From Candidatus Pacearchaeota archaeon (GTDB lineage Archaea; Nanobdellota; Nanobdellia; Pacearchaeales; GW2011-AR1), in assembly GCA_016866975.1 (NCBI GenBank), contig VGKP01000002.1, positions 32,942 through 96,941 on the forward strand: a stretch of 64,000 bases of DNA. Direction: 5' to 3'. The position numbers and the translations under genes were made by a program. The notes under the pieces were generated by a model. That model did no database searches. It had not been told where the DNA came from and worked only from the letters and a program-made list of their open reading frames with translations. Positions 1 through 64,000 of this stretch are shown here, piece by piece; the first letter of the stretch is position 1, and the number at the start of each line of letters is the position of its first letter.

Positions 1-2
1 TC

Positions 3-497
3 GCCTTCCTAGAAATTGAGAATGCGGAAGACATATTCGCTGGTGGTGTAAATATAGTTGTCAAGCTGGCAAAAGGTAAGTACTTTGATGTAACTTCACT
101 CTCAGGGGGAGAACAGACCCTTGTGGCTCTTTCTTTGCTTTTCGCAATTCAGGAATACAAGCCATATCACTTCTATATATTTGATGAGATAGATGCAGCA
201 TTGGATAAGAGAAATTCTGAGCGTCTGGCAGCATTGCTACATCAATATATGAAAGCAGGGCAATATATAGTGATCACTCATAACGACTCAATCATTATGA
301 GCTCAAACGTATTATACGGCGTCAGCATGCACGACGGTGTTTCAAAGGTTCTGAGTCTTAAGATAGATGGTAAAAATTCTCAACAATCTTCTCCTCCTAG
401 TGAAAAAACAGATAGTGAAGAATTAGAGGAAAGAGCCACAATAGAAATCGAGGCAGAAGCGGCACGAGAACGGGAAGATGATAATATCAAAAGTTAA
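3..497 (+). CDS. smc: SMC chromosome segregation ATPase, C-terminal part (5' end lies outside the window)
   Basis: Frame open from base 3: ...DVTSLSGGEQTLVALSLLFAIQ (ABC signature), YIFDEIDAALD (Walker B/D-loop), VITHN (H-loop); acidic ~40 aa tail. Confidence 0.93.
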   Translation, partial: AFLEIENAEDIFAGGVNIVVKLAKGKYFDVTSLSGGEQTLVALSLLFAIQEYKPYHFYIFDEIDAALDKRNSERLAALLHQYMKAGQYIVITHNDSIIMSSNVLYGVSMHDGVSKVLSLKIDGKNSQQSSPPSEKTDSEELEERATIEIEAEAAREREDDNIKS

Positions 498-1162
498 AAG
501 CCTTCCAGAGTCTTTTGTTTGGCATCAGGAAAAATCTGCTTCCAAGTTGCCCAAGTAGTCCTAAATATTCCAGTATCTTTAAGTCGCTTCCCATGTTTCT
601 TCAGAAAAGCGATTGTATAAGGATCAGATGGATAACCCGAGCCCATATCACCATATTCTTTTTGCAATTTCTCTATAGCTTCTTCTCGTGCAACTTTAGC
701 TAAAATCGAAGCTGCTGAAACCGAGGGGTAATTTGCATCCGCCTTATGCTCGCAGTATATATCCAAATTTTCAGCTTTGGATATATACCCTATCAATGTC
801 GCTTTCCAGGCTCTTGTGTTAGTGGATGGACAGTCAACAATTACTTTTATTTTTTCCTTTCCAGAATTCAATTTATTTATTATCTCTGCTGTTTTCATTG
901 CCTCAAGAGTATTCAAATTTATTCCGTTATTTAGGGCATGGTCAATCTGGTCAGCAGATGTAGAAACAACATGCCATCCTTTGGCAGAATCTTTAATTAT
1001 ATCAGCAAGTTTCATCCTAACCAGATGCGTCAACTTCTTCGAATCAGCAACTCCTTCTTCCTTAAGAATTCTCTCATCTCTTTCTTCAATAAGCACTCCT
1101 GCAAGCATCATCGGGCCAATTAAAGGCCCCCTTCCTGCGTCGTCTATTCCAAGTATTAACAT
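494..1162 (-). CDS. rnhB: Ribonuclease HII
   Basis: GIDDAGRGPLIGP, DSKKL, HKAD..YPSVSAASILAKV.R, GSGYPSDP motifs. Confidence 0.96.
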   Translation of the reverse strand: MLILGIDDAGRGPLIGPMMLAGVLIEERDERILKEEGVADSKKLTHLVRMKLADIIKDSAKGWHVVSTSADQIDHALNNGINLNTLEAMKTAEIINKLNSGKEKIKVIVDCPSTNTRAWKATLIGYISKAENLDIYCEHKADANYPSVSAASILAKVAREEAIEKLQKEYGDMGSGYPSDPYTIAFLKKHGKRLKDTGIFRTTWATWKQIFPDAKQKTLEGF

Positions 1163-1238
1163 TATTTTGACTAGGACAGAGTGTTTAAATTACTTTGTGC
1201 TCCAAAAACTTTATATATAATCGATTAGAAAAACAAAA

Positions 1239-1406
1239 ATGGCGAATGAAGGAATTGAGAATAAGGTAGGCGGAAATGTCCCAAATTTCGATATACAGGA
1301 TGAAATAGGCCCTATAGAAATTAGTCTTAGGTTGAAACGTTTGTATAATCTTAGACCAAAAAAAAGATATTCCACATATTATAAAAAAAGGACATATGGA
1401 AATTAA
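1239..1406 (+). CDS. Possible 55-aa hypothetical protein
   Basis: ATG..TAA read by hand (MANEGIENKVGGNVPNF...); TATA-like tttatata upstream; no recognisable motif. Confidence 0.3.
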   Translation: MANEGIENKVGGNVPNFDIQDEIGPIEISLRLKRLYNLRPKKRYSTYYKKRTYGN

Positions 1407-2130
1407 AGCTTCTCAATCGCAGGCAAAATATCCTCAAATTTTGACAAAATCATTAATGGCTTTCCTTTTTTAAGGCGCCCTTTATCATGAAATCCGAAAT
1501 CAACAGCAATTGTACGTAAGCCAACCTTACTCGCTTCAAAAATATCCCCCAGAGTATCTGTTACAAATATGCATTCATCAATCTTTAAATTGTGCTTTGA
1601 AAAAAGTATCCTAAATTTCTCTTCTTTAGATTTGTGCGTTTCAAATCCTAGAATTTCGCTGAATATGTGATTTATGTCAAGGAACTTGACTAAAACTCCA
1701 GCTTTTAAGCTGGAGTTGTTCCTTGAGCATCCAAAAAACGAGCGCCTGCATCAAACTGCGGCTTTTAAGCCGCAGTGGCGCATCGTTTTTTTGATTTTAT
1801 TGTTCATAAAATAACTCTTAATTATGATTTCTTTATTCGAAGTTATAATATACATTTTATATTTTTTGTTTATTTTAGACAGCTCCTCTTTTATTCTTTC
1901 CTCAATTTTCAATACCTTGAACTCCTCTTCCTGTAACTTAAAGAATTCATCAATTGGGCGTAGTTCCTTTGAAAGTAATAAATTGTCATATTCTTTAAAT
2001 GCATTTCCGTTGAACATGTCCTTATAACTATTTTTAGAAATTGAGGGTTTAATTTTTTATATATGCTGTATGCCAGATTAAAAGTGTCATGTATGACGCC
2101 ATCAAAATCAAAGATAACCGACTTGATCAT
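1403..2130 (-). pseudogene. HAD-superfamily hydrolase, split by a 120-bp element plus a 1-nt frameshift
   Basis: Motif I VIFDFDGVIHDT, motif II IITSN, motif IV FVTDTLGDI. Removing 1676-1795 restores the frame (NNKINHIFSEILG); adding one base to the T6 run at 2053-2058 joins the N-terminus; ~202 aa reconstructed. Confidence 0.85.
1676..1795 (+). mobile_element. 120-bp non-autonomous IS200/IS605-like palindromic element (PATE-like), copy 1
   Basis: Follows TTAT, ends TGAT; hairpins ctccagc-ttttaa-gctggag and ctgcggc-ttttaa-gccgcag; identical to 3698-3817; precise insertion in the HAD gene. Confidence 0.85.
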
Positions 2131-2136
2131 ATTAAA

Positions 2137-2212
2137 TAGCGCGGGTGGGATTTGAACCGCACGACCTCGAGGTTATGGGCCTCGCGAGCACTCCAGGCTG
2201 CTCTACCGCGCT
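2137..2212 (-). tRNA. tRNA-Met(CAT), probably initiator
   Basis: AGCGCGG...CGAGG-CC-CAT-AA-CCTCG...TTCAAAT...CCGCGCTA; A1:U72 pair. Confidence 0.88.
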
Positions 2213-2262
2213 GATGATACAGCGGAGCAAGACCTTTTAAAGGTTGCTACCTTTAAAGTACG

Positions 2263-2844
2263 ATGAAGAAGAGTCAGAAGAGCAAAAGGGAGAACATCTG
2301 GAATATTCCTAATACTCTGACCTTTATCAGGGTAGTAATAACTTTCGCGATTATATACTTGATTTTTGCAAGATTTAGTCTTGTCACCGTGGCAATATTT
2401 TTTATAATAGGTATGCTTACTGATTTTCTAGATGGCCAGATTGCCAGGCGTACAAAGACAGTGACTGAGTTTGGAAGGCAATTTGACATGATCGCAGACA
2501 GATTTTTGATGACCATGACTGCCATTGCCTTAATTATCGATTTCAGCATACAGGGAGTATTGACCAGATCTCACATGTTCCAGGTTTTCCTCATCCTTTC
2601 AAGGGAAATTGTCAGTTTTCCTTTCGCCATAGTTGCATTCGTCTGGAGGAAGCCAGTGCCAGATGCAAGATTTATTGGCAAACTGACCACATTCATGCAA
2701 GGCGTGACTCTTCCCGCAATACTCTTGAGTACTAAAAATGAAGTGTTCTCATTTTCATTATATCTAGCAATAGCCACATGCATAATAGGTATATTTTCTG
2801 CATTAACTTACGTTAAGGACTTACAGAATGAGGGATTATCATAA
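2263..2844 (+). CDS. CDP-alcohol phosphatidyltransferase (PgsA-like)
   Basis: NIPNTLTFIR; signature TDFLDGQIARR...FGRQFDMIAD; several TM segments. Confidence 0.92.
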   Translation: MKKSQKSKRENIWNIPNTLTFIRVVITFAIIYLIFARFSLVTVAIFFIIGMLTDFLDGQIARRTKTVTEFGRQFDMIADRFLMTMTAIALIIDFSIQGVLTRSHMFQVFLILSREIVSFPFAIVAFVWRKPVPDARFIGKLTTFMQGVTLPAILLSTKNEVFSFSLYLAIATCIIGIFSALTYVKDLQNEGLS

Positions 2845-3140
2845 TGGCAAAAAAGAATCGTTTCAAGACTATCCAAATTATTGAGAAGGAATTACACGAT
2901 CACGTCATAGAATGGTTGGCCACATTATTGACACTCATAGGAGCGATTTTGAATGCAGGATTGATAAAATTAAGTGTGCTCGACGGCTATACACTCTCAT
3001 TCTATATTTGGTCAATTTCTAATATTCTTTGGATAACCTTCGCTCTCAAGCACAAACACTGGAGTGTTTTCATAACATTTGCAGCACTTCTTTTAGTCAA
3101 CATACTTTCAATTATTACAAACAAACTTTGGTTATGGTGA
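2844..3140 (+). CDS. Small membrane protein
   Basis: 98 aa, three hydrophobic segments; start overlaps upstream stop (TAATG). Confidence 0.7.
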   Translation: MAKKNRFKTIQIIEKELHDHVIEWLATLLTLIGAILNAGLIKLSVLDGYTLSFYIWSISNILWITFALKHKHWSVFITFAALLLVNILSIITNKLWLW

Positions 3141-3152
3141 TGTTCCCTTAGC

Positions 3153-3166
3153 AAAAACGTTTAAAA
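3153..3166 (+). promoter_or_regulatory. Archaeal BRE + TATA box for tRNA-Ser
   Basis: aaaaacg-tttaaaa ending 25 nt before the tRNA 5' end. Confidence 0.6.
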
Positions 3167-3190
3167 GCATTTGATTCTAACCCCAAGTAT

Positions 3191-3339
3191 GCCCGGATGG
3201 CCCAGCGGTTACGGCGCGAGATTGCTACCTAAGGAAACCAATGTTTCCTTGTGGGTCAACCTTCTTTAAGGAAGGAAGACGCAAATGGCAAATATCTCGT
3301 TTCCGAAAGGATTCCCAGGTTCAAATCCTGGTCCGGGCG
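3191..3339 (+). tRNA. tRNA-Ser(GCT) with 66-nt intron at 37/38 (3228-3293)
   Basis: GCCCGGA/TCCGGGC acceptor + G73; CGAGA-TT-GCT-A^A-TCTCG; long variable arm TTTCCGAAAGGATT; intron 3' GGCA pairs with the anticodon loop (BHB). Confidence 0.9.
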
Positions 3340-3447
3340 TATTACCTTCTTGTGATTTTTGAGAGACTCCGAATCTCTAGAGTTTGCCTATAATTTGTAT
3401 TACAAAACCCAAACAAGGCTTAATTAAAAATAAGCCTCGGTAATACA

Positions 3448-3697
3448 ATGAAGATAGATCCCTACAAACACAAGGAAAGGTACTTAGCCTGGAAAGAAGA
3501 AGCCATGAAAGGCATTTCATGCGTTTCTAAGGCTAATTTTGAGATAATAATGAGATTCCTTACAGATATGGAAGTAGGAGCAAATATAGCGAAAGGAAGC
3601 ACAAAGGGGGCGAGAAGCTACATCCGCCTTAATACGCTCAGAGGAAAGCTTTGCTTCTTTGCTAAGAAATTTAACGGGGGCAAGCATGGATTATTAT
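3448..3697 (+). pseudogene. N-terminal fragment of a probable tyrosine recombinase/integrase, truncated by element copy 2
   Basis: Located just downstream of tRNA-Ser; MKIDPYKHKERYLAWKE...GARSYIRLN resembles N-termini of tRNA-adjacent DPANN integrases (from memory); no catalytic domain left. Confidence 0.5.
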
Positions 3698-3817
3698 GTC
3701 AAGGAACTTGACTAAAACTCCAGCTTTTAAGCTGGAGTTGTTCCTTGAGCATCCAAAAAACGAGCGCCTGCATCAAACTGCGGCTTTTAAGCCGCAGTGG
3801 CGCATCGTTTTTTTGAT
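3698..3817 (+). mobile_element. 120-bp PATE-like element, copy 2
   Basis: Identical to 1676-1795; TTAT at left, TGAT at right end. Confidence 0.85.
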
Positions 3818-3952
3818 TTTATTTTGATCTTGTGTCTGTGTTTTTTCCACCAATTTAGGACTAGAATCATTTTGTATATTGATCGAGAATAGGAAAACAG
3901 CTAAAATTACAAGTAATAAGCTCAATCCAATAATGTAAAAGGTCTTTTTCAT
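3818..3952 (-). pseudogene. N-terminal fragment of an exported/membrane-anchored protein, truncated by copy 2
   Basis: MKKTFYIIGLSLLLVILAVFLFSINIQ... signal-anchor-like; the frame runs into the element. Confidence 0.55.
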
Positions 3953-4330
3953 AAGAAATAGTAAACAATATCTATTATAAACTTGTCGGAATTCAAATAT
4001 ATGTTAATTTCATAATATCTTGCTCAATCTGAGATTATTGTGCCGCAAATTGTGTGATTACCTCTAAGTTTGTTGTTTAAAGGATTCGCTGAAAATACTA
4101 TTAAAGCCGAAATAGTAATAACTAGGTAAAAAGTGTATATACAAGCCAAAGATTTTCAATTGTTCAAATTATCTATTTTATTTAGAAATATCTAAAGTAA
4201 GGTATATTTTTTATTAGTCAAGAGCTATTACCGTTTTTTAAAGAATCAATATCATTAAGAAATTATCTTCTGCTATCTATAACATTAAATACTGCTCTTA
4301 CAAATTCCTCTTTTACACAAAGAGGGAAAT

Positions 4331-6136
4331 ATGGAACCAGAAATTATAATTCGAGAGTCATTTTCGGATGAAAGTGACGAGTTTTTTGATAAGATAGAGA
4401 AGAAAAACTTTGATTCCAAGGAGATAATGGAACTTAAGATTGAAGCAGAGGAAGTATCTCAGGACAATGAGATTAAGGAGCTTTTGTCTTATGAGTCTAT
4501 AAAGAAATCTCTTGAATATGACCTTCCTCATCAAAGGGAAGGCGCTCTTAAGATATTGAGAGATCTTAACGGCTCAGGCTTGCTTGCTGACGAAGTAGGT
4601 CTTGGAAAGACAGTGACGGCCGGCATCGCATTGAGGGAATGTATAGAACGCGGACTAGTGAAGAACACTCTTATCCTGACTCCTCCCTCATTAGTAGATC
4701 AATGGGTTGCAGAGCTTAAGGAAAAATTTAATCTTGACTTCAAAATCATTGAAAAAGAAGAAGACTGGGGCACTTCACCATTTGTCATTGCTTCTCTTGA
4801 TAGGGTGAAGATACAATACAAAGATACTCAGATTTTCAAACATGACCGGGCACATAATATCTCCTGGGACCTGTTGATTGTGGATGAGGCTCACAAATTG
4901 AAGGATAAGAATACAGTAAGATGGGAGTTTGTCGATAAATTGAAGAAAAAGAGGTTTCTGATACTTACAGCTACACCTTTTCAGAATGACTTGTTCGAGT
5001 TGTACAATCTTCTAAACCTTCTGAAGAGGGGCCATCTTGGAACTATCCAGGAATTTAAGAAGCAATTCCTTCATAGAGGAAATAAAAGGCACCCTCTTAA
5101 CCCCAATGACCTTAAGAGAAGACTTGACGAGGTAATGGTGAGAAGGAGAAGAGATCAAACAAAAGTAAGTTACAGGAAAAGAATACCTAAGATAGTACCT
5201 GTAGAACTTTCTCAGGAAGAGTATAGGATATATGATTCCATCTGCGATCTTCTCAAGACAAAGTATCTCTCTGCAAATGGAAATGAGATAAATGGGAGAC
5301 TGGTGATTTTTGCTATCTTGCCAAAAATAACTAGCTCATCTCGATCAGCAATGGAGTCGCTTAAGAAGATAGTGGATGATCAGAAATACCATCAGACAAC
5401 AAGAGAGATAGCATCAAGAATACTCTCTGATTATAGAATGGTGAAGAAAGATTCAAAGATAGAGAAACTGGTTGAATTGGTTGGGAATATCCTTAAAGAA
5501 GAGAAAGATGCCAAGATGTTGATATATACAAAACACCCCACTACATTAAGGTATATAGTTGAGAAACTTCAGCCTTTCAATTTAAAGATAGTTGAGTATC
5601 TTGGCGGGCTTGATAGAGAGGAGAAGTCAGAGATTGTAAAGAAGTTCAAAGAAGAGGCTCAGATAATGTTAAGCACAGAGACAGGCTCAGAAGGTCTAAA
5701 TTTCCAGTTCTGCCATATCCTTATCAATTATGATCTTCCATGGAATCCAATGGCTGTAGAGCAGAGGATTGGTCGTTTGGACAGGATTGGGCAGAAAAGC
5801 GATATGCAGATATACAGTCTCGCTACAAAAAAGACTATTGAGGAGCATGTGGTAGATCTTATAATAAACAAGATGTGTTGCATAGGTCTTGTCATAGGAG
5901 AATTACCAATCATATTATTCAATCTGGGCCTAGATGAGCGCGGGACCGGCGGTGTGAATAAGATAGAAGAGATGCTTATGAATGCCTTTATTGATTCGAA
6001 GAATAATCTTGATATTTTTGCATCCGAGGTCGAAAAAATTGCCGAAATGTTGGAGAAAGGCATGGAAGATTACAAAAAGGCTAAGACTGCCACAATGGAG
6101 GTATTGGACAAGAATGAAGGAACTGGCGGAGCTTAA
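4331..6136 (+). CDS. SNF2/HepA-family SF2 helicase-like ATPase (YqhH-like)
   Basis: LLADEVGLGKT, IVDEAH, LTATPFQN, STETGSEGLNFQ, YDLPWNP..VEQRIGRLDRIGQ. Confidence 0.93.
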   Translation: MEPEIIIRESFSDESDEFFDKIEKKNFDSKEIMELKIEAEEVSQDNEIKELLSYESIKKSLEYDLPHQREGALKILRDLNGSGLLADEVGLGKTVTAGIALRECIERGLVKNTLILTPPSLVDQWVAELKEKFNLDFKIIEKEEDWGTSPFVIASLDRVKIQYKDTQIFKHDRAHNISWDLLIVDEAHKLKDKNTVRWEFVDKLKKKRFLILTATPFQNDLFELYNLLNLLKRGHLGTIQEFKKQFLHRGNKRHPLNPNDLKRRLDEVMVRRRRDQTKVSYRKRIPKIVPVELSQEEYRIYDSICDLLKTKYLSANGNEINGRLVIFAILPKITSSSRSAMESLKKIVDDQKYHQTTREIASRILSDYRMVKKDSKIEKLVELVGNILKEEKDAKMLIYTKHPTTLRYIVEKLQPFNLKIVEYLGGLDREEKSEIVKKFKEEAQIMLSTETGSEGLNFQFCHILINYDLPWNPMAVEQRIGRLDRIGQKSDMQIYSLATKKTIEEHVVDLIINKMCCIGLVIGELPIILFNLGLDERGTGGVNKIEEMLMNAFIDSKNNLDIFASEVEKIAEMLEKGMEDYKKAKTATMEVLDKNEGTGGA

Positions 6137-7385
6137 GGAATTCACGGCGAATTTTTTCAAGAATCTCGGCGCAAAGACTATATGGGAAGGGCAGATGCTC
6201 AGGGTAGATAAGGTACCAAAGGATTTCGAGGATTTTTTCGGGAAGAAATCTCCTCTGAAGTTGGTCTTCGATAGGTCTGAGGAAGGTAAGGACACAGAAC
6301 TTATCGCTAAGGGAAGCTTTTTGCTTAAGGCAATAGCTCTTTATCTCGAGAATAAAGGGCAAACGACTCTACTGAAATTAAGGGTTATGGATCCAAAAGA
6401 GCTTCTTAAGCACAAGGTTGTTTTCAATGATTGCGATATTTTTTCATTTGAAAAGAAACACAGCTATAAGACTATGGTCAGGTTCACTTTCCTTACTACA
6501 TTCCAGTATCTTAATGAGAAAGAACAGAAGATGATATCGATATATCTAGAGGAAGGTAAGCCAGTAACTTTCGATGAGAAAAGGTTCCAGTTTGAGGAAG
6601 GAAGAAAGGAAGATATAGAGATATCTGGCATAAAGGAGAATTATTCAACATCTAAGGTTATTTTGAAAGAGCTTCTTAAGCCGCAGGTTGCAGATATAGG
6701 AACTAATTTGAAGTCTAAATTATCTAGGGAATTACAGAGGATAGATTCACACTATAAAAGACAAGAGGAGGAGATCGACAAACAAGTGCAATCATTAAAC
6801 ACGCAATTGAAAGAGCTTGAAGATCCAAATAGCAAGGTCGACAAAAAGAATGCTGAGTTAAAATTAAAGAGAATCAATGAACAGTTGCAAAAAATAACTG
6901 AAGAAGATAAAAAGTCCAAGTTGAAAAAGGAAAAAGATTTCCTTCTTAATGATGAGGTCCAGAAGCACGGGCTCAATATGGATACCAAGCTTTTGAATAC
7001 TACGGTGATATATTATCCAGTTTACGAATGCAGGATGCTATTGAAAAATAACGAGGTCATTGGGAAGCCCTTAGATTTTTTATACGACTCAAAGGAGAGT
7101 AGCTTTACCTCTATAAATTGCGAATCATGCAAGGAGTCTCTCTCTTCTCTGAAATTATGTTCATCCGGACATGTAATCTGCAAATCTTGCATTCTTCCAT
7201 GCAAGGGTTGTACACAGGGATCCTGCAAGATATGCCAGTTCAGGAGATGTAATAGATGCGAGAGAGAATATTGCAAAAGATGTACTAAGAAGTGCAGCCG
7301 GTGCTTCAAGGAGTTCTGTAAGACCCACGTCATTCCAACGAGCCCAACTAAGGTTTTATGTTTGGGATGCTCAGGGAATTTTTAA
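6114..7385 (+). CDS. Partner of the SNF2 ATPase (YqhG-like) with coiled coil and C-terminal multi-Cys zinc-finger region
   Basis: Likely ATG 6114 after GGAGGT; overlaps helicase 3' end; many CxxC pairs in the last ~90 aa. Confidence 0.7.
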   Translation: MKELAELKEFTANFFKNLGAKTIWEGQMLRVDKVPKDFEDFFGKKSPLKLVFDRSEEGKDTELIAKGSFLLKAIALYLENKGQTTLLKLRVMDPKELLKHKVVFNDCDIFSFEKKHSYKTMVRFTFLTTFQYLNEKEQKMISIYLEEGKPVTFDEKRFQFEEGRKEDIEISGIKENYSTSKVILKELLKPQVADIGTNLKSKLSRELQRIDSHYKRQEEEIDKQVQSLNTQLKELEDPNSKVDKKNAELKLKRINEQLQKITEEDKKSKLKKEKDFLLNDEVQKHGLNMDTKLLNTTVIYYPVYECRMLLKNNEVIGKPLDFLYDSKESSFTSINCESCKESLSSLKLCSSGHVICKSCILPCKGCTQGSCKICQFRRCNRCEREYCKRCTKKCSRCFKEFCKTHVIPTSPTKVLCLGCSGNF

Positions 7386-7394
7386 AGTCTTTAT

Positions 7395-7615
7395 GTCAAG
7401 GAACTTGACTAAAACTCCAGCTTTTAAGCTGGAGTTGTTCCTTGAGCATCCAAACCTCAAGAATCGAAGATTCTTGATGGCATCCAAGAACAATGTTCTT
7501 GGTGAAACGAGCGCCTGCATCAAACTGCGGCTCATCAGGAATCTAAGATTCTTGAATGCCATCGAGGATTAACATCCTCGAGGTTTAAGCCGCAGTGGCG
7601 CATCGTTTTTTTGAT
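7395..7615 (+). mobile_element. PATE-like element copy 3 (221 bp) carrying two nested 50/51-bp double-hairpin inserts
   Basis: 120-bp core plus inserts at 7455-7504 and 7533-7583 (120+50+51=221); TTAT/TGAT ends. Confidence 0.85.
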
Positions 7616-7620
7616 ATTAT

Positions 7621-7729
7621 TTCGGGAACCGAAGAAAACCAAACCTCCTCAGGAATCTAAGATTCTTGAATGCCATCGAGGATTAACATCCTCGAGGTTT
7701 AAGTCGCAGTGGCGGATTGTTTTTTTGAT
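7621..7729 (+). mobile_element. Internally deleted variant element (copy 3b) in tandem with copy 3
   Basis: TTAT 7617-7620, variant left end ttcgggaaccgaagaaaac, near-identical 51-bp insert 7647-7697, ends ttttttgat. Confidence 0.7.
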
Positions 7730-7780
7730 TGTAATAATTTAACTAGAAATATTTTTAAATGTCATTCAAAGGCAAAAACC

Positions 7781-8644
7781 ATGGATAACACTAGTACAGA
7801 AAATCCTGTGAAAATAATCAATCAGATAATTACAAACACAGATATTTTCGTCTTTAGTTACAATCCTCAAACAAAACTCTATACATATTCTCGCCCATTC
7901 ACACTCCAAGAAGCCACATTACTGGCAACAGACACAAATACATTCATCAAAAATAACTATGCCTCTGCTAAGGGTCTTCAAGGAAGCCTCGATGTAGATC
8001 CAGTCACAGCAGAGATTTATAATATTAGTACACTCAAAGGCATTTTAGTAAATCAAGTATTAACGGACAAAACGAAAGAAACCAACAATCCTCAAAGACT
8101 TCCAACAATTCAGGAAGGAATTCAGCATTATAATGCAGGCCTACTGAATGCAAACGCACTGTGTAAAGATATTCTAGTCGACCACGGCATTGCCGTCTAC
8201 AGTGATGACAATCCAGATCAAGAAGTTGCACAAGCACTAATAGAGACTTCGAGAACTGCTGTCCTCAACAGTGCAGAACAAGAAATAAACGTCTTGCCTT
8301 TAGTGGCATCATTTTCTTCTCTAGGATTGCGCCCAGGTGGAAAGTGTTATGGAGTACTTCCAGTTATAGTTTCCTCTAAAGGATTGATTTACGGAGAGAA
8401 AGCGCAAGATTTCTTAAACGATAATAACTTCATTCAGGATATTAATGGCGTTCACGGGGTGGTCTGGGACTACTACGACAGTTGGTGCGCCAGCTGGGAC
8501 GATAACTTGAACATTTTCTACAGTAATTGCAGGTTGGGGAGACTTATTGCCGAAGGCAGCGCAGAAATATTAGAAGATGAAATACGCAGTATTTTTGCTC
8601 CCACTCGTTGGAGCCTTGATGCAATTCTCCTAGCAAGGGAATAA
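7781..8644 (+). CDS. Hypothetical protein, candidate DGR target with a C-terminal variable-repeat-like region
   Basis: ATG 7781 (the track's GTG at 7709 lies inside the element); 18 of 21 codons at 8468-8530 are NNC/NNT; TGCC-GAA-GGCA hairpin at 8548-8558. Confidence 0.65.
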   Translation: MDNTSTENPVKIINQIITNTDIFVFSYNPQTKLYTYSRPFTLQEATLLATDTNTFIKNNYASAKGLQGSLDVDPVTAEIYNISTLKGILVNQVLTDKTKETNNPQRLPTIQEGIQHYNAGLLNANALCKDILVDHGIAVYSDDNPDQEVAQALIETSRTAVLNSAEQEINVLPLVASFSSLGLRPGGKCYGVLPVIVSSKGLIYGEKAQDFLNDNNFIQDINGVHGVVWDYYDSWCASWDDNLNIFYSNCRLGRLIAEGSAEILEDEIRSIFAPTRWSLDAILLARE

Positions 8645-8851
8645 CTATAATTTCGCAGGATTCAAGAATTGGTATCACTTCATTTTGCTTCGATAACGCG
8701 ATATTATAAAAATGAGAAGAAAAATAGAGCAATTTGTTCATAGTAAAATTTAGTATCGAGGTATGATAATGCGTTTCCAGGATCGCAGTTATTAAGAGCT
8801 CGCTCATGAGAAATATAACAAATCAAAATAACTAAGGAAAACTTGTTTTAG

Positions 8852-9058
8852 TTATTTCTTCTTCTCTTCACTTTGAGTCGGTATCTTTACGCCAAGGGCT
8901 TCTAATTCCTTTATATGCGCTCCAATAAGGCTCTCAGTTATTTGGACAATCCTGAAGAGCTCATTTCTTTCAGCGACAAGGGTGTTCAATGCACCTTTGT
9001 GAAAGCCGATAAGTTCATCTTTTGATGGTTCAGGTTGTGTTTGTGCTTGTTCTGCCAT
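8852..9058 (-). CDS. Small hypothetical protein (coiled-coil-like)
   Basis: 68-aa ORF with natural composition; divergent from glutaredoxin. Confidence 0.7.
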   Translation of the reverse strand: MAEQAQTQPEPSKDELIGFHKGALNTLVAERNELFRIVQITESLIGAHIKELEALGVKIPTQSEEKKK

Positions 9059-9107
9059 ATAATTGCATGGAAGAAGCTTATTTAAAGCTTCTTTTCCGTG
9101 CTTGTTA

Positions 9108-9353
9108 ATGTCTGAAATAACTGTTTATGTCAAGTCAGGTTGTCCATTTTGTATAAAGCTTAAGGACCTCTTGAGAAAGAATAAGATTTCTTTTACCGAG
9201 ATAAATGTCTTAGAAGACGAAGAAGGAGCAAAAGGGGCAGTGCAGAAGGACGGCAGGATACCCGTGCCTCAAGTAGACATAAAAGGAAGGGTTATATACG
9301 ATTACTCTACAGAGGAAAATCTTGTCAAAGAGATGAAAGGCCTTTTAGACTGA
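9108..9353 (+). CDS. Glutaredoxin/NrdH-like redoxin
   Basis: MSEITVYVKSGCPFC...VPQVDI; ATG 9108 preferred. Confidence 0.88.
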   Translation: MSEITVYVKSGCPFCIKLKDLLRKNKISFTEINVLEDEEGAKGAVQKDGRIPVPQVDIKGRVIYDYSTEENLVKEMKGLLD

Positions 9354-9791
9354 TTACTTTCTACCTTTAAGGAATAATGCAAAAGAAACAAGCATTCCTA
9401 TAAATGTTACAGATTGCAGAATTATTATCTCGTTAAGTGCAAATAAATACCAGCTTGATGGCTTGAATATTATTGACAGGCTCCAGGATATGGATATTCC
9501 GAGGACAATGAAATTTATCCAAGATGCATATGTGATGAGTTGGTTTCTTTTACCATGATTATTGAAATGTTTGATTGCCATAAATAGATAGATAGCGCTA
9601 AGGACAAACAAGAATGGAATTAGAAGTGCGCCTATGTTGAAAATAACTTCATTCCCCTGACTTATACCTTTGAATATTGATGACAATGTATTTGAGAATC
9701 CCATTACCGAATATACTCCTATCATCACATATAATGAAAGAAGTGCGATGAGCGATATCGAGGCTATATTGACCTTTTCAGGAAGTTCCAT
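9354..9791 (-). CDS. Membrane protein
   Basis: Four hydrophobic segments; likely start MELPEKV at 9791. Confidence 0.65.
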   Translation of the reverse strand: MELPEKVNIASISLIALLSLYVMIGVYSVMGFSNTLSSIFKGISQGNEVIFNIGALLIPFLFVLSAIYLFMAIKHFNNHGKRNQLITYASWINFIVLGISISWSLSIIFKPSSWYLFALNEIIILQSVTFIGMLVSFALFLKGRK

Positions 9792-9872
9792 ATAACAATA
9801 ACCTAAAAGAAATATAAAAACCTTCTCATGCAGATGCAAAAAGCTTATGTACCTCATTTTACAATCATTGAT

Positions 9873-10151
9873 ATGAATATCGGCGAGATACAGCAGAATA
9901 TGTCTCAACTTAAGAACTGGGCATTAGAAGGCAGCTCAATAGTGAAAGATTATTCATTTAATGATTTCAAGCAAGCCCTTAATTTTGTCAACAAGGTAGG
10001 AGATATAGCTGAGAAGAACAATCATCATCCATCTATAATCTTAGACTATAACTTCGTGCACATTACTCTTTCTACACATTCAGAGCATACACTGACAGAT
10101 AAAGATTTCATTGTTGCAAAGGAGATAGATATTTTAGATGGAACTTCTTAA
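9873..10151 (+). CDS. Pterin-4-alpha-carbinolamine dehydratase family
   Basis: W..EG..IVKDYSFNDF..A..FVNKV..IAEKNNHHPSI...Y..V.I.LSTH. Confidence 0.9.
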   Translation: MNIGEIQQNMSQLKNWALEGSSIVKDYSFNDFKQALNFVNKVGDIAEKNNHHPSIILDYNFVHITLSTHSEHTLTDKDFIVAKEIDILDGTS

Positions 10152-10410
10152 TGTATTTCTCTCTATTTTTTTATTGCTTCTATCAGCCCCAATAGGATTT
10201 ATTATAGCGTGGCTCGCCCGTGATGAACTCATTATAGGAAGAAAGTGGTTTATTGCAATCATACTTACTTCAATTTTATCTACAATCATTTTCCTCTTTT
10301 TTGATATGGTCGCGTCACTTTCATCTTTTTTTATCTTCATCGTATCATTGATCTCATGGATCAAGAGTTTTGACAAGAGATGGACTAAGAAAAGCATAAC
10401 AAGAACGTAG
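10138..10410 (+). CDS. Small membrane protein
   Basis: 90 aa, three TM-like segments. Confidence 0.7.
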   Translation: MELLNVFLSIFLLLLSAPIGFIIAWLARDELIIGRKWFIAIILTSILSTIIFLFFDMVASLSSFFIFIVSLISWIKSFDKRWTKKSITRT

Positions 10411-10618
10411 TTTCTGACATCCCAAAGTTTAAATAATTGGTTTATTCTATTGTATCATGGCAATGCAAAAGAACTCGAAAGGTACTTTTTCTAGCATAGC
10501 CATTACCATTTAATAACTCGTCTTATCCTAGACGTATCAATTTTCAACATGACTTACAAAAAAATAACTTTCTTTATGCAGACTAAAAATATAAAAGCAG
10601 ATATTGCGGGTAGTGGAT

Positions 10619-13417
10619 ATGCTTAACTCCAAAAGCACAGAGAAAGAAGTACTTGAATTCTGGAATAAGAATGAGATATATGGTAAGAGTAAGGAGAAAA
10701 ATAGGAAAGGCAAGAAATTCTACTTCATGGATGGTCCGCCTTATGCTAGTGGGAGCATACATCTCGGGACTGCCTTAAACAAGGTCTTAAAGGATATCGC
10801 GATGCGTTCCCAGAGATTGCAGGGAAAAGATGTCTTCGACAGGCCTGGATATGATACTCACGGAGTACCGATTGAATTCAAAGTGGAGAAAGAGCTTGGG
10901 ACAAAAACAAAGCAGGATATCGAGGCATTCGGTATTGACAAGTTCATATCAAGGTGCAAGGAATTCGCTACGAAGTATATAAGTGAAATGAACAATGAGT
11001 TCTCCAATCTGGGTATCTGGATGGATTGGAGTGATCCCTATGTCACTCTGTCTCCAGGTTATATCGAGGCAATATGGCACGCTTTCAAGAAAGCTGAAGA
11101 GAAAGGCCTTCTTTATCTTGGAAAATACTCTGTTCATGTCTGTACAAGATGCGCAACAGCCGTTGCATATAACGAGATAGAATACGGAAAGCAGAAAGAC
11201 ACTTCTGTTTTTGTTAAATTCCCAGTTGTTGGGAAGAAGAATACATTTCTTGTGATATGGACTACTACTCCTTGGACATTACCTGCAAATACAGGGGTGA
11301 TGGTCCATCCAGATATAACTTACCAGGAGATATCTACTTCTGAAGGTGAACACTGGATAATGGCCAAAGATCGTATCGCTCCAGTAATGTCTATGCTTGA
11401 AAGGGGATTTACTTTGGTGAGAGAATTCAAGGGAAAAGTAATGGAAGGGTGGAAGTATGAGAATCCTATTGCTCGCCATACAAAAATTAAAGTGAAGGAT
11501 GGATACAGAGTCGTATTGACTCCAAGATATGTGACTACAGAAGAGGGCACAGGATTGGTGCACTGCGCGCCAGGCCATGGCAAGGAAGACTATGAGGTTG
11601 GCAGAGATGAAGGTCTTGATATGTTATGCCCAGTTAATATAAATGGAATAATGACTGAAGAGGCAGGCAAATACGCAGGAAAGAATGCAAGAGTAGTTGA
11701 CACGGAGATAATTGAAGACCTAGAAAGGGATGGATTTCTTGTTCACAAACTTGTTTATGAGCATGATTATCCTCTTTGCTGGAGAGACAAGACTCCTCTT
11801 CTCATGCTTTCTCTTCCTCAGTGGTTTCTAAAGATTTCAGGCATTCAGAAGAAGTTACTCAAGGATAATGATAAAATTGAATGGGTCCCTTCATGGGTAA
11901 AGCTTCGTATGAAGGCTTGGCTAGAAGGGATAGGTGATTGGCCAGTCTCAAGGGCGAGATACTGGGGGACCCCTCTTCCAATATGGTATAACGAAGAGAC
12001 AGGTGAGAGGGTTGTTGTAGGGAGCATCGCAGAATTGGAGAAGCTTTCAGGGATGAAAGTCAAGGACCCTCACAAGCCAATGATTGACGAAATAGTGATT
12101 CCCGGTAAGAAAGGGAAGCCTCTTAGAAGAGTCAAGGAAGTCCTGGATGTATGGTTTGATTCAGGTGTTTCGAGCTGGGCAGCACTGGGTTACCCTGCAA
12201 AAAAAGAGGACTTTGATCAATTCTGGCCAGCTGATCTTAATATAGAAGGCAAGGACCAGATAAGAGGATGGTGGAACTCTCAGATGATTCTATCTGAGAT
12301 AACATTTGGGAAGAAGCCTTTCAAGTCGGTTGCCATGCATGGAATGGTCTTGGACATCAGTAAGCGTAAGATGTCTAAATCAGAAGGCAATAATACCACT
12401 CCCGCTGAAGTGATTGAGAAGTTTGGAAGGGACGCATTAAGATATATGTTTGCCAAACTATCTAAGGGAGAGGATTTCTCTTATAGCGATAATGAGATGA
12501 AAGACATTCAGAGGATATTCATGATGATGGGCAACATAAATAATTTCGTTCGCCAGCTATCGCCTTCAAAAGGAAAAACCAAGTTATCTCCTGAAGATCA
12601 TTGGATACTCTCACAATATAACTCGCTTATAAGAGATGTGACAGAGGCATACAATAGTTATAGGTTTACCGATGTTGTAAATCGTTTTGAACAGTTCTTA
12701 GTCTTTGATCTTAGCAGGACATACATTCAGATGATCAGAGATAGGGCAGATGAAGTGGCCCCACTTATGCGAGAAATAAGGGACGGCCTTCTTTTGCTTA
12801 TTTCTCCAATAACCCCATTCTTATGTGAAAAAATGTGGCAGGAATTAAGGAAAGACAGATTGGTGGATGAAGAATCGATACATCTAAGCTCGTTTCCAAG
12901 GGCAGATACGAAGAAGATTGATGGAGATTTAGATTTATCATTCAAGAACTTGGCCAGAATAATTGAGTTTGGTATGGCTGAGAGGGACAAGGCCAAAATT
13001 GGACTGCGCTGGCCTCTTGCTCTGGCTACGGTTACTTCAAAAATACCTGTAAAAAAGGAGTTGCAATCAATAATAAAAAGACAGTTGAACGTGAAAGATG
13101 TGAAGATTGTAAAGGGAGATACTGTAAAAGTTGAGCTTGATACTTTATTGACCCCTGAACTTGAGGCAGAAGGTCTAGCAAGGGAGCTTGCGCGCAAGAT
13201 ACAGGCAGAGAGGAAGAATGCTGGTCTTGTGAAGACACAAGAAATAGTATTGAAATTGACTTTGGATACTGAAACCAGAAAAATTTTGATGCCATTTATT
13301 CACTTCGTGTCAGAGAGAACAAATGCAAATGATATACAATTTATCGAAGATAAAAATCATGTAAAGCCAGTGTCATTCGAAGTGAAAGATAAAAAGATTC
13401 TTTTCTCATTTTCGTAA
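10619..13417 (+). CDS. ileS: Isoleucyl-tRNA synthetase
   Basis: DGPPYASGSIHLGT, GYDTHGVPIE, WTTTPWTLP, GTGLVHCAPGHG, DWPVSR.RYWGTP, KMSKS. Confidence 0.96.
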   Translation: MLNSKSTEKEVLEFWNKNEIYGKSKEKNRKGKKFYFMDGPPYASGSIHLGTALNKVLKDIAMRSQRLQGKDVFDRPGYDTHGVPIEFKVEKELGTKTKQDIEAFGIDKFISRCKEFATKYISEMNNEFSNLGIWMDWSDPYVTLSPGYIEAIWHAFKKAEEKGLLYLGKYSVHVCTRCATAVAYNEIEYGKQKDTSVFVKFPVVGKKNTFLVIWTTTPWTLPANTGVMVHPDITYQEISTSEGEHWIMAKDRIAPVMSMLERGFTLVREFKGKVMEGWKYENPIARHTKIKVKDGYRVVLTPRYVTTEEGTGLVHCAPGHGKEDYEVGRDEGLDMLCPVNINGIMTEEAGKYAGKNARVVDTEIIEDLERDGFLVHKLVYEHDYPLCWRDKTPLLMLSLPQWFLKISGIQKKLLKDNDKIEWVPSWVKLRMKAWLEGIGDWPVSRARYWGTPLPIWYNEETGERVVVGSIAELEKLSGMKVKDPHKPMIDEIVIPGKKGKPLRRVKEVLDVWFDSGVSSWAALGYPAKKEDFDQFWPADLNIEGKDQIRGWWNSQMILSEITFGKKPFKSVAMHGMVLDISKRKMSKSEGNNTTPAEVIEKFGRDALRYMFAKLSKGEDFSYSDNEMKDIQRIFMMMGNINNFVRQLSPSKGKTKLSPEDHWILSQYNSLIRDVTEAYNSYRFTDVVNRFEQFLVFDLSRTYIQMIRDRADEVAPLMREIRDGLLLLISPITPFLCEKMWQELRKDRLVDEESIHLSSFPRADTKKIDGDLDLSFKNLARIIEFGMAERDKAKIGLRWPLALATVTSKIPVKKELQSIIKRQLNVKDVKIVKGDTVKVELDTLLTPELEAEGLARELARKIQAERKNAGLVKTQEIVLKLTLDTETRKILMPFIHFVSERTNANDIQFIEDKNHVKPVSFEVKDKKILFSFS

Positions 13418-13436
13418 TTTTAAAGGAATACATGAG

Positions 13437-13450
13437 GAAAGGTTTAAATA
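13437..13450 (+). promoter_or_regulatory. BRE + TATA box upstream of the TrmB-family gene
   Basis: gaaagg-tttaaata about 28 nt before GTG 13478. Confidence 0.55.
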
Positions 13451-13477
13451 CCAAAACCCTTTCATTTAAGGAAGAGA

Positions 13478-14323
13478 GTGCCAAATTTACATATGATAAT
13501 AAAGGAAGAATTTTTAAGCAGATTACGGAAAATTTTTGATCTTAACTTATATGAGGCTAAAGTTTGGACAGCACTCCTTTCCAGAGGTGTTTCTACAGCA
13601 GGAGAATTAAGCAACATATCGGATGTTCCAAGAAGCAGGACTTATGACATATTGGAATCTCTTGAGAAGAAGGGATTTATTGTGATGAAGATTGGTAAGC
13701 CTATCAAGTTTGTTGCTTTGAAGCCTGAAGAGGTTGTTGAGAGAGTTAAGAAGAATCTTATAGTTAATGCCCAGGAGAAAAGTAGGAGACTTGAGAAATT
13801 GCGTGGAGATGAGGTCCTTGATGAATTGAATTCTCTATTTACAAATGGCATAAAGTTTGTCGAGCCATCAGATCTCTCAGGTAGTCTTCGTGGTCGCCAG
13901 AACATGTACAATCATCTTGACATGATGATTCGTGGCGCTGAGAAGAATATAACTCTTGTTACAACAGCTGAGGGTATAAATAGGAAGCTCGAAGCTCTTA
14001 TGCCTGCTCTTGAGAAAGCAAAGAAGCGCGGCGTCTCAATTAAGATTGCTGCACCAATCACTCAAGATAACATCAAGGTGGCAAAAGATCTTTCAAAGGT
14101 AGCAGAGATCAGGGATGTTTCTAACCATAACCTTAATGCAAGATTTGCCGTAGTAGACAATGAGCAATTGATGTTCATGCTTCTTGATGATAAGTCCGTG
14201 CATCCAAACTATGATGTAGCTGTCTGGTTATCTTCAGAATTCTTTGCAAGGGCCCTTGATCAATTGTTCAATTCTGCATGGGATCAGTTCCCCCAATTAG
14301 GGAAGCTTAATGGAAAGAAATAG
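13478..14323 (+). CDS. TrmB-family transcriptional regulator
   Basis: LNLYEAKVWTALL..G..TAGELSNISDVPRSRTYDILESLEKKGF (TrmB HTH); C-terminal effector-type domain; ATG 13493 is an alternative start. Confidence 0.9.
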   Translation: MPNLHMIIKEEFLSRLRKIFDLNLYEAKVWTALLSRGVSTAGELSNISDVPRSRTYDILESLEKKGFIVMKIGKPIKFVALKPEEVVERVKKNLIVNAQEKSRRLEKLRGDEVLDELNSLFTNGIKFVEPSDLSGSLRGRQNMYNHLDMMIRGAEKNITLVTTAEGINRKLEALMPALEKAKKRGVSIKIAAPITQDNIKVAKDLSKVAEIRDVSNHNLNARFAVVDNEQLMFMLLDDKSVHPNYDVAVWLSSEFFARALDQLFNSAWDQFPQLGKLNGKK

Positions 14324-14369
14324 TTACTGATTTAGAAAACGTTTTAAACTACTAAATTTTCTTTGTCAT

Positions 14370-14789
14370 ATGGATCATTCATATTTTGCTCCGAGATATA
14401 GTTATTTAGGTCCTCCTATAAGTGATTCTTTAGAGCCTGTCCCATATAAGGATCCTAGAACCTTAAGAGAGAAGATGAGTGATGTTTCTTCTTCTCGTTC
14501 AATGGACCTTACAGGAAGTATAAACCTTATGGAGACTTGCGCCATTATTTTTGAGAGAGCGAGGGAGCTCCCTCGCCTTAAAGGAAAAATCTATGTCATA
14601 AATATCGAGAATCCCGATAAACCTAAACTAGAAAGTGTTGATGAAAGTACTATTCTACCTGATAATTATCTTACTCGAGAGAAAGTTCAATCTCAGATAG
14701 AATCTTCCAAGCCAGTAGCTACAGATTCAAGGTCTAAAAGAAGAGGATGGAAAGGTAATAGTTTTTTTTACAAGAGAGATACTCAATGA
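14370..14789 (+). CDS. Hypothetical protein
   Basis: 139-aa ORF with TATA upstream; overlaps the TatD start. Confidence 0.6.
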   Translation: MDHSYFAPRYSYLGPPISDSLEPVPYKDPRTLREKMSDVSSSRSMDLTGSINLMETCAIIFERARELPRLKGKIYVINIENPDKPKLESVDESTILPDNYLTREKVQSQIESSKPVATDSRSKRRGWKGNSFFYKRDTQ

Positions 14790-15532
14790 CTTACATAGAC
14801 ATACATTGCCATCTAGACCTTCTTGAAAATATCTCTCAAGTTATAGAAAATGCAAATAATTCAGGAGTTGAAATAATTCTTACTCAAGGGATTAATGCTG
14901 AGACAAACAGGAAAGCACTTGCTTTGGCAAAAGAGTATAAAGAAGTAAAAGCTTGTCTTGGAATATACCCTATTGATGCATTAAAAATGACTGACAAGGA
15001 AATAGATTCAGAAATAGCATTCATAAAAGCTAATAAAAAATATATTGTGGCAATAGGGGAGGTAGGCATGGACTTCAAAGAAGACGATATAGATCATGAA
15101 CGCCAAAAAAAGATTTTCACAAAGTTCATTGCTCTCTCAATAGAGCTCGATATGCCAATAATAATTCACTCTAGAAAAGCTGAAAAGGAATGTATAGAGC
15201 TCTTAGAAAAATGCAATGCAATGAAAGTGATAATGCACTGCTTTTGTGGCAAGTGGAAACTTGTGGAAAGGATACAAAAGAATGGCTGGTTCTTAACAGT
15301 CCCCACATCTGTAACAAAATCAGAGCAATTTCAGGCAATTGCTCAGGAAGTACCTCTGGCTCAGTTATTCTGCGAGACAGATTCTCCTTACCTGCATCCA
15401 GATAAAATATGGCCAAACGAGCCCGCAAATATAGTAAGAAGTTATTTGGAATTAGCCAGACTGAGAAAGATATCAGTTGAAGATGGGAGAGAGATTATTA
15501 GGAATAACTATCTAAAATTATTCAAAAAGTAA
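14786..15532 (+). CDS. tatD: TatD-family DNase
   Basis: IDIHCHLD, IGEVGMD, IIHSR, MHCF, ETDSPY. Confidence 0.94.
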   Translation: MTYIDIHCHLDLLENISQVIENANNSGVEIILTQGINAETNRKALALAKEYKEVKACLGIYPIDALKMTDKEIDSEIAFIKANKKYIVAIGEVGMDFKEDDIDHERQKKIFTKFIALSIELDMPIIIHSRKAEKECIELLEKCNAMKVIMHCFCGKWKLVERIQKNGWFLTVPTSVTKSEQFQAIAQEVPLAQLFCETDSPYLHPDKIWPNEPANIVRSYLELARLRKISVEDGREIIRNNYLKLFKK

Positions 15533-15564
15533 AGTTTTTAAAAGACTTTTATGCGGGAGATATA

Positions 15565-16233
15565 ATGGGACAGTCTTTGATATTAAGGCTTAAGGGAGTA
15601 CAAGAGATTATAGATTTATCTCACAGAGACTTGTTGCGTAAGAGGATGAGTGGAGTCAAATTACCTGGATGGATACCTTACGACAATCAAAAACCAGACT
15701 ATTCTTATCTGATATGTGATATTATCCAAAGAGGCCTTGATAATAGTATTTCTTTAGAGCTTGGGTGTGGAGATGGCCCTTGGGCTCTTCTTGCTTCAGC
15801 AGCAGGATTAAGGTCATTTGGTATCGATGCAGATTCTGGACTTGTTTCAAGAGCACGTATAAATTATTTTAGTGCATTGTTAGGAGGATATATTAAAGGT
15901 AATTGTAGATTCGCAGTAGGCAATATTCATCATAGTTATAATGAAGAGCAATATCTTATAGATGCTGAAAGATCGAAAGTCATGAGGACTGAATTCTTGG
16001 ATAATCCTTATGAAGAACTAGGCATTAATATAGGTTGCGCGGATATTATCAACGGCTATCTCTGGCCAGAACACATGTCTTCTTTGCTTAGTCTTTTGAA
16101 TGAACACGCAAGATCGAATGCCTTATTTATCTTACCGTTTTATGAGCACAGGAAGCATCATCAACTGCTCGATCTCAAGCCGGTAGGAATTGCGCCTAGA
16201 GGTACTGCATTATACAGAAGAGCTAGAGTGTAA
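15565..16233 (+). CDS. Class I SAM-dependent methyltransferase
   Basis: LELGCGDG motif I; GIDAD. Confidence 0.8.
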   Translation: MGQSLILRLKGVQEIIDLSHRDLLRKRMSGVKLPGWIPYDNQKPDYSYLICDIIQRGLDNSISLELGCGDGPWALLASAAGLRSFGIDADSGLVSRARINYFSALLGGYIKGNCRFAVGNIHHSYNEEQYLIDAERSKVMRTEFLDNPYEELGINIGCADIINGYLWPEHMSSLLSLLNEHARSNALFILPFYEHRKHHQLLDLKPVGIAPRGTALYRRARV

Positions 16234-16280
16234 TCTTATCTACCCTCAATGCTTAAATAGCTTTGAATTTAGTATATTCA

Positions 16281-16577
16281 ATGGCAAGGAACAGAAAGAC
16301 CAAGGTAATCAAAATCCTCCTTGCATTATTATTTTTTACAGTATTATTGGCTGTGTTCTTGTCTTCAAACAAGTCTGCGCCTACTCTAGATTCTTGTGAA
16401 AAAGATTCAGATTGTGTTCCTTCTTCATGTTGCCATCCTGCATCATGCGTTTTAAAGAATCAGGCTCCAGAATGTAAGGGTGTTATTTGCAGCCAGGAAT
16501 GCAAACCAGGCACTCTGGATTGTGGTCAGGCAAGCTGCAGCTGTCAAAATAAGAGGTGTGTTGTGAAAAGACAATGA
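16281..16577 (+). CDS. Small exported Cys-rich protein (12 Cys)
   Basis: N-terminal signal anchor then C..DSDCVPSSCCHPASC...C...C; stop overlaps the protease start (ATGA). Confidence 0.8.
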   Translation: MARNRKTKVIKILLALLFFTVLLAVFLSSNKSAPTLDSCEKDSDCVPSSCCHPASCVLKNQAPECKGVICSQECKPGTLDCGQASCSCQNKRCVVKRQ

Positions 16578-19500
16578 GAAAAAAGATAATCATAGTTTTA
16601 AGCCTGTTTTTTGTAATTCTAGGAAGCCATTTTCTTGATGCAGATGACTCTCCTTCAAAAGTCACAGACGACGTGTATAAACATCTTGGAAACAATGATA
16701 CTGTAGATGTAGTGATAAAAACTAAACCTAGTAAGAATATTGTATTAAAATCTTCTACTTTTTCTCTTTCTCAATATCAGGCAAAAGCCACTAGGGTAAA
16801 GGACGATTTAATTATCGTCAAAGTTACTCCATCTGAATTGAAAAATCTTGAATTAAATCCAAATGTAGAAAAGATAGAGTTTGCCTACAAAATTAAAGCC
16901 TTCTTACAAAACTCTAGGGCGATTGTAAATTCAACAGCAAGTGCATCGCTTGGTATAAATAATGTAAACTTGACTGGAGTTGGAGAAACAGTTTGCGTCA
17001 TAGATACTGGAATAAACTTTACTCATTCAGACCTAATTGGAAAGAACAAAACTGCTTGTATTGTGGATTGTTTAAATAAAAACTGCGCAGAAAACTGTAC
17101 TTTAATAGATGATAACGGTCATGGGACTCATGTCGCAGGAATTGTAGCCGCAAACGGGACATTAAAGGGCGTGGCACCGGATGCAAACCTTATAGGTGTA
17201 AGAGTTCTAAATGCAAGTGGAGAAGGTCATCATTCAAATGCTGTAGATGATTTGACTAATGCAATAAATTGGTGTAAAGATAATAGGAATAATTACAGTA
17301 TAAGCGTAATAACTATGAGTCTCGGTACTTCAGATTTATTTCAGAATTATTGCGATGCTGATCTGGCGACTTCATGGACAAGAGCAATTAATAACGCTAC
17401 AGCACACAATATCTCAGTGATTGCGGCGACAGGCAATAGTGGAAATAATACTGCTATTTCAGCTCCAGCATGTATTCAAAATGCGACTTCAGTATCATCT
17501 GTATCCAAAGTAGATTCAATTGCAAGTTATAGTAATTACAACAATCTCACTGATTTATTTGCTCCTGGCGGCTTATCAACGAATTCTGCCACATTAATTA
17601 ACTCTACTTGTATATCATCAGAATCTTCTAATGGCTATTGTGGAAAGCAAGGTACAAGCATGGCAACACCTCACGTCGCAGGAGCCGTAGCCTTAATCAA
17701 GCAATTTTATCGTTCTCAAACCAATGGAGGCAATGCTACGCGGGCAATTATTGAAAACGCTCTAAAAATCTATGGTAAAAACATAACTGTCCCAGCAGGA
17801 TATAATATCTCTCGTATCGATATATACTCTGCAATCATATCTTTAGATGCATTCTCCCCGAATGTCACTCTCGTCTCCCCTTCTAATGCGACTGCTTCGC
17901 TCATTATCAATCAAACATTTCTCTGCAACGCTACGGATCTTGCTATTAAAAACGGCACATTTTACCTCTGGAATTCAACTTCTTCCATCTACAATCAAAC
18001 ATCAATGAATTTGAATGGAAGTGCGGCAGTGCTTCAAATTAACGTCACAAATATTTCTAGTGGAACCTATGTCTGGAATTGCTTATTTACAGATGAGAAC
18101 AATAACAAGACGTTTGCAAGTCTCAATAATACCCTTACAATTTCAGGTTCTATTATTGATCTCGTATCTCCTGCTGGAGATCTTTTTACTAACACAAATC
18201 AAACATATGTCTGTAATGTTAGTTCAAGTCTTAACATATCAAATGTAACATTCTATCTCTGGAACGTTACCAGCTCAGAGATTAATGTCAGCTTTACAAA
18301 CATATCTGGCACGAGCTCATCCAAAAACTTCTCAATTAACTTCACCTCAGAAGGAGTTTATTCCTGGAACTGTCTCTTCAAAGATACTTCAAATAATGGG
18401 ACATTTGCGACATCAAATAAGACCATAACCTACGATATTACAAAGCCCGTGATAAATATCACTCTTCCATTAAATGGCAGCTACTATAATGCTGGAAGGT
18501 TCAACATAACTTTGAATGAGAATTCATCTTGTCTTTATTCTCTTGATCATGGTACTAAAAACTATTCCATGAGTTCAATAAATAATAGAACATTCAATGC
18601 CACTAACTTGACTCTCGTGCATGACCGGAACTATAATGTGACGTATTACTGTAATGATACTGCAGGTAATTCCAACAGCACATTTGCAGGCAATTTCACT
18701 ATAGACCTTTCAACACCAAATGTTACTCTATTAAGTCCTGTTGATTCATATGCTGAGACGGCCTCATCTACGACTCTTAATCTTATCTTCAATGTCACTG
18801 ACAATCTTAATCTCTCAAGTTGTTCTCTTATAATCGGCGGTTCTGTGAATTCTACAAACAGCACTTTCATAAATCAGACATTGAATCAGTCATTTCAGAT
18901 AACTTTCGGGGCAGGAAGTTATACATGGAATGTTAACTGCACAGATATTGCCCAGAACACGGGAAATTCAAACTCTAGGACAATCACAATCTCGGCACCA
19001 GTTTCAAGTTCTTCTGGCGGCGGTGGGGGCGGTGGAGGTGGAGACGGTGGAGGTACAGGAGCAAGCACGTTCAGCCCAAGCCAGGATCAAGTCTCAAGGG
19101 GATTTACTCAGGAGGTTAAGAAGGAGGACAAGATAAAGTTCAATATATTTGATGAGAAGGCCGTGCAACATACTCTTATTGTCGAGACAGTCTCAGATAA
19201 ATATGTAAATATCACTATAAGGAGTGAGCCAATCAACTTTCTTCTTGGGGCGGGCCAGAGTATAAAACTCAATTTGACATCTCCTTCTTTCTATAATCTC
19301 TACATAAAGGTAGAGAACATAACAAATGGCAAGGCATCGTTGACAGTGCAGACTATAAATGAGCCTATAGCTGTCCCAAAGGTGGAGGAGAAGACTAATA
19401 GTTCTCCAATCACGGAAGTAAGCATACCACAAGAGACAAATCAGACAGCACCTCCTTCGGTCACACAATCAACAGGCATATCTGGATGGACTCTTTTCTG

Positions 19501-19579
19501 GGGGATATTCATAAGCGCGATAATAGCAAGCCTTATAGTCTATCTTATAGACCACAGGAAGAAGACAAAGTCGTTATAG
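16574..19579 (+). CDS. Surface-anchored S8 (subtilisin-like) serine protease with Ig-like repeats
   Basis: Signal peptide; triad VIDTG, HGTHVAG, GTSMATP; many N-x-S/T sequons; Gly-rich linker; C-terminal TM. Confidence 0.93.
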   Translation: MRKKIIIVLSLFFVILGSHFLDADDSPSKVTDDVYKHLGNNDTVDVVIKTKPSKNIVLKSSTFSLSQYQAKATRVKDDLIIVKVTPSELKNLELNPNVEKIEFAYKIKAFLQNSRAIVNSTASASLGINNVNLTGVGETVCVIDTGINFTHSDLIGKNKTACIVDCLNKNCAENCTLIDDNGHGTHVAGIVAANGTLKGVAPDANLIGVRVLNASGEGHHSNAVDDLTNAINWCKDNRNNYSISVITMSLGTSDLFQNYCDADLATSWTRAINNATAHNISVIAATGNSGNNTAISAPACIQNATSVSSVSKVDSIASYSNYNNLTDLFAPGGLSTNSATLINSTCISSESSNGYCGKQGTSMATPHVAGAVALIKQFYRSQTNGGNATRAIIENALKIYGKNITVPAGYNISRIDIYSAIISLDAFSPNVTLVSPSNATASLIINQTFLCNATDLAIKNGTFYLWNSTSSIYNQTSMNLNGSAAVLQINVTNISSGTYVWNCLFTDENNNKTFASLNNTLTISGSIIDLVSPAGDLFTNTNQTYVCNVSSSLNISNVTFYLWNVTSSEINVSFTNISGTSSSKNFSINFTSEGVYSWNCLFKDTSNNGTFATSNKTITYDITKPVINITLPLNGSYYNAGRFNITLNENSSCLYSLDHGTKNYSMSSINNRTFNATNLTLVHDRNYNVTYYCNDTAGNSNSTFAGNFTIDLSTPNVTLLSPVDSYAETASSTTLNLIFNVTDNLNLSSCSLIIGGSVNSTNSTFINQTLNQSFQITFGAGSYTWNVNCTDIAQNTGNSNSRTITISAPVSSSSGGGGGGGGGDGGGTGASTFSPSQDQVSRGFTQEVKKEDKIKFNIFDEKAVQHTLIVETVSDKYVNITIRSEPINFLLGAGQSIKLNLTSPSFYNLYIKVENITNGKASLTVQTINEPIAVPKVEEKTNSSPITEVSIPQETNQTAPPSVTQSTGISGWTLFWGIFISAIIASLIVYLIDHRKKTKSL

Positions 19580-19607
19580 TTATAAAGCCCTTTTTATTAT
19601 TCTATTA

Positions 19608-20870
19608 ATGTTAGAGGAGTTCGTACAGTCCATCGCAGCTACAAATCTTAAATATATCCTAGTTTTCTTAGTAGCTCTCGCAGAGTCTATAATCTTCTTA
19701 AATCCCATAGTGCCCGGGCAGACTATTGTGGTGCTTGCAGGTATAGGTGCTCAACAAGGAATATTTAATCTTGGTTTGCTTATTGCAACTATCTTGATAG
19801 CGGTTGTTCTTGGAGATTGCATTACTTATTATATAGGCAGGAGATATGGCATGAATCTTCTTAAAAGATACGGGGGATTTTTTTTCTTCAAAAAAGAATA
19901 TCTTAACAAGACGCGGGCTCTGATGAGAGACCACCTTGGGAAGTCCATCCTGTTAGGCCACATGCACGGATTTACGAGGGCATTGGTGCCATTTATTTCA
20001 GGAGCGCATAGGTCTTCTTTCAAGAGATTCTTATTCTTTACATTTTTCGGAGCCCTTATCTGGACCCTATTCTCAGTTTTATTAGGATATTTTCTTGGGG
20101 AAAGCTATCATTATATAGAAAGGTATGCAGGTATAATAGTCCTTTTGATAATAATAAGCGCTTTGTCTTGGTACTACATAGCTTCATCTGTAAGTAAGAA
20201 GAATGCAATGTCTAATGAGAGCAAGATACTATGGATTTTGGGGATAGCAGGAATATTTTTCTTCTGGAGTATATTGAGGAATGTATCTCGAAAAGGATTT
20301 TGGATTACTCTAGACCAGTCTCTTTCATCAGCGGTCCAGAGACTGAACGACGAATTTTTGACATATGTAGCTAGATTTATTGAGGTCATCTTCGACGTGC
20401 AGGTTTTGATGGTTGTCTCAATAGTTATATTTTTCTGGTATATATTCAATAAGAAACATAGGGAAGCGACTTTCTTTGGAGCAGCAATGCTGGCAGGGGC
20501 ATTGATTCTTTACGGAATAAAAGAATGGATTCACAGGGCAAGGCCAGATTCAATAATAACATTGTCAGAAGGATTCTCTTTCCCAAGCGGTCATGCTACA
20601 ATAGCAACATTGTTCATAGGACTCTTGCTTTACGCATTTTGGAAGACTTCAATTTCAAGGAAGTATAAGATGTACTTGACAATATTTTCCATATTTCTTG
20701 TTGTGATGATAGGTGCAAGCAGGATTTACCTTAATGCTCACTGGCTCTCTGACGTGATAGCTGGATTTACATTGGGAGCAAGCATCCTGGTGTTTGCAAG
20801 GCTCTGTTATAATGCCTGGGATAGGATGTTCAAGAACAATAGGCTAAAGTTCCACACGTATAAGAAGTGA
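19608..20870 (+). CDS. Bifunctional DedA / PAP2 phosphatase membrane protein
   Basis: DedA: VPGQT, LGD..TYYIGR; PAP2: K..I.RARP, FSFPSGH, SRIYLNAHWLSDV. Confidence 0.93.
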   Translation: MLEEFVQSIAATNLKYILVFLVALAESIIFLNPIVPGQTIVVLAGIGAQQGIFNLGLLIATILIAVVLGDCITYYIGRRYGMNLLKRYGGFFFFKKEYLNKTRALMRDHLGKSILLGHMHGFTRALVPFISGAHRSSFKRFLFFTFFGALIWTLFSVLLGYFLGESYHYIERYAGIIVLLIIISALSWYYIASSVSKKNAMSNESKILWILGIAGIFFFWSILRNVSRKGFWITLDQSLSSAVQRLNDEFLTYVARFIEVIFDVQVLMVVSIVIFFWYIFNKKHREATFFGAAMLAGALILYGIKEWIHRARPDSIITLSEGFSFPSGHATIATLFIGLLLYAFWKTSISRKYKMYLTIFSIFLVVMIGASRIYLNAHWLSDVIAGFTLGASILVFARLCYNAWDRMFKNNRLKFHTYKK

Positions 20871-20921
20871 GCCTGTCGCGCCGCGTGCGACAGGCCCTTC
20901 ACCTCAGCCATGTGAGGTGAA
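20871..20921. terminator. 51-bp double hairpin between convergent genes
   Basis: gcctgtcgc-7nt-gcgacaggc, cc, ttcacctca-6nt-tgaggtgaa, starting right at the stop codon. Confidence 0.5.
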
Positions 20922-20965
20922 CATGATATTGATCTGAAAAAAGCTTATCTTTTAAAACTTTGTTA

Positions 20966-21682
20966 TTAGAATTTCCTTTGTGGAGTAAACAATGATCCTA
21001 GTGTCCCAATAGGGTCGGCATCGTACCAATAAATAACATGATTTCTAATAACCCCTAAATCTCGAGAGAGGTAATCTGGGTGGGTGACTCCTTTATCTGA
21101 GAGTTTTTTTCTAAATATTGCAGCTCTAGGAGATTTACCTTCGGAAAGTTGTACTGCCAAATAAACAATCTCTTCTAGAGCATCAAATTCTTTATCTAGC
21201 AAGGAACGAAAATCGTGCTTCCATTTCATCCAGTCCTTTTTTCTATTTGGATCTTGGCTCATTGCAACTGGTCTTTGCCGTAATGCATTGTGCATCTGCA
21301 CAGAATTCTCTAGGAGAGCATTAATGCGTTGGGCAGGACTTATCGATTTATCTCTCAAAGAAAATTCTTTATGTAGACCAAAAATATTCGCTAATAAAGA
21401 ATCTTGGCTAGCATTATACTTCTCTCTTAATTCATCAAGGTTTTCACCTATAAAGATATTTTGGCAACGATCCCTTACATATTGCAGAGCTAAATTATTT
21501 TTTAACTTTGAAGAAAGAGTCATTAAATCAGGACTATACCCTACAGAGACAGTAGAATATTTAAGAGGTTGAACATACCATGTATGGCTATAATCAAATT
21601 TAAAATCAGAGGCAGAGAGACTATAAAAAAGCGGTGCAACTGCAATAAATGGCAGGACTTTTCTCATTACGAAACTATGCAA
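20966..21682 (-). CDS. Hypothetical exported protein
   Basis: 238 aa with a hydrophobic N-terminus. Confidence 0.65.
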   Translation of the reverse strand: MHSFVMRKVLPFIAVAPLFYSLSASDFKFDYSHTWYVQPLKYSTVSVGYSPDLMTLSSKLKNNLALQYVRDRCQNIFIGENLDELREKYNASQDSLLANIFGLHKEFSLRDKSISPAQRINALLENSVQMHNALRQRPVAMSQDPNRKKDWMKWKHDFRSLLDKEFDALEEIVYLAVQLSEGKSPRAAIFRKKLSDKGVTHPDYLSRDLGVIRNHVIYWYDADPIGTLGSLFTPQRKF

Positions 21683-21785
21683 TAAAGATTTATAATCTTA
21701 TCTAGTATTGGAAGATAAGAGATAAGCATTATACTTTCATAATGTACTCGGATAGATATAAAAACACTCTCAACTTTATCAAAAT

Positions 21786-23486
21786 ATGGCTCAAGAGGTG
21801 TTATGGTCTTTAAGTATTATTCTTGGTATTGTAGCAATAACCACAGTTATAGCAAGGATGATAAAGCAGCCTCCAATAATCGCATACCTAATTGCAGGGA
21901 TAATTGTAGGCCCCTTGTTTCTAAAATTTCTTAGCCCCATCAGTCCATCTGCAGAGATTATTCAAATATTTTCCCATATTGGTGTGGCATTTCTTCTTTT
22001 TATAGTAGGTCTATCTCTTGATTTTAGGGTATTGAAGGAGATAGGAGGCGTTGCAAGCGCGGCAGGGTTTGCAGAAATTCTCTTGACGGGAGTTATAGGG
22101 GGATTTATCGCTATAGGTATAGGTTTCTCTTCATTGACAGCACTTTATATTGGTGCAGCCCTTGCCTTTTCATCTACAGTTGTCGTAGTCAAGATACTCT
22201 CAGACAAGAAAGAAATAGATACTCTCCATGGCCGCATCGCTCTGGGTATACTCATAGTTGAAGATTTTATTGCCAGCATAGCACTGATGTTGGTCCCTCT
22301 TTTAAATGAGGGTGGCGGATTGTACTCTATTTTGTATAAGGTAGTGATTGTGGTGGCCCTCATAGGAGTAGTTTTCTTGGGAGCCACATTTGTATTAGGC
22401 AGATTTATGAATTATCTCTCTAGGAACCAGGAAGTGCTTTTCTTGTTCGGCATAGCTTGGGCATTGCTTCTTGCATCACTTTTTGATTATCTTGGATTTT
22501 CTCTTGAGATAGGGGCATTGATTGCAGGCATGTCTCTCGCTTCAAGTAAATATACTATGGATCTTGGAAGCAAGATGAAGCCATTAAGGGATTTCTTTGT
22601 AGTGTTATTCTTTGTATTCTTCGGAAGTCAGCTTGCAGGTACCATTTCCTGGAATCTCGTCCAGAATGCAGCCCTTCTTTCATTGTTCATTATAATAGGT
22701 AAGCCAGTTATAGTGATGAGTATCTTGAGGATTTTTGGATATAAGAAAAGGACAAATTTTCTTGCAGGTTCAAGTCTTGCCCAGATAAGCGAGTTCTCAC
22801 TTATCCTTATACTGTTGGGCTTTACTCTAGGTCATGTACCGCAGGAGATTATGAACTTGGCAATTTTGGTAGCGATAATAACTATAGGGATAAGCAGTTA
22901 TGGGATGTATTATGCACATTCGATATTCAATAAGATAAGCCACATGCTCAATGTATTTGAAGGCAAGAGCCCTCACTCAATTAAGAATGTAGAGAACAAT
23001 TACGACGTGGTGCTTATAGGCTATCATAGGATGGGATACAAGATACTTGGTTCTTTGAAGAAAATAAAATCTCCATTTATAGTGGTCGACCATAATCCCA
23101 AAGTCATTCTTTCACTTTCAAAATGGGGAGTGAACTGCATCTATGGAGATGCAAGCGATAAAGATTTCTTGAGGCAGCTTGAGTTGCACAAGGTAAAACT
23201 GATAATATCCACAATTCCTGAACCAGAGCCAAACAGAGCAATACAAGAATATCTAAATGAGAATGGAATAAAGTCCGCATTCATAGCGACTGCAGAACAG
23301 CCCAGGGAAGCTTTCAGCTTATATGATCAAGGAGTTGATTATGTCCTTATTCCTCATCATCTCGGAGGCGAGTATGCTGCCCACATACTTGAGAAATTCA
23401 AGACTAACAAGAATCTTTACAAGCAGCTTGGGAAAAGGCATAGTGAACAGCTTAAGAAAGGCAAGGATCACTCAGAGTATCTTTAA
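21786..23486 (+). CDS. CPA2/Kef-type cation:proton antiporter with C-terminal TrkA-N (RCK) domain
   Basis: Many TMs, SSTVVVVKIL, ILIVED; IGYHRMG...VVDHN...GDA in the RCK domain. Confidence 0.92.
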   Translation: MAQEVLWSLSIILGIVAITTVIARMIKQPPIIAYLIAGIIVGPLFLKFLSPISPSAEIIQIFSHIGVAFLLFIVGLSLDFRVLKEIGGVASAAGFAEILLTGVIGGFIAIGIGFSSLTALYIGAALAFSSTVVVVKILSDKKEIDTLHGRIALGILIVEDFIASIALMLVPLLNEGGGLYSILYKVVIVVALIGVVFLGATFVLGRFMNYLSRNQEVLFLFGIAWALLLASLFDYLGFSLEIGALIAGMSLASSKYTMDLGSKMKPLRDFFVVLFFVFFGSQLAGTISWNLVQNAALLSLFIIIGKPVIVMSILRIFGYKKRTNFLAGSSLAQISEFSLILILLGFTLGHVPQEIMNLAILVAIITIGISSYGMYYAHSIFNKISHMLNVFEGKSPHSIKNVENNYDVVLIGYHRMGYKILGSLKKIKSPFIVVDHNPKVILSLSKWGVNCIYGDASDKDFLRQLELHKVKLIISTIPEPEPNRAIQEYLNENGIKSAFIATAEQPREAFSLYDQGVDYVLIPHHLGGEYAAHILEKFKTNKNLYKQLGKRHSEQLKKGKDHSEYL

Positions 23487-23494
23487 TAAGGGCT

Positions 23495-23723
23495 CTAGGG
23501 AACCTCGGCATCTTAAAGGGAGTTGACCCACAAGACGTCAGGAATAAAAGATTCCTGAGCGCGCTCAAGGACTTCGTCCTTGACGACCGTAGGTTTCTTA
23601 AAGGGAGTTGACCCACAAGAACCGTAGGTTCTTAGGAAGTTGACCCAAAAGGCCTCAAGAATCTGCCGATTCTTGACGGTCATCAGGGATTATAAATCCC
23701 TGAGAGAAACTTGGTTCCCTTAG
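23495..23723. repeat. Intergenic nest: ~34-bp tandem units with two 50/52-bp double-hairpin inserts, bracketed by inverted repeats
   Basis: Units cttaaagggagttgacccacaagaaccgtagg (x2 plus a degenerate third); inserts 23536-23585 and 23653-23704; tagggaacc ... ggttccct brackets. Confidence 0.8.
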
Positions 23724-23753
23724 GTTTAAATATCAGAGATTGCTAGTCGGACA

Positions 23754-25016
23754 ATGCTCGATATCAGGCTGTTCCGTGAAAATCCTCAGATAATCAAAGA
23801 GAGTCAAAAGAAAAGAGGAATGCCTACTGAAGAAGTAGATCTTGTGATGAAGTTGGACAATGAATGGAGGGCGCTCAAAGCAGAAGTTGACCACTTAAGA
23901 AATAAGCGCAATCAGGTTTCTAAGGAAATTAGCGAATTGAAGAAGAAAAGAAAGAAGGCAGACACGTTACTCAAAGAAGCAAAAAAGATTCCGAAGATGC
24001 TTATAGAGAAGGAGAACAAGATGAAGGAGCTTAATGAGAAACGCGACAATATTCTCAAAGAAATACCTAATATCATCGATCAATCTGTTCCACTCGGAGA
24101 CGCTTCTCATAAAAAAGTCATCCTCGAGCATGGTAAGAATAAGTCAACATTCACTCATAAAGATCATGCAGATATTCTTGAAGCGCTCGATATGCTCGAC
24201 ACGCAAAAAGCATCTAATGTTGCAGGATCGCGCTTCTACTACTTGAAAGGTGACCTTGTGAAGCTCAATCTGGCCATTATGAGTTTTGCCTTAGATATCT
24301 TGCAGAAGAAAAGATTCACACTGGTGCAGCCACCGTATATGCTCCGCAAAGCAGCTCTTGAAGCAGCGCTGCCCCTCAAGGCATTTGAGGAAATGATTTA
24401 TAAAATTGAAGGGGAGGACTTGTACTTAATAGGCACTGCGGAGCATGCGCTCAATGCATATGGCATTAATACCACATTCTCACCTGCAGAGCTTCCGCTT
24501 CGCCTTGCAGGGATTTCTCCTTGTTTTAGGAAGGAAGCGGGCTCGCACGGCAAGGACACGAAAGGCATATTTAGGATCCATCAGTTTGAGAAGATCGAAC
24601 AGTTTATTTTCTGCAAGCCTGAAGATTCATGGAGAGAGTTTGATCTCATCCTCAAAAATTCAGAGGAAATTCTCAAGGCTCTTGAAATCCCCTTCCGGTT
24701 TGTCATCCTCTCATCTCAAGACATGGGGCGCGTTCCTACTAAAACGGTGGACTTTGAAGGTTGGTTCCCAAGCCAGAATGCTTACCGCGAACTGGGGTCA
24801 TGCTCAAATTGTTTAGACTATCAGGCGCGGAGGAGCAACACCAAGTATCAGGACAATAATGAATTCACATTCGTGCACACTCTTAATAACACAGCCATTG
24901 CAACTGAGCGCATGATGGCTTGCATTATAGATAATAACCAGCAGAAAGACGGCACAATAAAGATTCCAGAAGTCCTTCAGCCCTACATGAACGGCAAGAA
25001 AGTGATAGGAAATTAA
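23754..25016 (+). CDS. serS: Seryl-tRNA synthetase
   Basis: MLDIRLFREN coiled-coil arm; LIGTAEH; FRKEAGSHGKDTKGIFRIHQFEKIE; ELGSCSNC; HTLNNTAIA.ER. Confidence 0.97.
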   Translation: MLDIRLFRENPQIIKESQKKRGMPTEEVDLVMKLDNEWRALKAEVDHLRNKRNQVSKEISELKKKRKKADTLLKEAKKIPKMLIEKENKMKELNEKRDNILKEIPNIIDQSVPLGDASHKKVILEHGKNKSTFTHKDHADILEALDMLDTQKASNVAGSRFYYLKGDLVKLNLAIMSFALDILQKKRFTLVQPPYMLRKAALEAALPLKAFEEMIYKIEGEDLYLIGTAEHALNAYGINTTFSPAELPLRLAGISPCFRKEAGSHGKDTKGIFRIHQFEKIEQFIFCKPEDSWREFDLILKNSEEILKALEIPFRFVILSSQDMGRVPTKTVDFEGWFPSQNAYRELGSCSNCLDYQARRSNTKYQDNNEFTFVHTLNNTAIATERMMACIIDNNQQKDGTIKIPEVLQPYMNGKKVIGN

Positions 25017-25063
25017 GAAGAGAAAACAATTATCTTTAAAAGTGGGCATTCATCTTCTTTGAG

Positions 25064-26500
25064 ATGAATTTTAATTGGATTTTTAATCGTGATGAAAAAG
25101 TACCGCTCAATAATGATTCTTCGGAGAGAGTGGAAGGATTTGAGCACGAGTATGCGATTGAATTTGATGAGATCGCTGATAAAGATGAAAGAGACAACTA
25201 TATTGTGCAGAAATTACGGGGAGCGGAGGGCGTTAATGCCCCCAATGTTTATGGTATGCCTGCGCGGCACCGTTTTAATGGAGGAAGAGTGCACATTGAT
25301 ATGAAACATCTTGAAGGGTGTACACCAGAAGTTACGAATACATTGGATTTACTGAAATACGATCGAGAGTTAGACCTGTTTGTTCTTGATCTCTTTGGCC
25401 CAGCATACAAACCACGAATTTACAAAATGAGTAGGGACGCTCGCGATACATTTGGCGGACTTCACAGAAACATCATGACTAGGCTTAAACCCGATGTTCG
25501 GGACAGAGAATCACTCTTACTTTGGGCAGTAGTGGAGAAAGTTCTCAATGGAACAGGTTACCAGAATCCTGATGGCCAATACGAACTGCTTCAACGTCGC
25601 ACATACATAGGAGATGCTCTATCAGACAACTCTACAGGGGGCAAAGGATCTCGGCCACTTCTTAATCTTAGGGAAGAGAGACACTGTAAGGTAGATGGAT
25701 GGTACCGTTTTCATGATATTGCAGGCGATGGTAACATGAATCAGGTAGCACTTGCTCTTAGCCAGGTGCTCTGGAAATGTGTTCTACAGCTAGCAGAAGA
25801 AGATAAGCTGCCAAGAATCCCATATTATTCAGGAAAGCATTCAAATGAAGCCGTACGCGATATGGATAGCATTTGCTGCCGCCACAGTGACTGGACTCTC
25901 AAAGGAACACCTCTTGAATTTAGATCTCTCACTTCTGTCTATCGCGAATTCTACAAAGTCATTAGAGGAGAGCTCTATGGTCAGAATACATTTACTGACA
26001 AAATAATTGATGTATTTGGAGACACAATTCCTGCTCTAGATAATATCAATAATGATCCCTATGCTCTTGCAGGAAGGCTCGATTGGGTGGGAAAGAAATT
26101 CATGATTGAATATTTTATGGGTGCAACAGGAAGAGGTCCTGAAAGCAATGAAGTACAGAGCCTTAATGTAGATTATCACCGTATTGACGAAGGAGGTTTG
26201 TTCCATCTTACACGTTTAAACGATGGGTGGATTGAGAACGAGGTTTCGGATAAAGAGGCGCGCACCGCCAGAAATACTCCTCCATTGACACGGGCGCATG
26301 CACGAGGAGAAATTGCACAAGCATTCTCAGAGATTGCCATGAAGAATGGATTATCCATTCTTGTTGACTGGGAATCAATTGCTCTTTACAATAAAAGTAC
26401 ATCTCCTGTCTGGACGTGCAATTTTCCCAGACCAGCACACACTTATGTTGAATGCGTGAGTGAATTCAAAAGTTTCATCAGTAATTGTTCCAAGGCATAA
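25064..26500 (+). CDS. Pup-ligase/deamidase (PafA/Dop family) homolog 1
   Basis: GFEHEY, NGGRVHIDMKHLEGCTPE, VLNGTG, LQR, SRPLLNLREERH, YRFHDIAGDGNM, RLDWVGK, DYH, PPLTRAHARG occur in PafA/Dop motif order. Confidence 0.85.
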   Translation: MNFNWIFNRDEKVPLNNDSSERVEGFEHEYAIEFDEIADKDERDNYIVQKLRGAEGVNAPNVYGMPARHRFNGGRVHIDMKHLEGCTPEVTNTLDLLKYDRELDLFVLDLFGPAYKPRIYKMSRDARDTFGGLHRNIMTRLKPDVRDRESLLLWAVVEKVLNGTGYQNPDGQYELLQRRTYIGDALSDNSTGGKGSRPLLNLREERHCKVDGWYRFHDIAGDGNMNQVALALSQVLWKCVLQLAEEDKLPRIPYYSGKHSNEAVRDMDSICCRHSDWTLKGTPLEFRSLTSVYREFYKVIRGELYGQNTFTDKIIDVFGDTIPALDNINNDPYALAGRLDWVGKKFMIEYFMGATGRGPESNEVQSLNVDYHRIDEGGLFHLTRLNDGWIENEVSDKEARTARNTPPLTRAHARGEIAQAFSEIAMKNGLSILVDWESIALYNKSTSPVWTCNFPRPAHTYVECVSEFKSFISNCSKA

Positions 26501-26631
26501 ATTATTACTTTAAAATTCGTGGGGCCGTGGGTCAGTTTAGCAAAGCTTAAACCTTCGGGAGGTATGCACCTCATACACCAAATAAGCAATATAAACATAT
26601 AAAATATTAAAAAGGGTTTATATTTGCCAAA

Positions 26632-28101
26632 TTGATGAAAGACAGGATTACACCTCGCGAAGCATTGGAAAGAAAAGCTGCCCCTCTCGTGTTTTTTGAC
26701 CATATTCCTCAATATAACCGGAATCGAATAATCTCGAGTGAACAGGAGAATGGGCAGAAATTAAGGAAAAAAGTGCATAAGGATTACGAAAAGAAAAGTG
26801 GTTGGGAGACCGAATTTACAGCATACTTGTCTGGATTTCTGCCAGATGTGGTGAGTCTTGGGGGAAGGATATATGCAGATGCAAACCATGTAGAGTTTGC
26901 ACGGGCGGAATGCTCAAGCCCTCTGGAAGCAGTTGTTCACGAGGATGCTTTTGACAGGTTCGGTTTTAATCTTCTCACAGGCACCTTGAGACTTGTTCGT
27001 AAGCTCTATAAGAACAGTATAGATTTTGGCAATCCGAAAAGGAATTCTCCTCCTGTAAGCTTCGGCTTCCACGAAAATTACAGCACAAAAATAATGTTTG
27101 GCCAAAGCAATCCTTCAGGTTTGTTGGCATTGGTTCCTCACCTAATATCTCGTACAATCTTTGGGGGTGCAGGATCATTACATAAGGCAAATAAATTTTT
27201 AAGGGCCCAGCGCTCTCTCTTTGTTAATAAATTGTGGAGCTTTAATGCTATCAAGGACGAAAGAGGGATAATCTGCACTCGCGTACAGCCACACACAGAG
27301 ATTTCTGGTCTTCAGAGGCTACAACTTACTTGTGGAGACGCCCTTATATCTCCAGTAAATCGCTTCCTTCTTTATGGCACAACAGCAACGGTAGTTGACC
27401 TAATAGAAGATAGGATAATTCCATTATGTGATTATGACACAAGCTACGCAGTTGAAGATTTTCATGGAATAACTTATGACCCTGAGAACTATATATTAAG
27501 AGGGTTCCCATCTAAGAATTGGACTGCTCTGGATGTACAAAGGAGGATTCTTGATAGTGCAATTAAGTCTTACTCGCATAGGGATCCTCAGACAAATGCC
27601 ATTCTGTTTCTATGGGAAGATACTCTTAATAAGTTGGAATATGATCCATTTCAGCTTGTTGGAAGGCTAGATGCAATTACCAAGAAAGCATTATATACTT
27701 GTCTTGATGAGAGATTTCCAGATGTCCCTGAAGATTCTTTTTGGCAGATGAGGGGCATAGACATGAATTATCACGATATTAATCCAAACTATAGTATTTT
27801 TCAGGTAATGCGTTCCGAGGGGATTATGGAGGATTTATATTCCAATAAATTATTTTCATGGTATATGCAAAATCCGCCTCCAAAAACCAGGGCGCATTTT
27901 AGGGGCAATCTTGCAAAAATTCTAATTAGGGCAAAAGAGGATTTAGCAGTCCTTGATGGAGATGAATGGGATAAATGCGTTCCATTATCAGATATCTACA
28001 ATATTTATCCGAATCTATGGGATTTAGATCTTTCTATAGATGACCCGTTTAATTCTTACAATGATCGTCTCACAGAGATAAAGGGAATTTTATCTCATTA
28101 A
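26632..28101 (+). CDS. Pup-ligase/deamidase (PafA/Dop family) homolog 2
   Basis: GWETEF, GGRIYADANHVEFARAEC, LYKNSID, SFGFHENY, ISRTIFGGAG, AQR, RGIICTR..PH, RLQLTCGD, GRLDAITKK, DMNYHDI, PPKTRAHFRG. Confidence 0.9.
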   Translation: MMKDRITPREALERKAAPLVFFDHIPQYNRNRIISSEQENGQKLRKKVHKDYEKKSGWETEFTAYLSGFLPDVVSLGGRIYADANHVEFARAECSSPLEAVVHEDAFDRFGFNLLTGTLRLVRKLYKNSIDFGNPKRNSPPVSFGFHENYSTKIMFGQSNPSGLLALVPHLISRTIFGGAGSLHKANKFLRAQRSLFVNKLWSFNAIKDERGIICTRVQPHTEISGLQRLQLTCGDALISPVNRFLLYGTTATVVDLIEDRIIPLCDYDTSYAVEDFHGITYDPENYILRGFPSKNWTALDVQRRILDSAIKSYSHRDPQTNAILFLWEDTLNKLEYDPFQLVGRLDAITKKALYTCLDERFPDVPEDSFWQMRGIDMNYHDINPNYSIFQVMRSEGIMEDLYSNKLFSWYMQNPPPKTRAHFRGNLAKILIRAKEDLAVLDGDEWDKCVPLSDIYNIYPNLWDLDLSIDDPFNSYNDRLTEIKGILSH

Positions 28102-28120
28102 CTTAAACGAGCCTAATTAT

Positions 28121-28238
28121 GTCGGGAACCGATGAAAATCACACCTTTCAAGGTATGGTGGTTCCCGAGCATCTCCAAAAACGAGCGCCTGCAACAAACC
28201 TCGGCTTTTAAGCCGAGGTGGCGCATCGTTTTTGTGAT
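28121..28238 (+). mobile_element. Divergent PATE-like element, copy 4 (118 bp)
   Basis: TTAT|gtcgggaac...gttcccgagcat...caaa cctcggc-ttttaa-gccgagg...gTGAT; compensatory changes in both stems. Confidence 0.8.
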
Positions 28239-28773
28239 ATTTATATATACATAGAAGAAATTGATGATGGAAATAGATATAATTCAGGTAATGAGTGATT
28301 AAGATGGAAAATGTTCTCTTGAAAATCAGGCAGAACTTAAACAAGTTACAATTAGGAGAATTTATTATTGCAGAGATCTGTTAAGGTTCTTAGATGAAAG
28401 TAACAGGACAAATGTCTATATTCTTGATGGATTTTTTATCTTTCAAGGAAGGTCCAGATTACGGGCCAGATTTTGTTACAGAGACAGCAACTGAAACCAT
28501 AAAGGGGAGAGATGCATCCCCATTTATTCTCCGGTGCGCAAACTCACCTCAAGAGAAAAAAGCAAGAGAATTTGGCGTGAAATTTTTATAAGAGGTTTTC
28601 ACAATAATGGAAAAGTTTTGCAGAGAGTTCAGCAACTTCTTCAAAATGCCAATAAAAACCAAAATTCAAGGAAAAATCACTTCAGCATCCAGCATTTATG
28701 CCTAGAAAAGGCAAAGACTCCAATCAACAGCTGTCTTTATTTTAAATAAATTAAAAAGTAAGGAAATGTGTTT

Positions 28774-28998
28774 TTATTCAGTTATTTTATCGATGATTGC
28801 AAGCACAGCTCCCACTATTGTAAGGACTACAACAATCCATCCTGCGACTTGAGTTGTGGTCTCTAATTCAGGTATATACAATACTCCCTCGATCATTCCA
28901 AATCCTACAGCAAGTGATACCAATATTCCAGTTATCCAGAGTATTACGCCTAGAAGGATAGTAAGTGCCCGATTAGATCCTCTTCCATTTTTTGCCAT
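28774..28998 (-). CDS. Small two-TM membrane protein
   Basis: 74 aa, two hydrophobic helices, GGTGA SD upstream. Confidence 0.75.
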   Translation of the reverse strand: MAKNGRGSNRALTILLGVILWITGILVSLAVGFGMIEGVLYIPELETTTQVAGWIVVVLTIVGAVLAIIDKITE

Positions 28999-29361
28999 TA
29001 TTCACCTCCTCAATATTAAGTAATGTTCTAAATATATAAGGGTTCCTATTGCTATCGTCAACGCTCGTAGAAATCCTCTACCTATAGGTAGAGGTTAAAA
29101 TTGGAATGATTTTCTCTGGAGACACAAAACCTCAAGCAAGTCCAGGCATTTAAGCCGAGGTTAAAACCCGAAGGGTTTTGTGACTTTCAAAAAGCAGGCT
29201 GGCTATAAACTCCAAACTATTTAGAATAACATTAATTATCAAAATCCATTTTGTGATTTGTTAGATAGAAAATAGTGTGAGAAAATTACGGAAATTAAAG
29301 TTTTTTTCGTATAATTTGAAGTCATAAAAGGTTTTATAAAATAAATTAAACTAAATAAAAT

Positions 29362-29877
29362 ATGAATGAATTTTTCAAAATAACAAAAGGAAAGCTAATC
29401 GCTTTTGGAGTTTTATTACTATTAGCTATCTATTTATGGGTGCCTGCCCCATATGCAGGGAACATTGTACAATTTCTAGGAGTATTTGGTGAAATATTAG
29501 GTAAAATTTCAATAATGATAAATTTCCCAATAGTCTTCCTATATGGGATTTTTTATAAATATAATCTTGTATTTTTTCTCTTGACACTAATTTATAACTA
29601 TGTTATTATATGTTTAGTTGCAAAAATATTCAAAAAATATAATCCAGATTTACGTCTATTCCTAATAATTTTTGTAATATTGGAAATTTTAGCTTATGTT
29701 ATTGGTTCATTTTACACTTGGAGAGCCGAATGCTTACCTTGTCGTATTGGCCATGAATGCCCGCCATGTCCATCTGGTAACTATGCTAATTTCTTCTTAT
29801 TGGCAGGCATGATTCCAAATCTAATACTTTCTTTTGTTATATCTACTCTTATTAAAAAATATAAAAAGAGAAAATAG
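29362..29877 (+). CDS. AT-rich membrane protein with a Cys-rich loop
   Basis: Four TM segments; CLPCRIGHECPPCP loop. Confidence 0.65.
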   Translation: MNEFFKITKGKLIAFGVLLLLAIYLWVPAPYAGNIVQFLGVFGEILGKISIMINFPIVFLYGIFYKYNLVFFLLTLIYNYVIICLVAKIFKKYNPDLRLFLIIFVILEILAYVIGSFYTWRAECLPCRIGHECPPCPSGNYANFFLLAGMIPNLILSFVISTLIKKYKKRK

Positions 29878-29974
29878 GAAAGGACTCTTCAATTATCTCA
29901 ATCACTTGCCTACTCGAGATTTTTCCCTTAGGCAATGTTTGCACTAAGATTTCATCCAAATTTCGCTCCATCTC

Positions 29975-32032
29975 TCAAAATCCTCCAGCCATATGGAGTG
30001 GATTTTTTGCTTTGACCTGAAGGCCTCTTACAGCATCCAAAACTCTGGAATCAGGAGATAATACAAAGACATGGTCATCTTTTGAGCGCAATGCTCTATA
30101 TATTCTTTGAAGGAATTCTCTTCTTGCCTTATCCCTGTAGAAATCCCAAAAATATTTCTCATGTGTCTTCTGTAATATCTTCCAGAAAACGCCATTGACA
30201 TTAGGATTGGGATATTTTGTGAATACGACTGAATTGCAGATGTCTCCTGGAAAATCTACTCCTCTCGAGCATTTTGTCGTGAATAATATAGAAGATTTTC
30301 TTTCTTTGAATTCTGAGACCATTTTCCCAGTCTTGTCTTCTGTTTGCAGGGCCATCAGCCTTTCTCTGGACATCAGATTGTCTAAGCGAAGGATGTGTAA
30401 TTCCTGCTCTGTAGGGAGATCTTCAAACGCATTGACATGTACCAAAGTAGGTCTCTTTGCTTTGTCTATGCATAGTGATAATGTTTTGAGATATTCATCT
30501 CTGGAATGTTTGCCTGAACTGAAATTTGAATACCTGCAATCAAATTCTTTTCCTGTCCTATGAATCTCTATATTGCCTTGCGGCATCGTCTCAGCTTCCA
30601 CTATCTCAAAGTCATCTATCCCGAATATTTCTTTAAGGACAATTGAGGAATGAAGAGTCCCAGACATCATGACTAAAGACTTGTTTTTCTTTACAATCTC
30701 TTGAAATTTCTTAGAAAGGTTCGTCGTGACAAGATTGACAAAGATATCTTTATCGACTCTTTTGTATGTGATGTATGTATCTTCAATAAAGTCTATGAAA
30801 TTCTTCGCCACTTCTATGGCTTTATTGGCATAATGCATCTCGTCTATGGCAATCTCGGCCTCTATTTCTGGATGTTTTAGAAACATCTTGAGTATCTTTT
30901 CCCATTGAGTTTCTTTTATAGGGTAAATCTTGTTCTCGTTTATGCCCAACGCCTGCTTGTTTTTTTCTTCAAGTCCGAGCAGGTTCTCAATTGATTCCAC
31001 AAGAACGCGCGCTTCTGGATGTTCAGGAGTTATTGAAGAAAGGGATGAAGAAAGGCGAGTTAGATTCAATGAATCCTGCATAGAGAAATTATCCAGGAAT
31101 TCGTCAGCTTCATCTATTATTTCCACTTCTGTTTCAGGCTTCCTGTCAAGCGCAACTTCTATCTTATATTTTGCCGCATTGAATATAAGGACATCCGCTT
31201 GCATATAAGCAAGGTATTGATCGTAATAAGAGCAACCTTCTTTTCTATGGTAAAATGTGAACTGCTTACCCTCAAGCCCATTGTAAGTCTTTTTTTTAGC
31301 ATCCTTTATAGCGGCAATTTCTATTTCTGCTGGTAATATTGGGCTCCAATAAGGATTGGCGGGGGCTATTGCTATCCTCCTAAGATCTTTTATCTCTGGC
31401 ATATCTTTGTTCCTTATATAAGGGTTCTGTTTATAATATTCTTCTAGTTTCTCTAAGTTTTTATCAGTTAACTTTATAGTGTCAGGAAGAGAAGGGTCGG
31501 CACACGAGACTCCTGGAAACAAAACAGAATCATGGTTTTCCCTCCCAGTTATCATTGCTATCTTCATCTTCTTACCCCCTTTCTTTAGGACATATTTTTT
31601 TGAAGTATAGTCCTCTTCATATTGCCTTTGCAGGTTTTTTACAGGCACAACTATAGATGCCCTGCCCAAAAGTCTAGCAATATTCAAGGCTATTGCTGAT
31701 TTTCCAGTACCGCATACGCCGTGAAGAAATACTAACTTCTTGCCATTATTTATATGTCCTGCAATTTCTTTGGCTATGGCTTCCTGACTCTTTCCATTTG
31801 AGAATCTTAGGGGTTCTAATTTTTTACCTTCAGAGTAAAGACTCCACGTCTCACTATCAACGACATTGCTTATTGTCTCTTCTTTTAGGAATGATAGTGC
31901 ATCAGATGTCCTTAGATTTGTGCCCAATAGCTCATCTTCATCCTCAATATCTCTGCGGTTGTTTCCAAAATTCACAGCCTTATTGTCAACACTAAATAAT
32001 TTTCCATTTGCATCAAACTGCATCCTCTTCAT
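29975..32032 (-). CDS. SF2 helicase, XPD/DinG-like
   Basis: GVCGTGKS (Walker A), IIDEAD, MSGTL, SRGVDFPGD, QRIYRALRS. Confidence 0.85.
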   Translation of the reverse strand: MKRMQFDANGKLFSVDNKAVNFGNNRRDIEDEDELLGTNLRTSDALSFLKEETISNVVDSETWSLYSEGKKLEPLRFSNGKSQEAIAKEIAGHINNGKKLVFLHGVCGTGKSAIALNIARLLGRASIVVPVKNLQRQYEEDYTSKKYVLKKGGKKMKIAMITGRENHDSVLFPGVSCADPSLPDTIKLTDKNLEKLEEYYKQNPYIRNKDMPEIKDLRRIAIAPANPYWSPILPAEIEIAAIKDAKKKTYNGLEGKQFTFYHRKEGCSYYDQYLAYMQADVLIFNAAKYKIEVALDRKPETEVEIIDEADEFLDNFSMQDSLNLTRLSSSLSSITPEHPEARVLVESIENLLGLEEKNKQALGINENKIYPIKETQWEKILKMFLKHPEIEAEIAIDEMHYANKAIEVAKNFIDFIEDTYITYKRVDKDIFVNLVTTNLSKKFQEIVKKNKSLVMMSGTLHSSIVLKEIFGIDDFEIVEAETMPQGNIEIHRTGKEFDCRYSNFSSGKHSRDEYLKTLSLCIDKAKRPTLVHVNAFEDLPTEQELHILRLDNLMSRERLMALQTEDKTGKMVSEFKERKSSILFTTKCSRGVDFPGDICNSVVFTKYPNPNVNGVFWKILQKTHEKYFWDFYRDKARREFLQRIYRALRSKDDHVFVLSPDSRVLDAVRGLQVKAKNPLHMAGGF

Positions 32033-32077
32033 CGGTTTAATTCACCAAGCCGCTTTAAAAGAATTTGTATTCAGGTA

Positions 32078-32443
32078 CTAATCTCTCTCGACTTCTATAG
32101 AGTTTTGAGATTCCCTGATGACTATCTTGTTTTGGACTTCTCTTTTTATACCTGAATCCAGAGTCGCTATATACGCTCCCTTCTTGCCTATCGAGATAAG
32201 CCCTTTGTCCACAGCATCATTTCCAAGTGAAGTCTTCTTTATCTTTCTAGTGTTGAATAAATCAAATGCCATATCTATAGCTGCCCTGTCAGCCGACCTG
32301 ACTTTTAGGCGAAGGTCTTTTAGCTCCTGAAATACTTCCTTTGGGAGCAATACCTTGAAACCCATCTCCTCTAATACAGATATAAAATCAATTTTCTTTT
32401 TGACACAAGAAATGATGAAACTGCTATCAAGAATTGCCTCCAT
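32078..32443 (-). CDS. PIN-domain protein (Fcf1/Utp23-like)
   Basis: MEAILDSSF, EVFQEL, AVDKGL, IATLD; start at 32443 preferred. Confidence 0.85.
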   Translation of the reverse strand: MEAILDSSFIISCVKKKIDFISVLEEMGFKVLLPKEVFQELKDLRLKVRSADRAAIDMAFDLFNTRKIKKTSLGNDAVDKGLISIGKKGAYIATLDSGIKREVQNKIVIRESQNSIEVERD

Positions 32444-32526
32444 GAGATAAAAAAGATATAGAACTTTATAAGTCTTTGTAGTTGAGCGCCTGTAATGTTT
32501 ATATACATTCATTGCTTGATAAATCA

Positions 32527-33087
32527 ATGGAAGAGGTGTCCCATATAATCCACGTTCTTGAAGATGCCAAGCAGGCACTTCTAAAGAAAGACGGCACGAA
32601 GTTGAGCCAGCTATCAAACCAAACTATTCACTGTGCTTCTTCAGAGCAGGACGCAAGTAGCATTATGATTGCAGTGCTTGTCTATTCGATGAGCAAGATT
32701 GTTGAGAGGAAAGATCTCCATAGGATTAGGAATTATGACCTTGTGGTTAAAAAGTTTATTGGATACCTGGATCTCGCGCTTCTAGCATTGAAGGAAGGGA
32801 ATCTGGAGGCTTATGAAGGCCATCTGCAAAGAGCAAGGATTGCCTTGACAAGCACATCATTGAACATAAAACCATTTATTCAGGATGTGCTTAGGAAAGC
32901 TTCAATAAACAAGGCTTCAAAGATATATGAGCACGGCATTTCTATGGGCCGTACTGCAGCACTTTTGGGCGTTACTCAATGGGAGCTTTCGGAATATACT
33001 GGGCAAAAAGAAGTTCTGGAGAGGAATTATGTTTCCACCCAAGATGTCCGTTCACGTGCAGAAATGGCCCTGAGGTTCTTCTCATGA
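32527..33087 (+). CDS. Hypothetical protein with a C-terminal HTH-like segment
   Basis: HGISMGRTAALLGVTQWEL; ATG 32527 preferred. Confidence 0.7.
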   Translation: MEEVSHIIHVLEDAKQALLKKDGTKLSQLSNQTIHCASSEQDASSIMIAVLVYSMSKIVERKDLHRIRNYDLVVKKFIGYLDLALLALKEGNLEAYEGHLQRARIALTSTSLNIKPFIQDVLRKASINKASKIYEHGISMGRTAALLGVTQWELSEYTGQKEVLERNYVSTQDVRSRAEMALRFFS

Positions 33088-33518
33088 ATAATCTGAAAGT
33101 GCAATCAGTACCAAAAAAAGATTATGATAATGTGACTTCTTTTGCTCTGAAAACATGGACAAAATATAATGAAGAGAATAATTATTTTTATAAGGAAAAA
33201 GAGTTCAGATGGGCGGCTTATATTAAAGGCAAAATTGTAGGGTATATCTATGGCAATACTAACGGAGGAGTAGCATATTTAGATGACATAATTGTTGATA
33301 TTAAATTTAGAAATATTGGAATTGGAAAGATACTCTTAAAGAAATTTGAAGAAATTGCTAAGAAAAACCATTGTCATGTCTGTTTATTAGCTACCACAGA
33401 TAAGCATGCTAAGGCAATAGCTTTTTACAAAAGAAATGGATACGTCATAGAGGCAAAGCTTGCAAATATGTATTGGAATGTAAATGAATATTATATGGTA
33501 AAGAGGTTAGGAAAATGA
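33084..33518 (+). CDS. GNAT acetyltransferase (AT-rich)
   Basis: YLDDIIVDIKFRNIGIGKILL, AIAFYKRNGY; true start 33084 (ATGA overlap). Confidence 0.9.
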   Translation: MNNLKVQSVPKKDYDNVTSFALKTWTKYNEENNYFYKEKEFRWAAYIKGKIVGYIYGNTNGGVAYLDDIIVDIKFRNIGIGKILLKKFEEIAKKNHCHVCLLATTDKHAKAIAFYKRNGYVIEAKLANMYWNVNEYYMVKRLGK

Positions 33519-34189
33519 AAGCTCTTATTTTCGACTCTGGAACATTGATAAATCTCTCGATGAATGGCCTATTATATGTCTTGGAGAAATTAAAGAAAAA
33601 TTGCGACTGTTATTTTCTTATAACTTCTGCTGTCAAACACGAGATCATTGACAGGCCTCTAAGTATCCAAAGATTTGAACTTGGCGCATTGAACATACAG
33701 GCGCTTATGGATTCAGGAGTCCTGAATCTTCCATCAGTATTGGGCATCAAGGAAGAAGATATCGACAAGGACACTCGTGACATCATGGATATGGCAAATC
33801 ATTATATCCAGGTTAATGGCAAGTGGGTTTCTATAGTTAGCGAAGCTGAAATCTCCTGTCTTGCGCTGAACGACATCTTGTCCAAGAGAGGGTTTGAGAC
33901 TCTTATAGCCATCGATGAGCGCACAACAAGGATGTTGTGTGAGAGCCCAGAGAGCCTTGAGAGAGTCATGTCAGAGAAGATACATCAGAAGGTAGACCTT
34001 ATTGCGCAGAACTTCAAGATATTTCATAAATATAGGTTTGTAAGGTCATCAGAGCTCGTGTATGTAGTTTACAAGAAAGGTCTAATAAATCTTAAAGGCA
34101 ATAAAGTCTTGGAAGCTCTTTTATATGCTACAAAATTCCATGGGGCAGCAATCTCTTTCGAGGAGATAGATATTCTGAAGAAACTTTGA
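33515..34189 (+). CDS. PIN-like hypothetical protein
   Basis: LIFDSGTLI, EIID, EAEIS, AIDERTTR acidic pattern of the PIN fold. Confidence 0.6.
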   Translation: MKALIFDSGTLINLSMNGLLYVLEKLKKNCDCYFLITSAVKHEIIDRPLSIQRFELGALNIQALMDSGVLNLPSVLGIKEEDIDKDTRDIMDMANHYIQVNGKWVSIVSEAEISCLALNDILSKRGFETLIAIDERTTRMLCESPESLERVMSEKIHQKVDLIAQNFKIFHKYRFVRSSELVYVVYKKGLINLKGNKVLEALLYATKFHGAAISFEEIDILKKL

Positions 34190-34251
34190 TGTAATTGATT
34201 GTTGTAATCATTAACATCAATATTTAAGAAACTATTTATTTTTTAATCATC

Positions 34252-34794
34252 ATGAATTTGATGGAAGAAGCATTTCCAGATAAGGATCCTGCAGCTCTAA
34301 GAAGACTATGGAATGATGAAAGCATTCGCCACCTTCTTCTCGAGAGTATAGGGAAAGTATTGTACAATTCTTCACAGAAAATTTATACTGAAGACGCAAA
34401 CAATCAGTTTATTGCTCTTCTTTCACAAGCACAATTTAAGCACAATCCACAAGAATGCGTAGATGTTGCAGGACTGATGCTGCAGACTATTCGCCCAAAC
34501 CAAACTGAAATACTCCCTCACGCATATTTGTATTTAAAACAACTTGAGACTCTACACGGCGGCCCAACATCTAGAAAGAGACAGGGAGACAGCATTAGAA
34601 GTAGGTTTGGAGGGGAATGTCTTGTATCACTAGCACTGTTTACCAGAGCCTTAAAGGCACGGGAGCGCGCAGGTTATCCTTCTCCTTCTTGGTATCGTGC
34701 ACAAGGTAAGAATGCTCTCTATCATGCAAGGATGGAAGATGTCACTCACAATTTTGAGAGATGGGAAAATTATTTGAGCGAGAACTTTAATTAG
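34252..34794 (+). CDS. Hypothetical protein
   Basis: 180-aa ORF with TATA upstream; converges on tRNA-Trp. Confidence 0.6.
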   Translation: MNLMEEAFPDKDPAALRRLWNDESIRHLLLESIGKVLYNSSQKIYTEDANNQFIALLSQAQFKHNPQECVDVAGLMLQTIRPNQTEILPHAYLYLKQLETLHGGPTSRKRQGDSIRSRFGGECLVSLALFTRALKARERAGYPSPSWYRAQGKNALYHARMEDVTHNFERWENYLSENFN

Positions 34795-34799
34795 TAGGA

Positions 34800-34884
34800 T
34801 GGGCCCAGGAGGAATCGAACCCCCGACTTTCGGTTGCTCCAAATAGCTCTGGAGCCGAAAATTATACCATTTAACTATGGACCC
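34800..34884 (-). tRNA. tRNA-Trp(CCA) with 14-nt intron at 37/38
   Basis: GGGTCCA/TGGGCCC; TTCGG-CT-CCA-G^A-CCGAA; intron AGCTATTTGGAGCA, whose TGGA pairs with TCCA. Confidence 0.9.
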
Positions 34885-34974
34885 TTGTAAATCCAAGTAA
34901 AATCGGCATTTTAAGCTTTGCCTTTAATTAATTTAAGAGTTTGATTTTGGATAATGCCCAACTCTCCTCGAGGT

Positions 34975-34990
34975 CGAAAACATTTATAAA
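34975..34990 (+). promoter_or_regulatory. BRE + TATA box, probably a leaderless transcript
   Basis: cgaaaaca-tttataaa ending about 22 nt before ATG 35012. Confidence 0.55.
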
Positions 34991-35011
34991 CAATAAGATG
35001 CTCTTCAAACA

Positions 35012-35458
35012 ATGCCTGGAAAAAGAGTAACTGTTGATTCTATGGAACATCTGAAGGAAGCAAAAAAGCAGGTAGAGCAGGTAAAGGAGATATCAAAATT
35101 GCAGGAAGAATTACAGCACAAGCTTATTGAGAACATAGTCATACTGCAGAAGGTCCAGACTGACATGGCGGAGAAGTTCAGCAAGCTATCAGACCAGATT
35201 TCTAACCTCTTAGTTTTGTTTGAGATGGCTGCAAGGAACTTTGCGGGAACCCCTGCAAATCAAACAAACGAGAAGGATAAAGAATTCCTTGATAAGATAG
35301 ACAAGCTGCTCGATCAGAACAAAGTCCTTGCGAAGGGACTTACTATGATGGAAGAAAGATTGAGGGAGAAGGTATATGGGGCATCAAGACCATTGCCTAT
35401 GGGTTCTACTGATGATCTGCAACCATCAGCAATGACTAAACCTTTGCCGAGGGTCTAA
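35012..35458 (+). CDS. Coiled-coil hypothetical protein
   Basis: 148 aa with heptad-like pattern. Confidence 0.75.
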   Translation: MPGKRVTVDSMEHLKEAKKQVEQVKEISKLQEELQHKLIENIVILQKVQTDMAEKFSKLSDQISNLLVLFEMAARNFAGTPANQTNEKDKEFLDKIDKLLDQNKVLAKGLTMMEERLREKVYGASRPLPMGSTDDLQPSAMTKPLPRV

Positions 35459-35459
35459 T

Positions 35460-36365
35460 ATGGCCCAGGAACAAAGGGATATAGGCCAGGCATTTCTTGA
35501 AGCTTTCTTTATTCAGATTATCTCAAATTTTAGCGGTAAGATGCCTACTATCTTCTTGGATAAGGAGAAAATATCAAAGGCAGTAAGGATGATTGAGAGA
35601 GAGACTTTTGAGAAATCAAAACCTCTAGAACCTATAGAGTTGGATCTTTCCGAATTTGAGGAAGATGCCCCTCCAATGTCTGAGTATACTGCAGGCACAG
35701 AACCATTGCCTTCACTTTCAAAGAAAATAACTCCTCCGCCAGAAAGAAAAATTACACCTCTTAAATTTTCTCCGCACCCCGTAAATCTGCCTCAAAGAAA
35801 GCCAGTGGAAGATTCCCCATCAAGAAAATCATTAAGGGAACTGCTGTCCCATACGGATAGAAAATCGATGTTGGACGTTAATCTTCCAAAGTTTAATAAG
35901 GCTATAATGATCCATCGTAGGCTTCCCAGGCCAGCACCAACAAATCTGAAAATGAAGATACCCCATCTTCAGCCGCCAAAACCTTCAGTCAAGCCAGAAC
36001 CAAAGAAAGAGGAGCTGAAAAAGAGTAAGGAGATACATCCTTCTCCGCCAACTTTGATAACTGTCGAGGCGCTTAATAAGCTGAACAATCTTATGTTGGA
36101 TCCGACAGTCCAGACTATAGAATGCCCTGGGCCTGGCAAGCAGATCACAGTCTATAGGTCAGGATTTATACAGAACACAAACATCTTCCTGACGACAGAT
36201 GAGATAAGGAAGATTATGTCAGAAATATCAGAGATAACTAAAATACCCATAATCCCTGGAGTTTTCAAGGCAGCTCTTGGGAACTTTGTAATAACTTCCG
36301 TAGTGTCAGAATTTGTAGGCACACGTTTCATTATCCAGAAAAAAGAGCCTTCAAAGCTTGATTGA
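35460..36365 (+). CDS. Hypothetical protein with a Pro/Lys-rich linker
   Basis: 301 aa; the C-terminal DPTVQTIECPGPGK segment recalls the N-domain of secretion ATPases, but there is no Walker motif. Confidence 0.65.
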   Translation: MAQEQRDIGQAFLEAFFIQIISNFSGKMPTIFLDKEKISKAVRMIERETFEKSKPLEPIELDLSEFEEDAPPMSEYTAGTEPLPSLSKKITPPPERKITPLKFSPHPVNLPQRKPVEDSPSRKSLRELLSHTDRKSMLDVNLPKFNKAIMIHRRLPRPAPTNLKMKIPHLQPPKPSVKPEPKKEELKKSKEIHPSPPTLITVEALNKLNNLMLDPTVQTIECPGPGKQITVYRSGFIQNTNIFLTTDEIRKIMSEISEITKIPIIPGVFKAALGNFVITSVVSEFVGTRFIIQKKEPSKLD

Positions 36366-36398
36366 AAGATATTTATATTGATTTTATATTATTGACAA

Positions 36399-37007
36399 AT
36401 GTCGAGACAACTAATAGAAACTTATCGCGTCCACGAGCAGACTATCAAGAATAAATTGGACGAATTCAGGAAATTGCCTGATAATTTATTTTTTAGAGAA
36501 TTTCAATTTTGTCTTCTGACGCCTCAAAGCAATGCTCATAGGTGTTGGGAAGCAGTGCAAGAGATAAGCAAGCTCAAGAGTCCTAAAATAGATGAATTGA
36601 GAAATATACTACGGACAAGGACGAGGTTCCACAATAATAAGGCAAAGTATCTCATGGAGGCTTTTAAGACCTGGCCAAAAATTTCTGCACAGCTCAATAA
36701 TGAGGACCGAGTTCTCCTCAGGAATAATCTAGCTAAAGAAGTAAAAGGATATGGGATGAAAGAAGCAGGCCATTTTTTAAGAAATATCGGGAAGTCAGAT
36801 AATAAAATTGCAATCTTGGACAGACATATCTTAAGAAACCTTAAAGAACTCGGAGTGATAAGTGAGAATGATTTAAGAATAAGAAATTCAAGGCATTATC
36901 ACGAGATAGAAGAGAAATTTCTTGGATTTTCATCAAAGATATCCATTCCAATTGATCATCTCGACCTCTTGTTTTGGAGCAATGAGACAGGGAATGTTTT
37001 CAAGTGA
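36399..37007 (+). CDS. ogg: 8-oxoguanine DNA glycosylase/AP lyase (archaeal Ogg type)
   Basis: FCLLTPQS, RFHNNKAKY, HhH VKGYGMKEAGHFLRNIG, ILDRHI. Confidence 0.92.
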   Translation: MSRQLIETYRVHEQTIKNKLDEFRKLPDNLFFREFQFCLLTPQSNAHRCWEAVQEISKLKSPKIDELRNILRTRTRFHNNKAKYLMEAFKTWPKISAQLNNEDRVLLRNNLAKEVKGYGMKEAGHFLRNIGKSDNKIAILDRHILRNLKELGVISENDLRIRNSRHYHEIEEKFLGFSSKISIPIDHLDLLFWSNETGNVFK

Positions 37008-37107
37008 TCGTACTCAAGGAAATTAATTCCAAAGCAAGTATGATTTAAGAATAAGAAATGAAGTGAACCGCAAAGGATATTTAAATGCGTTTTTCCTTGA
37101 TACTCCA

Positions 37108-37794
37108 ATGAAAAAGGTGTTAGTGATAAGTCTAGGGGGATCAGTGATAGTGCCTGATAAAATAGATTTCGTTTTTCTGGATAAATTCAAGAAGCTTCTT
37201 GAGAAGCATTCAAGAAAGTTTAAGTTTGTCATTGTATGCGGAGGAGGAAGTATAGCAAGAAAATATATTGATGCTCTTGTCAAAGAAGGTGCAGACGCAG
37301 AAAATATATCTGAGGCAGGCATGAGGGCTACAAGGATGAACGCTCTATTCTTGATGCAATTCTTTGGCAAACGCGCAAATTCACATCTACCAAAAGATAT
37401 GATTGATGTAAGGAACAATCTATTTAAGAACGATTTTGTCCTCTGTGGCGCGTTAAGGTATTCACCAGATGAGACATCAGATGGCACTGCTGCAAAATTA
37501 GCCCATTTCCTCAAGACTGATTTTATCAACATAACCAATGTAGATGGTCTATATACAAAGGATCCAAAAGTTTTCAAAGATGCAAAATTTATACCTTCTG
37601 AGTCATGGAGTGACTTTAAGGCAAGGATATCTAAAATGAAGTTTAAAGCAGGGCAACATTTTGTTCTTGACCAGCAAGCGGCTACAATAATAATGAACTA
37701 TAGGATAAAGACGATTATCGTAGACAAGGATATTGAGAATCTTGGCAGGTTACTTGCCCAAAAACCATTTAAGGGAACGATACTTGCAGGTTGA
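37108..37794 (+). CDS. pyrH: Uridylate kinase
   Basis: VISLGGSV, VCGGGSIARKYI, TSDGTAA, TNVDGLYTKDP, FVLDQ. Confidence 0.93.
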   Translation: MKKVLVISLGGSVIVPDKIDFVFLDKFKKLLEKHSRKFKFVIVCGGGSIARKYIDALVKEGADAENISEAGMRATRMNALFLMQFFGKRANSHLPKDMIDVRNNLFKNDFVLCGALRYSPDETSDGTAAKLAHFLKTDFINITNVDGLYTKDPKVFKDAKFIPSESWSDFKARISKMKFKAGQHFVLDQQAATIIMNYRIKTIIVDKDIENLGRLLAQKPFKGTILAG

Positions 37795-38229
37795 ATGATA
37801 GATACATCTGACTTTGATAAGGCGCGAAAAATGTTGATGAAAGAAAGCTCTCCAGTAATTGTTAAAGCATCAGGAGACCAGTTCAATAGGAAGATAATCG
37901 AGTATGGAAAATTCGATATTCTTCTCTCTCCGGAGAAGGGAGAAAGAAAAGGATCATTGAGGAGTATAGATTCAGGGTTTAACGAAGTCCTAGCAAGGAT
38001 ATCAGCAAAAAATGGTATTTCTATAGGTATTGACATTCAAGAATTGCGTTCCTTACCTAAAAAGGAAAAAGCGACAAGGTTATCAAAGATTAAGCAGAAT
38101 ATCAGGCTATGCAGGAAGGCTGGAGTAAGGATATCACTCTTAGGTGGAAGAGACCAGAGAGATGCCACACAATTACTAATGGCTTTGGGAGCTTCCACAA
38201 TGCAAATAAAGCGAGCTATTTTTCTCTAA
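37795..38229 (+). CDS. rnp3: RNase P protein subunit Rpp30 (short form)
   Basis: DILLSPE, DSGFNEVLARISAKN.ISIGID, NIRLCRK. Confidence 0.8.
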   Translation: MIDTSDFDKARKMLMKESSPVIVKASGDQFNRKIIEYGKFDILLSPEKGERKGSLRSIDSGFNEVLARISAKNGISIGIDIQELRSLPKKEKATRLSKIKQNIRLCRKAGVRISLLGGRDQRDATQLLMALGASTMQIKRAIFL

Positions 38230-38231
38230 CA

Positions 38232-38924
38232 ATGCTATTTCAAAAAGAAATATTTAGAATTGCGCAAGAATTTGGTCTCCAATATCGGGGAAGAAGGTAT
38301 CCTTACTTAAAAACATCTTCACGCAATATTATTATGAGATGTATTTTGGGAGGGTGTCCCGATCCTCTCTACAAAAAATTCGGAAACACACTAGTTAAAA
38401 ATCGCCCCAAGGCACTCATAAAATATCTTTCCTCTCCTTATTTTAAAAAAGAGTTGCATGGAAGACATGGATGTGTAATCTCTAAGGAAGAACTTAATAC
38501 AGAACTAAAATTGGTGGCTCATATCTCAGATTTAAGAATTCGCAAAGAGATGCAAGCTTTTTACGATAGAGTCCTACAAAAAATAGGTAAAAATAAAAGA
38601 CTTACTATAATCTGGACTCCTAGGGATAATGAACAAAATCATTTCAAGGAAATTCTATTGCATGAATTTATTCACGAATTGATTGATGATAATTGTCTCA
38701 GGCCAGACTCATGGAAATGGAATGAAGGGCTTGTCACTTATATTACACGTTATGCTCTAAGAACCCACAAGGTCTTTGAGAAGAAGCCTTCATTAGGCAA
38801 GGATAAAATGACTAATATTTACATGCAATATACCCATAAATGGGCACTTCTTTTTAAGAAAACTCATAATTCGTTAGAAAGACGCAAGTGCATAGAAAAT
38901 TTACTTAGAAGTTTAAAGAAATAA
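38232..38924 (+). CDS. AT-rich hypothetical protein with a zincin-like HExxH motif
   Basis: ILLHEFIHE...WNEGLVTY; likely start 38232. Confidence 0.65.
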   Translation: MLFQKEIFRIAQEFGLQYRGRRYPYLKTSSRNIIMRCILGGCPDPLYKKFGNTLVKNRPKALIKYLSSPYFKKELHGRHGCVISKEELNTELKLVAHISDLRIRKEMQAFYDRVLQKIGKNKRLTIIWTPRDNEQNHFKEILLHEFIHELIDDNCLRPDSWKWNEGLVTYITRYALRTHKVFEKKPSLGKDKMTNIYMQYTHKWALLFKKTHNSLERRKCIENLLRSLKK

Positions 38925-38971
38925 AGATTTGTGAAACAAATCTTTATAATCCCTTCTTGCCTTAAGCCTAT

Positions 38972-40504
38972 ATGGAAAAGAAGCCTTCATCAGACTTGGA
39001 AAAGATTACAGATATGCTTTCTCCTATGGAAAGGAAGGTTGTACCTTATCTGAAATATTCAATTGAGGAGATAGAGAAAAAATCAGGGCTTGATAATGTT
39101 TCAGTGATGAGGGCCCTTAGGTTCATGGAAAATAAGGGATTGGTCAAAATAAAGGCTACCGAGCAGGCAGTCATAGATTTAGGCACTAATGGGATATATT
39201 ATAAAAAACATCATCTCCCGGAAAGGCAGCTTCTAACTTTGTTGGAGTCTCATGGAAACCTTAGTCTGGAAGAGACTAAGAAATTATCGAAACTTTCAGA
39301 TAATGAGTTCAAAGTTGCCCTCGGAGTATTGAAGAACAAGGCTCTTCTATCCATATCAAATGGAAGACTTTTATTGAATGCTTCAAAAGAAGAGTTGATG
39401 AAAAAATCTCTAGAAGAACAGTTTATTGAAATCTTGCCTATCGAGCAATCAAAGCTGTCTCCAGAATACTTACACGCTCTTGAACAATTGAAGAAGCGAA
39501 AGGACATTGTGCAGGTCAATGTAGTAAATTTAGTTTCGTTTTCTCTTACTTCTTTAGGCCATGAAATTGCAGGCAAAGATCTTGCATATGCATCTAATCT
39601 TATAGAAGAGGTTTCTCCAGAAGTAATCAGAGCTTGGTCAAAGGGAAAAAAGTTTAGGAAATATGACATCCAAGCTGCAGTCCCAAAGATTTCTGGTGGA
39701 AAGAGACATTTTGTCAACATCTCCATAAATAGGGCTAAAAGGATATGGATGGATCTCGGTTTTCAGGAGATGCAGGGCCCTCTTGTAGATTCATCCTTTT
39801 GGGTATTTGACGCGTTGTTTACTCCGCAGGATCATCCTGCCAGAGAAATGCAGGATACTTTTTTCATCAAAGGTGAGAAAGGAAAACTGCCCAGCAGCGA
39901 TGTGGTAAAGGATGTCAAAAAGGCCCACGAGTCAGGAGTCTCAGGAAGCAAAGGTTGGAGATATTCATGGAAGGAAGAAGAAGCCAGGAAAGTCCTTTTA
40001 AGGACACATACTACTTGCTTATCTGCCAGGACACTAGCATCATTGAGAGGAATAAAAAATAAGACTGGAAAATATTTCTCAGTAGGAAAATGTTTTAGGA
40101 ATGAGACTCTTGATTGGTCACACGGTTTTGAATTTAATCAGACAGATGGCATAGTAGTTTCAAAAGATACTAACTTTAGGAATCTCCTGGGATATTTAAA
40201 GGAATTTTTCACAAAGATGGGATTTGCAGAAATAAAGTTCATTCCATCTTTTTTTGCATATACTGAGCCAAGTGTAGAGATATACGGTTTTCACAAAGGC
40301 AATAAGAAGTGGATAGAGATTGGAGGAGCAGGCATATTTAGGCCAGAGGTTGTAGTCCCGTTGCTTGGAGAATATGTGCCTGTCCTTGCATGGGGACCAG
40401 GATTTGATAGAGTGATAATGGATAGATATGGTATCACTGACCTCCGAGAGATGTATGAGAACGATATTCAGAGATTAAGAGAAAAGAAGGAGGCCTTAGA
40501 CTGA
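38972..40504 (+). CDS. pheS: Phenylalanyl-tRNA synthetase alpha subunit (archaeal type)
   Basis: N-terminal wHTH repeats; FDALFTPQDHPAREMQDTF, LRTHTT, FRNE, EF.QTDG, FAYTEPS, EIGGAG. Confidence 0.96.
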   Translation: MEKKPSSDLEKITDMLSPMERKVVPYLKYSIEEIEKKSGLDNVSVMRALRFMENKGLVKIKATEQAVIDLGTNGIYYKKHHLPERQLLTLLESHGNLSLEETKKLSKLSDNEFKVALGVLKNKALLSISNGRLLLNASKEELMKKSLEEQFIEILPIEQSKLSPEYLHALEQLKKRKDIVQVNVVNLVSFSLTSLGHEIAGKDLAYASNLIEEVSPEVIRAWSKGKKFRKYDIQAAVPKISGGKRHFVNISINRAKRIWMDLGFQEMQGPLVDSSFWVFDALFTPQDHPAREMQDTFFIKGEKGKLPSSDVVKDVKKAHESGVSGSKGWRYSWKEEEARKVLLRTHTTCLSARTLASLRGIKNKTGKYFSVGKCFRNETLDWSHGFEFNQTDGIVVSKDTNFRNLLGYLKEFFTKMGFAEIKFIPSFFAYTEPSVEIYGFHKGNKKWIEIGGAGIFRPEVVVPLLGEYVPVLAWGPGFDRVIMDRYGITDLREMYENDIQRLREKKEALD

Positions 40505-42123
40505 TGGCTTCAGTAAAATTTCCGAGGAAAGAGTTTGAGAAAAATATCAAGCTGACCAAAGAGATAGAAGACAAGATTAATCTTTTTGGTACTCATGTTG
40601 AGTCATTGACCGACTCAGAGATAGAGATAGAAGTCTTGCCTAACCGTCCGGATCTTTTTTCTATGCAGGGTTACGTAAGGGCAATTTCTGCATTTATTGG
40701 TAAGAGTCCTGGCCTGAAAAAATACACTGTCTCATCTTCAGGAGAAAAATTGATTGTCAAAAAACCCCTTCCAAAGAATTGGGTATATGCATATGCTTGT
40801 ATAGTTAAAGGTGTCAAGTTTGATAATGAGAGGATAAAAGAAGTCATCCAAATCCAGGAGAAGTTAGGAGCAACTCTTCTGAGGAATAGAAAAAAAGGAG
40901 GTATTGGATTATATCCTCTTGACAAAATAAGTTTCCCAATAACTTTCAAGGGAATGAACCCAGATGAGATTATGTTTAGGCCACTCGAATATCCAGAGAT
41001 TATCACTGGAAGACAAGTGCTGGCCAGGCATCCAACTGGAAGAGAGTATGCGCATCTGGTATCAGACTGGGATGTTTTTCCAGTATTTGTTGATTCTAAA
41101 GGAGTGATTATGTCAATGCCTCCTATAATAAACGCACATGAAGTAGGCAAGATTGATGAGAATACCAAAAATGTATTTGTAGAATGTACAGGAACAGATC
41201 CTAATGTCATAAAAAAGGCCCTGATTATTCTATTGACAGCATTAGCAGAGATGGGGGGCAAAATACATTCGATAGAATGCACTCAACAGGACGGTGAGAA
41301 AGAATCATTTCCAGACTTGAGCCCTGAAAAGATGAAATTATCTCTAGATAATGCAAATAAACTTATAGGGTTGGATTTGAAAGAGAATGAGGTTGAGAGA
41401 TTTCTTGCTAAGATGGGTCATGATTATAAGAAAGGTACTGTCTCAGTAGCTCCATGGAGGACAGATGTATTACACGAGGTTGACCTCATTGAAGATATTG
41501 CAATTGCTTATGGTTATGATAAGATACAGCCTGAAATACCTAAAGTCTCTACGATAGGAGGAGAATCGAGAGCTAGTCAAATAAAATCAAAGATAGCAGA
41601 AGCCCTGATAGGGCTAGGATTTTTGGAGATTTCTTCTTATCATCTGGTTAAAGAAGACGAGATCAAAAGAAATAAAGGCTTGGAGAAGATAGAAGTTGAA
41701 GATTCAAAGACTGAATATAAGTACCTTCGCCCATCACTTCTTGTCCCTGCGCTGAGGATATTTTCAGAGAATAAGGACAATGAATACCCTCAGAAGATCT
41801 TCGAGATTGGTACTGTTTTTCTGAAGGACAACAAGATAGAGACAGGTATCGGAGAATCGAGTCATCTTATAGTTGCGTCTTCCCCTGCCAATTTTACTGA
41901 GTTGAAGCAAGTTCTGGAGTACTTATTCAGATCTTTCGGTATCAAGTGCAGTCTTAAGGAGTCAGTCAAAGACGGATTTATAGAAGGCAGAGTAGGAGAA
42001 GTCATATCAAATGGCAAGTCCATCGGAGTCATAGGGGAAATGCACCCAGAGACCTTAAGGGAATGGGGGATAAAGATGCCAATAGCATTTCTTGAGATAA
42101 ATCTAGATCCATTTCTCGCATAA
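40504..42123 (+). CDS. pheT: Phenylalanyl-tRNA synthetase beta subunit (archaeal type)
   Basis: NRPDL, MSMPPIINA, R.DVLHEVDLIEDIAIAYGY, LRPSL, FIEGR. Confidence 0.96.
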   Translation: MASVKFPRKEFEKNIKLTKEIEDKINLFGTHVESLTDSEIEIEVLPNRPDLFSMQGYVRAISAFIGKSPGLKKYTVSSSGEKLIVKKPLPKNWVYAYACIVKGVKFDNERIKEVIQIQEKLGATLLRNRKKGGIGLYPLDKISFPITFKGMNPDEIMFRPLEYPEIITGRQVLARHPTGREYAHLVSDWDVFPVFVDSKGVIMSMPPIINAHEVGKIDENTKNVFVECTGTDPNVIKKALIILLTALAEMGGKIHSIECTQQDGEKESFPDLSPEKMKLSLDNANKLIGLDLKENEVERFLAKMGHDYKKGTVSVAPWRTDVLHEVDLIEDIAIAYGYDKIQPEIPKVSTIGGESRASQIKSKIAEALIGLGFLEISSYHLVKEDEIKRNKGLEKIEVEDSKTEYKYLRPSLLVPALRIFSENKDNEYPQKIFEIGTVFLKDNKIETGIGESSHLIVASSPANFTELKQVLEYLFRSFGIKCSLKESVKDGFIEGRVGEVISNGKSIGVIGEMHPETLREWGIKMPIAFLEINLDPFLA

Positions 42124-42124
42124 G

Positions 42125-42421
42125 ATGTCCAAAGATATCACTTCTCACTATTATGAAAAGCTCTGTAAGACATTTGATAAATGGAGGTTAGGTGGAGAAC
42201 AGACACATATTATTTGCTTTCATTTAAGTGAACTTGCCGAATTCTCTTCAAAGTATAAGAGGATTATTGATGATATCATCAAGCAACCAACTAAAAAGAT
42301 GTTTCTTAAAAAATTGGAGTATTTTCACGGAGTATTAATGGAGAGACATGAAGTGAATTATCACCTTATTCCCGCAGATAATTTTTTAAGCGCTTGGTTC
42401 AAGAAGCTCGAAGATCTTTAA
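42125..42421 (+). CDS. AT-rich hypothetical protein
   Basis: 98 aa, starts 1 nt after the pheT stop. Confidence 0.55.
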   Translation: MSKDITSHYYEKLCKTFDKWRLGGEQTHIICFHLSELAEFSSKYKRIIDDIIKQPTKKMFLKKLEYFHGVLMERHEVNYHLIPADNFLSAWFKKLEDL

Positions 42422-42462
42422 TTCTATTCCAAAACCCTCCTATTTAAATAAAGGTTATTAAA

Positions 42463-42930
42463 TCAACCGAAGTAATTTCTCTCTTTTTTTGTCGATGTGG
42501 AAGGTGGTATTCTTATTGTATCTATGACTTGTATTAATGAGGGTTTCACGCTTTTCCATACAGAATAGATTTCTTTTATCGCATCGCATTCTTTCTTCTC
42601 GTTTGAGTCTATCTCGAGACTTAGTGATGTGAGGCTTAATGCACCAAGCTGGTCGTAAATCTTGATAAGGTTCTCCTTGTCTTTCATACTCATTGTCCTG
42701 AAATAGGGCTGGTATATTCTGGGCGCGTTCATCTGGTTGATAAGCATATCTAGCCAGGAAACGGAATTAAGGATTTTATCCATCATGATTTTTCGGATAT
42801 TCTTTGCAAGAAGTTCAGTGTCATCGTCTATCTTCTCTATGTCAAATGAAGAATTTAGTTCTGAGAATGTAGACAACTTGTATTTCTTTTCCAGTACAGC
42901 ATATTCATTTTTCAATTTTTCAATGTCCAT
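42463..42930 (-). CDS. Hypothetical protein
   Basis: 155-aa helical ORF. Confidence 0.7.
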   Translation of the reverse strand: MDIEKLKNEYAVLEKKYKLSTFSELNSSFDIEKIDDDTELLAKNIRKIMMDKILNSVSWLDMLINQMNAPRIYQPYFRTMSMKDKENLIKIYDQLGALSLTSLSLEIDSNEKKECDAIKEIYSVWKSVKPSLIQVIDTIRIPPSTSTKKERNYFG

Positions 42931-43043
42931 CTAATCTTAAGAAATTTTGGGTTTTTATATATGGTGGTGGACTGAAGTATTTTACCGCCACCATATTCGC
43001 GGGATATAAGTGGATAACTAAAAATTTACGTCCCGCGCTATAT

Positions 43044-43364
43044 TCACTTGGGAGTACCTGTACCTCTTAGGCTGCTTAGAGATATCGTTGGAAAATTTAA
43101 TCTTCTCCCGCTAGATTCAGCTTGATTATAATCTCCCCTAATCATCTGAGGCGCTTTGTAACCTCTGGCTCCAGCAATTGCAGCAATGTAGCTCTGTGCA
43201 TCCATTCCTCCCGCTCTTAGGCCTCCAGAATAATTTGATCTTGATGAGAATACAGGCACTCGAGGAAGGACATAAGTGTCTTCAGGCAATGGCCTCTCAT
43301 AACTCCCTGTTCTGGGAGCCTCATTGAAATCATGCAATCTTTGATTTGAAGGGATGTAATTCAT
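43044..43364 (-). CDS. Hypothetical protein (low complexity)
   Basis: 106-aa ORF with TATA-like element upstream. Confidence 0.5.
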   Translation of the reverse strand: MNYIPSNQRLHDFNEAPRTGSYERPLPEDTYVLPRVPVFSSRSNYSGGLRAGGMDAQSYIAAIAGARGYKAPQMIRGDYNQAESSGRRLNFPTISLSSLRGTGTPK

Positions 43365-43447
43365 ATAAAATCAACTTATGCTGGATTTTTAAATTTTTCT
43401 AAATGCGATCGACTCCTATCTAATCTATCGATAGACAGTTCGGTTAT

Positions 43448-43567
43448 GTCGCGAATTAGGTTGAAAACTACATTCTTTAGGGCGCAGATGAATTCGCGAG
43501 CATGTCTAAAAACGAGCGCTGCAACAAACAATACCCTTTAAGGTATGGTGCGCATTGTTTTTATGAT
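43448..43567 (+). mobile_element. Strongly diverged PATE-like element, copy 5 (120 bp)
   Basis: TTAT|gtcgcgaatt...aattcgcgagcat...aaacgagcgc...caaa...ttaTGAT; same length as the core. Confidence 0.72.
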
Positions 43568-43569
43568 CT

Positions 43570-43953
43570 TCAAAAAGCTTCTTTCCAAGGGAAAGGAAAA
43601 AGTTCTTTAAGTTTTACTTTCTGCTTCTTTGATACAATTACTCAAGTATTTTCTAGATTTTTCTCGCTCATATCATACATAATTTCTCTGCAAATCCCGC
43701 ACGGAGGGATAACTTTATCTTTGTAAACTGCCACAATAGTTTTTATCTCTCTTTCATCAGGCATCATTTTAAAAAAGGCAGTTCTTTCTGCACAAATTCC
43801 AGTTTGGATATCTTCCATACTCATTCCCTAGAAAATATTTCCTTTACTTGTTAATACAATAGCAGATACAGAATGTTTTTTTGAAACATATTTATTCTTT
43901 CCAAGATTTTCTGCTTTTTGAATTAATTCTTTATCCTCTTTTGTTAATTTCAT
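43570..43953 (-). pseudogene. Cytidine deaminase family pseudogene (two in-frame stops)
   Basis: Hand translation: ...SKGNIF*GMS...ICAERTA...PPCGICRE...NT*VIV...LKELFPFPW. Confidence 0.85.
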
Positions 43954-44275
43954 CTTTCAATAAAGAATTAATGATTTATAATTTTATCTTTCAACAATTA
44001 CACTACTAAATCAACTGAGCCAAAGGTGAAGACTATCTCTTTTCTCTCAGAAAGAACCGTACGTGCCTCCCAGTTTTAACTCAAAGTACCTAAGAAAAGA
44101 CAATAAACTACTCCTATTTTTTTCACAGAAAAGGCTTTTAAAGGGCGGAGAATAGAAATATGTATGGAATTAAAGTGCCAACCTACAGGAAGGAATTCAA
44201 TCACCTTTAGTTGGTACTTCCATATGGCATAAGAGAGTATCTCTATACCAAATTAAACTTTTCTGATACCCTCTT

Positions 44276-44596
44276 ATGAAATCAACTTCTAAATTTAGTT
44301 CTGCATCTGAATGCTCTTCGGTGACATCGTGTTTTTTGGCTATTGCCAGCCGAAAGTTAAACCGTAGAGAAAAATTAGTCTTAGGTCTAATTGCTTCTTC
44401 TGAGGAGAAGAGGACAGCAACCAAGACGGCTCAATCTCTAGCTGAGCAGCTGCAATGCGCAGAGTCTACTATCTGGGCGACTCTCAGGTCTTTGCGTTCC
44501 CTAGGCCTTGTAGTCTGCGAGCAGGAACAAGAAGCACTTACTCTCTCAAGGACAGCCAAGATTTTCATAAAGAGTAATGGGGTGCAACATGCTTGA
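44276..44596 (+). CDS. Winged-HTH protein
   Basis: TATKTAQSLAEQLQCAESTIWATLRSLRSLGLV; start uncertain. Confidence 0.65.
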   Translation: MKSTSKFSSASECSSVTSCFLAIASRKLNRREKLVLGLIASSEEKRTATKTAQSLAEQLQCAESTIWATLRSLRSLGLVVCEQEQEALTLSRTAKIFIKSNGVQHA

Positions 44597-44779
44597 CCTC
44601 AATCTAGTTGAAAGAGTAGCAGGGCTTATCTCAAGAAATGCCCTAAAAATGGGGATTTCAAAAATCCTCTACTGAGACGACAACGGAAAATGGTGGTGAG
44701 CGGCGAAAACACTTAAATTTGTTACTTAATAAAGGCAACATATGGAAAGATTTAAATAACAAATAAAAAACGATAAAGT

Positions 44780-45418
44780 ATGAATGATGTAGTTTACCAC
44801 GCATCACCAAAGCAAGGACTTGGTGTAATCAATCCTCTTTCAGACAATAAGAATGGTAGAAAAGTAGTATGTGCTTCAAAGGACGAAGTTATTGCATCAT
44901 TATTTCTTGGAAGAACTGGTGGAGATTATACTTGCTGTTTAGGAAGAGAAATAATTTTTAATATTCCTTATTTAGTTGAAAGATTCCCTGGGGCTTTCAG
45001 ATTGAAATATAATATTCCAGCATCATTGTATGAACTTCCATCATCAACTTTTTTTAATGATGGCTCAACTTGGGATGATGAAGTTATTTCACATGAGCCA
45101 GTAAAACCTGTCAGAGAAAATAAAATTGTTAATGCTGGAGAACATCTATTGCATCTAGAAACACAAGGCAAGTTACATATTTACCTATATCTCCATAGAA
45201 TAGCAGCAATTCCGGATGATGATTCAGATTTAGTTGAAAAATCTTTAATGTGGGCAAAATCTAAAGGGTTAGATGAAGTGTTAAAACAAGTAAGAAGATT
45301 TCATCCAGGGCTTGTTGATAGAATTAAACAAGAATGGATTGCATTAAAAAAAATTAAACTATTCTCTTTAAAACCAGGTTTCTTACACAAAAATAAAAAA
45401 GCCTCCGCCGAGAATTGA
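44780..45418 (+). CDS. AT-rich hypothetical protein, possible ADP-ribosyltransferase-like fold; 3' end overlaps tRNA-Thr
   Basis: VVYHASP...VCAS...DEVIS pattern; stop lies 18 nt inside the antisense tRNA. Confidence 0.55.
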   Translation: MNDVVYHASPKQGLGVINPLSDNKNGRKVVCASKDEVIASLFLGRTGGDYTCCLGREIIFNIPYLVERFPGAFRLKYNIPASLYELPSSTFFNDGSTWDDEVISHEPVKPVRENKIVNAGEHLLHLETQGKLHIYLYLHRIAAIPDDDSDLVEKSLMWAKSKGLDEVLKQVRRFHPGLVDRIKQEWIALKKIKLFSLKPGFLHKNKKASAEN

Positions 45419-45472
45419 ACTCGGGACCCCCACCTTACCAAGGTGGTACTCTACCGGCTGAGCTACGGAGGC
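45400..45472 (-). tRNA. tRNA-Thr(GGT)
   Basis: GCCTCCG/CGGAGGC; CACCT-T-GGT-A-AGGTG; GTTCAATTC. Confidence 0.93.
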
Positions 45473-45511
45473 ATATGGACAATGTAAAAATCAAGATATA
45501 AAAAGTCTCTG

Positions 45512-45709
45512 TTAAGGCAGCCAATCAAGCTTTAGCGCATTTCCTGTAATTGTGGCTGCCTGTGAGACAAGCTTAATGATCCAAAGACTATATTTCTCTA
45601 TGAAGACATTTCTTTCATCTGTTTTTTGCACATGTAATCCTTCATTACTTATTATAAAGAAACCTCCCAGGAGAAGAAATGTTATCAGTAGAAGCGAGAC
45701 TAATCTCAT
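45512..45709 (-). CDS. Small membrane protein
   Basis: 65 aa with hydrophobic N-terminus; coupled to the upstream ORF (ATGA). Confidence 0.65.
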   Translation of the reverse strand: MRLVSLLLITFLLLGGFFIISNEGLHVQKTDERNVFIEKYSLWIIKLVSQAATITGNALKLDWLP

Positions 45710-46035
45710 GATTCTATCACTGTCTCATTGCTTTGATCCCGAGGTATTGCTTGCCAGTCTTGCTGTACGGCATAAGAAGACACTTTACCAAGATTTGAGA
45801 ATATTGTGCCGATCCATTTGAAATAAAGTTGACCTGCCTCTGCAATCCCATCAAAAGAAGTCAAGTCAACATCATTGTTAAAATAAACTACTACTGCCGA
45901 ACCCACAAGAAGAAGCAGAAATATCGCTATAATCATATGGGTGGCTCTATGTCTTACTTCTCTGAATCTTAAGAAGACAAATACTATGAGTGCCGCAACA
46001 ATTATCAATGTCCAGTTCATTTTCACCTCATTCAA
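45706..46035 (-). CDS. Small membrane protein
   Basis: 109 aa, two TMs, GAGGTGA SD. Confidence 0.7.
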   Translation of the reverse strand: MNEVKMNWTLIIVAALIVFVFLRFREVRHRATHMIIAIFLLLLVGSAVVVYFNNDVDLTSFDGIAEAGQLYFKWIGTIFSNLGKVSSYAVQQDWQAIPRDQSNETVIES

Positions 46036-46104
46036 TTAAGGAGTGACTAATTATATAAAAATCTTTCTTTACCTGTAAATTATTCACATAAATGCTTTTA
46101 AGTC

Positions 46105-46742
46105 ATGGTTTCCTTAAAAGTATGGATGGGAGTCACAGGAAATCCGCTAAATTTGGGAGTTCTAGAGAAAAGAGTCAAAGACATGGTTGTTGGAGAGAAA
46201 GGATTTATCGAGTATAGGGCAATCTGTTTTATTGAAGGCCAGGTACATTGTCTGAATTTATGTGCAAATGTATATCCAAATTTTAGACAAAAGAAGGGCA
46301 TGCCTATAGAAAGGATTGGAAAGAGAAAAATTGATTATGTCAAGGAACTTGACTAAAACTCCAGCTTTTAAGCTGGAGTTGTTCCTTGAGCATCCAAACC
46401 TCAAGAATATTCTATTCTTGATGGCATCCAAGAACAATGTTCTTGGTGAAACGAGCGCCTGCATCAAACTGCGGCTTTTAAGCCTCAGTGGCGCATCGTT
46501 TTTTTGATGATATTGATCTCAGGCTCGCCAAGCATACATGGTCTATCTGTGAGTATCCTTTTGGAGACCATGACTGGGACATTAATCCTGATATTGTGCG
46601 TCTCAGATATAATGGTGAATGTAAGAAGAGAAAGCACAGGACATTGCAACAACAGCTCTCCAGTGCAGTCAGAAATGAAAACTACGAGAAGGCGGCTGTT
46701 ATAAGGGACAGAATAAATGCAAGATCTAAAAATAAGGATTAG
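46105..46742 (+). pseudogene. UvrB/UvrC (UVR) motif protein split by element copy 6
   Basis: 46105-46338 + 46509-46742 join in frame (KRKIDY-DIDLRL), giving 155 aa ending LQQQLSSAVRNENYEKAAVIRDRI. Confidence 0.82.
46339..46508 (+). mobile_element. PATE-like element copy 6 (170 bp = 120 + 50-bp insert at 46399-46448)
   Basis: TTAT/TGAT ends; precise insertion in a CDS. Confidence 0.87.
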
Positions 46743-46778
46743 AAAGTTTTAAAACACATGTTCTCTTTCGAGGCTTAT

Positions 46779-46851
46779 AGCCCCGTCGTATAGCGGTCAA
46801 GTATCCGGGACTCTGGCTCCCGGGACCCAGGTTCGAATCCTGGCGGGGCTA
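46779..46851 (+). tRNA. tRNA-Gln(CTG)
   Basis: AGCCCCG/CGGGGCT (A1:U72); CGGGA-CT-CTG-GC-TCCCG; GTTCGAATC. Confidence 0.93.
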
Positions 46852-46863
46852 TATTAAAAAAGC

Positions 46864-47424
46864 ATGGCAGGACTTTCAGATATTTTCAAGTTTAGGTATC
46901 CAAAGCTGACTCTATTGGCTTTTTCAGCACTGCTTGCTTATTACATCTTTACCTATGCAATTAATCAGGATTCTATCCAAGGCATTAATTCATTAGGCTA
47001 TCTTGGAGCATTTGCGGCAGGAGTCCTATTCTCATTTGGATTTACCACTCCATTTGCCATAGGTATATTCATAACGATAGGCTATGACAATATTTTTCTC
47101 ACTGCAATCGTAGGAGGAGCAGGGGCATTGCTGTCAGATTTGCTTATATTCAGGATTATAAAGGTGTCTTTTATGGATGAGTTTAAGCAACTAAGCAAAT
47201 CACCTCCTTTTAAGGTCATTTCAAACCTAATTGAAAAGGATCTTTCTAAAAAGATCAAAATCTATCTTCTTTATGCTATGGCAGGGATAATAATCGCATC
47301 GCCTCTTCCTGATGAGGTGGGAGTGAGCTTGCTTGCAGGATTAACAACAATAAGAATAGAGAAACTGGCAATCATAAGCTTCCTCATGAACACTTTAGGG
47401 ATATTTATCCTCTTGATGATATAA
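46864..47424 (+). CDS. Membrane protein
   Basis: About five TMs; IASPLPDE.G motif. Confidence 0.75.
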   Translation: MAGLSDIFKFRYPKLTLLAFSALLAYYIFTYAINQDSIQGINSLGYLGAFAAGVLFSFGFTTPFAIGIFITIGYDNIFLTAIVGGAGALLSDLLIFRIIKVSFMDEFKQLSKSPPFKVISNLIEKDLSKKIKIYLLYAMAGIIIASPLPDEVGVSLLAGLTTIRIEKLAIISFLMNTLGIFILLMI

Positions 47425-47508
47425 AGAAGAAGGCAATATCATTGCTTGAATAAGCTGAAGAATACTAAAGAGTAACTCTTTTAAACCATCTTCTCTCTGT
47501 CCATATAT

Positions 47509-47697
47509 GCCCTTGTAGTCTAGCAGTCAAGGACGAGGCCCTCTCGCATCGCCGAAGTTTAAGTCGTCGAGACAATAACTTCAGTCCATCTTCGGACAGG
47601 CACTGTATTTGTTGAAGCCCACAAGGTTTCGCGCCAGTGTCTCATATAGAGACAGTGGAGAACGGCCTAAACCCGGGTGCGAATCCCGGCAGGGGCA
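47509..47697 (+). tRNA. tRNA-Glu(CTC) with a long 116-nt intron (47547-47662)
   Basis: GCCCTTG/CAGGGGC; AGGCC-CT-CTC-G^C-GGCCT; intron 3' GGAG pairs with the anticodon loop; TATA at 47479-47486. Confidence 0.85.
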
Positions 47698-47868
47698 TTC
47701 TTGTTTTGAATGAAACGAAAAACAGGTGCAACTGACGGCACTAAGAATTCACTCAATACCTTTTCGAATAGGGTCTTTTTTACAATGGTATCCGTACGGT
47801 TCAGACAAATTGTCTTAAACGCCCTTCTCTAAAGAAAGGTTTATAAGAATAATATTTAGTGATTTCTC

Positions 47869-48240
47869 ATGGAAGTTAAAGGTTTAGAACGGACATATAA
47901 AGAGAAAGTTGCCCACATAGAGGGAGCCAGAAAAGACTCCTTACCTGCATTGATAGGAAGGGACGATAGAGAAGGAATAGTAAATTATTTTCTACCTAAT
48001 GTAGTCATGATAGCAAACAAATACCGAGAAGATGTACCTGGAATCGATGTTATGGACATAATTGGAGGTAGATCATCAGCCATCTTTGACGTTGACGACA
48101 TTCACGAATTTATAGAAAAATGTGAAAAGCAAAGTGTCCAGATCGTAATTAGACCAGTAAAACAGTTTTGGGGTAGTTGGAATGCAGTGATTGCTGATCC
48201 AGATGGAAACGAGTTCATCATAGATCAAGAGGAAGCATAA
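47869..48240 (+). CDS. Chimeric ORF: sigma-70 region-2-like N-terminal part fused to a VOC/glyoxalase C-terminal half
   Basis: REGIVNYFLPNVVMIANKY...DVMDII, then SAIFDVDDI...QFWGSWNAVIADPDGNEF. Confidence 0.6.
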   Translation: MEVKGLERTYKEKVAHIEGARKDSLPALIGRDDREGIVNYFLPNVVMIANKYREDVPGIDVMDIIGGRSSAIFDVDDIHEFIEKCEKQSVQIVIRPVKQFWGSWNAVIADPDGNEFIIDQEEA

Positions 48241-48241
48241 G

Positions 48242-48898
48242 ATGTTTAAATCAAAAAAGAGGCAGATAAACATTCCGCAATCAGAGCATGTAAAAATTGC
48301 TGCGACCATTGCATTGCTTTGGGGAAACGAATCTTTCCAGAAACCGAACATTCCAACTCATTCATTTGTTAAAGGGGTCTTGTTTCATGATAGAGGATAT
48401 AAAGATTATGATAACTTCCCTGTTGGATCGCTAACAAAAAAACAGCGTAGAGATACACTCAAGAAAGGAATCTTAAAAGATAGTGGGGATATTATAGCAG
48501 ATATTGTATCGCTACACCACATAAATAGACTTATCCCTGAAGACATGAGCGATATTAGACAAATTCTAGAGAAATTTTTATCGAATAAGATGAAAAAAGT
48601 AGTTATTTCTCCGAAAGAGTTCCTCTTTGCTGATCGAATCACTGATTTCGCAGATGAAATTGCATTCTATTTTTCTTTTGAGGAAGATACTCGTGGAAGT
48701 TCAGAAGTTCTATCGAATCATAGTTCAAATAAAATTGAGAAGATTGAGTTCAACATAAAAGATAATTGCATAACGATGAGTCCATGGCCATTGTCAGTTG
48801 ATTATCATGAGGGGTTTATCGTAGGGTACCAAAGAAAAGGATATCCGAAGAAACTCTCGCCTGAAATAATTCCTTTTATTTTAAAGAAAGCAAAGTAA
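48242..48898 (+). CDS. DUF3891-like protein
   Basis: IPQSEH...ALLWGN...FHDRGY pattern recognised from memory. Confidence 0.6.
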   Translation: MFKSKKRQINIPQSEHVKIAATIALLWGNESFQKPNIPTHSFVKGVLFHDRGYKDYDNFPVGSLTKKQRRDTLKKGILKDSGDIIADIVSLHHINRLIPEDMSDIRQILEKFLSNKMKKVVISPKEFLFADRITDFADEIAFYFSFEEDTRGSSEVLSNHSSNKIEKIEFNIKDNCITMSPWPLSVDYHEGFIVGYQRKGYPKKLSPEIIPFILKKAK

Positions 48899-48914
48899 TT
48901 ATTAGAGATTTTCC

Positions 48915-49103
48915 TCACTTTTGAAGCATCTCTATTTTTTCTAATTCGGTGCTTGTTGGAAAATGTCCTAATTTATCTACTACTCTCTTCATTTCAGGAG
49001 AATAGTTCTTCCAATCCCTCCAATATCCGTTTTTAATCCTTACGATTTCTTCGCCCAATTTTTGTCTAACTTCTATATTTCCGTCTATGCTTGGCAATAC
49101 CAA
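48915..49103 (-). pseudogene. Fragment of a repeat-containing protein (NGYW..W.N...LGHFPT..EL unit)
   Basis: One repeat-like unit, no proper start; looks truncated. Confidence 0.4.
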
Positions 49104-49465
49104 CTTGATAGACCGATATAATCAACGAAGTGAAAATGTTTGTGAAGTATGAGTTCAGGTATCTTGGTTAAATCTATTTTTAAAGGAACTTTTTGCTGGA
49201 TACATCTATCTAAGAACCTGTCTTGAGCTCTCCCATCGTTAAATCTTGTTTTTGTTTCTTCCATATTAAATACTGCAGCCCTCAGGCTTTTTATAAAACC
49301 TTCCATACACCTCATTTATCATGTTGTCTAAATGGGCATTGGACATACTCTTCAGAGAGCTAAAATTCATAACATAATATTTAACATATCAATCTTTATC
49401 TTGTAATTGCTTGTTATTTGCGCTTATACAGATAGAAAGGAAAAATGCAGGGATTGCAAGGTAAA

Positions 49466-50224
49466 TTATTCCTTATCTATCTTCATGTCGGGAGTTATGC
49501 AATACAGTTGAGGAGTAAGTACGACTTGTGTTTTTTCTTTATTTGGAATAGAGTTTTTAAGCCACATCTTTACGCCCACAAGAGGAACATATTTTGGATT
49601 TCCGTATGTGATTGCGCTGTCAATCAGATTTTCCCCCGCCTTCATCCACATATGCCCCATTCCGTTTGTAGCCACTTCATGATATGCAATGCCAGTTATA
49701 AGCTCCAAGTAAGCAGGAGCATTAGTTGAGTTCTTCATTATCTTGAGTGCTACTGCAGTAGAGGTGACTGCATGAGCTTTACAGTCAATATCATTGAAAC
49801 CAAAATCCTTATGTAAAAGGTTTATGTACGTCTCGTTATCTAGGAGTTGCTCAGTCAGTTTTATTATGCGTTGGACTGGATTGCTGTTCCTTGATTCCAA
49901 TGAGAGAGTATCGCTTATTTCTGTCGCAGACATGGCATAATGGCCGCATGTCTTGAACATGTCTGCGAGGTCAGATATCTTGGCATGAGGGTAATCTGGA
50001 AATTTCTTCCCTATTGCAGTCTCGTTTGTTTTGGAGGCGGCATCAAATAGTTTGCCTTCAAGTGATTCAAGCATTTCTGGATGAGATTTTCTGATTTCTT
50101 CTGTCCTGGCAACTTGCTTCTTCCACTGGCTGTAGGCTTCATCCTCTGACTGAGAAACTACGCAGCCTGCCGCTAGGCCTATGGCCAATACTGCATTGCA
50201 TATGTTTTTTCTTATTTTCTGCAT
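49466..50224 (-). CDS. Exported/lipoprotein-like protein with a putative transglutaminase-like Cys-His-Asp triad
   Basis: Signal LAIGLAAGC; DCKAH...GHMWM...LIDS. Confidence 0.55.
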   Translation of the reverse strand: MQKIRKNICNAVLAIGLAAGCVVSQSEDEAYSQWKKQVARTEEIRKSHPEMLESLEGKLFDAASKTNETAIGKKFPDYPHAKISDLADMFKTCGHYAMSATEISDTLSLESRNSNPVQRIIKLTEQLLDNETYINLLHKDFGFNDIDCKAHAVTSTAVALKIMKNSTNAPAYLELITGIAYHEVATNGMGHMWMKAGENLIDSAITYGNPKYVPLVGVKMWLKNSIPNKEKTQVVLTPQLYCITPDMKIDKE

Positions 50225-50297
50225 GAGAAATCAGATGGGGTTGGATATATAAACTTTAGCCCTAAAAATTTAGGTAGGCATTAGTGGAGAGTGCCCA

Positions 50298-50723
50298 TTA
50301 AGGGACTAGTTGTCTTTGGTCATAGACAATCCTATGATTGTTTGTTGCCGATTCAAGAAGTCCAAAATAAGGAAATATCTTTTCCTTTGAACGGGTAAAG
50401 TCTGAGGGAACTCCAGTAGGGTCACAAATGAATACTCTTTTGTCATCCAACTGAGATTCAAGAAAATAATGCCTTTGATTCCAATGCATAGCCATAAAGT
50501 CACCTATTCCCTTGAGGTTTAATCCTCGTAATATATTATTTGCTGTTCCAGCAAGTTGAGGAATATTGGCGCAATTAAGTGGCTTCCACTCCTTCTGAGT
50601 TATAGTATAAAAGGTTGTCAAGAAAGTTGATAGATTCTGGCGTTGCTCTTCTGTCATTCCTGCCAGTTCAATATATTGGTAGGATGTCCCAATACTGTGC
50701 CTCATATAGGTATAATTTTGCAT
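50298..50723 (-). CDS. Hypothetical protein with a putative Cys-His-Asp triad
   Basis: LNCANI...RHYFL...ICDPTG. Confidence 0.5.
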   Translation of the reverse strand: MQNYTYMRHSIGTSYQYIELAGMTEEQRQNLSTFLTTFYTITQKEWKPLNCANIPQLAGTANNILRGLNLKGIGDFMAMHWNQRHYFLESQLDDKRVFICDPTGVPSDFTRSKEKIFPYFGLLESATNNHRIVYDQRQLVP

Positions 50724-50757
50724 AAAAAATCTAAGACAATTTATTTAAAAAGCTTTC

Positions 50758-51249
50758 CTATTCTAACAATACAACAACATTTGTCATTCCGCGCCTCTTA
50801 CGCTCAATAAATCCTCTCCCTTCAAGGCGATCAAGAATGCGTGTCATCTTTGCCTTGCCGAATCCTGTTTTTTCTATTATATCTGCCTGGAAGATTGTCT
50901 TGTTGGATTGGATTATGGATAGCACTTTCTTTTCTTCGGCAGTCAATCCTCTTGTATCTTTGTCTTTCTTCTCAGCTTTCCTCTCAACTGTTCTTGTTTT
51001 GACTATGACTTTTTCCTCAGGTTTTGATAATACAAGGACAAAACCTACCAATATTAATATTGCGACAATTCCCAGTGCAAGATAAGTCTGTTGGTCTATT
51101 GTGGCATACATCGGGCAATAGTCTCCTCCATGTGCTATGGTACAGCTCGATTTTACCATTCCTTTAAGGGTATTCTGAAACATGAATACGATTCCGACAA
51201 CTACTGCAGATATGCCAAGGAGAAGATAACCTACATTTTTGTTTTCCAT
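50758..51249 (-). CDS. Membrane-anchored winged-HTH (MarR-like) regulator
   Basis: TM - CTIAHGGDYCPM - TM - EEKKVLSII...QADIIEKTGFGKAKMTRILDRLEGRGFIERKRRG. Confidence 0.82.
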   Translation of the reverse strand: MENKNVGYLLLGISAVVVGIVFMFQNTLKGMVKSSCTIAHGGDYCPMYATIDQQTYLALGIVAILILVGFVLVLSKPEEKVIVKTRTVERKAEKKDKDTRGLTAEEKKVLSIIQSNKTIFQADIIEKTGFGKAKMTRILDRLEGRGFIERKRRGMTNVVVLLE

Positions 51250-51346
51250 TTTCTGTCGAAGATATTTTCCTTAATAAATCTTGTGAACTCGATCTTGAAA
51301 CTAGTTTCACAAAAGCATTTTTATAATACTTTATTTTAATGATGTC

Positions 51347-52027
51347 ATGTCAGATAAGATCTTAAGCGCATTTACAAAGGAGGAAGTCAAGGAGGACTTG
51401 CTTAAAACAATTTTTGTTTCTCTTGTCACTTCTCTGACAGTTGCAGGAGTACTTTATTACCTGAGACTGCAACATGTAGATGGTTTCATAACTAAATATG
51501 GGTATCCTCTATTATTATCAATAGCAAGTTATGCCATTGTTCTTCCTTCAATAAGGCATGTAAGGGCATATAAAGAATTTCCATGCATGTCAGGTATGAT
51601 GGTCGGTATGACAATAGGTATGATAGCAGGATTTCTACCAGGATTTTATGCTGGATCTACAAATGGGATGTTCTGGGGAAGTGTGTTGGGGATGTCTATA
51701 GGGATATTCTTTGGAGTCACAACAGGTAGGTGCTGCGGCATAATGGGTAAGCTTGAAGGCGCGATGGCAGGATTTATGGGAGGTCTGATGGGGGCAATGA
51801 CCGCAGTTATGCTCCTAAATGACAATCTTATAGTCATGGCAGTCATAGCATTAGTGGCATGTGCAGGGATAGTATTTGGATTGAATTTAATGATTTATGG
51901 AGAGTCAAGACAACTTGAGAGGAAACAGAGAGAAGATCATTCATACACTATCGTATGGAGCTTTGTCCTTACTGTAGTGACTATCTGGCTCATGGTATTT
52001 GGGCCAAGGAGCCCTCTATTCCAATGA
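51347..52027 (+). CDS. Gly/Met-rich multipass membrane protein (first gene of the copper operon)
   Basis: CMSGMMVGMTIGM, GMFWG, CCGIMG, GAMAGFMGGLMGAM. Confidence 0.75.
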   Translation: MSDKILSAFTKEEVKEDLLKTIFVSLVTSLTVAGVLYYLRLQHVDGFITKYGYPLLLSIASYAIVLPSIRHVRAYKEFPCMSGMMVGMTIGMIAGFLPGFYAGSTNGMFWGSVLGMSIGIFFGVTTGRCCGIMGKLEGAMAGFMGGLMGAMTAVMLLNDNLIVMAVIALVACAGIVFGLNLMIYGESRQLERKQREDHSYTIVWSFVLTVVTIWLMVFGPRSPLFQ

Positions 52028-52422
52028 AGATGCAAAAGTCTACACTATATTTGCTCGGGATCCTGGCATTGATAGCCATTGCTGCATATATAGTTACTTC
52101 AAAGAATAACGATTATTCTAATCTTTCAGGAAATGCTGGAGATATAGGACCTGTGTCTGGGGATGTCCAAAATATTGTTATAGGGATTAAGAATTATAAC
52201 TACTATCCTAATACTGTAACTGTAAAGGCAGGTACACCTGTTAGCATCAGCTTAGACTCAAGTGTTAGAGGATGTTTCAGGGATTTCACTATACGCTCGT
52301 TAGGAGTCAAAAAATATCTTAAGACTCCGCAGGATACAGTAGAATTCACTCCAAATCAAGAGGGCATCTTTACTTTCGCATGCAGCATGGGCATGGGTAC
52401 AGGGACATTGGTGGTAGAATGA
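52024..52422 (+). CDS. Cupredoxin-domain protein
   Basis: YYPNTVTVKAGTPV...GC...F.P...G.FTFACSMGM..G; likely start 52024 (ATGA overlap). Confidence 0.85.
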   Translation: MKMQKSTLYLLGILALIAIAAYIVTSKNNDYSNLSGNAGDIGPVSGDVQNIVIGIKNYNYYPNTVTVKAGTPVSISLDSSVRGCFRDFTIRSLGVKKYLKTPQDTVEFTPNQEGIFTFACSMGMGTGTLVVE

Positions 52423-52462
52423 TATCGGCAATCAGCAATTTTCAGGACAAAGGGAGGAGAAG

Positions 52463-52675
52463 ATGAAAAAAGTCAAGATATTGATTGAAGGGATGCACTG
52501 TGCAAGTTGCGCCAGTAATATAGAAAGAAGTTTGAAGAAGGTCTCTGGAGTAAAGGAAGCATCAGTAAGCCTTATGCTGAAGAAGGCAATGGTGGAAGCA
52601 GAAGACACAGTAACAAAAGAAGAGCTTGAAAAGGCAGTTGCTAGGACGGGCTATCGCGTCACGAGGGTAGAATGA
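52463..52675 (+). CDS. copZ: Copper chaperone, HMA domain
   Basis: [17 protein letters not shown]. Confidence 0.92.
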
Positions 52676-54624
52676 AAAGTCGTGGCGAACATGATCCTGT
52701 ATCGCCACCCGAGGATAGCGAGATAAGAAGCTGGAAGTGGAGATTGATTCTATCCTGGATATTTACCATCCCTATTGCCGCTCTAATGATTTTTGAAAGG
52801 ATATTTGATATAGTTCTGATTGATATGCCTTATTCAGTCATAGTGATTTTAGCCCTAGGATTCCCAGTGGTTTTCATTTTCGGTTGGGAAACAATCAGAG
52901 GTGGGTTGCGCGGATTATTTACAGCATATTTTAATATGGATTCCCTTATTGCTCTGGGTACGATCATAGCTTACGTTACTGGGTTATTTTCATTTTCAGG
53001 ATTAGTCCAGGATTATTCAGGTGTTGCAGCAATGATAATGGCTTTCTTTACCACTGGAAAGTATGTTGAGGCGAAAGCGCGTGGAAGGGCATCCCAGGAA
53101 ATCAGGAAACTCTTAGAGTTGGGAGCAAAGAAATGTACTATTCTCCGGGGCAATAAGGAAGTGGAAATTCCTATTGAAGAAGTAAAAGTGGGAGACCTCA
53201 TGCTTATAAAACCAGGAGAGAAAATACCCACAGACGGCATTGTAGTCAAAGGAGAAAGCAGCGTAGATGAGTCCATGGTGACTGGAGAAAGTCTGCCTAT
53301 TGATAAGATGAAAGGGCATACAGTAATCGGGGCAACCATTAATCAGGATGGAACTCTCGTAGTAAAAGTTACGAAAGTGGGAAGCGAGACATTTCTTGCG
53401 CATATCATTCAACTCGTGGAAGAAGCGCAAGGAACAAAAGTGCCTATTCAGAAACTGGCAGATAAGATTACTTCCGTTTTTGTCCCAATTATTTTGGCCC
53501 TTGCTGTCTTGACATTCCTGAATTGGTGGTTGCTCTCAGGAGACCTCAGCAGGGCAATTGGCGTTGGAGTTTCTGTTCTTGTTATTGCATGCCCGTGCGC
53601 TCTCGGGCTTGCAACCCCTACAGCGTTGATGGTAGGTTCAGGTATGGGTGCAAAGAGAGGTATTTTGTTTAGAAAAGGAGAAGCAATACAAACAATGAAA
53701 GAAGTCAAGACGATCATCTTTGACAAGACAGGGACAATTACTCAGGGAAAACCTCAGGTGACAAATATTAAAAGTTTCATCTCTGAGAAATCATTGCTGG
53801 AAATTGCAGCTTCTCTGGAACACCTCAGCGAACATCCGATAGCCAGGGCAATTGTTAATAGGGCTGCTCTTAGGAGGTTTGCAAACGTTACTTCCTTTAA
53901 GATATTGCGCGGGCGAGGTGTAGAGGGAAAAATAGGGAGAAATGCTATTGTAATAGGCAATAGATTATTGATGAAAGAGAGGAAAATTAATATTTCCAAG
54001 ATTATTCCTTTCCTAGAAATTTGCGAGGGTGAGGGAAAGACTACTTTAATTGTTGCAAGGGACAAGAAAGTGCTCGGAGCAATTGCAGTAGCAGATGCAA
54101 TCAAAGAAGATTCACAACAGGCCATAAACTTTCTCCATCAGCAAGGTTATAGGACCGTAATGATTACTGGGGATAATGAGAAGACTGCCAGAGCTATAGC
54201 TCGTCAGGCAGGAATAACTGAAGTTATCGCAAATGTCTTGCCAGAAGAAAAAGCAAAAAAAGTCGAAGAACTTCAAAAGCACGGAATGGTTGCATTCATC
54301 GGAGATGGTATTAACGATGCACCAGCACTGAAGCAAAGCAATGTCGGAATTGCTATGGGTACTGGAACAGACATTGCAATTGAAGCAGGAGATATTGTCC
54401 TGGCGCGAGGATCCCTCATGGGTGCCGTGCAGTCCATTGCTCTTTCCAAAGCCATTTTCGTCAAAATCAAACAAAATCTTTTTTGGGCATTTGCATACAA
54501 TACTGTAGCAATACCTCTGGCGGTAGCTGGTTTACTTCATCCTATCATAGCCGAGATAGCGATGGCGTTATCTTCAATAAGCGTAGTCTCCAATGCAAAT
54601 CTGCTGAGAAGGAAGATGATATGA
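52672..54624 (+). CDS. copA: Cu(I)-translocating P1B-type ATPase
   Basis: [33 protein letters not shown]. Confidence 0.95.
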
Positions 54625-54669
54625 TAGAAAGATTTATATAATAATTATACTCCTGAAAAAATCGCTAAA

Positions 54670-55056
54670 ATGCCAAACAATGATCATGCTGATTACATCG
54701 GCCGTGGCAGATATGTGCTTAGCTTCCACCCATACTCTTACATGAATCATTCTTGCAATCCAAATATTGTGGTTAAACATGAATCCATTGCCAAAAGCAA
54801 TTTCATTGCCTTGCGTGATATCAAGAAAGGTGAGGAACTCACCCATGATTATGGAATCGGGGCAATGGATCAATTTGGTAAAACTTTATGGGTTATAGAT
54901 TGCAAGTGTGAAAGCAAAAATTGTAGGAAAAAGATTCCTGGCGATTTCTTCAAACAACCAAAAGAAATTCAAAGAATATATTACAAATATTTGCCATCTG
55001 CTATAAAAAGGAAATATAAAGATAAATTCAATAAACTGATGACGCGGCGAAAATAA
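54670..55056 (+). CDS. SET-domain protein with post-SET Cys motif, apparently 5'-truncated
   Basis: YMNHSCNPN, ALRDIKKGEELTHDY, CKCESKNCR; the N-terminal SET strands are missing. Confidence 0.8.
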   Translation: MPNNDHADYIGRGRYVLSFHPYSYMNHSCNPNIVVKHESIAKSNFIALRDIKKGEELTHDYGIGAMDQFGKTLWVIDCKCESKNCRKKIPGDFFKQPKEIQRIYYKYLPSAIKRKYKDKFNKLMTRRK

Positions 55057-55192
55057 AACTTCTTCGGATTTAAAATAGGGAATTTTATAGTAAATACTTA
55101 AAACTATAAATCTTTATTATCGAAGAAAAGTATATTTTTTACCACTATTCCGAACAGAATATATTTTTATATTAAAAGGCTATGGGAAATAC

Positions 55193-55480
55193 ATGATAAT
55201 GGATTACATACGAGATTTCTTTGAGGGAAAAGTTAGAAAGGCCTTGAAATACGCAGAGCACGAGTTCATAGAGGTCGTGGCAAATGCTGCAAGAAGGGCG
55301 GTAAGGCAGGCTATCAGGCAAGCTGTTTCAATGTTTATACTGGCAGTAGCTCTGGTTTTCCTTTCAATCGCCGCCATATTTTTCTTTGTCGAATACCTTA
55401 GCATATCATTTACTCTATCTTTCTTGATTGTAGGCATTATAGTCATGCTCATCGGATTACTGATGAGGATACAAAGATAA
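55193..55480 (+). CDS. Two-TM protein, YqjE/phage-holin-like
   Basis: Helical N-terminus plus two TMs; upstream of a DUF883 gene. Confidence 0.55.
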   Translation: MIMDYIRDFFEGKVRKALKYAEHEFIEVVANAARRAVRQAIRQAVSMFILAVALVFLSIAAIFFFVEYLSISFTLSFLIVGIIVMLIGLLMRIQR

Positions 55481-55490
55481 CGGAGGAATT

Positions 55491-55730
55491 ATGGCACGAA
55501 AAATATTATCTCGCGCAAGGAATCTCGCAAGGGATGCAAAAGAAGCGCTAGAGACAACCCGGGAAAAAGTTGAGGAATACAAGGATACGACTGAGAAGAT
55601 GATAAAGCAACACCCCTTGACCTCAGTTGCCATTGCTGCTGCAGTTGGAGCTCTTGTAGCTCTGGGAGTCAATGCACTCGCGCAGCGTAGAAGGCATACC
55701 TGGAGAGATAGGTTAAGGGATTATTTCTAA
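55491..55730 (+). CDS. DUF883 / ElaB-YqjD family tail-anchored protein
   Basis: Charged helix, then IKQHPLTSVAIAAAVGALV, then basic RRR tail. Confidence 0.8.
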   Translation: MARKILSRARNLARDAKEALETTREKVEEYKDTTEKMIKQHPLTSVAIAAAVGALVALGVNALAQRRRHTWRDRLRDYF

Positions 55731-55805
55731 ATAATATTAGTTATACTCTTGCAGGAAAGCGTAATAAAGCTGTCTTCAAAAAAACACTTTCTTGCCTAAG
55801 TTTAA

Positions 55806-55834
55806 TTTTACCGTCGATTTTCCGACGGTAAAAA
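55806..55834. terminator. Hairpin flanked by T/A runs
   Basis: ttttaccgtcg-attttc-cgacggtaaaa. Confidence 0.45.
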
Positions 55835-55897
55835 ATGGGAATAGGCTTAAATAGTTGTGCCTATTAATAGGTTAAAATTTATATAAAAAAGGTGAAT

Positions 55898-56971
55898 ATG
55901 GAAGAAGAAAAGAAAGAGATACAAAGGACAATAATACCTTTAGTCAATACAGTGGGCAAGGCAAGTGAGGAGGAATTTTTCTCCATCTTGAAGACAGTTG
56001 CTCCCGGTACAAACCTTAGGGCTGCAATAGACTCCACAATAAAGGCAAGCAAGGGAGCCCTTATAGTGATAGCAAATGATCACATTTTGTCTCTTATTGA
56101 TGGAGGGTTCAGAGTGAATTGCAGGTTTACTCCACAGAGGCTTATGGAGTTGACAAAAATGGATGGCGCCATAATACTTTCAAACGATATCAAGAGGATA
56201 GAGTATGCTAATGTCCTTCTCACTCCTGACAGCAAGATATCTACTTCTGAGACTGGCACGAGGCATAAGGCTGCAGAGAGGACTGCTAAGCAGACGGGTT
56301 GCTTGGTCATAGCCATATCCGAGAGAAGACACGATTCTACTGTCTACTATAAGAATATAAGGCATACTCTCAAGGGTACAGACATAATACTTAGAAAAGC
56401 TAATGAGTATATACAGCTCCTCGAGAAACAAAGAGACTCTTATGACGATCATGTGACAAAACTCAATAAACTAGAACTTAAGAATTATCCCAGTTTAGGC
56501 GGGGCAGTCCATGTAATTCAGAAAGGAAAGATGATACAGAAAATCACCGAGGATCTTAAGAAGTTTATTATGGAGCTGGGTAGTGAAGGGACATTGTTGA
56601 AGGCAAGACTTAGAGAATTGAACATAGGTGTAGAGAAAGAGACTTTGCTTGTAATAAAAGATTATACTAGGTTGGATGTCAAAAAGTCAAAGATTTTGCT
56701 AGACGAATTATCATATGATGACCTTCTTGATGTAGACTGTATACTTCATACTCTCGCATATGATAATCTAGTGCAGATAGAGCCTATCAAAGGCTGGAGG
56801 ATGCTTTCAAAGACATCTCTGCAGGAGTCTGACATCGCAAAACTAATCAAGGAAAAGAACAGTCTGGGAGAAGCCATTTATTCAAATGTCAAGACTTATT
56901 TTGAGATAATAGGAGAAGACAAGGCCAAGACTTTCAAAGAAGAGATTGAGAAGATAAAGATGAACCCTTAG
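55898..56971 (+). CDS. disA: DisA-like diadenylate cyclase
   Basis: VAPGT.LR, ELTKMDGAIIL, ETGTRHKAAER, ISERR; DisA linker; ATG 55898 after GGTGA. Confidence 0.9.
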   Translation: MEEEKKEIQRTIIPLVNTVGKASEEEFFSILKTVAPGTNLRAAIDSTIKASKGALIVIANDHILSLIDGGFRVNCRFTPQRLMELTKMDGAIILSNDIKRIEYANVLLTPDSKISTSETGTRHKAAERTAKQTGCLVIAISERRHDSTVYYKNIRHTLKGTDIILRKANEYIQLLEKQRDSYDDHVTKLNKLELKNYPSLGGAVHVIQKGKMIQKITEDLKKFIMELGSEGTLLKARLRELNIGVEKETLLVIKDYTRLDVKKSKILLDELSYDDLLDVDCILHTLAYDNLVQIEPIKGWRMLSKTSLQESDIAKLIKEKNSLGEAIYSNVKTYFEIIGEDKAKTFKEEIEKIKMNP

Positions 56972-58968
56972 GCAAACTTCTTTCTAGAGACAATAGCAAT
57001 TAATGTGATCAGGATAATCATGCCGATTATAGACATCCATTTACTTAACTTGTCCATCGATGTCTCTTCATATTTAAACTCTACAATACCTTTTGCATAT
57101 ACGAGCATGAAATCAGGAGAGGCCCGATATATCTTGATCTCTCTTCCATCCTGGTAAGCTTTCCAATTAGGGAAATATGATATTTTTACAAGTACTGGCA
57201 CTTCAATTGCAGAATTTACATTGAATTTAATATTGTCTTGCAGCTTACTGACTTCTGTAATCTCAAGAGAAGTGTTTTGCGATTTTTCATATTGTGGACC
57301 GGCTTCATCTACAAGTAATTCTTCTTTTATTCCTTCTGAGAATAACCATTGAAGGTTTAGTTCTTTCCAGCTCAGAGGAGATACTTCCCTTAATTTCCTG
57401 TCAACAATCTCTATCAATCTAGAGTCTCCTATCTTGTATAATGAATAATTTACTGTCCTTCCATATTTGCTGTACTTAGTAACATCATGTATGCGAATCC
57501 ACTCTTTCCTTGCTTTATCATCAGATATAATCGCATAATTAATATTGAAATGGTTTAGCTGGTACGGCAATATTTCACTTATCAGGGAGAGGTTATTCGG
57601 CGGGTATTCGGAATAAATCCATGCTCCCCATGTCAAGGATTTCTGATCGATTTCTTTCTCTAGGTTAAGAATATATTCTCCAGTCCGTGTAGATTCAACA
57701 TATAATCCTTTAACGCTGAAGAACTTGTTCTCTAATGGAAGCATATGTTGCAGGACATGAGGCGCGGTCTCTTCATCATACGATGCGACAACAAATACTC
57801 TCCCGTCTATCGGTATTGAGATGGGAGTTAAATTCATTTGATTAGGGCCCTCAAGATTCAGATTTCCTGGATTTAATATCAGGAACAAGCTTGCAACTAA
57901 TATGAATATGCTGATGACGATTGATTTTCGGTACAATGATAGCAGGGCAAGAGGCAGAAGAAGCAATATGAAATACATTAATCTATAGAAATGGAAATTT
58001 ATTCCTGAAAAAGCAATTCCTATTATTGCAAGCGCAACGACAAATAGAAGGCAGAGCGCTAAAGGATACATTGACTCTCTTTCTTTGGCATTTATTACAT
58101 AAACTGCATACAAAATTGATATGAATGCAAGCAACCCTATCTCCCCATTGTTCGCTAGATATATTATAGACATATATGACTTTTTGAGTATGAAAGGGAT
58201 TGTCCAGAAAGCTGTAAGGAGAAAAGAAAGTCCTGCATGTTTGAACAGGAATGTTCTGAATTTTCCCTCTTTCCAGTAAAGTAGGGTGAAAGATAAAAGG
58301 AGGAATCCTGCAACAATTGCTGCGACTAGATGGCTTAATATTATTGCAGAGAATAATATAGTGGGAAGTATAAATTTACCACTTTCTCTTGCTTTTATCA
58401 ATGACGCAAAGTAGAAAAAGAAAAGCATCATGCCGAACGCATGCGTTATCAATCCAATGTTTATACTTGAAGAAAGATTTCCCCCATAATATGTAGTAGG
58501 AAAGAGGAATAATGAAGAATACATGAGAAGCATGGCTATGGCAGCCTTCTCTTTTGAAAATTTTAATGACCTTGCAAGTACATAGAAAGATAAGGGCATC
58601 AATACATAAGTCAATGTAAATAATATTCTCAAAGACCAGGTGATAGGCAAGATGTAAGACAATGCAGAGGCAAGATAAGTATAAAGTGGAGGATAGAACT
58701 GGTTATGTGCATAACCTGTATAAAAGAATGGGTTCCAACTGAAGAATCCAGGAAAGACATATTCTTTCTCAAACCATACTGAGAAATAAAGGCCTGCATG
58801 GTCCCACATAAGCATGGCGTTGTCAAGAAGTATTGGCAAGAAAAGATATAATATAGAAATATATACAACTATAAAGCTTGCCCAAATGACTATTTTTTCA
58901 CTTATCCAATTTCTTATCTTTATATCAAGTTTGTTCCAATAGCCCTCTATATGATCTGGCACTATCAT
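56968..58968 (-). CDS. GT-C-like / 6-pyruvoyl-tetrahydropterin-synthase-related membrane protein
   Basis: WD..G.Y, WNPFFYTGY...QFYPPL, many TMs, KISYFPNWKA C-terminal domain. Confidence 0.75.
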   Translation of the reverse strand: MIVPDHIEGYWNKLDIKIRNWISEKIVIWASFIVVYISILYLFLPILLDNAMLMWDHAGLYFSVWFEKEYVFPGFFSWNPFFYTGYAHNQFYPPLYTYLASALSYILPITWSLRILFTLTYVLMPLSFYVLARSLKFSKEKAAIAMLLMYSSLFLFPTTYYGGNLSSSINIGLITHAFGMMLFFFYFASLIKARESGKFILPTILFSAIILSHLVAAIVAGFLLLSFTLLYWKEGKFRTFLFKHAGLSFLLTAFWTIPFILKKSYMSIIYLANNGEIGLLAFISILYAVYVINAKERESMYPLALCLLFVVALAIIGIAFSGINFHFYRLMYFILLLLPLALLSLYRKSIVISIFILVASLFLILNPGNLNLEGPNQMNLTPISIPIDGRVFVVASYDEETAPHVLQHMLPLENKFFSVKGLYVESTRTGEYILNLEKEIDQKSLTWGAWIYSEYPPNNLSLISEILPYQLNHFNINYAIISDDKARKEWIRIHDVTKYSKYGRTVNYSLYKIGDSRLIEIVDRKLREVSPLSWKELNLQWLFSEGIKEELLVDEAGPQYEKSQNTSLEITEVSKLQDNIKFNVNSAIEVPVLVKISYFPNWKAYQDGREIKIYRASPDFMLVYAKGIVEFKYEETSMDKLSKWMSIIGMIILITLIAIVSRKKFA

Positions 58969-59754
58969 CTAGCACCAGCCAAATACTTGGCAGAAAAATC
59001 CATCGCCAGATCCAGAGCCACTGCTTGTAGTCACTTTATTTTGTCCACGACAGTAAGGTTGTCCGTTTGGATGTTTTGCACATACATCTCCATTCTTACA
59101 ACATATTGCATATTCATTGAATTCATCTCCAGTTCCCTGGCAAAGAACATCTGAACCACAGCCTTTCTCAGGGATTACACTGCATCCCCAAATTGTTTTT
59201 TTGAGGAAACCCGGAGTTCCAGGTAGACCCATCTTTTTAAATTTACATTCCTGGTTTGCTGTACAACATTCTATTGTCTCGCCTTTTGGAGGACAAGCAC
59301 TTTCTCTTGCTGCAACATTACAACCTTGTTCTGCTTGCTTTGCCGTAAGACAGACGCCATGCTCTTTATCTCCGAGACCTTGCACTTTGCAAACTTCTTT
59401 CTTATTCTTGTCACAGCAGATTTCTCCACATTGCATCTGACCTTTAGAGGCATCGCATTTCTTCTTGCAGTAATAAACAATTCCAGGCAAGCTATCTCCA
59501 TCTTCATCCGCATTACAACATACTTTTTCTTTATAACATGATTGACCAGAAAAACAGCAGCCTTTTCCGCACTTCTGCGCCCTAGGATCATCACTGAAAG
59601 GGGCTTGTCCACATGCTCCAGCCTTGACTGGGTTAGACATTGTCCCTGTCCCTGAACTTACGGCGAGGCCTGTCTTCTCTGATTTAGGAAGAAATGATAT
59701 TATAAGAAGCAGAGCCACTACCAAAGCAACTATTCCCACGACTTTTTTCATCAA
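58969..59754 (-). CDS. Exported Cys-rich repeat protein
   Basis: Signal peptide; about 28 Cys in recurring C-xn-CC-x5-7-C units. Confidence 0.8.
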   Translation of the reverse strand: MMKKVVGIVALVVALLLIISFLPKSEKTGLAVSSGTGTMSNPVKAGACGQAPFSDDPRAQKCGKGCCFSGQSCYKEKVCCNADEDGDSLPGIVYYCKKKCDASKGQMQCGEICCDKNKKEVCKVQGLGDKEHGVCLTAKQAEQGCNVAARESACPPKGETIECCTANQECKFKKMGLPGTPGFLKKTIWGCSVIPEKGCGSDVLCQGTGDEFNEYAICCKNGDVCAKHPNGQPYCRGQNKVTTSSGSGSGDGFFCQVFGWC

Positions 59755-59894
59755 TTATTCAATGTAATTTCCGTTTATAAGTATTTCTTTAAGGTATAAA
59801 ATAAATATCAAAGATGCTGAAGCCCACGCCGTAACCTAGCGTACTGGGGTATATCTGGGAGATTTTTGTGTAGACAGAAAGGGTACATGCAAAA

Positions 59895-60198
59895 TTAATC
59901 TACTTTTGAAATAGGCATAGACAAGTATTTTTGTATGTCGAAAACTCTCGAAGAAACGGCAGGTTCTTCATAAGTATTGATATAAACGCAATTTCCTTGA
60001 AGACCTTCAATTAAGGCATAATCATTCGATGCGATAAAAACCTGTAATCTCTCAGTGTACCGTTCTATTTTCTCTGCAATTTTTCTTTGGAATCTGAATT
60101 TATTCACTGTATCAAGATAGATTGTAGGCTCATCCATTATTGAGGTCTTGAGACTTCCCGACATAAGGATGATCAACCACTTGAAGGTAACTGATCGA
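59895..60198 (-). pseudogene. C-terminal fragment of an ABC-type ATPase
   Basis: IMDEPTIYLD Walker B/D-loop; degenerate DQLPSSG* in a neighbouring frame; no Walker A. Confidence 0.6.
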
Positions 60199-61200
60199 TT
60201 AGAGAAAGATACTCCAATAGGTATCAATAAATTCATCTGTTCCGTAAGAAATCAGCGAAGCATAGTGTTTTCCATCTAATTTCCAAGTATCTGAGAGATC
60301 GGCTTCCCGCATTGCATCCAGGTATTCATTTCTGTTCTTCTTGTGAATGATTGTTGGTGGCCAATTACTTTTGATAAGAATGTAATTCATGATCATTCTT
60401 CCTGTTCTGCCGTTTCCATCCATGAATGGATGTATCTTCTCAAATTTATGATGAAAAACACTAGCTAAAACCAGAGGACGCAGCTTATTCTTATGTCCAT
60501 AGTACCACTTCAACAGCAAATCCATATCTGTTTTGACATACTTTCCAGGAGTCGCATCAAAATTGCTCCTCATTACCAGAATATCTGTAGTTCTATACCC
60601 TCTTCTCTCATCAATATTCTCAAGGAGCTTATCATGAATAGAAATTATCAGTTCGTGTGTAATTTCTTTATTTGGAGAACTCAAGAGTTCAAAAAACACC
60701 TTTTCAGTATTCTGCAAGTCATAGATTTCCCTTAGAGTCTTTCCCTTAGGAGTGATTCCTTCATTCAAGAGATCTCTTGCTTCATCAAGATTGATGGTGT
60801 TTCCTTCTATGGAGGCAGTATTGTAAGCAAACTCAATGACATAAGTTTTGAACGCATCCTTCTTTGTCAAGCCATCCAATCTGTTGAAAACATCATAGTA
60901 ATGTAACCTACAGGCTTCTACTTCTTCAGTCTTGCCCTTCAGAAAAGAGTCTTGCTTGAGCTTCAAAGCTTGTGCTTTTTCAAGAAAATGGTTTGATTCG
61001 AGAAAGGAATGAATCTTCTTGTAAGATTTTCTAATCTGGTCCTTAAGCTTGGGCAGTTTTTCTAGATTTGATTTTACTTCTTCGATCGAGCTTCCCAAGT
61101 AGGCAATGTCTTTCGCTAGGATTTTACCTTTTTTCCTTTCTGAAGCTCTCAAATAATAATAGTTCCCATTACCAATCGGCTTCTTGTATATATAAACCAT
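60199..61200 (-). CDS. Fic-family protein
   Basis: HPFMDGNGRTGR intact Fic motif; AYNTASIEGN. Confidence 0.95.
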   Translation of the reverse strand: MVYIYKKPIGNGNYYYLRASERKKGKILAKDIAYLGSSIEEVKSNLEKLPKLKDQIRKSYKKIHSFLESNHFLEKAQALKLKQDSFLKGKTEEVEACRLHYYDVFNRLDGLTKKDAFKTYVIEFAYNTASIEGNTINLDEARDLLNEGITPKGKTLREIYDLQNTEKVFFELLSSPNKEITHELIISIHDKLLENIDERRGYRTTDILVMRSNFDATPGKYVKTDMDLLLKWYYGHKNKLRPLVLASVFHHKFEKIHPFMDGNGRTGRMIMNYILIKSNWPPTIIHKKNRNEYLDAMREADLSDTWKLDGKHYASLISYGTDEFIDTYWSIFL

Positions 61201-61295
61201 AGATTCTAGGAGTAAGAAGTGTATTTAAATCTTACCCTCTACAATTATAATTAATAATGTAGAGGGTAAAGAGTTCCTATTTAAGCCTTTCTCAT

Positions 61296-61466
61296 GTCAA
61301 GGAACTTGACTAAAACTCCAGCTTTTAAGCTGGAGTTGTTCCTTGAGCATCCAAACCTCAAGAATCTTCGATTCTTGATGGCAGTCAAGGATTTACATCC
61401 TTGATGGCACGAGTGCCTGCAACAAACCACACTCCTCAGAGTGTGGTGGCACATCGTGCTTTGGAT
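61296..61466 (+). mobile_element. PATE-like element copy 7 (171 bp = 120 + 51-bp insert at 61356-61406)
   Basis: Left half identical to copy 1; follows TCAT; right stems changed compensatorily (gcacgagtgcc/ggcacatcgtgc, ccacact/agtgtgg); ends GGAT. Confidence 0.8.
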
Positions 61467-61528
61467 GTAGTTACTTACAGAGAGTAACATATAGGAACAT
61501 TTAAATAGATGTAATACATTAGTATTTC

Positions 61529-61951
61529 ATGAAAAAGATGCTGGCAAATATATGTATGGGAATATTAGGTTTAGGATTACTGGCAGGTGCAGGAGCAAGG
61601 ACGCATTCACGTCTTCAATCAAGGCCTTCTCAAGCTATAGAGCAACAGATGGCATCAAATTCACTTTATCAGGAAGTGGCCTCTCAAAGCTCTGAGAAAC
61701 CAATAGAGCGCGAGATGACAGGACTTTACATAGAATATATCTTGCCTTTTGTTCTGAAGCACAAGGCTGATCCTGAACTATTTGAGTATCTAAAGACAAA
61801 CAGGATTGACTCATCTACAGGAAGACATCGCTCTTATTCAGACAAAGAGCAGGCTATACTTTGGCATGTAGGGTGCGACCCCAATAAGCCTTCAATGAGC
61901 AAGGATTACGTATTGGCTGGACTAGCAGGTATGGCCTTCAGAAAACCATAG
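61529..61951 (+). CDS. Hypothetical exported protein
   Basis: Signal-like N-terminus; TATA upstream. Confidence 0.6.
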   Translation: MKKMLANICMGILGLGLLAGAGARTHSRLQSRPSQAIEQQMASNSLYQEVASQSSEKPIEREMTGLYIEYILPFVLKHKADPELFEYLKTNRIDSSTGRHRSYSDKEQAILWHVGCDPNKPSMSKDYVLAGLAGMAFRKP

Positions 61952-62014
61952 AAAATTATTGAAGACTTCTCTAATAAGGAATCTACCAAATTAAAAAAGA
62001 AATATAATTGATAA

Positions 62015-62764
62015 CTATATCTTCAACTTCCCTTTCTGCCAATCCCTTATTATTTGTATGCAAGTTTTTTTCTCATCTACTATCCCGCCTTTTTTGAGAA
62101 AACCTCTTTTCTTGCCTATCTCTTCCACTAGTGTCTGTTCATCTTTAAGGAGAGTAGATTCTATCCCATAACACTCTTTCAATGCTCCAGGGCTTTGTTT
62201 GGCCATTGTGACTATCTCATAAGCTATCTTTTCAGGTTCAGATATACCATCTGGATGTTTTGAACCAAGCAATACTAATTTAGTCGATCTGTCATCATAC
62301 GGGATGACTCCAGGCGTATCTAATATCCTTAAGTTTCCTGCTTTTATCCATTGGACTCCTCTTGTAGTACCTGGTTTATCGGCCACTAAAGCTCTTGCCC
62401 TTCTTGCAAGGGCATTAAGGAGAGCACTCTTACCTATATTTGGGTATCCTACAACTCCAATCCTTGGCTCATCTATCTTCATCTTCTTTGCCGTAATTTG
62501 AAGATGCATTCTTAATTCAGATACTCCTTCATTTTGAGTTCCAGAGACAAAAAATGCTTCAGGGAAGTTTTTCTTTGCTTTCTCAAGCCTCTCAGATGTA
62601 GCAAGGTCTTTCTTCGTGAACACAATAACTACTTCTTTCCCATGCTTCTTGGCCTTTCTCTCAAGCTCACTGTTTATAGATATCTCAGGCATTCTTGCAT
62701 CTCCGACTATAACCAGAATATCTGCATTTGCAACCACATCATCAACTACTCCCCAAAATCCCAT
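62015..62764 (-). CDS. Circularly permuted GTPase (RbgA/YlqF family)
   Basis: DARMP, TKKD (G4) precedes GYPNIGKS (G1), PGTTRG (G2), DTPG (G3). Confidence 0.93.
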   Translation of the reverse strand: MGFWGVVDDVVANADILVIVGDARMPEISINSELERKAKKHGKEVVIVFTKKDLATSERLEKAKKNFPEAFFVSGTQNEGVSELRMHLQITAKKMKIDEPRIGVVGYPNIGKSALLNALARRARALVADKPGTTRGVQWIKAGNLRILDTPGVIPYDDRSTKLVLLGSKHPDGISEPEKIAYEIVTMAKQSPGALKECYGIESTLLKDEQTLVEEIGKKRGFLKKGGIVDEKKTCIQIIRDWQKGKLKI

Positions 62765-62903
62765 GGGATTTTGAAGAAAAGAGAAGTTTTAAGTCTTTGC
62801 GCATTGGACCAATTCTCAGTAAAATAGTATCACTCTGGCATTTTAGTGTAACTAGATAGTAGTTATTATTAGAAAGATTTAAATAGATGTTTTTACAGGC
62901 AAA

Positions 62904-63839
62904 ATGATGTATAAAAGAATGTTTCAATCAGGAGTACTGGCCTCAATGTTGTTCTTAGGAAGTTCCTTTGCTGAATCAGACCGTGATTCCTCCATGCTTG
63001 GCGTTGTGAATCATGAAGCAGAATATGGAAGGAAAGGTTATTCCAAGGTGCAAGGTTCAGAGCAGAAATACGGTTTCCCACTCTATTTAACACAGATGAA
63101 CACAAATGTTGTATCTGAACTTGAGCATGCACTATTAAAACTGCCTCTATCTATTAAAAGAGCTATTGTTGACCTACGCATAGATAGCAGGGATGCGGAA
63201 AAGAGCGCGGGAATTATAGATGTCGGAGGAAGGGCGACAAATGGAAGAGTGGCTATTTATGATAAAGATGGAATTGAAAAAGGCACTTTTTACCATGAAG
63301 TTGCTCATGCCTGGACACACTCATTATCTCGGGAAAATTTAAAAGCATTTTTGGATGAATGGCAAGCCATTGCGAAATTTGAGTATAGCACTGGGCATAC
63401 TCATGATTCTATGAATTGGAGAGGGGAAGATTTAGACAGGCTATTGCAAGTAAGCAAACAAGCTACGGCGTTAATGCCAAAATTAGAATCTAAAAGAAAA
63501 GAGTTAGAGAAAGCAAAAGGCACTATTGGACCCTACAACGCAGCAGTCGCGTCTTTCAATCAAACAGCTGAAGAATACAACCTTCTCTCTGCAGAATATA
63601 ATATACTTTTTGAAAAGACCTCTGCCCCCAAATATGGTGTTTTCAGTGCATATGGCTCTACTGACATATTGGAAGATATTGCAGAAGCATCAAAAACTAT
63701 CTTTTTAAAACCTGATCAGGCAAAGCGTCTGATGCAGGATTCTGACCAACGTTTCGCTAGAAAAATGCGCCTTTTTTCAGATAAGACGGGCATTAATTTA
63801 GATGAATTATTAATTGAGAAGAAATCTACCAGCCTTTAG
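62904..63839 (+). CDS. Exported zincin-like metallopeptidase candidate
   Basis: Signal peptide; FYHEVAH; downstream YGSTDILEDIAE; coiled-coil insert. Confidence 0.7.
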   Translation: MMYKRMFQSGVLASMLFLGSSFAESDRDSSMLGVVNHEAEYGRKGYSKVQGSEQKYGFPLYLTQMNTNVVSELEHALLKLPLSIKRAIVDLRIDSRDAEKSAGIIDVGGRATNGRVAIYDKDGIEKGTFYHEVAHAWTHSLSRENLKAFLDEWQAIAKFEYSTGHTHDSMNWRGEDLDRLLQVSKQATALMPKLESKRKELEKAKGTIGPYNAAVASFNQTAEEYNLLSAEYNILFEKTSAPKYGVFSAYGSTDILEDIAEASKTIFLKPDQAKRLMQDSDQRFARKMRLFSDKTGINLDELLIEKKSTSL

Positions 63840-64000
63840 GCTGGAGTGGCGAAGAAACGCTAGATACTTATTATAAAGAAAATATGGATACAATGAGCTA
63901 GATGTTAGCTCACTGTACACCCAATATAGTGATAACTTTCTGACTCTAAATAAACCTTTCGTGAGCGCGACAACGCGCTTCGCGCGGAGAAATAATGGAA

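Follow-up and report, generated by a model that had tools for sequence, protein, structure and literature searches.

A Gene-Less, Fully Self-Pairing Mobile Element in a DPANN Archaeon, Probably Moved by an IS200/IS605-Type Transposase

Overview

The window, i.e., the whole 64,000-nucleotide stretch of DNA analysed, harbors eight copies of a short gene-less element, and these copies are real insertions. The family is very probably one of non-autonomous, PATE-like IS200/IS605 elements, mobilized as single-stranded DNA in a "peel and paste" manner by a Y1-HUH transposase (TnpA) acting in trans. The likeliest mobilizer would be the IS200-type TnpA whose gene starts at the end of the window, or a close relative of this enzyme. 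The interpretation put forward in the initial annotation is therefore largely supported: a known kind of passenger element is encountered here in DPANN archaea and in an unusual, fully self-pairing form.

Copies of the Element in the Window

All eight copies reside on the + strand at the positions annotated initially (Table 1). Their flanks (TTAT in seven of eight, TCAT in one), their ends (TGAT in seven, GGAT in one), and the core of 118-120 bp remaining after removal of nested inserts are likewise as described, including the internal deletion of copy 3b, which has lost the left 3' arm, the linker, and the right 5' arm while carrying the loop insert. The GGAT of copy 7 is a mutated end, since TGAT terminates three sister copies with the type-c half.

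Table 1. Element copies and the left end of the resident insertion sequence (IS) in the window
Feature	Position	Strand	Remarks
Copy 1	1676-1795	+	120 nt, type A-a; TTAT before, TGAT at end
Copy 1, left guide	1692-1695	+	AAAA
Copy 1, left inner hairpin	1696-1715	+
Copy 1, linker between halves		+	GAGCATCC
Copy 1, right guide	1752-1755	+	CAAA
Copy 1, right inner hairpin	1756-1775	+
Copy 2	3698-3817	+	120 nt, 100% identity to copy 1; TTAT before
Copy 3a	7395-7615	+	221 nt; core plus two nested ~50-nt double-hairpin inserts, 7455-7504 (linker) and 7533-7583 (right inner hairpin loop)
Copy 3b	7621-7729	+	Tandem, 5 nt past 3a; TTAT before, TTC start, TGAT end
Copy 4	28121-28238	+	118 nt, type B-b
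Copy 5	43448-43567	+	120 nt; highest divergence among copies
Copy 6	46339-46508	+	170 nt including nested insert 46399-46448
Copy 7	61296-61466	+	171 nt, type A-c, one nested insert (linker); TCAT before, GGAT end
IS target	63810-63813	+	TTAA
IS200-type IS, left end	63814-64000	+	Final 187 bases of the window
IS left guide	63822-63825	+	AAAT
IS left-end hairpin	63826-63846	+	TTTA loop
IS tnpA ATG	63995	+	Gene runs on into contig C10 via a 127-nt assembly overlap

Several copies affect or adjoin reading frames. The stop codon of the ORF at 3448-3711 falls within copy 2, and copy 4 starts 20 nt past the stop of the ORF at 26632-28101. Copy 6 interrupts an ORF, leaving the parts 46105-46338 and 46509-46742; once the 170 nt are removed, they form a single 156-aa frame with a UVR motif in its C-terminal part. 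In its 120-nt form, the element has one frame that is open from end to end. Most in-gene copies are, nevertheless, placed in the frame with a stop after five codons, so the gene is broken.

Insertion Evidence and Distribution of the Family

Mobility and the exact boundaries of the element are documented by empty sites. In the host genome, exactly 120 nt separate the two parts of a Nudix hydrolase gene and likewise those of a 5-hmdU kinase-like (HMUDK-like) gene, whereas their orthologues in a sister species (G016) are intact and colinear over the junction. At the Nudix site, the host genome reads AAATTTAAT, the element, and then TTTCTC vs. AAATTCAATTTCCTC in the orthologue. The sister genome thus reveals a precise insertion at the boundaries proposed earlier, with no duplication beyond AT; a duplication of AT itself is not resolvable from empty sites because every copy is preceded by AT and also terminates in AT. 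In another genome (G009), a related element is placed exactly within the codons of tnpA, between KYRY and KMF.

In the genome of this lake archaeon (0.8 Mb), an nhmmer search (E<1e-10) returned 59 copies, far above the chance expectation; 53 are complete and 6 are cut by contig ends, many copies being situated at contig ends. Eleven of them are 100% identical. The left flank is conserved as T, T, A, and T in 50, 42, 50, and 51 of 51 copies genome-wide, respectively. Terminal inverted repeats are absent: the left end begins with GTCAAGGAAC, and the right end closes with a T-run followed by GAT. The halves recombine freely, giving mosaic A-a, A-b, B-a, B-b, and A-c forms. The copies are not assembly artefacts, since 13 of the 16 genus species have them and several independent lake metagenome runs contain them as well; their positions vary from species to species. 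Support for a DPANN affiliation of the host is indirect, coming from the archaeal 16S, the small genome size, and related TnpA proteins in MAGs of Woese-, Pace-, and Nanoarchaeota.

The copies are clustered by strand, e.g., 8/8 on + in contig C2 and 11/11 on - in contig C3, and 41 of 53 copies lie on the strand with positive GC skew (p = 8e-5). With respect to neighbouring genes, the genome copies take no fixed orientation.

Fold and Covariation

As single-stranded DNA, the element folds with -41.9 kcal/mol (z = -10.9). Across 21 sequences from 10 species, paired cells make up 97.1% vs. 83.2% in shuffles, and changes on both sides are seen in 24/36 pairs (slid controls, 36-46%). Strong compensatory change in all four stems (10 species) backs the architecture of two long stem-loops, and the four stems of copy 4 all differ in sequence from those of copy 1 with complementarity kept. 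The divergent copy 5 retains compensated outer stems along with a decayed left inner hairpin and a weaker fold (z = -2).

The inner hairpins comprise a G+C-rich stem of 7-8 bp and a TTTA-type loop. Each of these IS-type hairpins, together with its guide, is nested in a second, longer covarying stem, so the element amounts to two back-to-back stem-loops with their feet at the element ends. With the outer stems formed, both predicted cleavage sites are at the foot of helices of 9-14 bp, distant from the guides. When the flank is included in the fold, the flanking AT and the first G of the element pair with CAT of the linker, and the terminal GAT pairs with ATC. Extra hairpins are tolerated in the loops and the linker only.

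The guides AAAA and CAAA do lie immediately 5' of the inner hairpins, as annotated; their location precisely at the hairpin foot is ambiguous in the free fold, where the T or TT on the 3' side of the hairpin can pair with one or two A's at the end of each guide, so that the foot is not uniquely defined.

The Resident IS200-Type Insertion Sequence

The TnpA encoded from the window end is intact: it has 152 aa, a PF01797 match (77 bits), and both the HUH motif and the Tyr, and it can be aligned to the TnpA of IS608, to that of ISDra2, and to structures of the Sulfolobus IS200 transposase. The initial annotation had placed the transposase acting in trans outside the window; an intact Y1-HUH enzyme does exist, but the left end of its IS and the start of tnpA are inside. 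This IS has its own ends, seen at two or more junctions (C2, C21). Searches for TnpB, IS110, and Y2 enzymes found none; an ISC1217-like DDE transposase gene is present on contig C8.

The hairpins of this IS are of the same kind as those of the element: the stem of its left end is CCAGCC/GGCTGG around TTTA vs. CCAGC/GCTGG around TTTTAA in the element. An IS with an 84%-identical TnpA has the left hairpin CTCCAGC TTTTAA GCTGGAG, exactly that of the element. No IS with the exact ends of the element was seen; the IS right ends all carry GAAA/TCAT or GAAG/TCAC and never CAAA/TGAT. This IS clade is common among Woese-, Pace-, and Nanoarchaeota MAGs. No IS with the CAAA/TGAT right-end code or with the outer stems of the element was found in the host genome, 40 relatives, and 54 GTDB loci; hence, the element did not arise by simple deletion from any of the IS encountered.

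Y1_Tnp was not found in the assemblies of 5 of the 11 element-bearing genus species, including a 10-contig MAG with identical copies. Beyond the enzyme described here, the genus has a single type-1 TnpA, which is a pseudogene. The roughly 970 metagenomic TnpA relatives sit mostly on contigs <2 kb. Binning drops such contigs, which accounts for the missing TnpA in many MAGs.

Guide/Cleavage-Site Code and the Proposed Mechanism

In IS608, the guides AAAG and GAAT select the sites TTAC and TCAA by g1-c2, g2-c1, and g4-c4 pairing, as the initial annotation had correctly quoted; g3 and c3 are both A (PMC3201880). Natural covariation upholds this rule both in the related IS clade and at the left end of the element. 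Right ends of the clade combine GAAA with TCAT at 8 or more loci and GAAG with TCAC at 9 or more, with zero exceptions; left ends, at a fixed offset, combine AAAT with TTAA at 10 loci and ATAT with ATAA at 2, g3 and c3 always being A as in IS608. At the left end of the element, c2 is G in 6/8 copies with the CAAA guide vs. 3/52 copies with the AAAA guide (Fisher 4e-5).

Other features fit the code less readily. The least conserved target position is c2, though the rule pairs it with g1, and the nearly invariant AT at c3-c4 may alternatively pair with the conserved CAT of the linker. In one genome (G013), a 93-nt variant (11 copies) lacks the left inner hairpin and the AAAA guide but retains the outer stem as well as the linker and right half; its flanks stay TnAT (TTAT 6, TAAT 2, TCAT 1, TGAT 1, CTAT 1).

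We infer from these comparisons that TnpA would bind the two inner hairpins of the top strand and use the four bases 5' of each as DNA guides. AAAA would pair with the flanking target TTAT and CAAA with the final four bases of the element, TGAT (g1-c2, g2-c1, g4-c4). Cuts after TTAT and after TGAT would release the strand, the donor being resealed without a footprint, and the excised strand would enter single-stranded DNA, probably that of the lagging-strand template, on the 3' side of another TTAT. The outer helices at the cleavage sites would need melting before guide-site pairing.

Comparison with Known Systems

Palindrome-associated transposable elements (PATEs), e.g., HqIRS46 and HqIRS56, were described in Haloquadratum walsbyi (PMC3119063). 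Like them, the element is too short for a transposase, lacks inverted terminal repeats and target duplication, bears near-end palindromes resembling IS200/IS605-type transposons and invaded by smaller repeats, and has proliferated to tens of copies despite scarce intact IS200-type transposases (PMC3119063). Unlike PATEs, it has its IS-type hairpins nested in outer covarying stems and mosaic halves, its host is a DPANN archaeon rather than a haloarchaeon, and no TnpB (IS1341-type) partner occurs here.

IS608 of Helicobacter pylori and ISDra2 (PMC3201880; PDB 2VJV, 2XM3) serve as the paradigms for single-strand transposition of the IS200/IS605 kind. The family has in common with them a probable Y1-HUH TnpA, hairpins in subterminal position, a target of four nucleotides preceding the left end without duplication, a guide located 4 nt from the foot of the hairpin on its 5' side with the same predicted g-c pairing (g3 = A, c3 = A), a predicted left cleavage site 19-20 nt from the hairpin, and strand-biased insertion. 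By contrast, the element is gene-less, it carries the codes AAAA/TTAT and CAAA/TGAT where IS608 has AAAG/TTAC and GAAT/TCAA, its predicted right cleavage site is 16 nt from the hairpin, not 10, and both spacers are locked within the outer helices.

The element is also similar to the resident IS and its clade: CTCCAGC-like or CCGCACC-like stems, TTTA/TTTTAA loops, an A-rich guide, a TTGA-type spacer start, and the same code grammar, with some clade members (L160, L141) having the AAAA/TTAT left code of the element. The resident IS differs in its ends (AAAT/TTAA on the left, GAAA/TCAT on the right), in the lack of outer stems, and in having tnpA.

Rickettsia palindromic elements (RPE) are palindromic repeats of about 100-150 nt that can sit within genes. 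The element resembles them in its size class, palindromic nature, in-gene location, and the fully open frame of its 120-nt form, but most of its in-gene copies break the gene. No guide code or mobilization mechanism is known for RPE.

Alternative Explanations

Could the element be mobile, but moved by another enzyme, e.g., an unrecognized hairpin- or junction-specific nuclease or recombinase reading the three-way junction of both ends and the linker GAGCATCC? The IS200 likeness of the hairpins would then be convergent or ancestral only. Such a mover would suit the multiplication of the 93-nt variant without its left inner hairpin, the flank-included fold, the MAGs lacking Y1_Tnp, and the strong selection on the outer stems, which the TnpA model does not explain. 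We consider it unlikely: no candidate is known, the association of CAAA with TGAx vs. AAAA with TTAT at the left end is a prediction of the inner-guide model, a TnpA-bearing IS has hairpins that match those of the element exactly or nearly so, and the absence of TnpA from MAGs is expected for a multi-copy IS on short contigs.

Less probable still is a REP/RAYT-like system, in which host-maintained hairpin repeats are spread by a domesticated single-copy Y1 transposase and serve the cell, e.g., as terminators or mRNA stabilizers. The bacterial REP/BIME repeats with their RAYT (TnpA-REP) are likewise short, multi-copy hairpin repeats tied to a Y1-HUH enzyme. The modular, freely recombining units, the archaeal-terminator-like stem and T7 run at the element end, and the co-orientation of the 5'-side neighbour gene in 32/50 cases (p = 0.065) are consistent with this possibility. 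However, REPs are single hairpins of 20-40 nt with a GTAG head arranged as inverted pairs, and RAYT is single-copy and REP-flanked; none of this was seen here. The two units are direct, the GTAG-type head is absent, and the TnpA belongs to a normal IS that has ends of its own and at least two junctions, rather than lying at one conserved, syntenic, repeat-flanked locus across relatives; moreover, the elements disrupt genes, and their positions differ between species.

It appears highly improbable that the copies are structured ncRNA genes or cis-regulatory RNAs spread secondarily, with the stems kept for RNA function. The compensatory changes in four helices and the confinement of added hairpins to loops and linker would agree with an RNA, but G.T (15) and A.C (12) mismatches are equally common, arguing for RNA-type wobble tolerance on neither strand, and both strands fold equally well. 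The best Rfam match (E 0.37) is at chance level, so no family was recognized; coding genes are interrupted, near-identical copies occupy non-orthologous sites, and orientation is independent of neighbouring genes.

The probability is smallest for a conventional MITE that depends on a DDE transposase and duplicates a 2-bp AT target: AT before and at the end of every copy makes the empty sites compatible with it, and a DDE gene is present on C8, but terminal inverted repeats are wholly absent, target conservation is asymmetric (reaching TTAT on the left only), one copy (C4:39731) has CT on its left flank and AT at its right end, and the DDE gene has itself been broken by an insertion of the element.

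Copies of the Element and Target Preference

All eight plus-strand copies reported in the initial annotation were recovered in the window, together with the boundaries ascribed to them: the left flank is TTAT in seven copies and TCAT in one, and the right end is TGAT in seven and GGAT in one. In the whole assembly (0.806 Mb, 31 contigs), 59 copies were detected with nhmmer (E < 1e-10), 53 of them complete; they reside on both strands, frequently at contig ends. The elements account for about 1% of the host DNA, break genes, and fragment assemblies, and Logan contigs of lake-water DNA runs break off inside every copy; no empty site is spanned and no TGAT|GTCAAG junction is present in any of these contigs. 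For a DPANN host of 0.8 Mb, this means that even extremely reduced symbiont genomes bear active selfish DNA.

The four bases preceding the element are T, T, A, and T in 50, 42, 50, and 51 out of 51 copies, respectively; TTAT precedes 42/53 copies and TnAT variants the remainder, and the right flank displays no base conservation. Target specificity hence takes the form characteristic of the IS200/IS605 family, i.e., a tetranucleotide located 5' of the element on one strand. The strand is typically uniform within a contig: the window's contig has its eight copies all on the plus strand, as has C9 (3/3), and 11/11 on C3 are on the minus strand. Such clustering would be expected if the elements entered a single template strand at the replication fork, for IS200/IS605 elements the lagging-strand template. 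GC skew was positive on the element strand for 41/53 copies (p = 8e-5) in this fragmented MAG, and no link of orientation to that of the neighbouring genes was found.

Location of the element copies and associated features (window coordinates, or contig of the same genome: coordinates)
Feature	Location	Strand	Remarks
Copy 1	1676-1795	+	120-mer, identical to copy 2
Copy 2	3698-3817	+	120-mer, identical to copy 1
Copy 3a	7395-7615	+	core of copy 1 with two nested ~50-nt double-hairpin inserts
Copy 3b	7621-7729	+	5 nt after copy 3a; internal deletion
Copy 4	28121-28238	+	118 nt; all four stems changed in sequence, complementarity kept
Copy 5	43448-43567	+	divergent, old
Copy 6	46339-46508	+	one nested insert
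Copy 7	61296-61466	+	one nested insert
Nested ~50-nt units	7455-7504, 7533-7583, 46399-46448, 61356-61405		also on C3, C5, C7, C8, C9, C13, C15, C24
In-frame copies	C8:20765-20884, C8:6418-6537, C19:4465-4584		
Copies with reversed loop	C1:46344-46463, C1:39229-39351, C6:34049-34166		also in several relatives
Copy in HMUDK gene	C1:116277-116396		gene at C1:116034-116990
Copy in Nudix gene	C25:5965-6084		
Own tnpA	C10:122-577		152 aa
Second IS200 type	C6:1-230, C12:26683-26912		cut by contig ends; also in relatives G003, G006, G013
tRNA gene with intron	3191-3339		Rfam, 40.7 bits

Insertion Boundaries and Interrupted Genes

When the elements were excised in silico, a frame open for ≥40 codons in both directions was left by only 25% of copies vs. 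68% of random positions; hence, most copies are considered to be intergenic or located at gene ends. Several copies nevertheless interrupt genes, e.g., a gene with the 5-hmdU DNA kinase helical domain (PF18723) and a gene with a Nudix domain, each interrupted by exactly 120 nt. The former copy splits the 5-hmdU-kinase-like (HMUDK) domain into an N-terminal part corresponding to profile positions 28-223 and a C-terminal part corresponding to positions 225-275. The empty sites anticipated in sister genomes do exist: both genes are uninterrupted in the closest sister, G016, and the joined own proteins align gap-free across the junction. The Nudix site has AAATTTAAT, 120 nt, and TTTCTC in the own genome and AAATTCAATTTCCTC in the G016 orthologue. 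No target-site duplication is seen at the Nudix and HMUDK junctions in comparison with the G016 orthologues; a 2-bp AT duplication would formally be compatible with these data, since all copies follow AT and end in AT. The PF18723 family is linked to thymidine hypermodification in phage DNA, and its presence in an archaeal genome of 0.8 Mb is surprising; intact orthologues occur in G016 and in another relative, G004.

In the relative G009, a related element lies exactly between the KYRY and KMF codons of a tnpA gene. For P0003, the C-terminal half of the gene split by copy 6, no orthologue was found in 16 genomes of the genus.

Four-Helix Structure

The covariation alignment comprised 21 distinct copies, drawn from 10 species of the genus, and the model had two stems per half, one outer and one inner. 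Paired cells amounted to 97.1% in the alignment vs. 83.2% in shuffles, and both sides had changed in 24 of the 36 pairs of the four-helix model; sliding the partner by 1-3 columns as a control gave 36-46%. The A-run and T-run of the right end covary too (AAAGCACGA with TCGTGCTTT, AAAGACGA with TCGTCTTT). The fold of copy 1 in the form of single-stranded DNA has -41.9 kcal/mol (z = -10.9), and that of the complementary strand is just as good. Wobble asymmetry, a possible sign of RNA-level structure, was absent from the stems: G.T (15) and A.C (12) mismatches are equally common, so nothing indicates a structure formed by one strand at the RNA level. The element has no match in Rfam 15 (the best one, Thr_leader, has E = 0.37), and the Rfam gathering threshold is reached in the window by tRNAs only.

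One of the tRNA genes in the window contains an intron and is missed by ARAGORN. In three lake runs, the contigs have 18 other letters in place of 82 nt of this gene (3228-3309), which is a strain variant of the intron.

Guide Code of the IS Clade and Probable Guide Code of the Element

In IS608, the tetranucleotide guide 5' of the hairpin (g1-g4) and the cleavage site (c1-c4) are paired as g1-c2, g2-c1, and g4-c4, with A invariably at g3 and an A that stays unpaired at c3 (PMC3201880). The initial annotation had quoted this rule correctly, and the pairings observed in the clade of the co-resident (type-1) IS follow it. The ends of these IS were defined from the own IS, those of the relatives G032, G021, and G009, three metagenome contigs, and 54 GTDB loci; Woese-, Pace-, and Nanoarchaeota MAGs are named in the record titles. 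At the right end, GAAA before the hairpin is combined with the TCAT terminus at at least 8 loci and GAAG with TCAC at at least 9 loci, with no exceptions among the loci compared. At the left end, with a constant 12-nt offset before the hairpin, AAAT is combined with TTAA (10 loci) and ATAT with ATAA (2 loci); looser cases, i.e., AAAC/TTAG, AAAA/TTAT, and GATA/TCAT, agree. The IS608 guide rule demonstrably operates in this archaeal IS clade.

The codes of the element itself, AAAA/TTAT and CAAA/TGAT, conform to the same rule, as had been proposed. In the genus-level search for guide/flank patterns, the left guide CAAA was encountered in 8 copies from four species; the flank was TGAT or TGAG in 6/8 of them vs. 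3/52 copies with AAAA (Fisher 4e-5). The elements constitute a multi-species natural record of a DNA guide code, with five guide/site pairs all obeying the IS608 rule and with single-base guide changes moving the target.

Judging from sequence comparison, the inner modules of the element look like IS ends: TTGACTAAAA with the CTCCAGC/GCTGGAG hairpin of the element parallels TTGAGAAGAAAT with the CTaCCAGCC/GGCTGGAG hairpin of the own IS. In the IS at locus L135, whose TnpA is 84% identical to the own one, the left-end hairpin is identical to the left hairpin of the element, and that of the own IS is near-identical; counting the closing T-A pair, the TTTTAA loop of the element equals the TTTA tetraloop of the IS. 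Together with the covariation, these matches make the subterminal hairpins akin to those of a TnpA-bearing IS.

A second IS200 type present in the genome was rejected as a helper, its hairpins being unlike those of the element. Its right end comprises GATG, the hairpin following it (CCCCACGG/CCGTGGGG, looped by TCTTG), and a TCAC terminus, a combination also obeying the guide rule. On C6, this IS is situated ~400 nt upstream of the 16S rRNA gene.

The Candidate Transposase

The initial annotation had postulated a Y1-HUH TnpA associated with the same ends as the element. An intact TnpA (PF01797, 77 bits) is indeed encoded in the own genome; it possesses the HLH motif and the catalytic Tyr and can be aligned to Sulfolobus IS200 transposase structures and to the TnpA of IS608 and ISDra2. 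The second half of the expectation was not borne out, as neither the CAAA/TGAT right end nor the outer stems were found in any IS among those compared. At the same time, TnpA recognises the hairpin, neither the guide nor the site, so elements differing in their codes could also be served by an enzyme of this IS clade. The probable mobiliser of the element is the co-resident type-1 TnpA.

C10 starts with the same 127 nt with which the window's contig ends; therefore, the left end of the co-resident IS lies at 63814-64000 of the window, and its tnpA starts at 63995. A second junction into this IS is found on C21, bringing the number of upstream junctions to at least two. TnpB, IS110 DEDD, and Y2 enzymes were searched for in the own genome, and none was found.

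The closest relatives of the own TnpA (P0004, P0007, P0008, and P0009) are 84-88% identical to it, and its ~970 metagenomic relatives are almost all on contigs <2 kb. Y1_Tnp was not found in 5/11 MAGs of the genus that bear the element, one of them an assembly of 10 contigs with identical copies; the weight of this objection is reduced because the <2 kb contigs of the relatives do not reach bins. The same paradox of elements vs. TnpA has been described for Haloquadratum (PMC3119063).

Class Assignment and Alternative Explanations

IS200/IS605 elements are the origin of the TnpB and IscB genome editors and, to our knowledge, the sole transposons choosing their target through DNA-DNA base pairing. 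Their palindrome-associated non-autonomous forms, PATEs, are defined by the lack of inverted repeats, duplication, and coding capacity and by near-terminal palindromes like those of IS605-type transposons (PMC3119063). Since all four features are present here, the elements are very probably PATE-like non-autonomous members of IS200/IS605, with ends working like those of IS608. Novel aspects are an architecture that is nested and pairs with itself throughout, the mosaic swapping of halves, retargeting in nature, and the group to which the host belongs.

The best-surviving alternative, a mechanism reading the junction instead of the guide, is improbable but has several observations on its side. 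In the relative G013, a 93-nt form without the left inner hairpin and its AAAA has multiplied to 11 sites (e.g., L040:183-275) with flanks that are still TnAT; lacking the guide, it is counter-evidence to a left-guide requirement. The covarying outer stems place both cleavage sites at the foot of long helices beside the conserved linker GAGCATCC, away from the guides, and when the flank is included in the fold, AT|G is paired with CAT of the linker. Furthermore, c2, one of the guide-paired bases, is the most variable position of the target. The guide-based reading is favoured overall, and the exact left-end guide assignment is about as probable as the role of the type-1 TnpA.

A REP/RAYT system was rejected since the TnpA belongs to an IS with its own left and right ends and more than one upstream junction, not to a single-copy gene flanked by REPs; besides, REPs are 20-40 nt long and inverted, with a conserved 5' tetranucleotide head, whereas the units of the element are 55-60 nt long and directly oriented. 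A DDE-type MITE was rejected as well: the left end, starting with GTCAAGGAAC, and the reverse complement of the right end, starting with ATCAAAAAAACG, are without similarity, and this complete absence of terminal inverted repeats argues against a DDE mechanism; the only DDE gene seen (ISC1217-like) is itself interrupted by a copy. An archaeal bulge-helix-bulge intron was dropped because the flanks differ between copies and, being unrelated, make such a motif with exon sequence impossible.

Variants, Nested Units, and Hybrids

The ~50-nt units (~19 copies) are composed of two small TCAAG..CTTGA-type hairpins and lack the TTAT/TGAT code. They occur only within the 120-nt elements, where they occupy either the linker or an inner-hairpin loop, and resemble the SMR-A repeats inserting into PATE palindromes in Haloquadratum. 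One or two small extra hairpins are also present in the 5' arm of the right-end hairpin, before CTTTAGGG, at L020, L135, L136, and many other IS loci; hairpin nesting is hence a general habit of the IS clade.

The left half of the 93-nt form consists of the outer stem only, with a TTGACA loop, and is joined to at least 3 different right halves. A hybrid is found at C21:1-190 (reverse strand): compared with window 63810-63873, the left-end hairpin of the IS is joined to the right tail of the mini-element (GGCGCATCG, T7, and GAT), replacing the 22 nt of the IS itself. This junction yields a 56-nt single-hairpin unit between TTAA and TGAT. If the 93-nt variant and the 56-nt unit indeed move independently, they would be among the smallest transposable units known. 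Elements of 93-120 nt are compact substrates for studying how much of the IS end is needed by TnpA.

A more far-reaching reading, rather unlikely at present, is that the family is not simply an IS reduced by deletion but represents a modular "hairpin-in-hairpin" system. End modules of the IS200 type, each a guide with its hairpin, may be enclosed in self-pairing outer stems uniting the cleavage sites at the linker; copies may exchange modules freely, with single guide changes re-programming the target in nature; and the ~50-nt double-hairpin units may form a second class invading the loops and linker of the first one.

The 120-nt A-a form (named by the types of its halves) is stop-free in the frame from its second base, and TTAT|G supplies an ATG in that frame. 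One of the in-frame copies is inside the ISC1217-like DDE gene, and two others share the frame of ORFs of 1067 and 1487 codons; other in-gene copies are mostly in the frame stopping after VKELD. The open frame may be due to chance, given that a stretch of 40 codons frequently lacks stops in one of its three frames. Finally, the copies with the reversed loop have TTAAAA, the reverse complement, instead of TTTTAA on unchanged stems, an outcome to be expected when recombination or template switching takes place across a DNA palindrome.

Follow-up and report, generated by a model that had tools for sequence, protein, structure and literature searches.

The analysed window comprises 64,000 nucleotides of a contig assigned to a Candidatus Pacearchaeota archaeon (VGKP01000002.1, positions 32,942 to 96,941). 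Two genes of the Pup-ligase family follow one another here, directly after serS. The first, E1, occupies positions 25064..26500 (+) and encodes 478 aa; the second, E2, occupies 26635..28101 (+) and encodes 488 aa when read from its ATG (the open reading frame of E2 opens at a TTG at 26632, with the ATG at 26635). The serS gene (23754-25016) lies 47 nt upstream of E1, and the spacer between them contains a TTTAAAA box (25035..25041, +), 29 nt upstream of the E1 start codon, that may represent an archaeal TATA-type promoter element. E1 and E2 are separated by a 131-nt spacer (26501..26634, +) with A/T-rich TATA-like boxes. If these act as promoter elements, E2 probably has its own transcription. 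A genome-wide blastn showed that this spacer occurs only once in the genome. Both genes are intact, full-length frames of about 480 aa in a genome of 0.8 Mb, and they share only 23% identity. No Pup, proteasome or AAA gene lies beside the pair. This agrees with an earlier note on this DNA, which had described two adjacent genes of ~480 aa right after serS, with no pup, proteasome or ATPase gene adjacent.

Both enzymes belong to the PafA/Dop family, as had been proposed from their motifs. With the Pup_ligase model (PF03136, cut-off 25 bits) E1 scores 144 bits (E 7e-42) and E2 204 bits (E 5e-60). On the NCBIfam models for PafA (TIGR03686) and Dop (TIGR03688), E1 reaches 103 and 98 bits and E2 133 and 160 bits, respectively. 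These values are far under the equivalog cut-offs of 551 and 492 bits, and a bona fide PafA (P0133) scores 657 bits on the PafA model. Against PDB sequences, E2 scores 121 bits with Dop and 84 bits with PafA. The AF2 model of E1 (pLDDT 92.5) gives a TM of 0.80 to Dop (5LRT) and of 0.78 to PafA-Pup (4BJR), and that of E2 (pLDDT 94.8) a TM of 0.74-0.77 to Dop and PafA. In Foldseek, the matches of both models to Dop (5LRT, 7OXY) and PafA-Pup (4BJR), with a TM of 0.74-0.80, extend over nearly the whole length, so that both the glutamine synthetase-like beta-sheet cradle and the C-terminal domain of the family are present. Outside the family, the nearest structural matches are YbdK, gamma-glutamylcysteine ligase and glutamine synthetase (TM 0.3-0.45). 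E1 and E2 share the beta-sheet cradle of these ligases and would share their acyl-phosphate chemistry (Iyer et al. 2008, PMC2588565), but the likeness is remote and the C-terminal domain of PafA/Dop is lacking in these ligases. The anti-phage defence models of PADLOC gave no match for E1 or E2.

For the active site, Dop served as reference, in which D94 is the catalytic Asp, E156 the Glu of the HEN motif, and R227 and H241 bind phosphate. H241 hydrogen-bonds the bound phosphate mimic in Dop structures (PMC8599861). Both enzymes keep the catalytic Asp, the ExE motif, the QR motif and the R227 equivalent, and the family motifs LDW(V)TKK, YH and PPxTRAxxRG are retained. In E1, the ExE motif is formed by E27 and E29, the catalytic Asp is D79, and R203 and H217 correspond to R227 and H241. 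The family Glu of HEN has been substituted by R135 (HRN); HQN or HLN is found in the E1 clade. The active-site columns are invariant among the six members of this clade. E2 keeps ExE (E36, E38), the catalytic Asp (D82), HEN and the R227 equivalent. Here, Gln takes the place of both Dop E229 and H241, the LDW motif contains an Ala, RLQ replaces RLH and TRVQPH replaces TRDEPH. The Gln substitutions do not occur in P0003, a relative with 62% identity. The ExE motif of E2 is located on the first strand (33-43 in the model), in the segment 'IISSEQENGQ'. The segment 'GWETEF' at 58-63 is a look-alike, which is helical in the model. The motif list of the earlier note needed correction for the location of ExE in E2, for RLQ and TRVQPH in E2 and for HRN in E1.

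The actinobacterial Pup-proteasome system consists of Pup, the ligase PafA, the deamidase/depupylase Dop, the ATPase Mpa/ARC and PrcBA. E1 and E2 resemble its enzymes in PF03136, the fold with its C-terminal domain, the catalytic Asp, ExE and the R227-equivalent Arg, and the genome of the window (G000) likewise contains a 20S proteasome. However, the scores below the cut-offs and the separate clade described below make them orthologues of neither PafA nor Dop. They also carry substitutions, E1 at the Glu of HEN and E2 at the equivalents of E229 and H241, and the genome is archaeal, with no Dop loop, Pup gene or Mpa/ARC gene found.

The Dop loop comprises 40-65 residues before strand beta2 (PMC8599861). 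Judged by motif spacing, this insert was found in neither E1 nor E2: the beta1 Glu and the catalytic Asp are 50 aa apart in E1 and 44 aa in E2, compared to 77-127 aa in Dop-like enzymes. Three trees divide the family into two halves, I and II, with a support of 99-100. E1 and E2 are placed on the half II side, apart from PafA, the Dop-like enzymes and the UBact-associated enzymes (SH-aLRT 100), and a large part of the family's diversity in DPANN and Saccharibacteria falls into a clade of its own. Constraining the E1 clade together with PafA-like enzymes was rejected (AU p 2e-49), as was constraining the E2 clade together with the Dop-like clade (AU p 0.014). Given the missing Dop loop, the grouping apart in half II in a tree with PafA, Dop-like and UBact-associated enzymes, and these tests, the writer/eraser pair of a PafA and a Dop, as first suggested for this locus, is not supported.

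The host is truly a DPANN archaeon (Woese-/Pacearchaeota-like). The window contains an intron-bearing tRNA (3191-3339), and MAG contigs titled Woesearchaeota and Pacearchaeota show the same gene order of NhaP, serS, ligase, 2TM protein and XPD-like helicase. The serS-E1-E2 tandem was also assembled from three further samples (JGI 3300020198, SRR7052762 and SRR7990525). Because of the archaeal context and these independent assemblies, a bacterial chimera at this point is ruled out. All four assemblies carry the tandem with identical DNA sequence, so that a dN/dS from the population is uninformative. Orthologues of E1 follow serS in Woese-/Pacearchaeota MAGs with 43-46% identity, versus 66-77% for NhaP and the helicase; by this measure, E1 and E2 diverge faster than the neighbouring genes. 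Relatives of E2 are P0003 (62% identity) and P0004 (39% identity), the latter directly after serS. In some relatives, serS is followed by a gene of just one type, E1 or E2. A single clade of all genes found after serS was rejected (AU p 5e-45). In G098 the entire block after serS is missing, and the family is rare in the lineage, with carriers in 4 of the 201 genomes of the order and 10 of the 401 genomes of the phylum.

In pupylation and UBact systems, a small disordered tag gene ending in G-[EQ] adjoins an enzyme gene (Iyer et al. 2008, PMC2588565), and a Glu/Gln-terminated tag had been proposed for the present pair too. No tag-like ORF was found within 2 kb of E1-E2 or in the 131-nt spacer. 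In G000, which is 89% complete, no tag was detected with the Pfam Pup model (the Pfam and NCBIfam models miss archaeal tags as well), with phmmer searches using five archaeal or UBact tags, with regular expressions for a terminal or near-terminal G[EQ], or among small intergenic ORFs ending in Q or E. The sole real gene among the ORFs ending in G[QE] encodes ribosomal protein S24e, and small ORFs of low hydrophobicity ending in Q or E turned out to be ribosomal proteins, RpoK and similar. The patterns terminal Y-x(3-5)-[GASP][QE] and internal G[EQ] with a tail gave nothing plausible in this genome either.

Several individual candidates were rejected. A 75-aa ORF (28117-28344, -) sits within a 123-bp repeat with at least 30 copies, a 74-aa gene (28774-28998, -) encodes a two-helix membrane protein that is conserved except at its C-terminus, ORFs of 65 and 171 aa are not tag-like, and a 32-aa ORF ending in ...VSGQ lies out of frame within serS and is not conserved. 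The small ORFs beside the Cdc48 and proteasome genes of G000 include none that is tag-like. Five other genomes with lone half-II genes likewise yielded no recognisable tag, while the positive control G554 was detected. A six-row tag profile gave no match in five genomes but also missed its own control and is hence uninformative. In five genomes with a single ligase gene, the DNA pattern Y-x4-G-[QE]-stop matched only tiny ORFs, and no more often than the reversed control did. The proposed tag is thus unproven in G000 and in the five other lone-half-II genomes scanned.

With respect to further partners, G000 has 20S proteasome alpha- and beta-type genes, and the only AAA relative found in it, a single Cdc48-type gene, contains two AAA domains. 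Neither a Dop-like gene nor an Mpa/PAN-type ATPase was found in this 89% complete genome. As a side observation, P0029, a half-II relative of E1, is located directly downstream of Cdc48.

Related loci in DPANN genomes are complete and contain an AAA unfoldase, a Dop-like enzyme and a Pup-like ORF ending in GGQ, followed by a half-II enzyme. The Pup-like ORFs end in ...YRQPGGQ (G554:C26) and ...QYKQQGGQ (G247:C15). Each of these two loci has a Dop-like enzyme (413-416 bits on TIGR03688, insert of 77-97 aa) and an AAA ATPase bearing a proteasomal OB domain. The G554 locus is flanked by genes for L37ae, RpoP, prefoldin and diphthamide synthase and is therefore archaeal. In G247, two half-II genes follow the tag in tandem, and two more are found on contig C23. 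Since the half-II gene follows the Pup-like ORF and is paired with a separate Dop-like enzyme, half II most likely supplies the ligase side of an archaeal pupylation-like system. Half-II enzymes that adjoin a true Dop-like enzyme in such loci likewise match the Dop model better than the PafA model, and the better Dop-model score of an enzyme such as E2 is therefore not diagnostic. DPANN and Saccharibacteria genomes also hold lone half-II genes without a recognisable tag.

The Pup-like loci of DPANN archaea (G554:C26, G247:C15, G401:C21 and G033:C11) come from the phylum and class of the window genome. Among tag-linked enzymes, E1 and E2 have their nearest relatives in the half-II enzymes of G554 and G247; a tandem of half-II genes is likewise shared with G247. 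In contrast to G000, in which none of these was found, the DPANN loci have a Pup-like ORF (...GGQ, ...SGQ or ...SGE) together with a Dop-like enzyme or a C39 peptidase. Most of them, though not G033, also contain an AAA unfoldase, and none of the Mpa/PAN type was found in G000. UBact-type loci, which belong to Gram-negative bacteria, were examined in a Latescibacterota (L013) and a Verrucomicrobiales genome (L015). They comprise an ATPase, a Dop-like enzyme, a tag (59-61 aa, ending in ...RYRQRTG[EQ]), proteasome beta and alpha subunits, and a PafA-like enzyme. As in the window, one locus holds two paralogues of the same enzyme family. In the UBact loci, however, both enzymes belong to half I and the tag and proteasome genes lie between them, whereas both enzymes of the window belong to half II and are separated by the 131-nt spacer. 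The complete DPANN loci are stronger evidence for archaeal pupylation than the window, and E1-E2 is an incomplete, orphan variant of such Pup-like operons.

We tentatively favour, as possible rather than probable, the explanation that E1 and E2 are orphan ligase-type paralogues of different specificity, acting on an unrecognised tag or substrate, and not a ligase/deamidase pair. Both belong to half II, in which they would be anciently diverged paralogues, and have the glutamine-synthetase-like carboxylate-amine ligase fold. Homology suggests that each enzyme would bind ATP-Mg and transfer a phosphate to the carboxylate in the side chain of a Glu at the C-terminus of a small protein or peptide. 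With the help of the conserved Asp (D79 in E1, D82 in E2), a lysine amine would then attack, generating an isopeptide bond. The intact frames in a small genome, the identical sequence in four assemblies, the conserved catalytic residues (Asp, ExE, QR, R227) and the invariant columns of the E1 clade are consistent with this, as are the half-II genes that follow Pup-like ORFs, the recurrence of tandem or multiple half-II genes, the 20S subunits in the genome and the position of P0029 next to Cdc48. It is weakened by four approaches that revealed no Pup- or UBact-like ORF, by the five other tagless genomes, by the absence of Dop-like and Mpa/PAN-type genes next to a single Cdc48, by the substituted HEN Glu in E1 and E229 and H241 equivalents in E2 (despite which both enzymes would have to be active), and by the fast divergence of both genes and the rarity of the family in the lineage. 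The same missing tag (with G554 detected as positive control) and missing Dop-like and Mpa-type genes would be expected if the lone half-II enzymes of DPANN and Saccharibacteria no longer used a Pup-like tag and instead ligated something else, such as a small amine or free glutamate, or modified the C-terminal Glu of one specific protein. The earlier note had likewise named a repurposed gamma-glutamyl ligase activity as its alternative. The altered metal- and phosphate-site residues and the small-molecule ligases as nearest structures outside the family point the same way. Such a repurposing is nevertheless somewhat unlikely, given the full PafA/Dop architecture of about 480 residues including the C-terminal domain (TM 0.74-0.80), the retained LDW(V)TKK, YH and PPxTRAxxRG motifs, and other half-II members directly after Pup-like genes.

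The missing partners, the substitutions at conserved catalytic positions in both enzymes, the divergence relative to the neighbours and the patchy distribution (with G098 lacking the whole block) could also be read as decay, in which E1 and E2 would be what is left of an ancestral DPANN Pup system: pseudo-enzymes that persist by chance or because they serve a role other than catalysis. The full-length frames and confidently predicted folds in a strongly reduced genome make this improbable, as do the mostly invariant active-site residues of the E1 clade and the persistence of E1-type genes at the same locus in several divergent MAGs. A writer/eraser pair, as proposed in the earlier note, is improbable. 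Here, E1 would ligate the tag and E2 would deamidate or remove it by a Dop-like activity of independent origin within half II. The genes are adjacent, E2 scores better on Dop than on PafA (TIGR03688 160 vs 133 bits; PDB 121 vs 84), and its changed phosphate-binding positions could shift the chemistry. However, half-II enzymes already paired with a Dop-like enzyme favour the Dop model too, E2 has no Dop loop (spacing 44 aa), and its union with the Dop-like clade is rejected (AU p 0.014). Moreover, the Gln substitutions are missing from P0003, and relatives with an E1-type or E2-type gene alone after serS imply that each enzyme works alone.

Beyond the ligase-type paralogues favoured here for E1 and E2, the lone half-II enzymes of episymbiotic DPANN and Saccharibacteria might, although this is unlikely, constitute a new functional class without a Pup/UBact-type tag, which modify proteins with, for instance, a small molecule or another modifier. 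In that case, the variability and fast divergence of the slot after serS would stem from a specialisation of the target range. In the searchable literature, pupylation is described from bacteria only, and no paper on archaeal, DPANN or CPR Pup ligases was found. Archaeal members of this enzyme family bear on the origin of the Pup system and of the bacterial proteasome. The half-II clade occupies the ligase position where a tag is present, and it is also found repeatedly as orphans whose active sites are altered and for which no tag can be recognised. Active orphans would indicate a so far unseen substrate or modifier in organisms with minimal genomes, and inactive ones would be a record of the decay of a tagging system.

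Two adjacent forward-strand ORFs, E1 (25064-26500, 478 aa) and E2 (26632/26635-28101, 488 aa), lie directly downstream of serS (23754-25016, forward strand). Both belong to the PafA/Dop family, as the earlier note had proposed: on the Pfam Pup_ligase model they score 144 and 204 bits, respectively (cut-off 25 bits), and their confident AlphaFold2 models (pLDDT 92.5 and 94.8) fit Dop (5LRT, 7OXY) and PafA-Pup (4BJR) with TM 0.74-0.80 over nearly the full length, whereas YbdK, gamma-glutamylcysteine ligase and glutamine synthetase are only remote structural matches. On the NCBIfam equivalogs, E1 and E2 reach 103 and 133 bits for PafA (TIGR03686, cut-off 551) and 98 and 160 bits for Dop (TIGR03688, cut-off 492). 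A TTTAAAA box is found 29 nt 5' of the E1 start codon, and a unique, A/T-rich spacer of 131 nt directly 5' of E2. Directly 3' of the E2 stop codon lies a MITE-like repeat of 123 bp (28117-28240), of which at least 30 copies (93-98% identity) are spread over the contigs of the genome (806 kb, 31 contigs, completeness 89%); a 75-aa 'ORF' (28117-28344, reverse strand) lies inside this repeat.

The locus belongs to an archaeal host and is not chimeric. The window contains a tRNA match with an implied intron (3191-3339, forward strand), which spans 149 nt and is uncalled by ARAGORN. E1 orthologues (43-46% identity) are found on contigs whose titles name Candidatus Woesearchaeota or Pacearchaeota and which share with the window the gene order NhaP, serS, ligase, small two-helix membrane protein and XPD-like helicase. 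Three further samples yielded assemblies of the same serS-E1-E2 tandem with identical DNA sequence, which speaks against the bacterial chimera for which the earlier note had allowed.

E1 and E2 are distant paralogues (23% identity) and not a PafA/Dop pair. Three trees contain a well-supported split (99-100) of the family into two halves. Half I holds the bona fide PafA P0133 (657 bits), Dop-like enzymes, planctomycete forms and the UBact-type enzyme pairs of Latescibacterota and Verrucomicrobiota, whereas E1 and E2 fall in half II with many metagenomic, DPANN and Saccharibacteria sequences. Constraining the E2 clade with the Dop-like enzymes was rejected (AU p 0.014), as was constraining the E1 clade with the PafA-like enzymes (p 2e-49), although the groups were named after viewing the first tree, which somewhat weakens these tests. 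The defining feature of Dop is an insert ahead of strand beta2 (PMC8599861). Judged by the distance between the beta1 Glu and the catalytic Asp, this insert is absent from both proteins: E1 has 50 aa there and E2 has 44 aa, compared with 46-60 aa in PafA-like enzymes and 77-127 aa in most of the Dop-like ones (P0165 has 63 aa). In E2, 'GWETEF' is a look-alike of the first-strand motif that is helical in the predicted model, where 'IISSEQENGQ' (residues 33-43) forms the actual first strand. The proposed PafA and Dop writer/eraser pair is thus not upheld by the insert, the identity or the trees.

The slot after serS is variable. It is occupied by an E1-type gene in L006, L008, L010, L011 and the P0028 contig, by an E2-type gene (L031, P0004), by a P0008-type gene in L032 and by a P0043-type gene in G150; in G098 no half-II gene follows serS, and the next gene is the orthologue of window 32078-32617. 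A single clade for all post-serS genes was rejected by a topology test, and therefore at least two lineages have occupied the slot. This variation fits either an old tandem with differential loss or replacement by recombination. The E1 orthologues are 43-46% identical, versus 66-71% for NhaP and 60-77% for the helicase. The window serS is 43-56% identical to that of its syntenic relatives (adjacent NhaP, 21786-23486: 66-71%) and 73% identical to the serS of the non-syntenic G033, a genome of the same family; these identities suggest that serS itself was replaced or is evolving unusually fast. In some relatives (L008, 7158-7925; L010, 7065-7898) a protein of 255-277 aa lies between serS and the E1-type gene. 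The window lacks this protein, which carries PIN-like acidic motifs (ILIDTS..., LETD, TRDNG) and matches nothing in Pfam. The XPD/DinG-like helicase conserved near the slot (29975-32032, reverse strand) matches PADLOC 'typeIV_DinG' (E 2e-42), probably by family resemblance only; the examined region showed no CRISPR-Cas context.

Family members are rare in this lineage: they occur in 4 of the 201 genomes sampled from the order and in 10 of the 401 from the phylum. Among the phylum-level matches are complete Pup-like loci on contigs of genomes from the window's class: L057 (G554:C26, 3825-9348), L055 (G247:C15, 4484-10140) and L056 (G401:C21, 5343-11464). Each of the three encodes an AAA ATPase that has a proteasomal OB domain, a Dop-like enzyme whose beta1-beta2 insert is long, a tag-like ORF of 60-83 aa ending in ...GGQ or ...SGQ, and a second enzyme of the family, which belongs to half II in G554 and G247. 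In G554 the ATPase is followed by the Dop-like enzyme, which has a 77-aa insert and scores 416 bits with the Dop model, then by the 83-aa ORF (C-terminus ...LDEIDGILQDQPVRKRYRQPGGQ) and a half-II enzyme. Of the three, the contig of G554 was checked for origin, and is archaeal because the locus is flanked by L37ae, RpoP, prefoldin, Drg and diphthamide synthase genes. The order is the same in G247, where the tag (...QYKQQGGQ) precedes two half-II genes in tandem and contig C23 holds two more; the G401 locus has a tag ending in ...SGQ and also includes a proteasome subunit. Since the Dop-like role is held by a half-I enzyme, elimination leaves the half-II enzyme as the most likely ligase. The Dop model gives these tag-linked enzymes slightly better scores than the PafA model does, so the same preference in E2 is no evidence of Dop function.

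Other contexts were also observed. In G033 (L039, G033:C11, 6312-8482) a lone family gene precedes, in this order, a 60-aa ORF (C-terminus ...TSYRQPSGE) and a Peptidase_C39 gene (E 2e-22), and a C39 peptidase (L044, 9441-9920) lies 2 kb from a Saccharibacteria half-II gene; this peptidase may serve in processing or deconjugation, in place of Dop. On an archaeal-looking contig, the half-II gene P0029, which is sister to the E1 clade, is directly 3' of a Cdc48-type AAA ATPase (L042, 3550-7320), a linkage to an unfoldase that was seen once.

Residues were numbered after Acidothermus Dop from the E1 and E2 alignments, in agreement with R90, Y92, D94, T217, R227 and H241 as named in PMC8599861. E1 retains E27/E29, R75, D79, H82/E84, Q177/R178, R197, R203 (Dop R227), R215/H217 (Dop H241) and D222/N224, while E2 retains E36/E38, R78, Y80, D82, HEN and the R227 equivalent. 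The acidic residues are predicted to bind Mg, as the glutamine-synthetase fold suggests (Iyer et al. 2008, PMC2588565). Both enzymes carry substitutions. In E1, R135 replaces the family Glu of HEN, a position held by Gln or Leu in its clade, where the Arg matching R90 is often missing. In E2 the TRDEPH motif has Val for Asp and Gln for Glu, H241 is replaced by Gln, and the LDW motif contains Ala; P0003, 62% identical to E2, retains the TRDEPH Glu and the H241-equivalent His.

E1 and E2 are the only Pup_ligase genes of their genome, which contains proteasome alpha- and beta-type genes and one Cdc48-type ATPase; no Mpa/PAN-type ATPase was found (89% complete). The Glu/Gln-terminated tag postulated earlier was likewise not found in this incomplete genome by the Pfam Pup model (archaeal tags of the complete DPANN loci likewise escape the Pfam and NCBIfam Pup models), by phmmer with five archaeal or UBact tags, by regular expressions for a terminal or near-terminal G[EQ], among small intergenic ORFs with a terminal Q or E, or beside the E1/E2 pair, Cdc48 or the proteasome genes; a small tag profile missed its own control. 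Five genomes (G150, G572, G573, G574 and G575) contain a single half-II gene and no second family member. Pattern searches yielded no plausible tag in them, and the G554 tag, which recovered its own control, had no match in G150, G572, G573 or G575. Set against the archaeal Pup-like loci, E1 and E2 form an orphan variant with no recognised tag. In the literature searched, archaeal or CPR representatives of this enzyme family were not described. That the enzymes were repurposed for a substrate other than Pup is worth considering but rather doubtful, half-II enzymes being tag-linked at complete loci. Decay of the two genes is unlikely, and so is a writer/eraser pair of independent evolutionary origin, since E2 lacks the Dop insert. 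The leading, still tentative, reading is that E1 and E2 are two ligase-type half-II paralogues, which would act on an unrecognised Glu-terminated protein or peptide. Several ligases per genome, as in G247, suggest that their specificity may have diversified.
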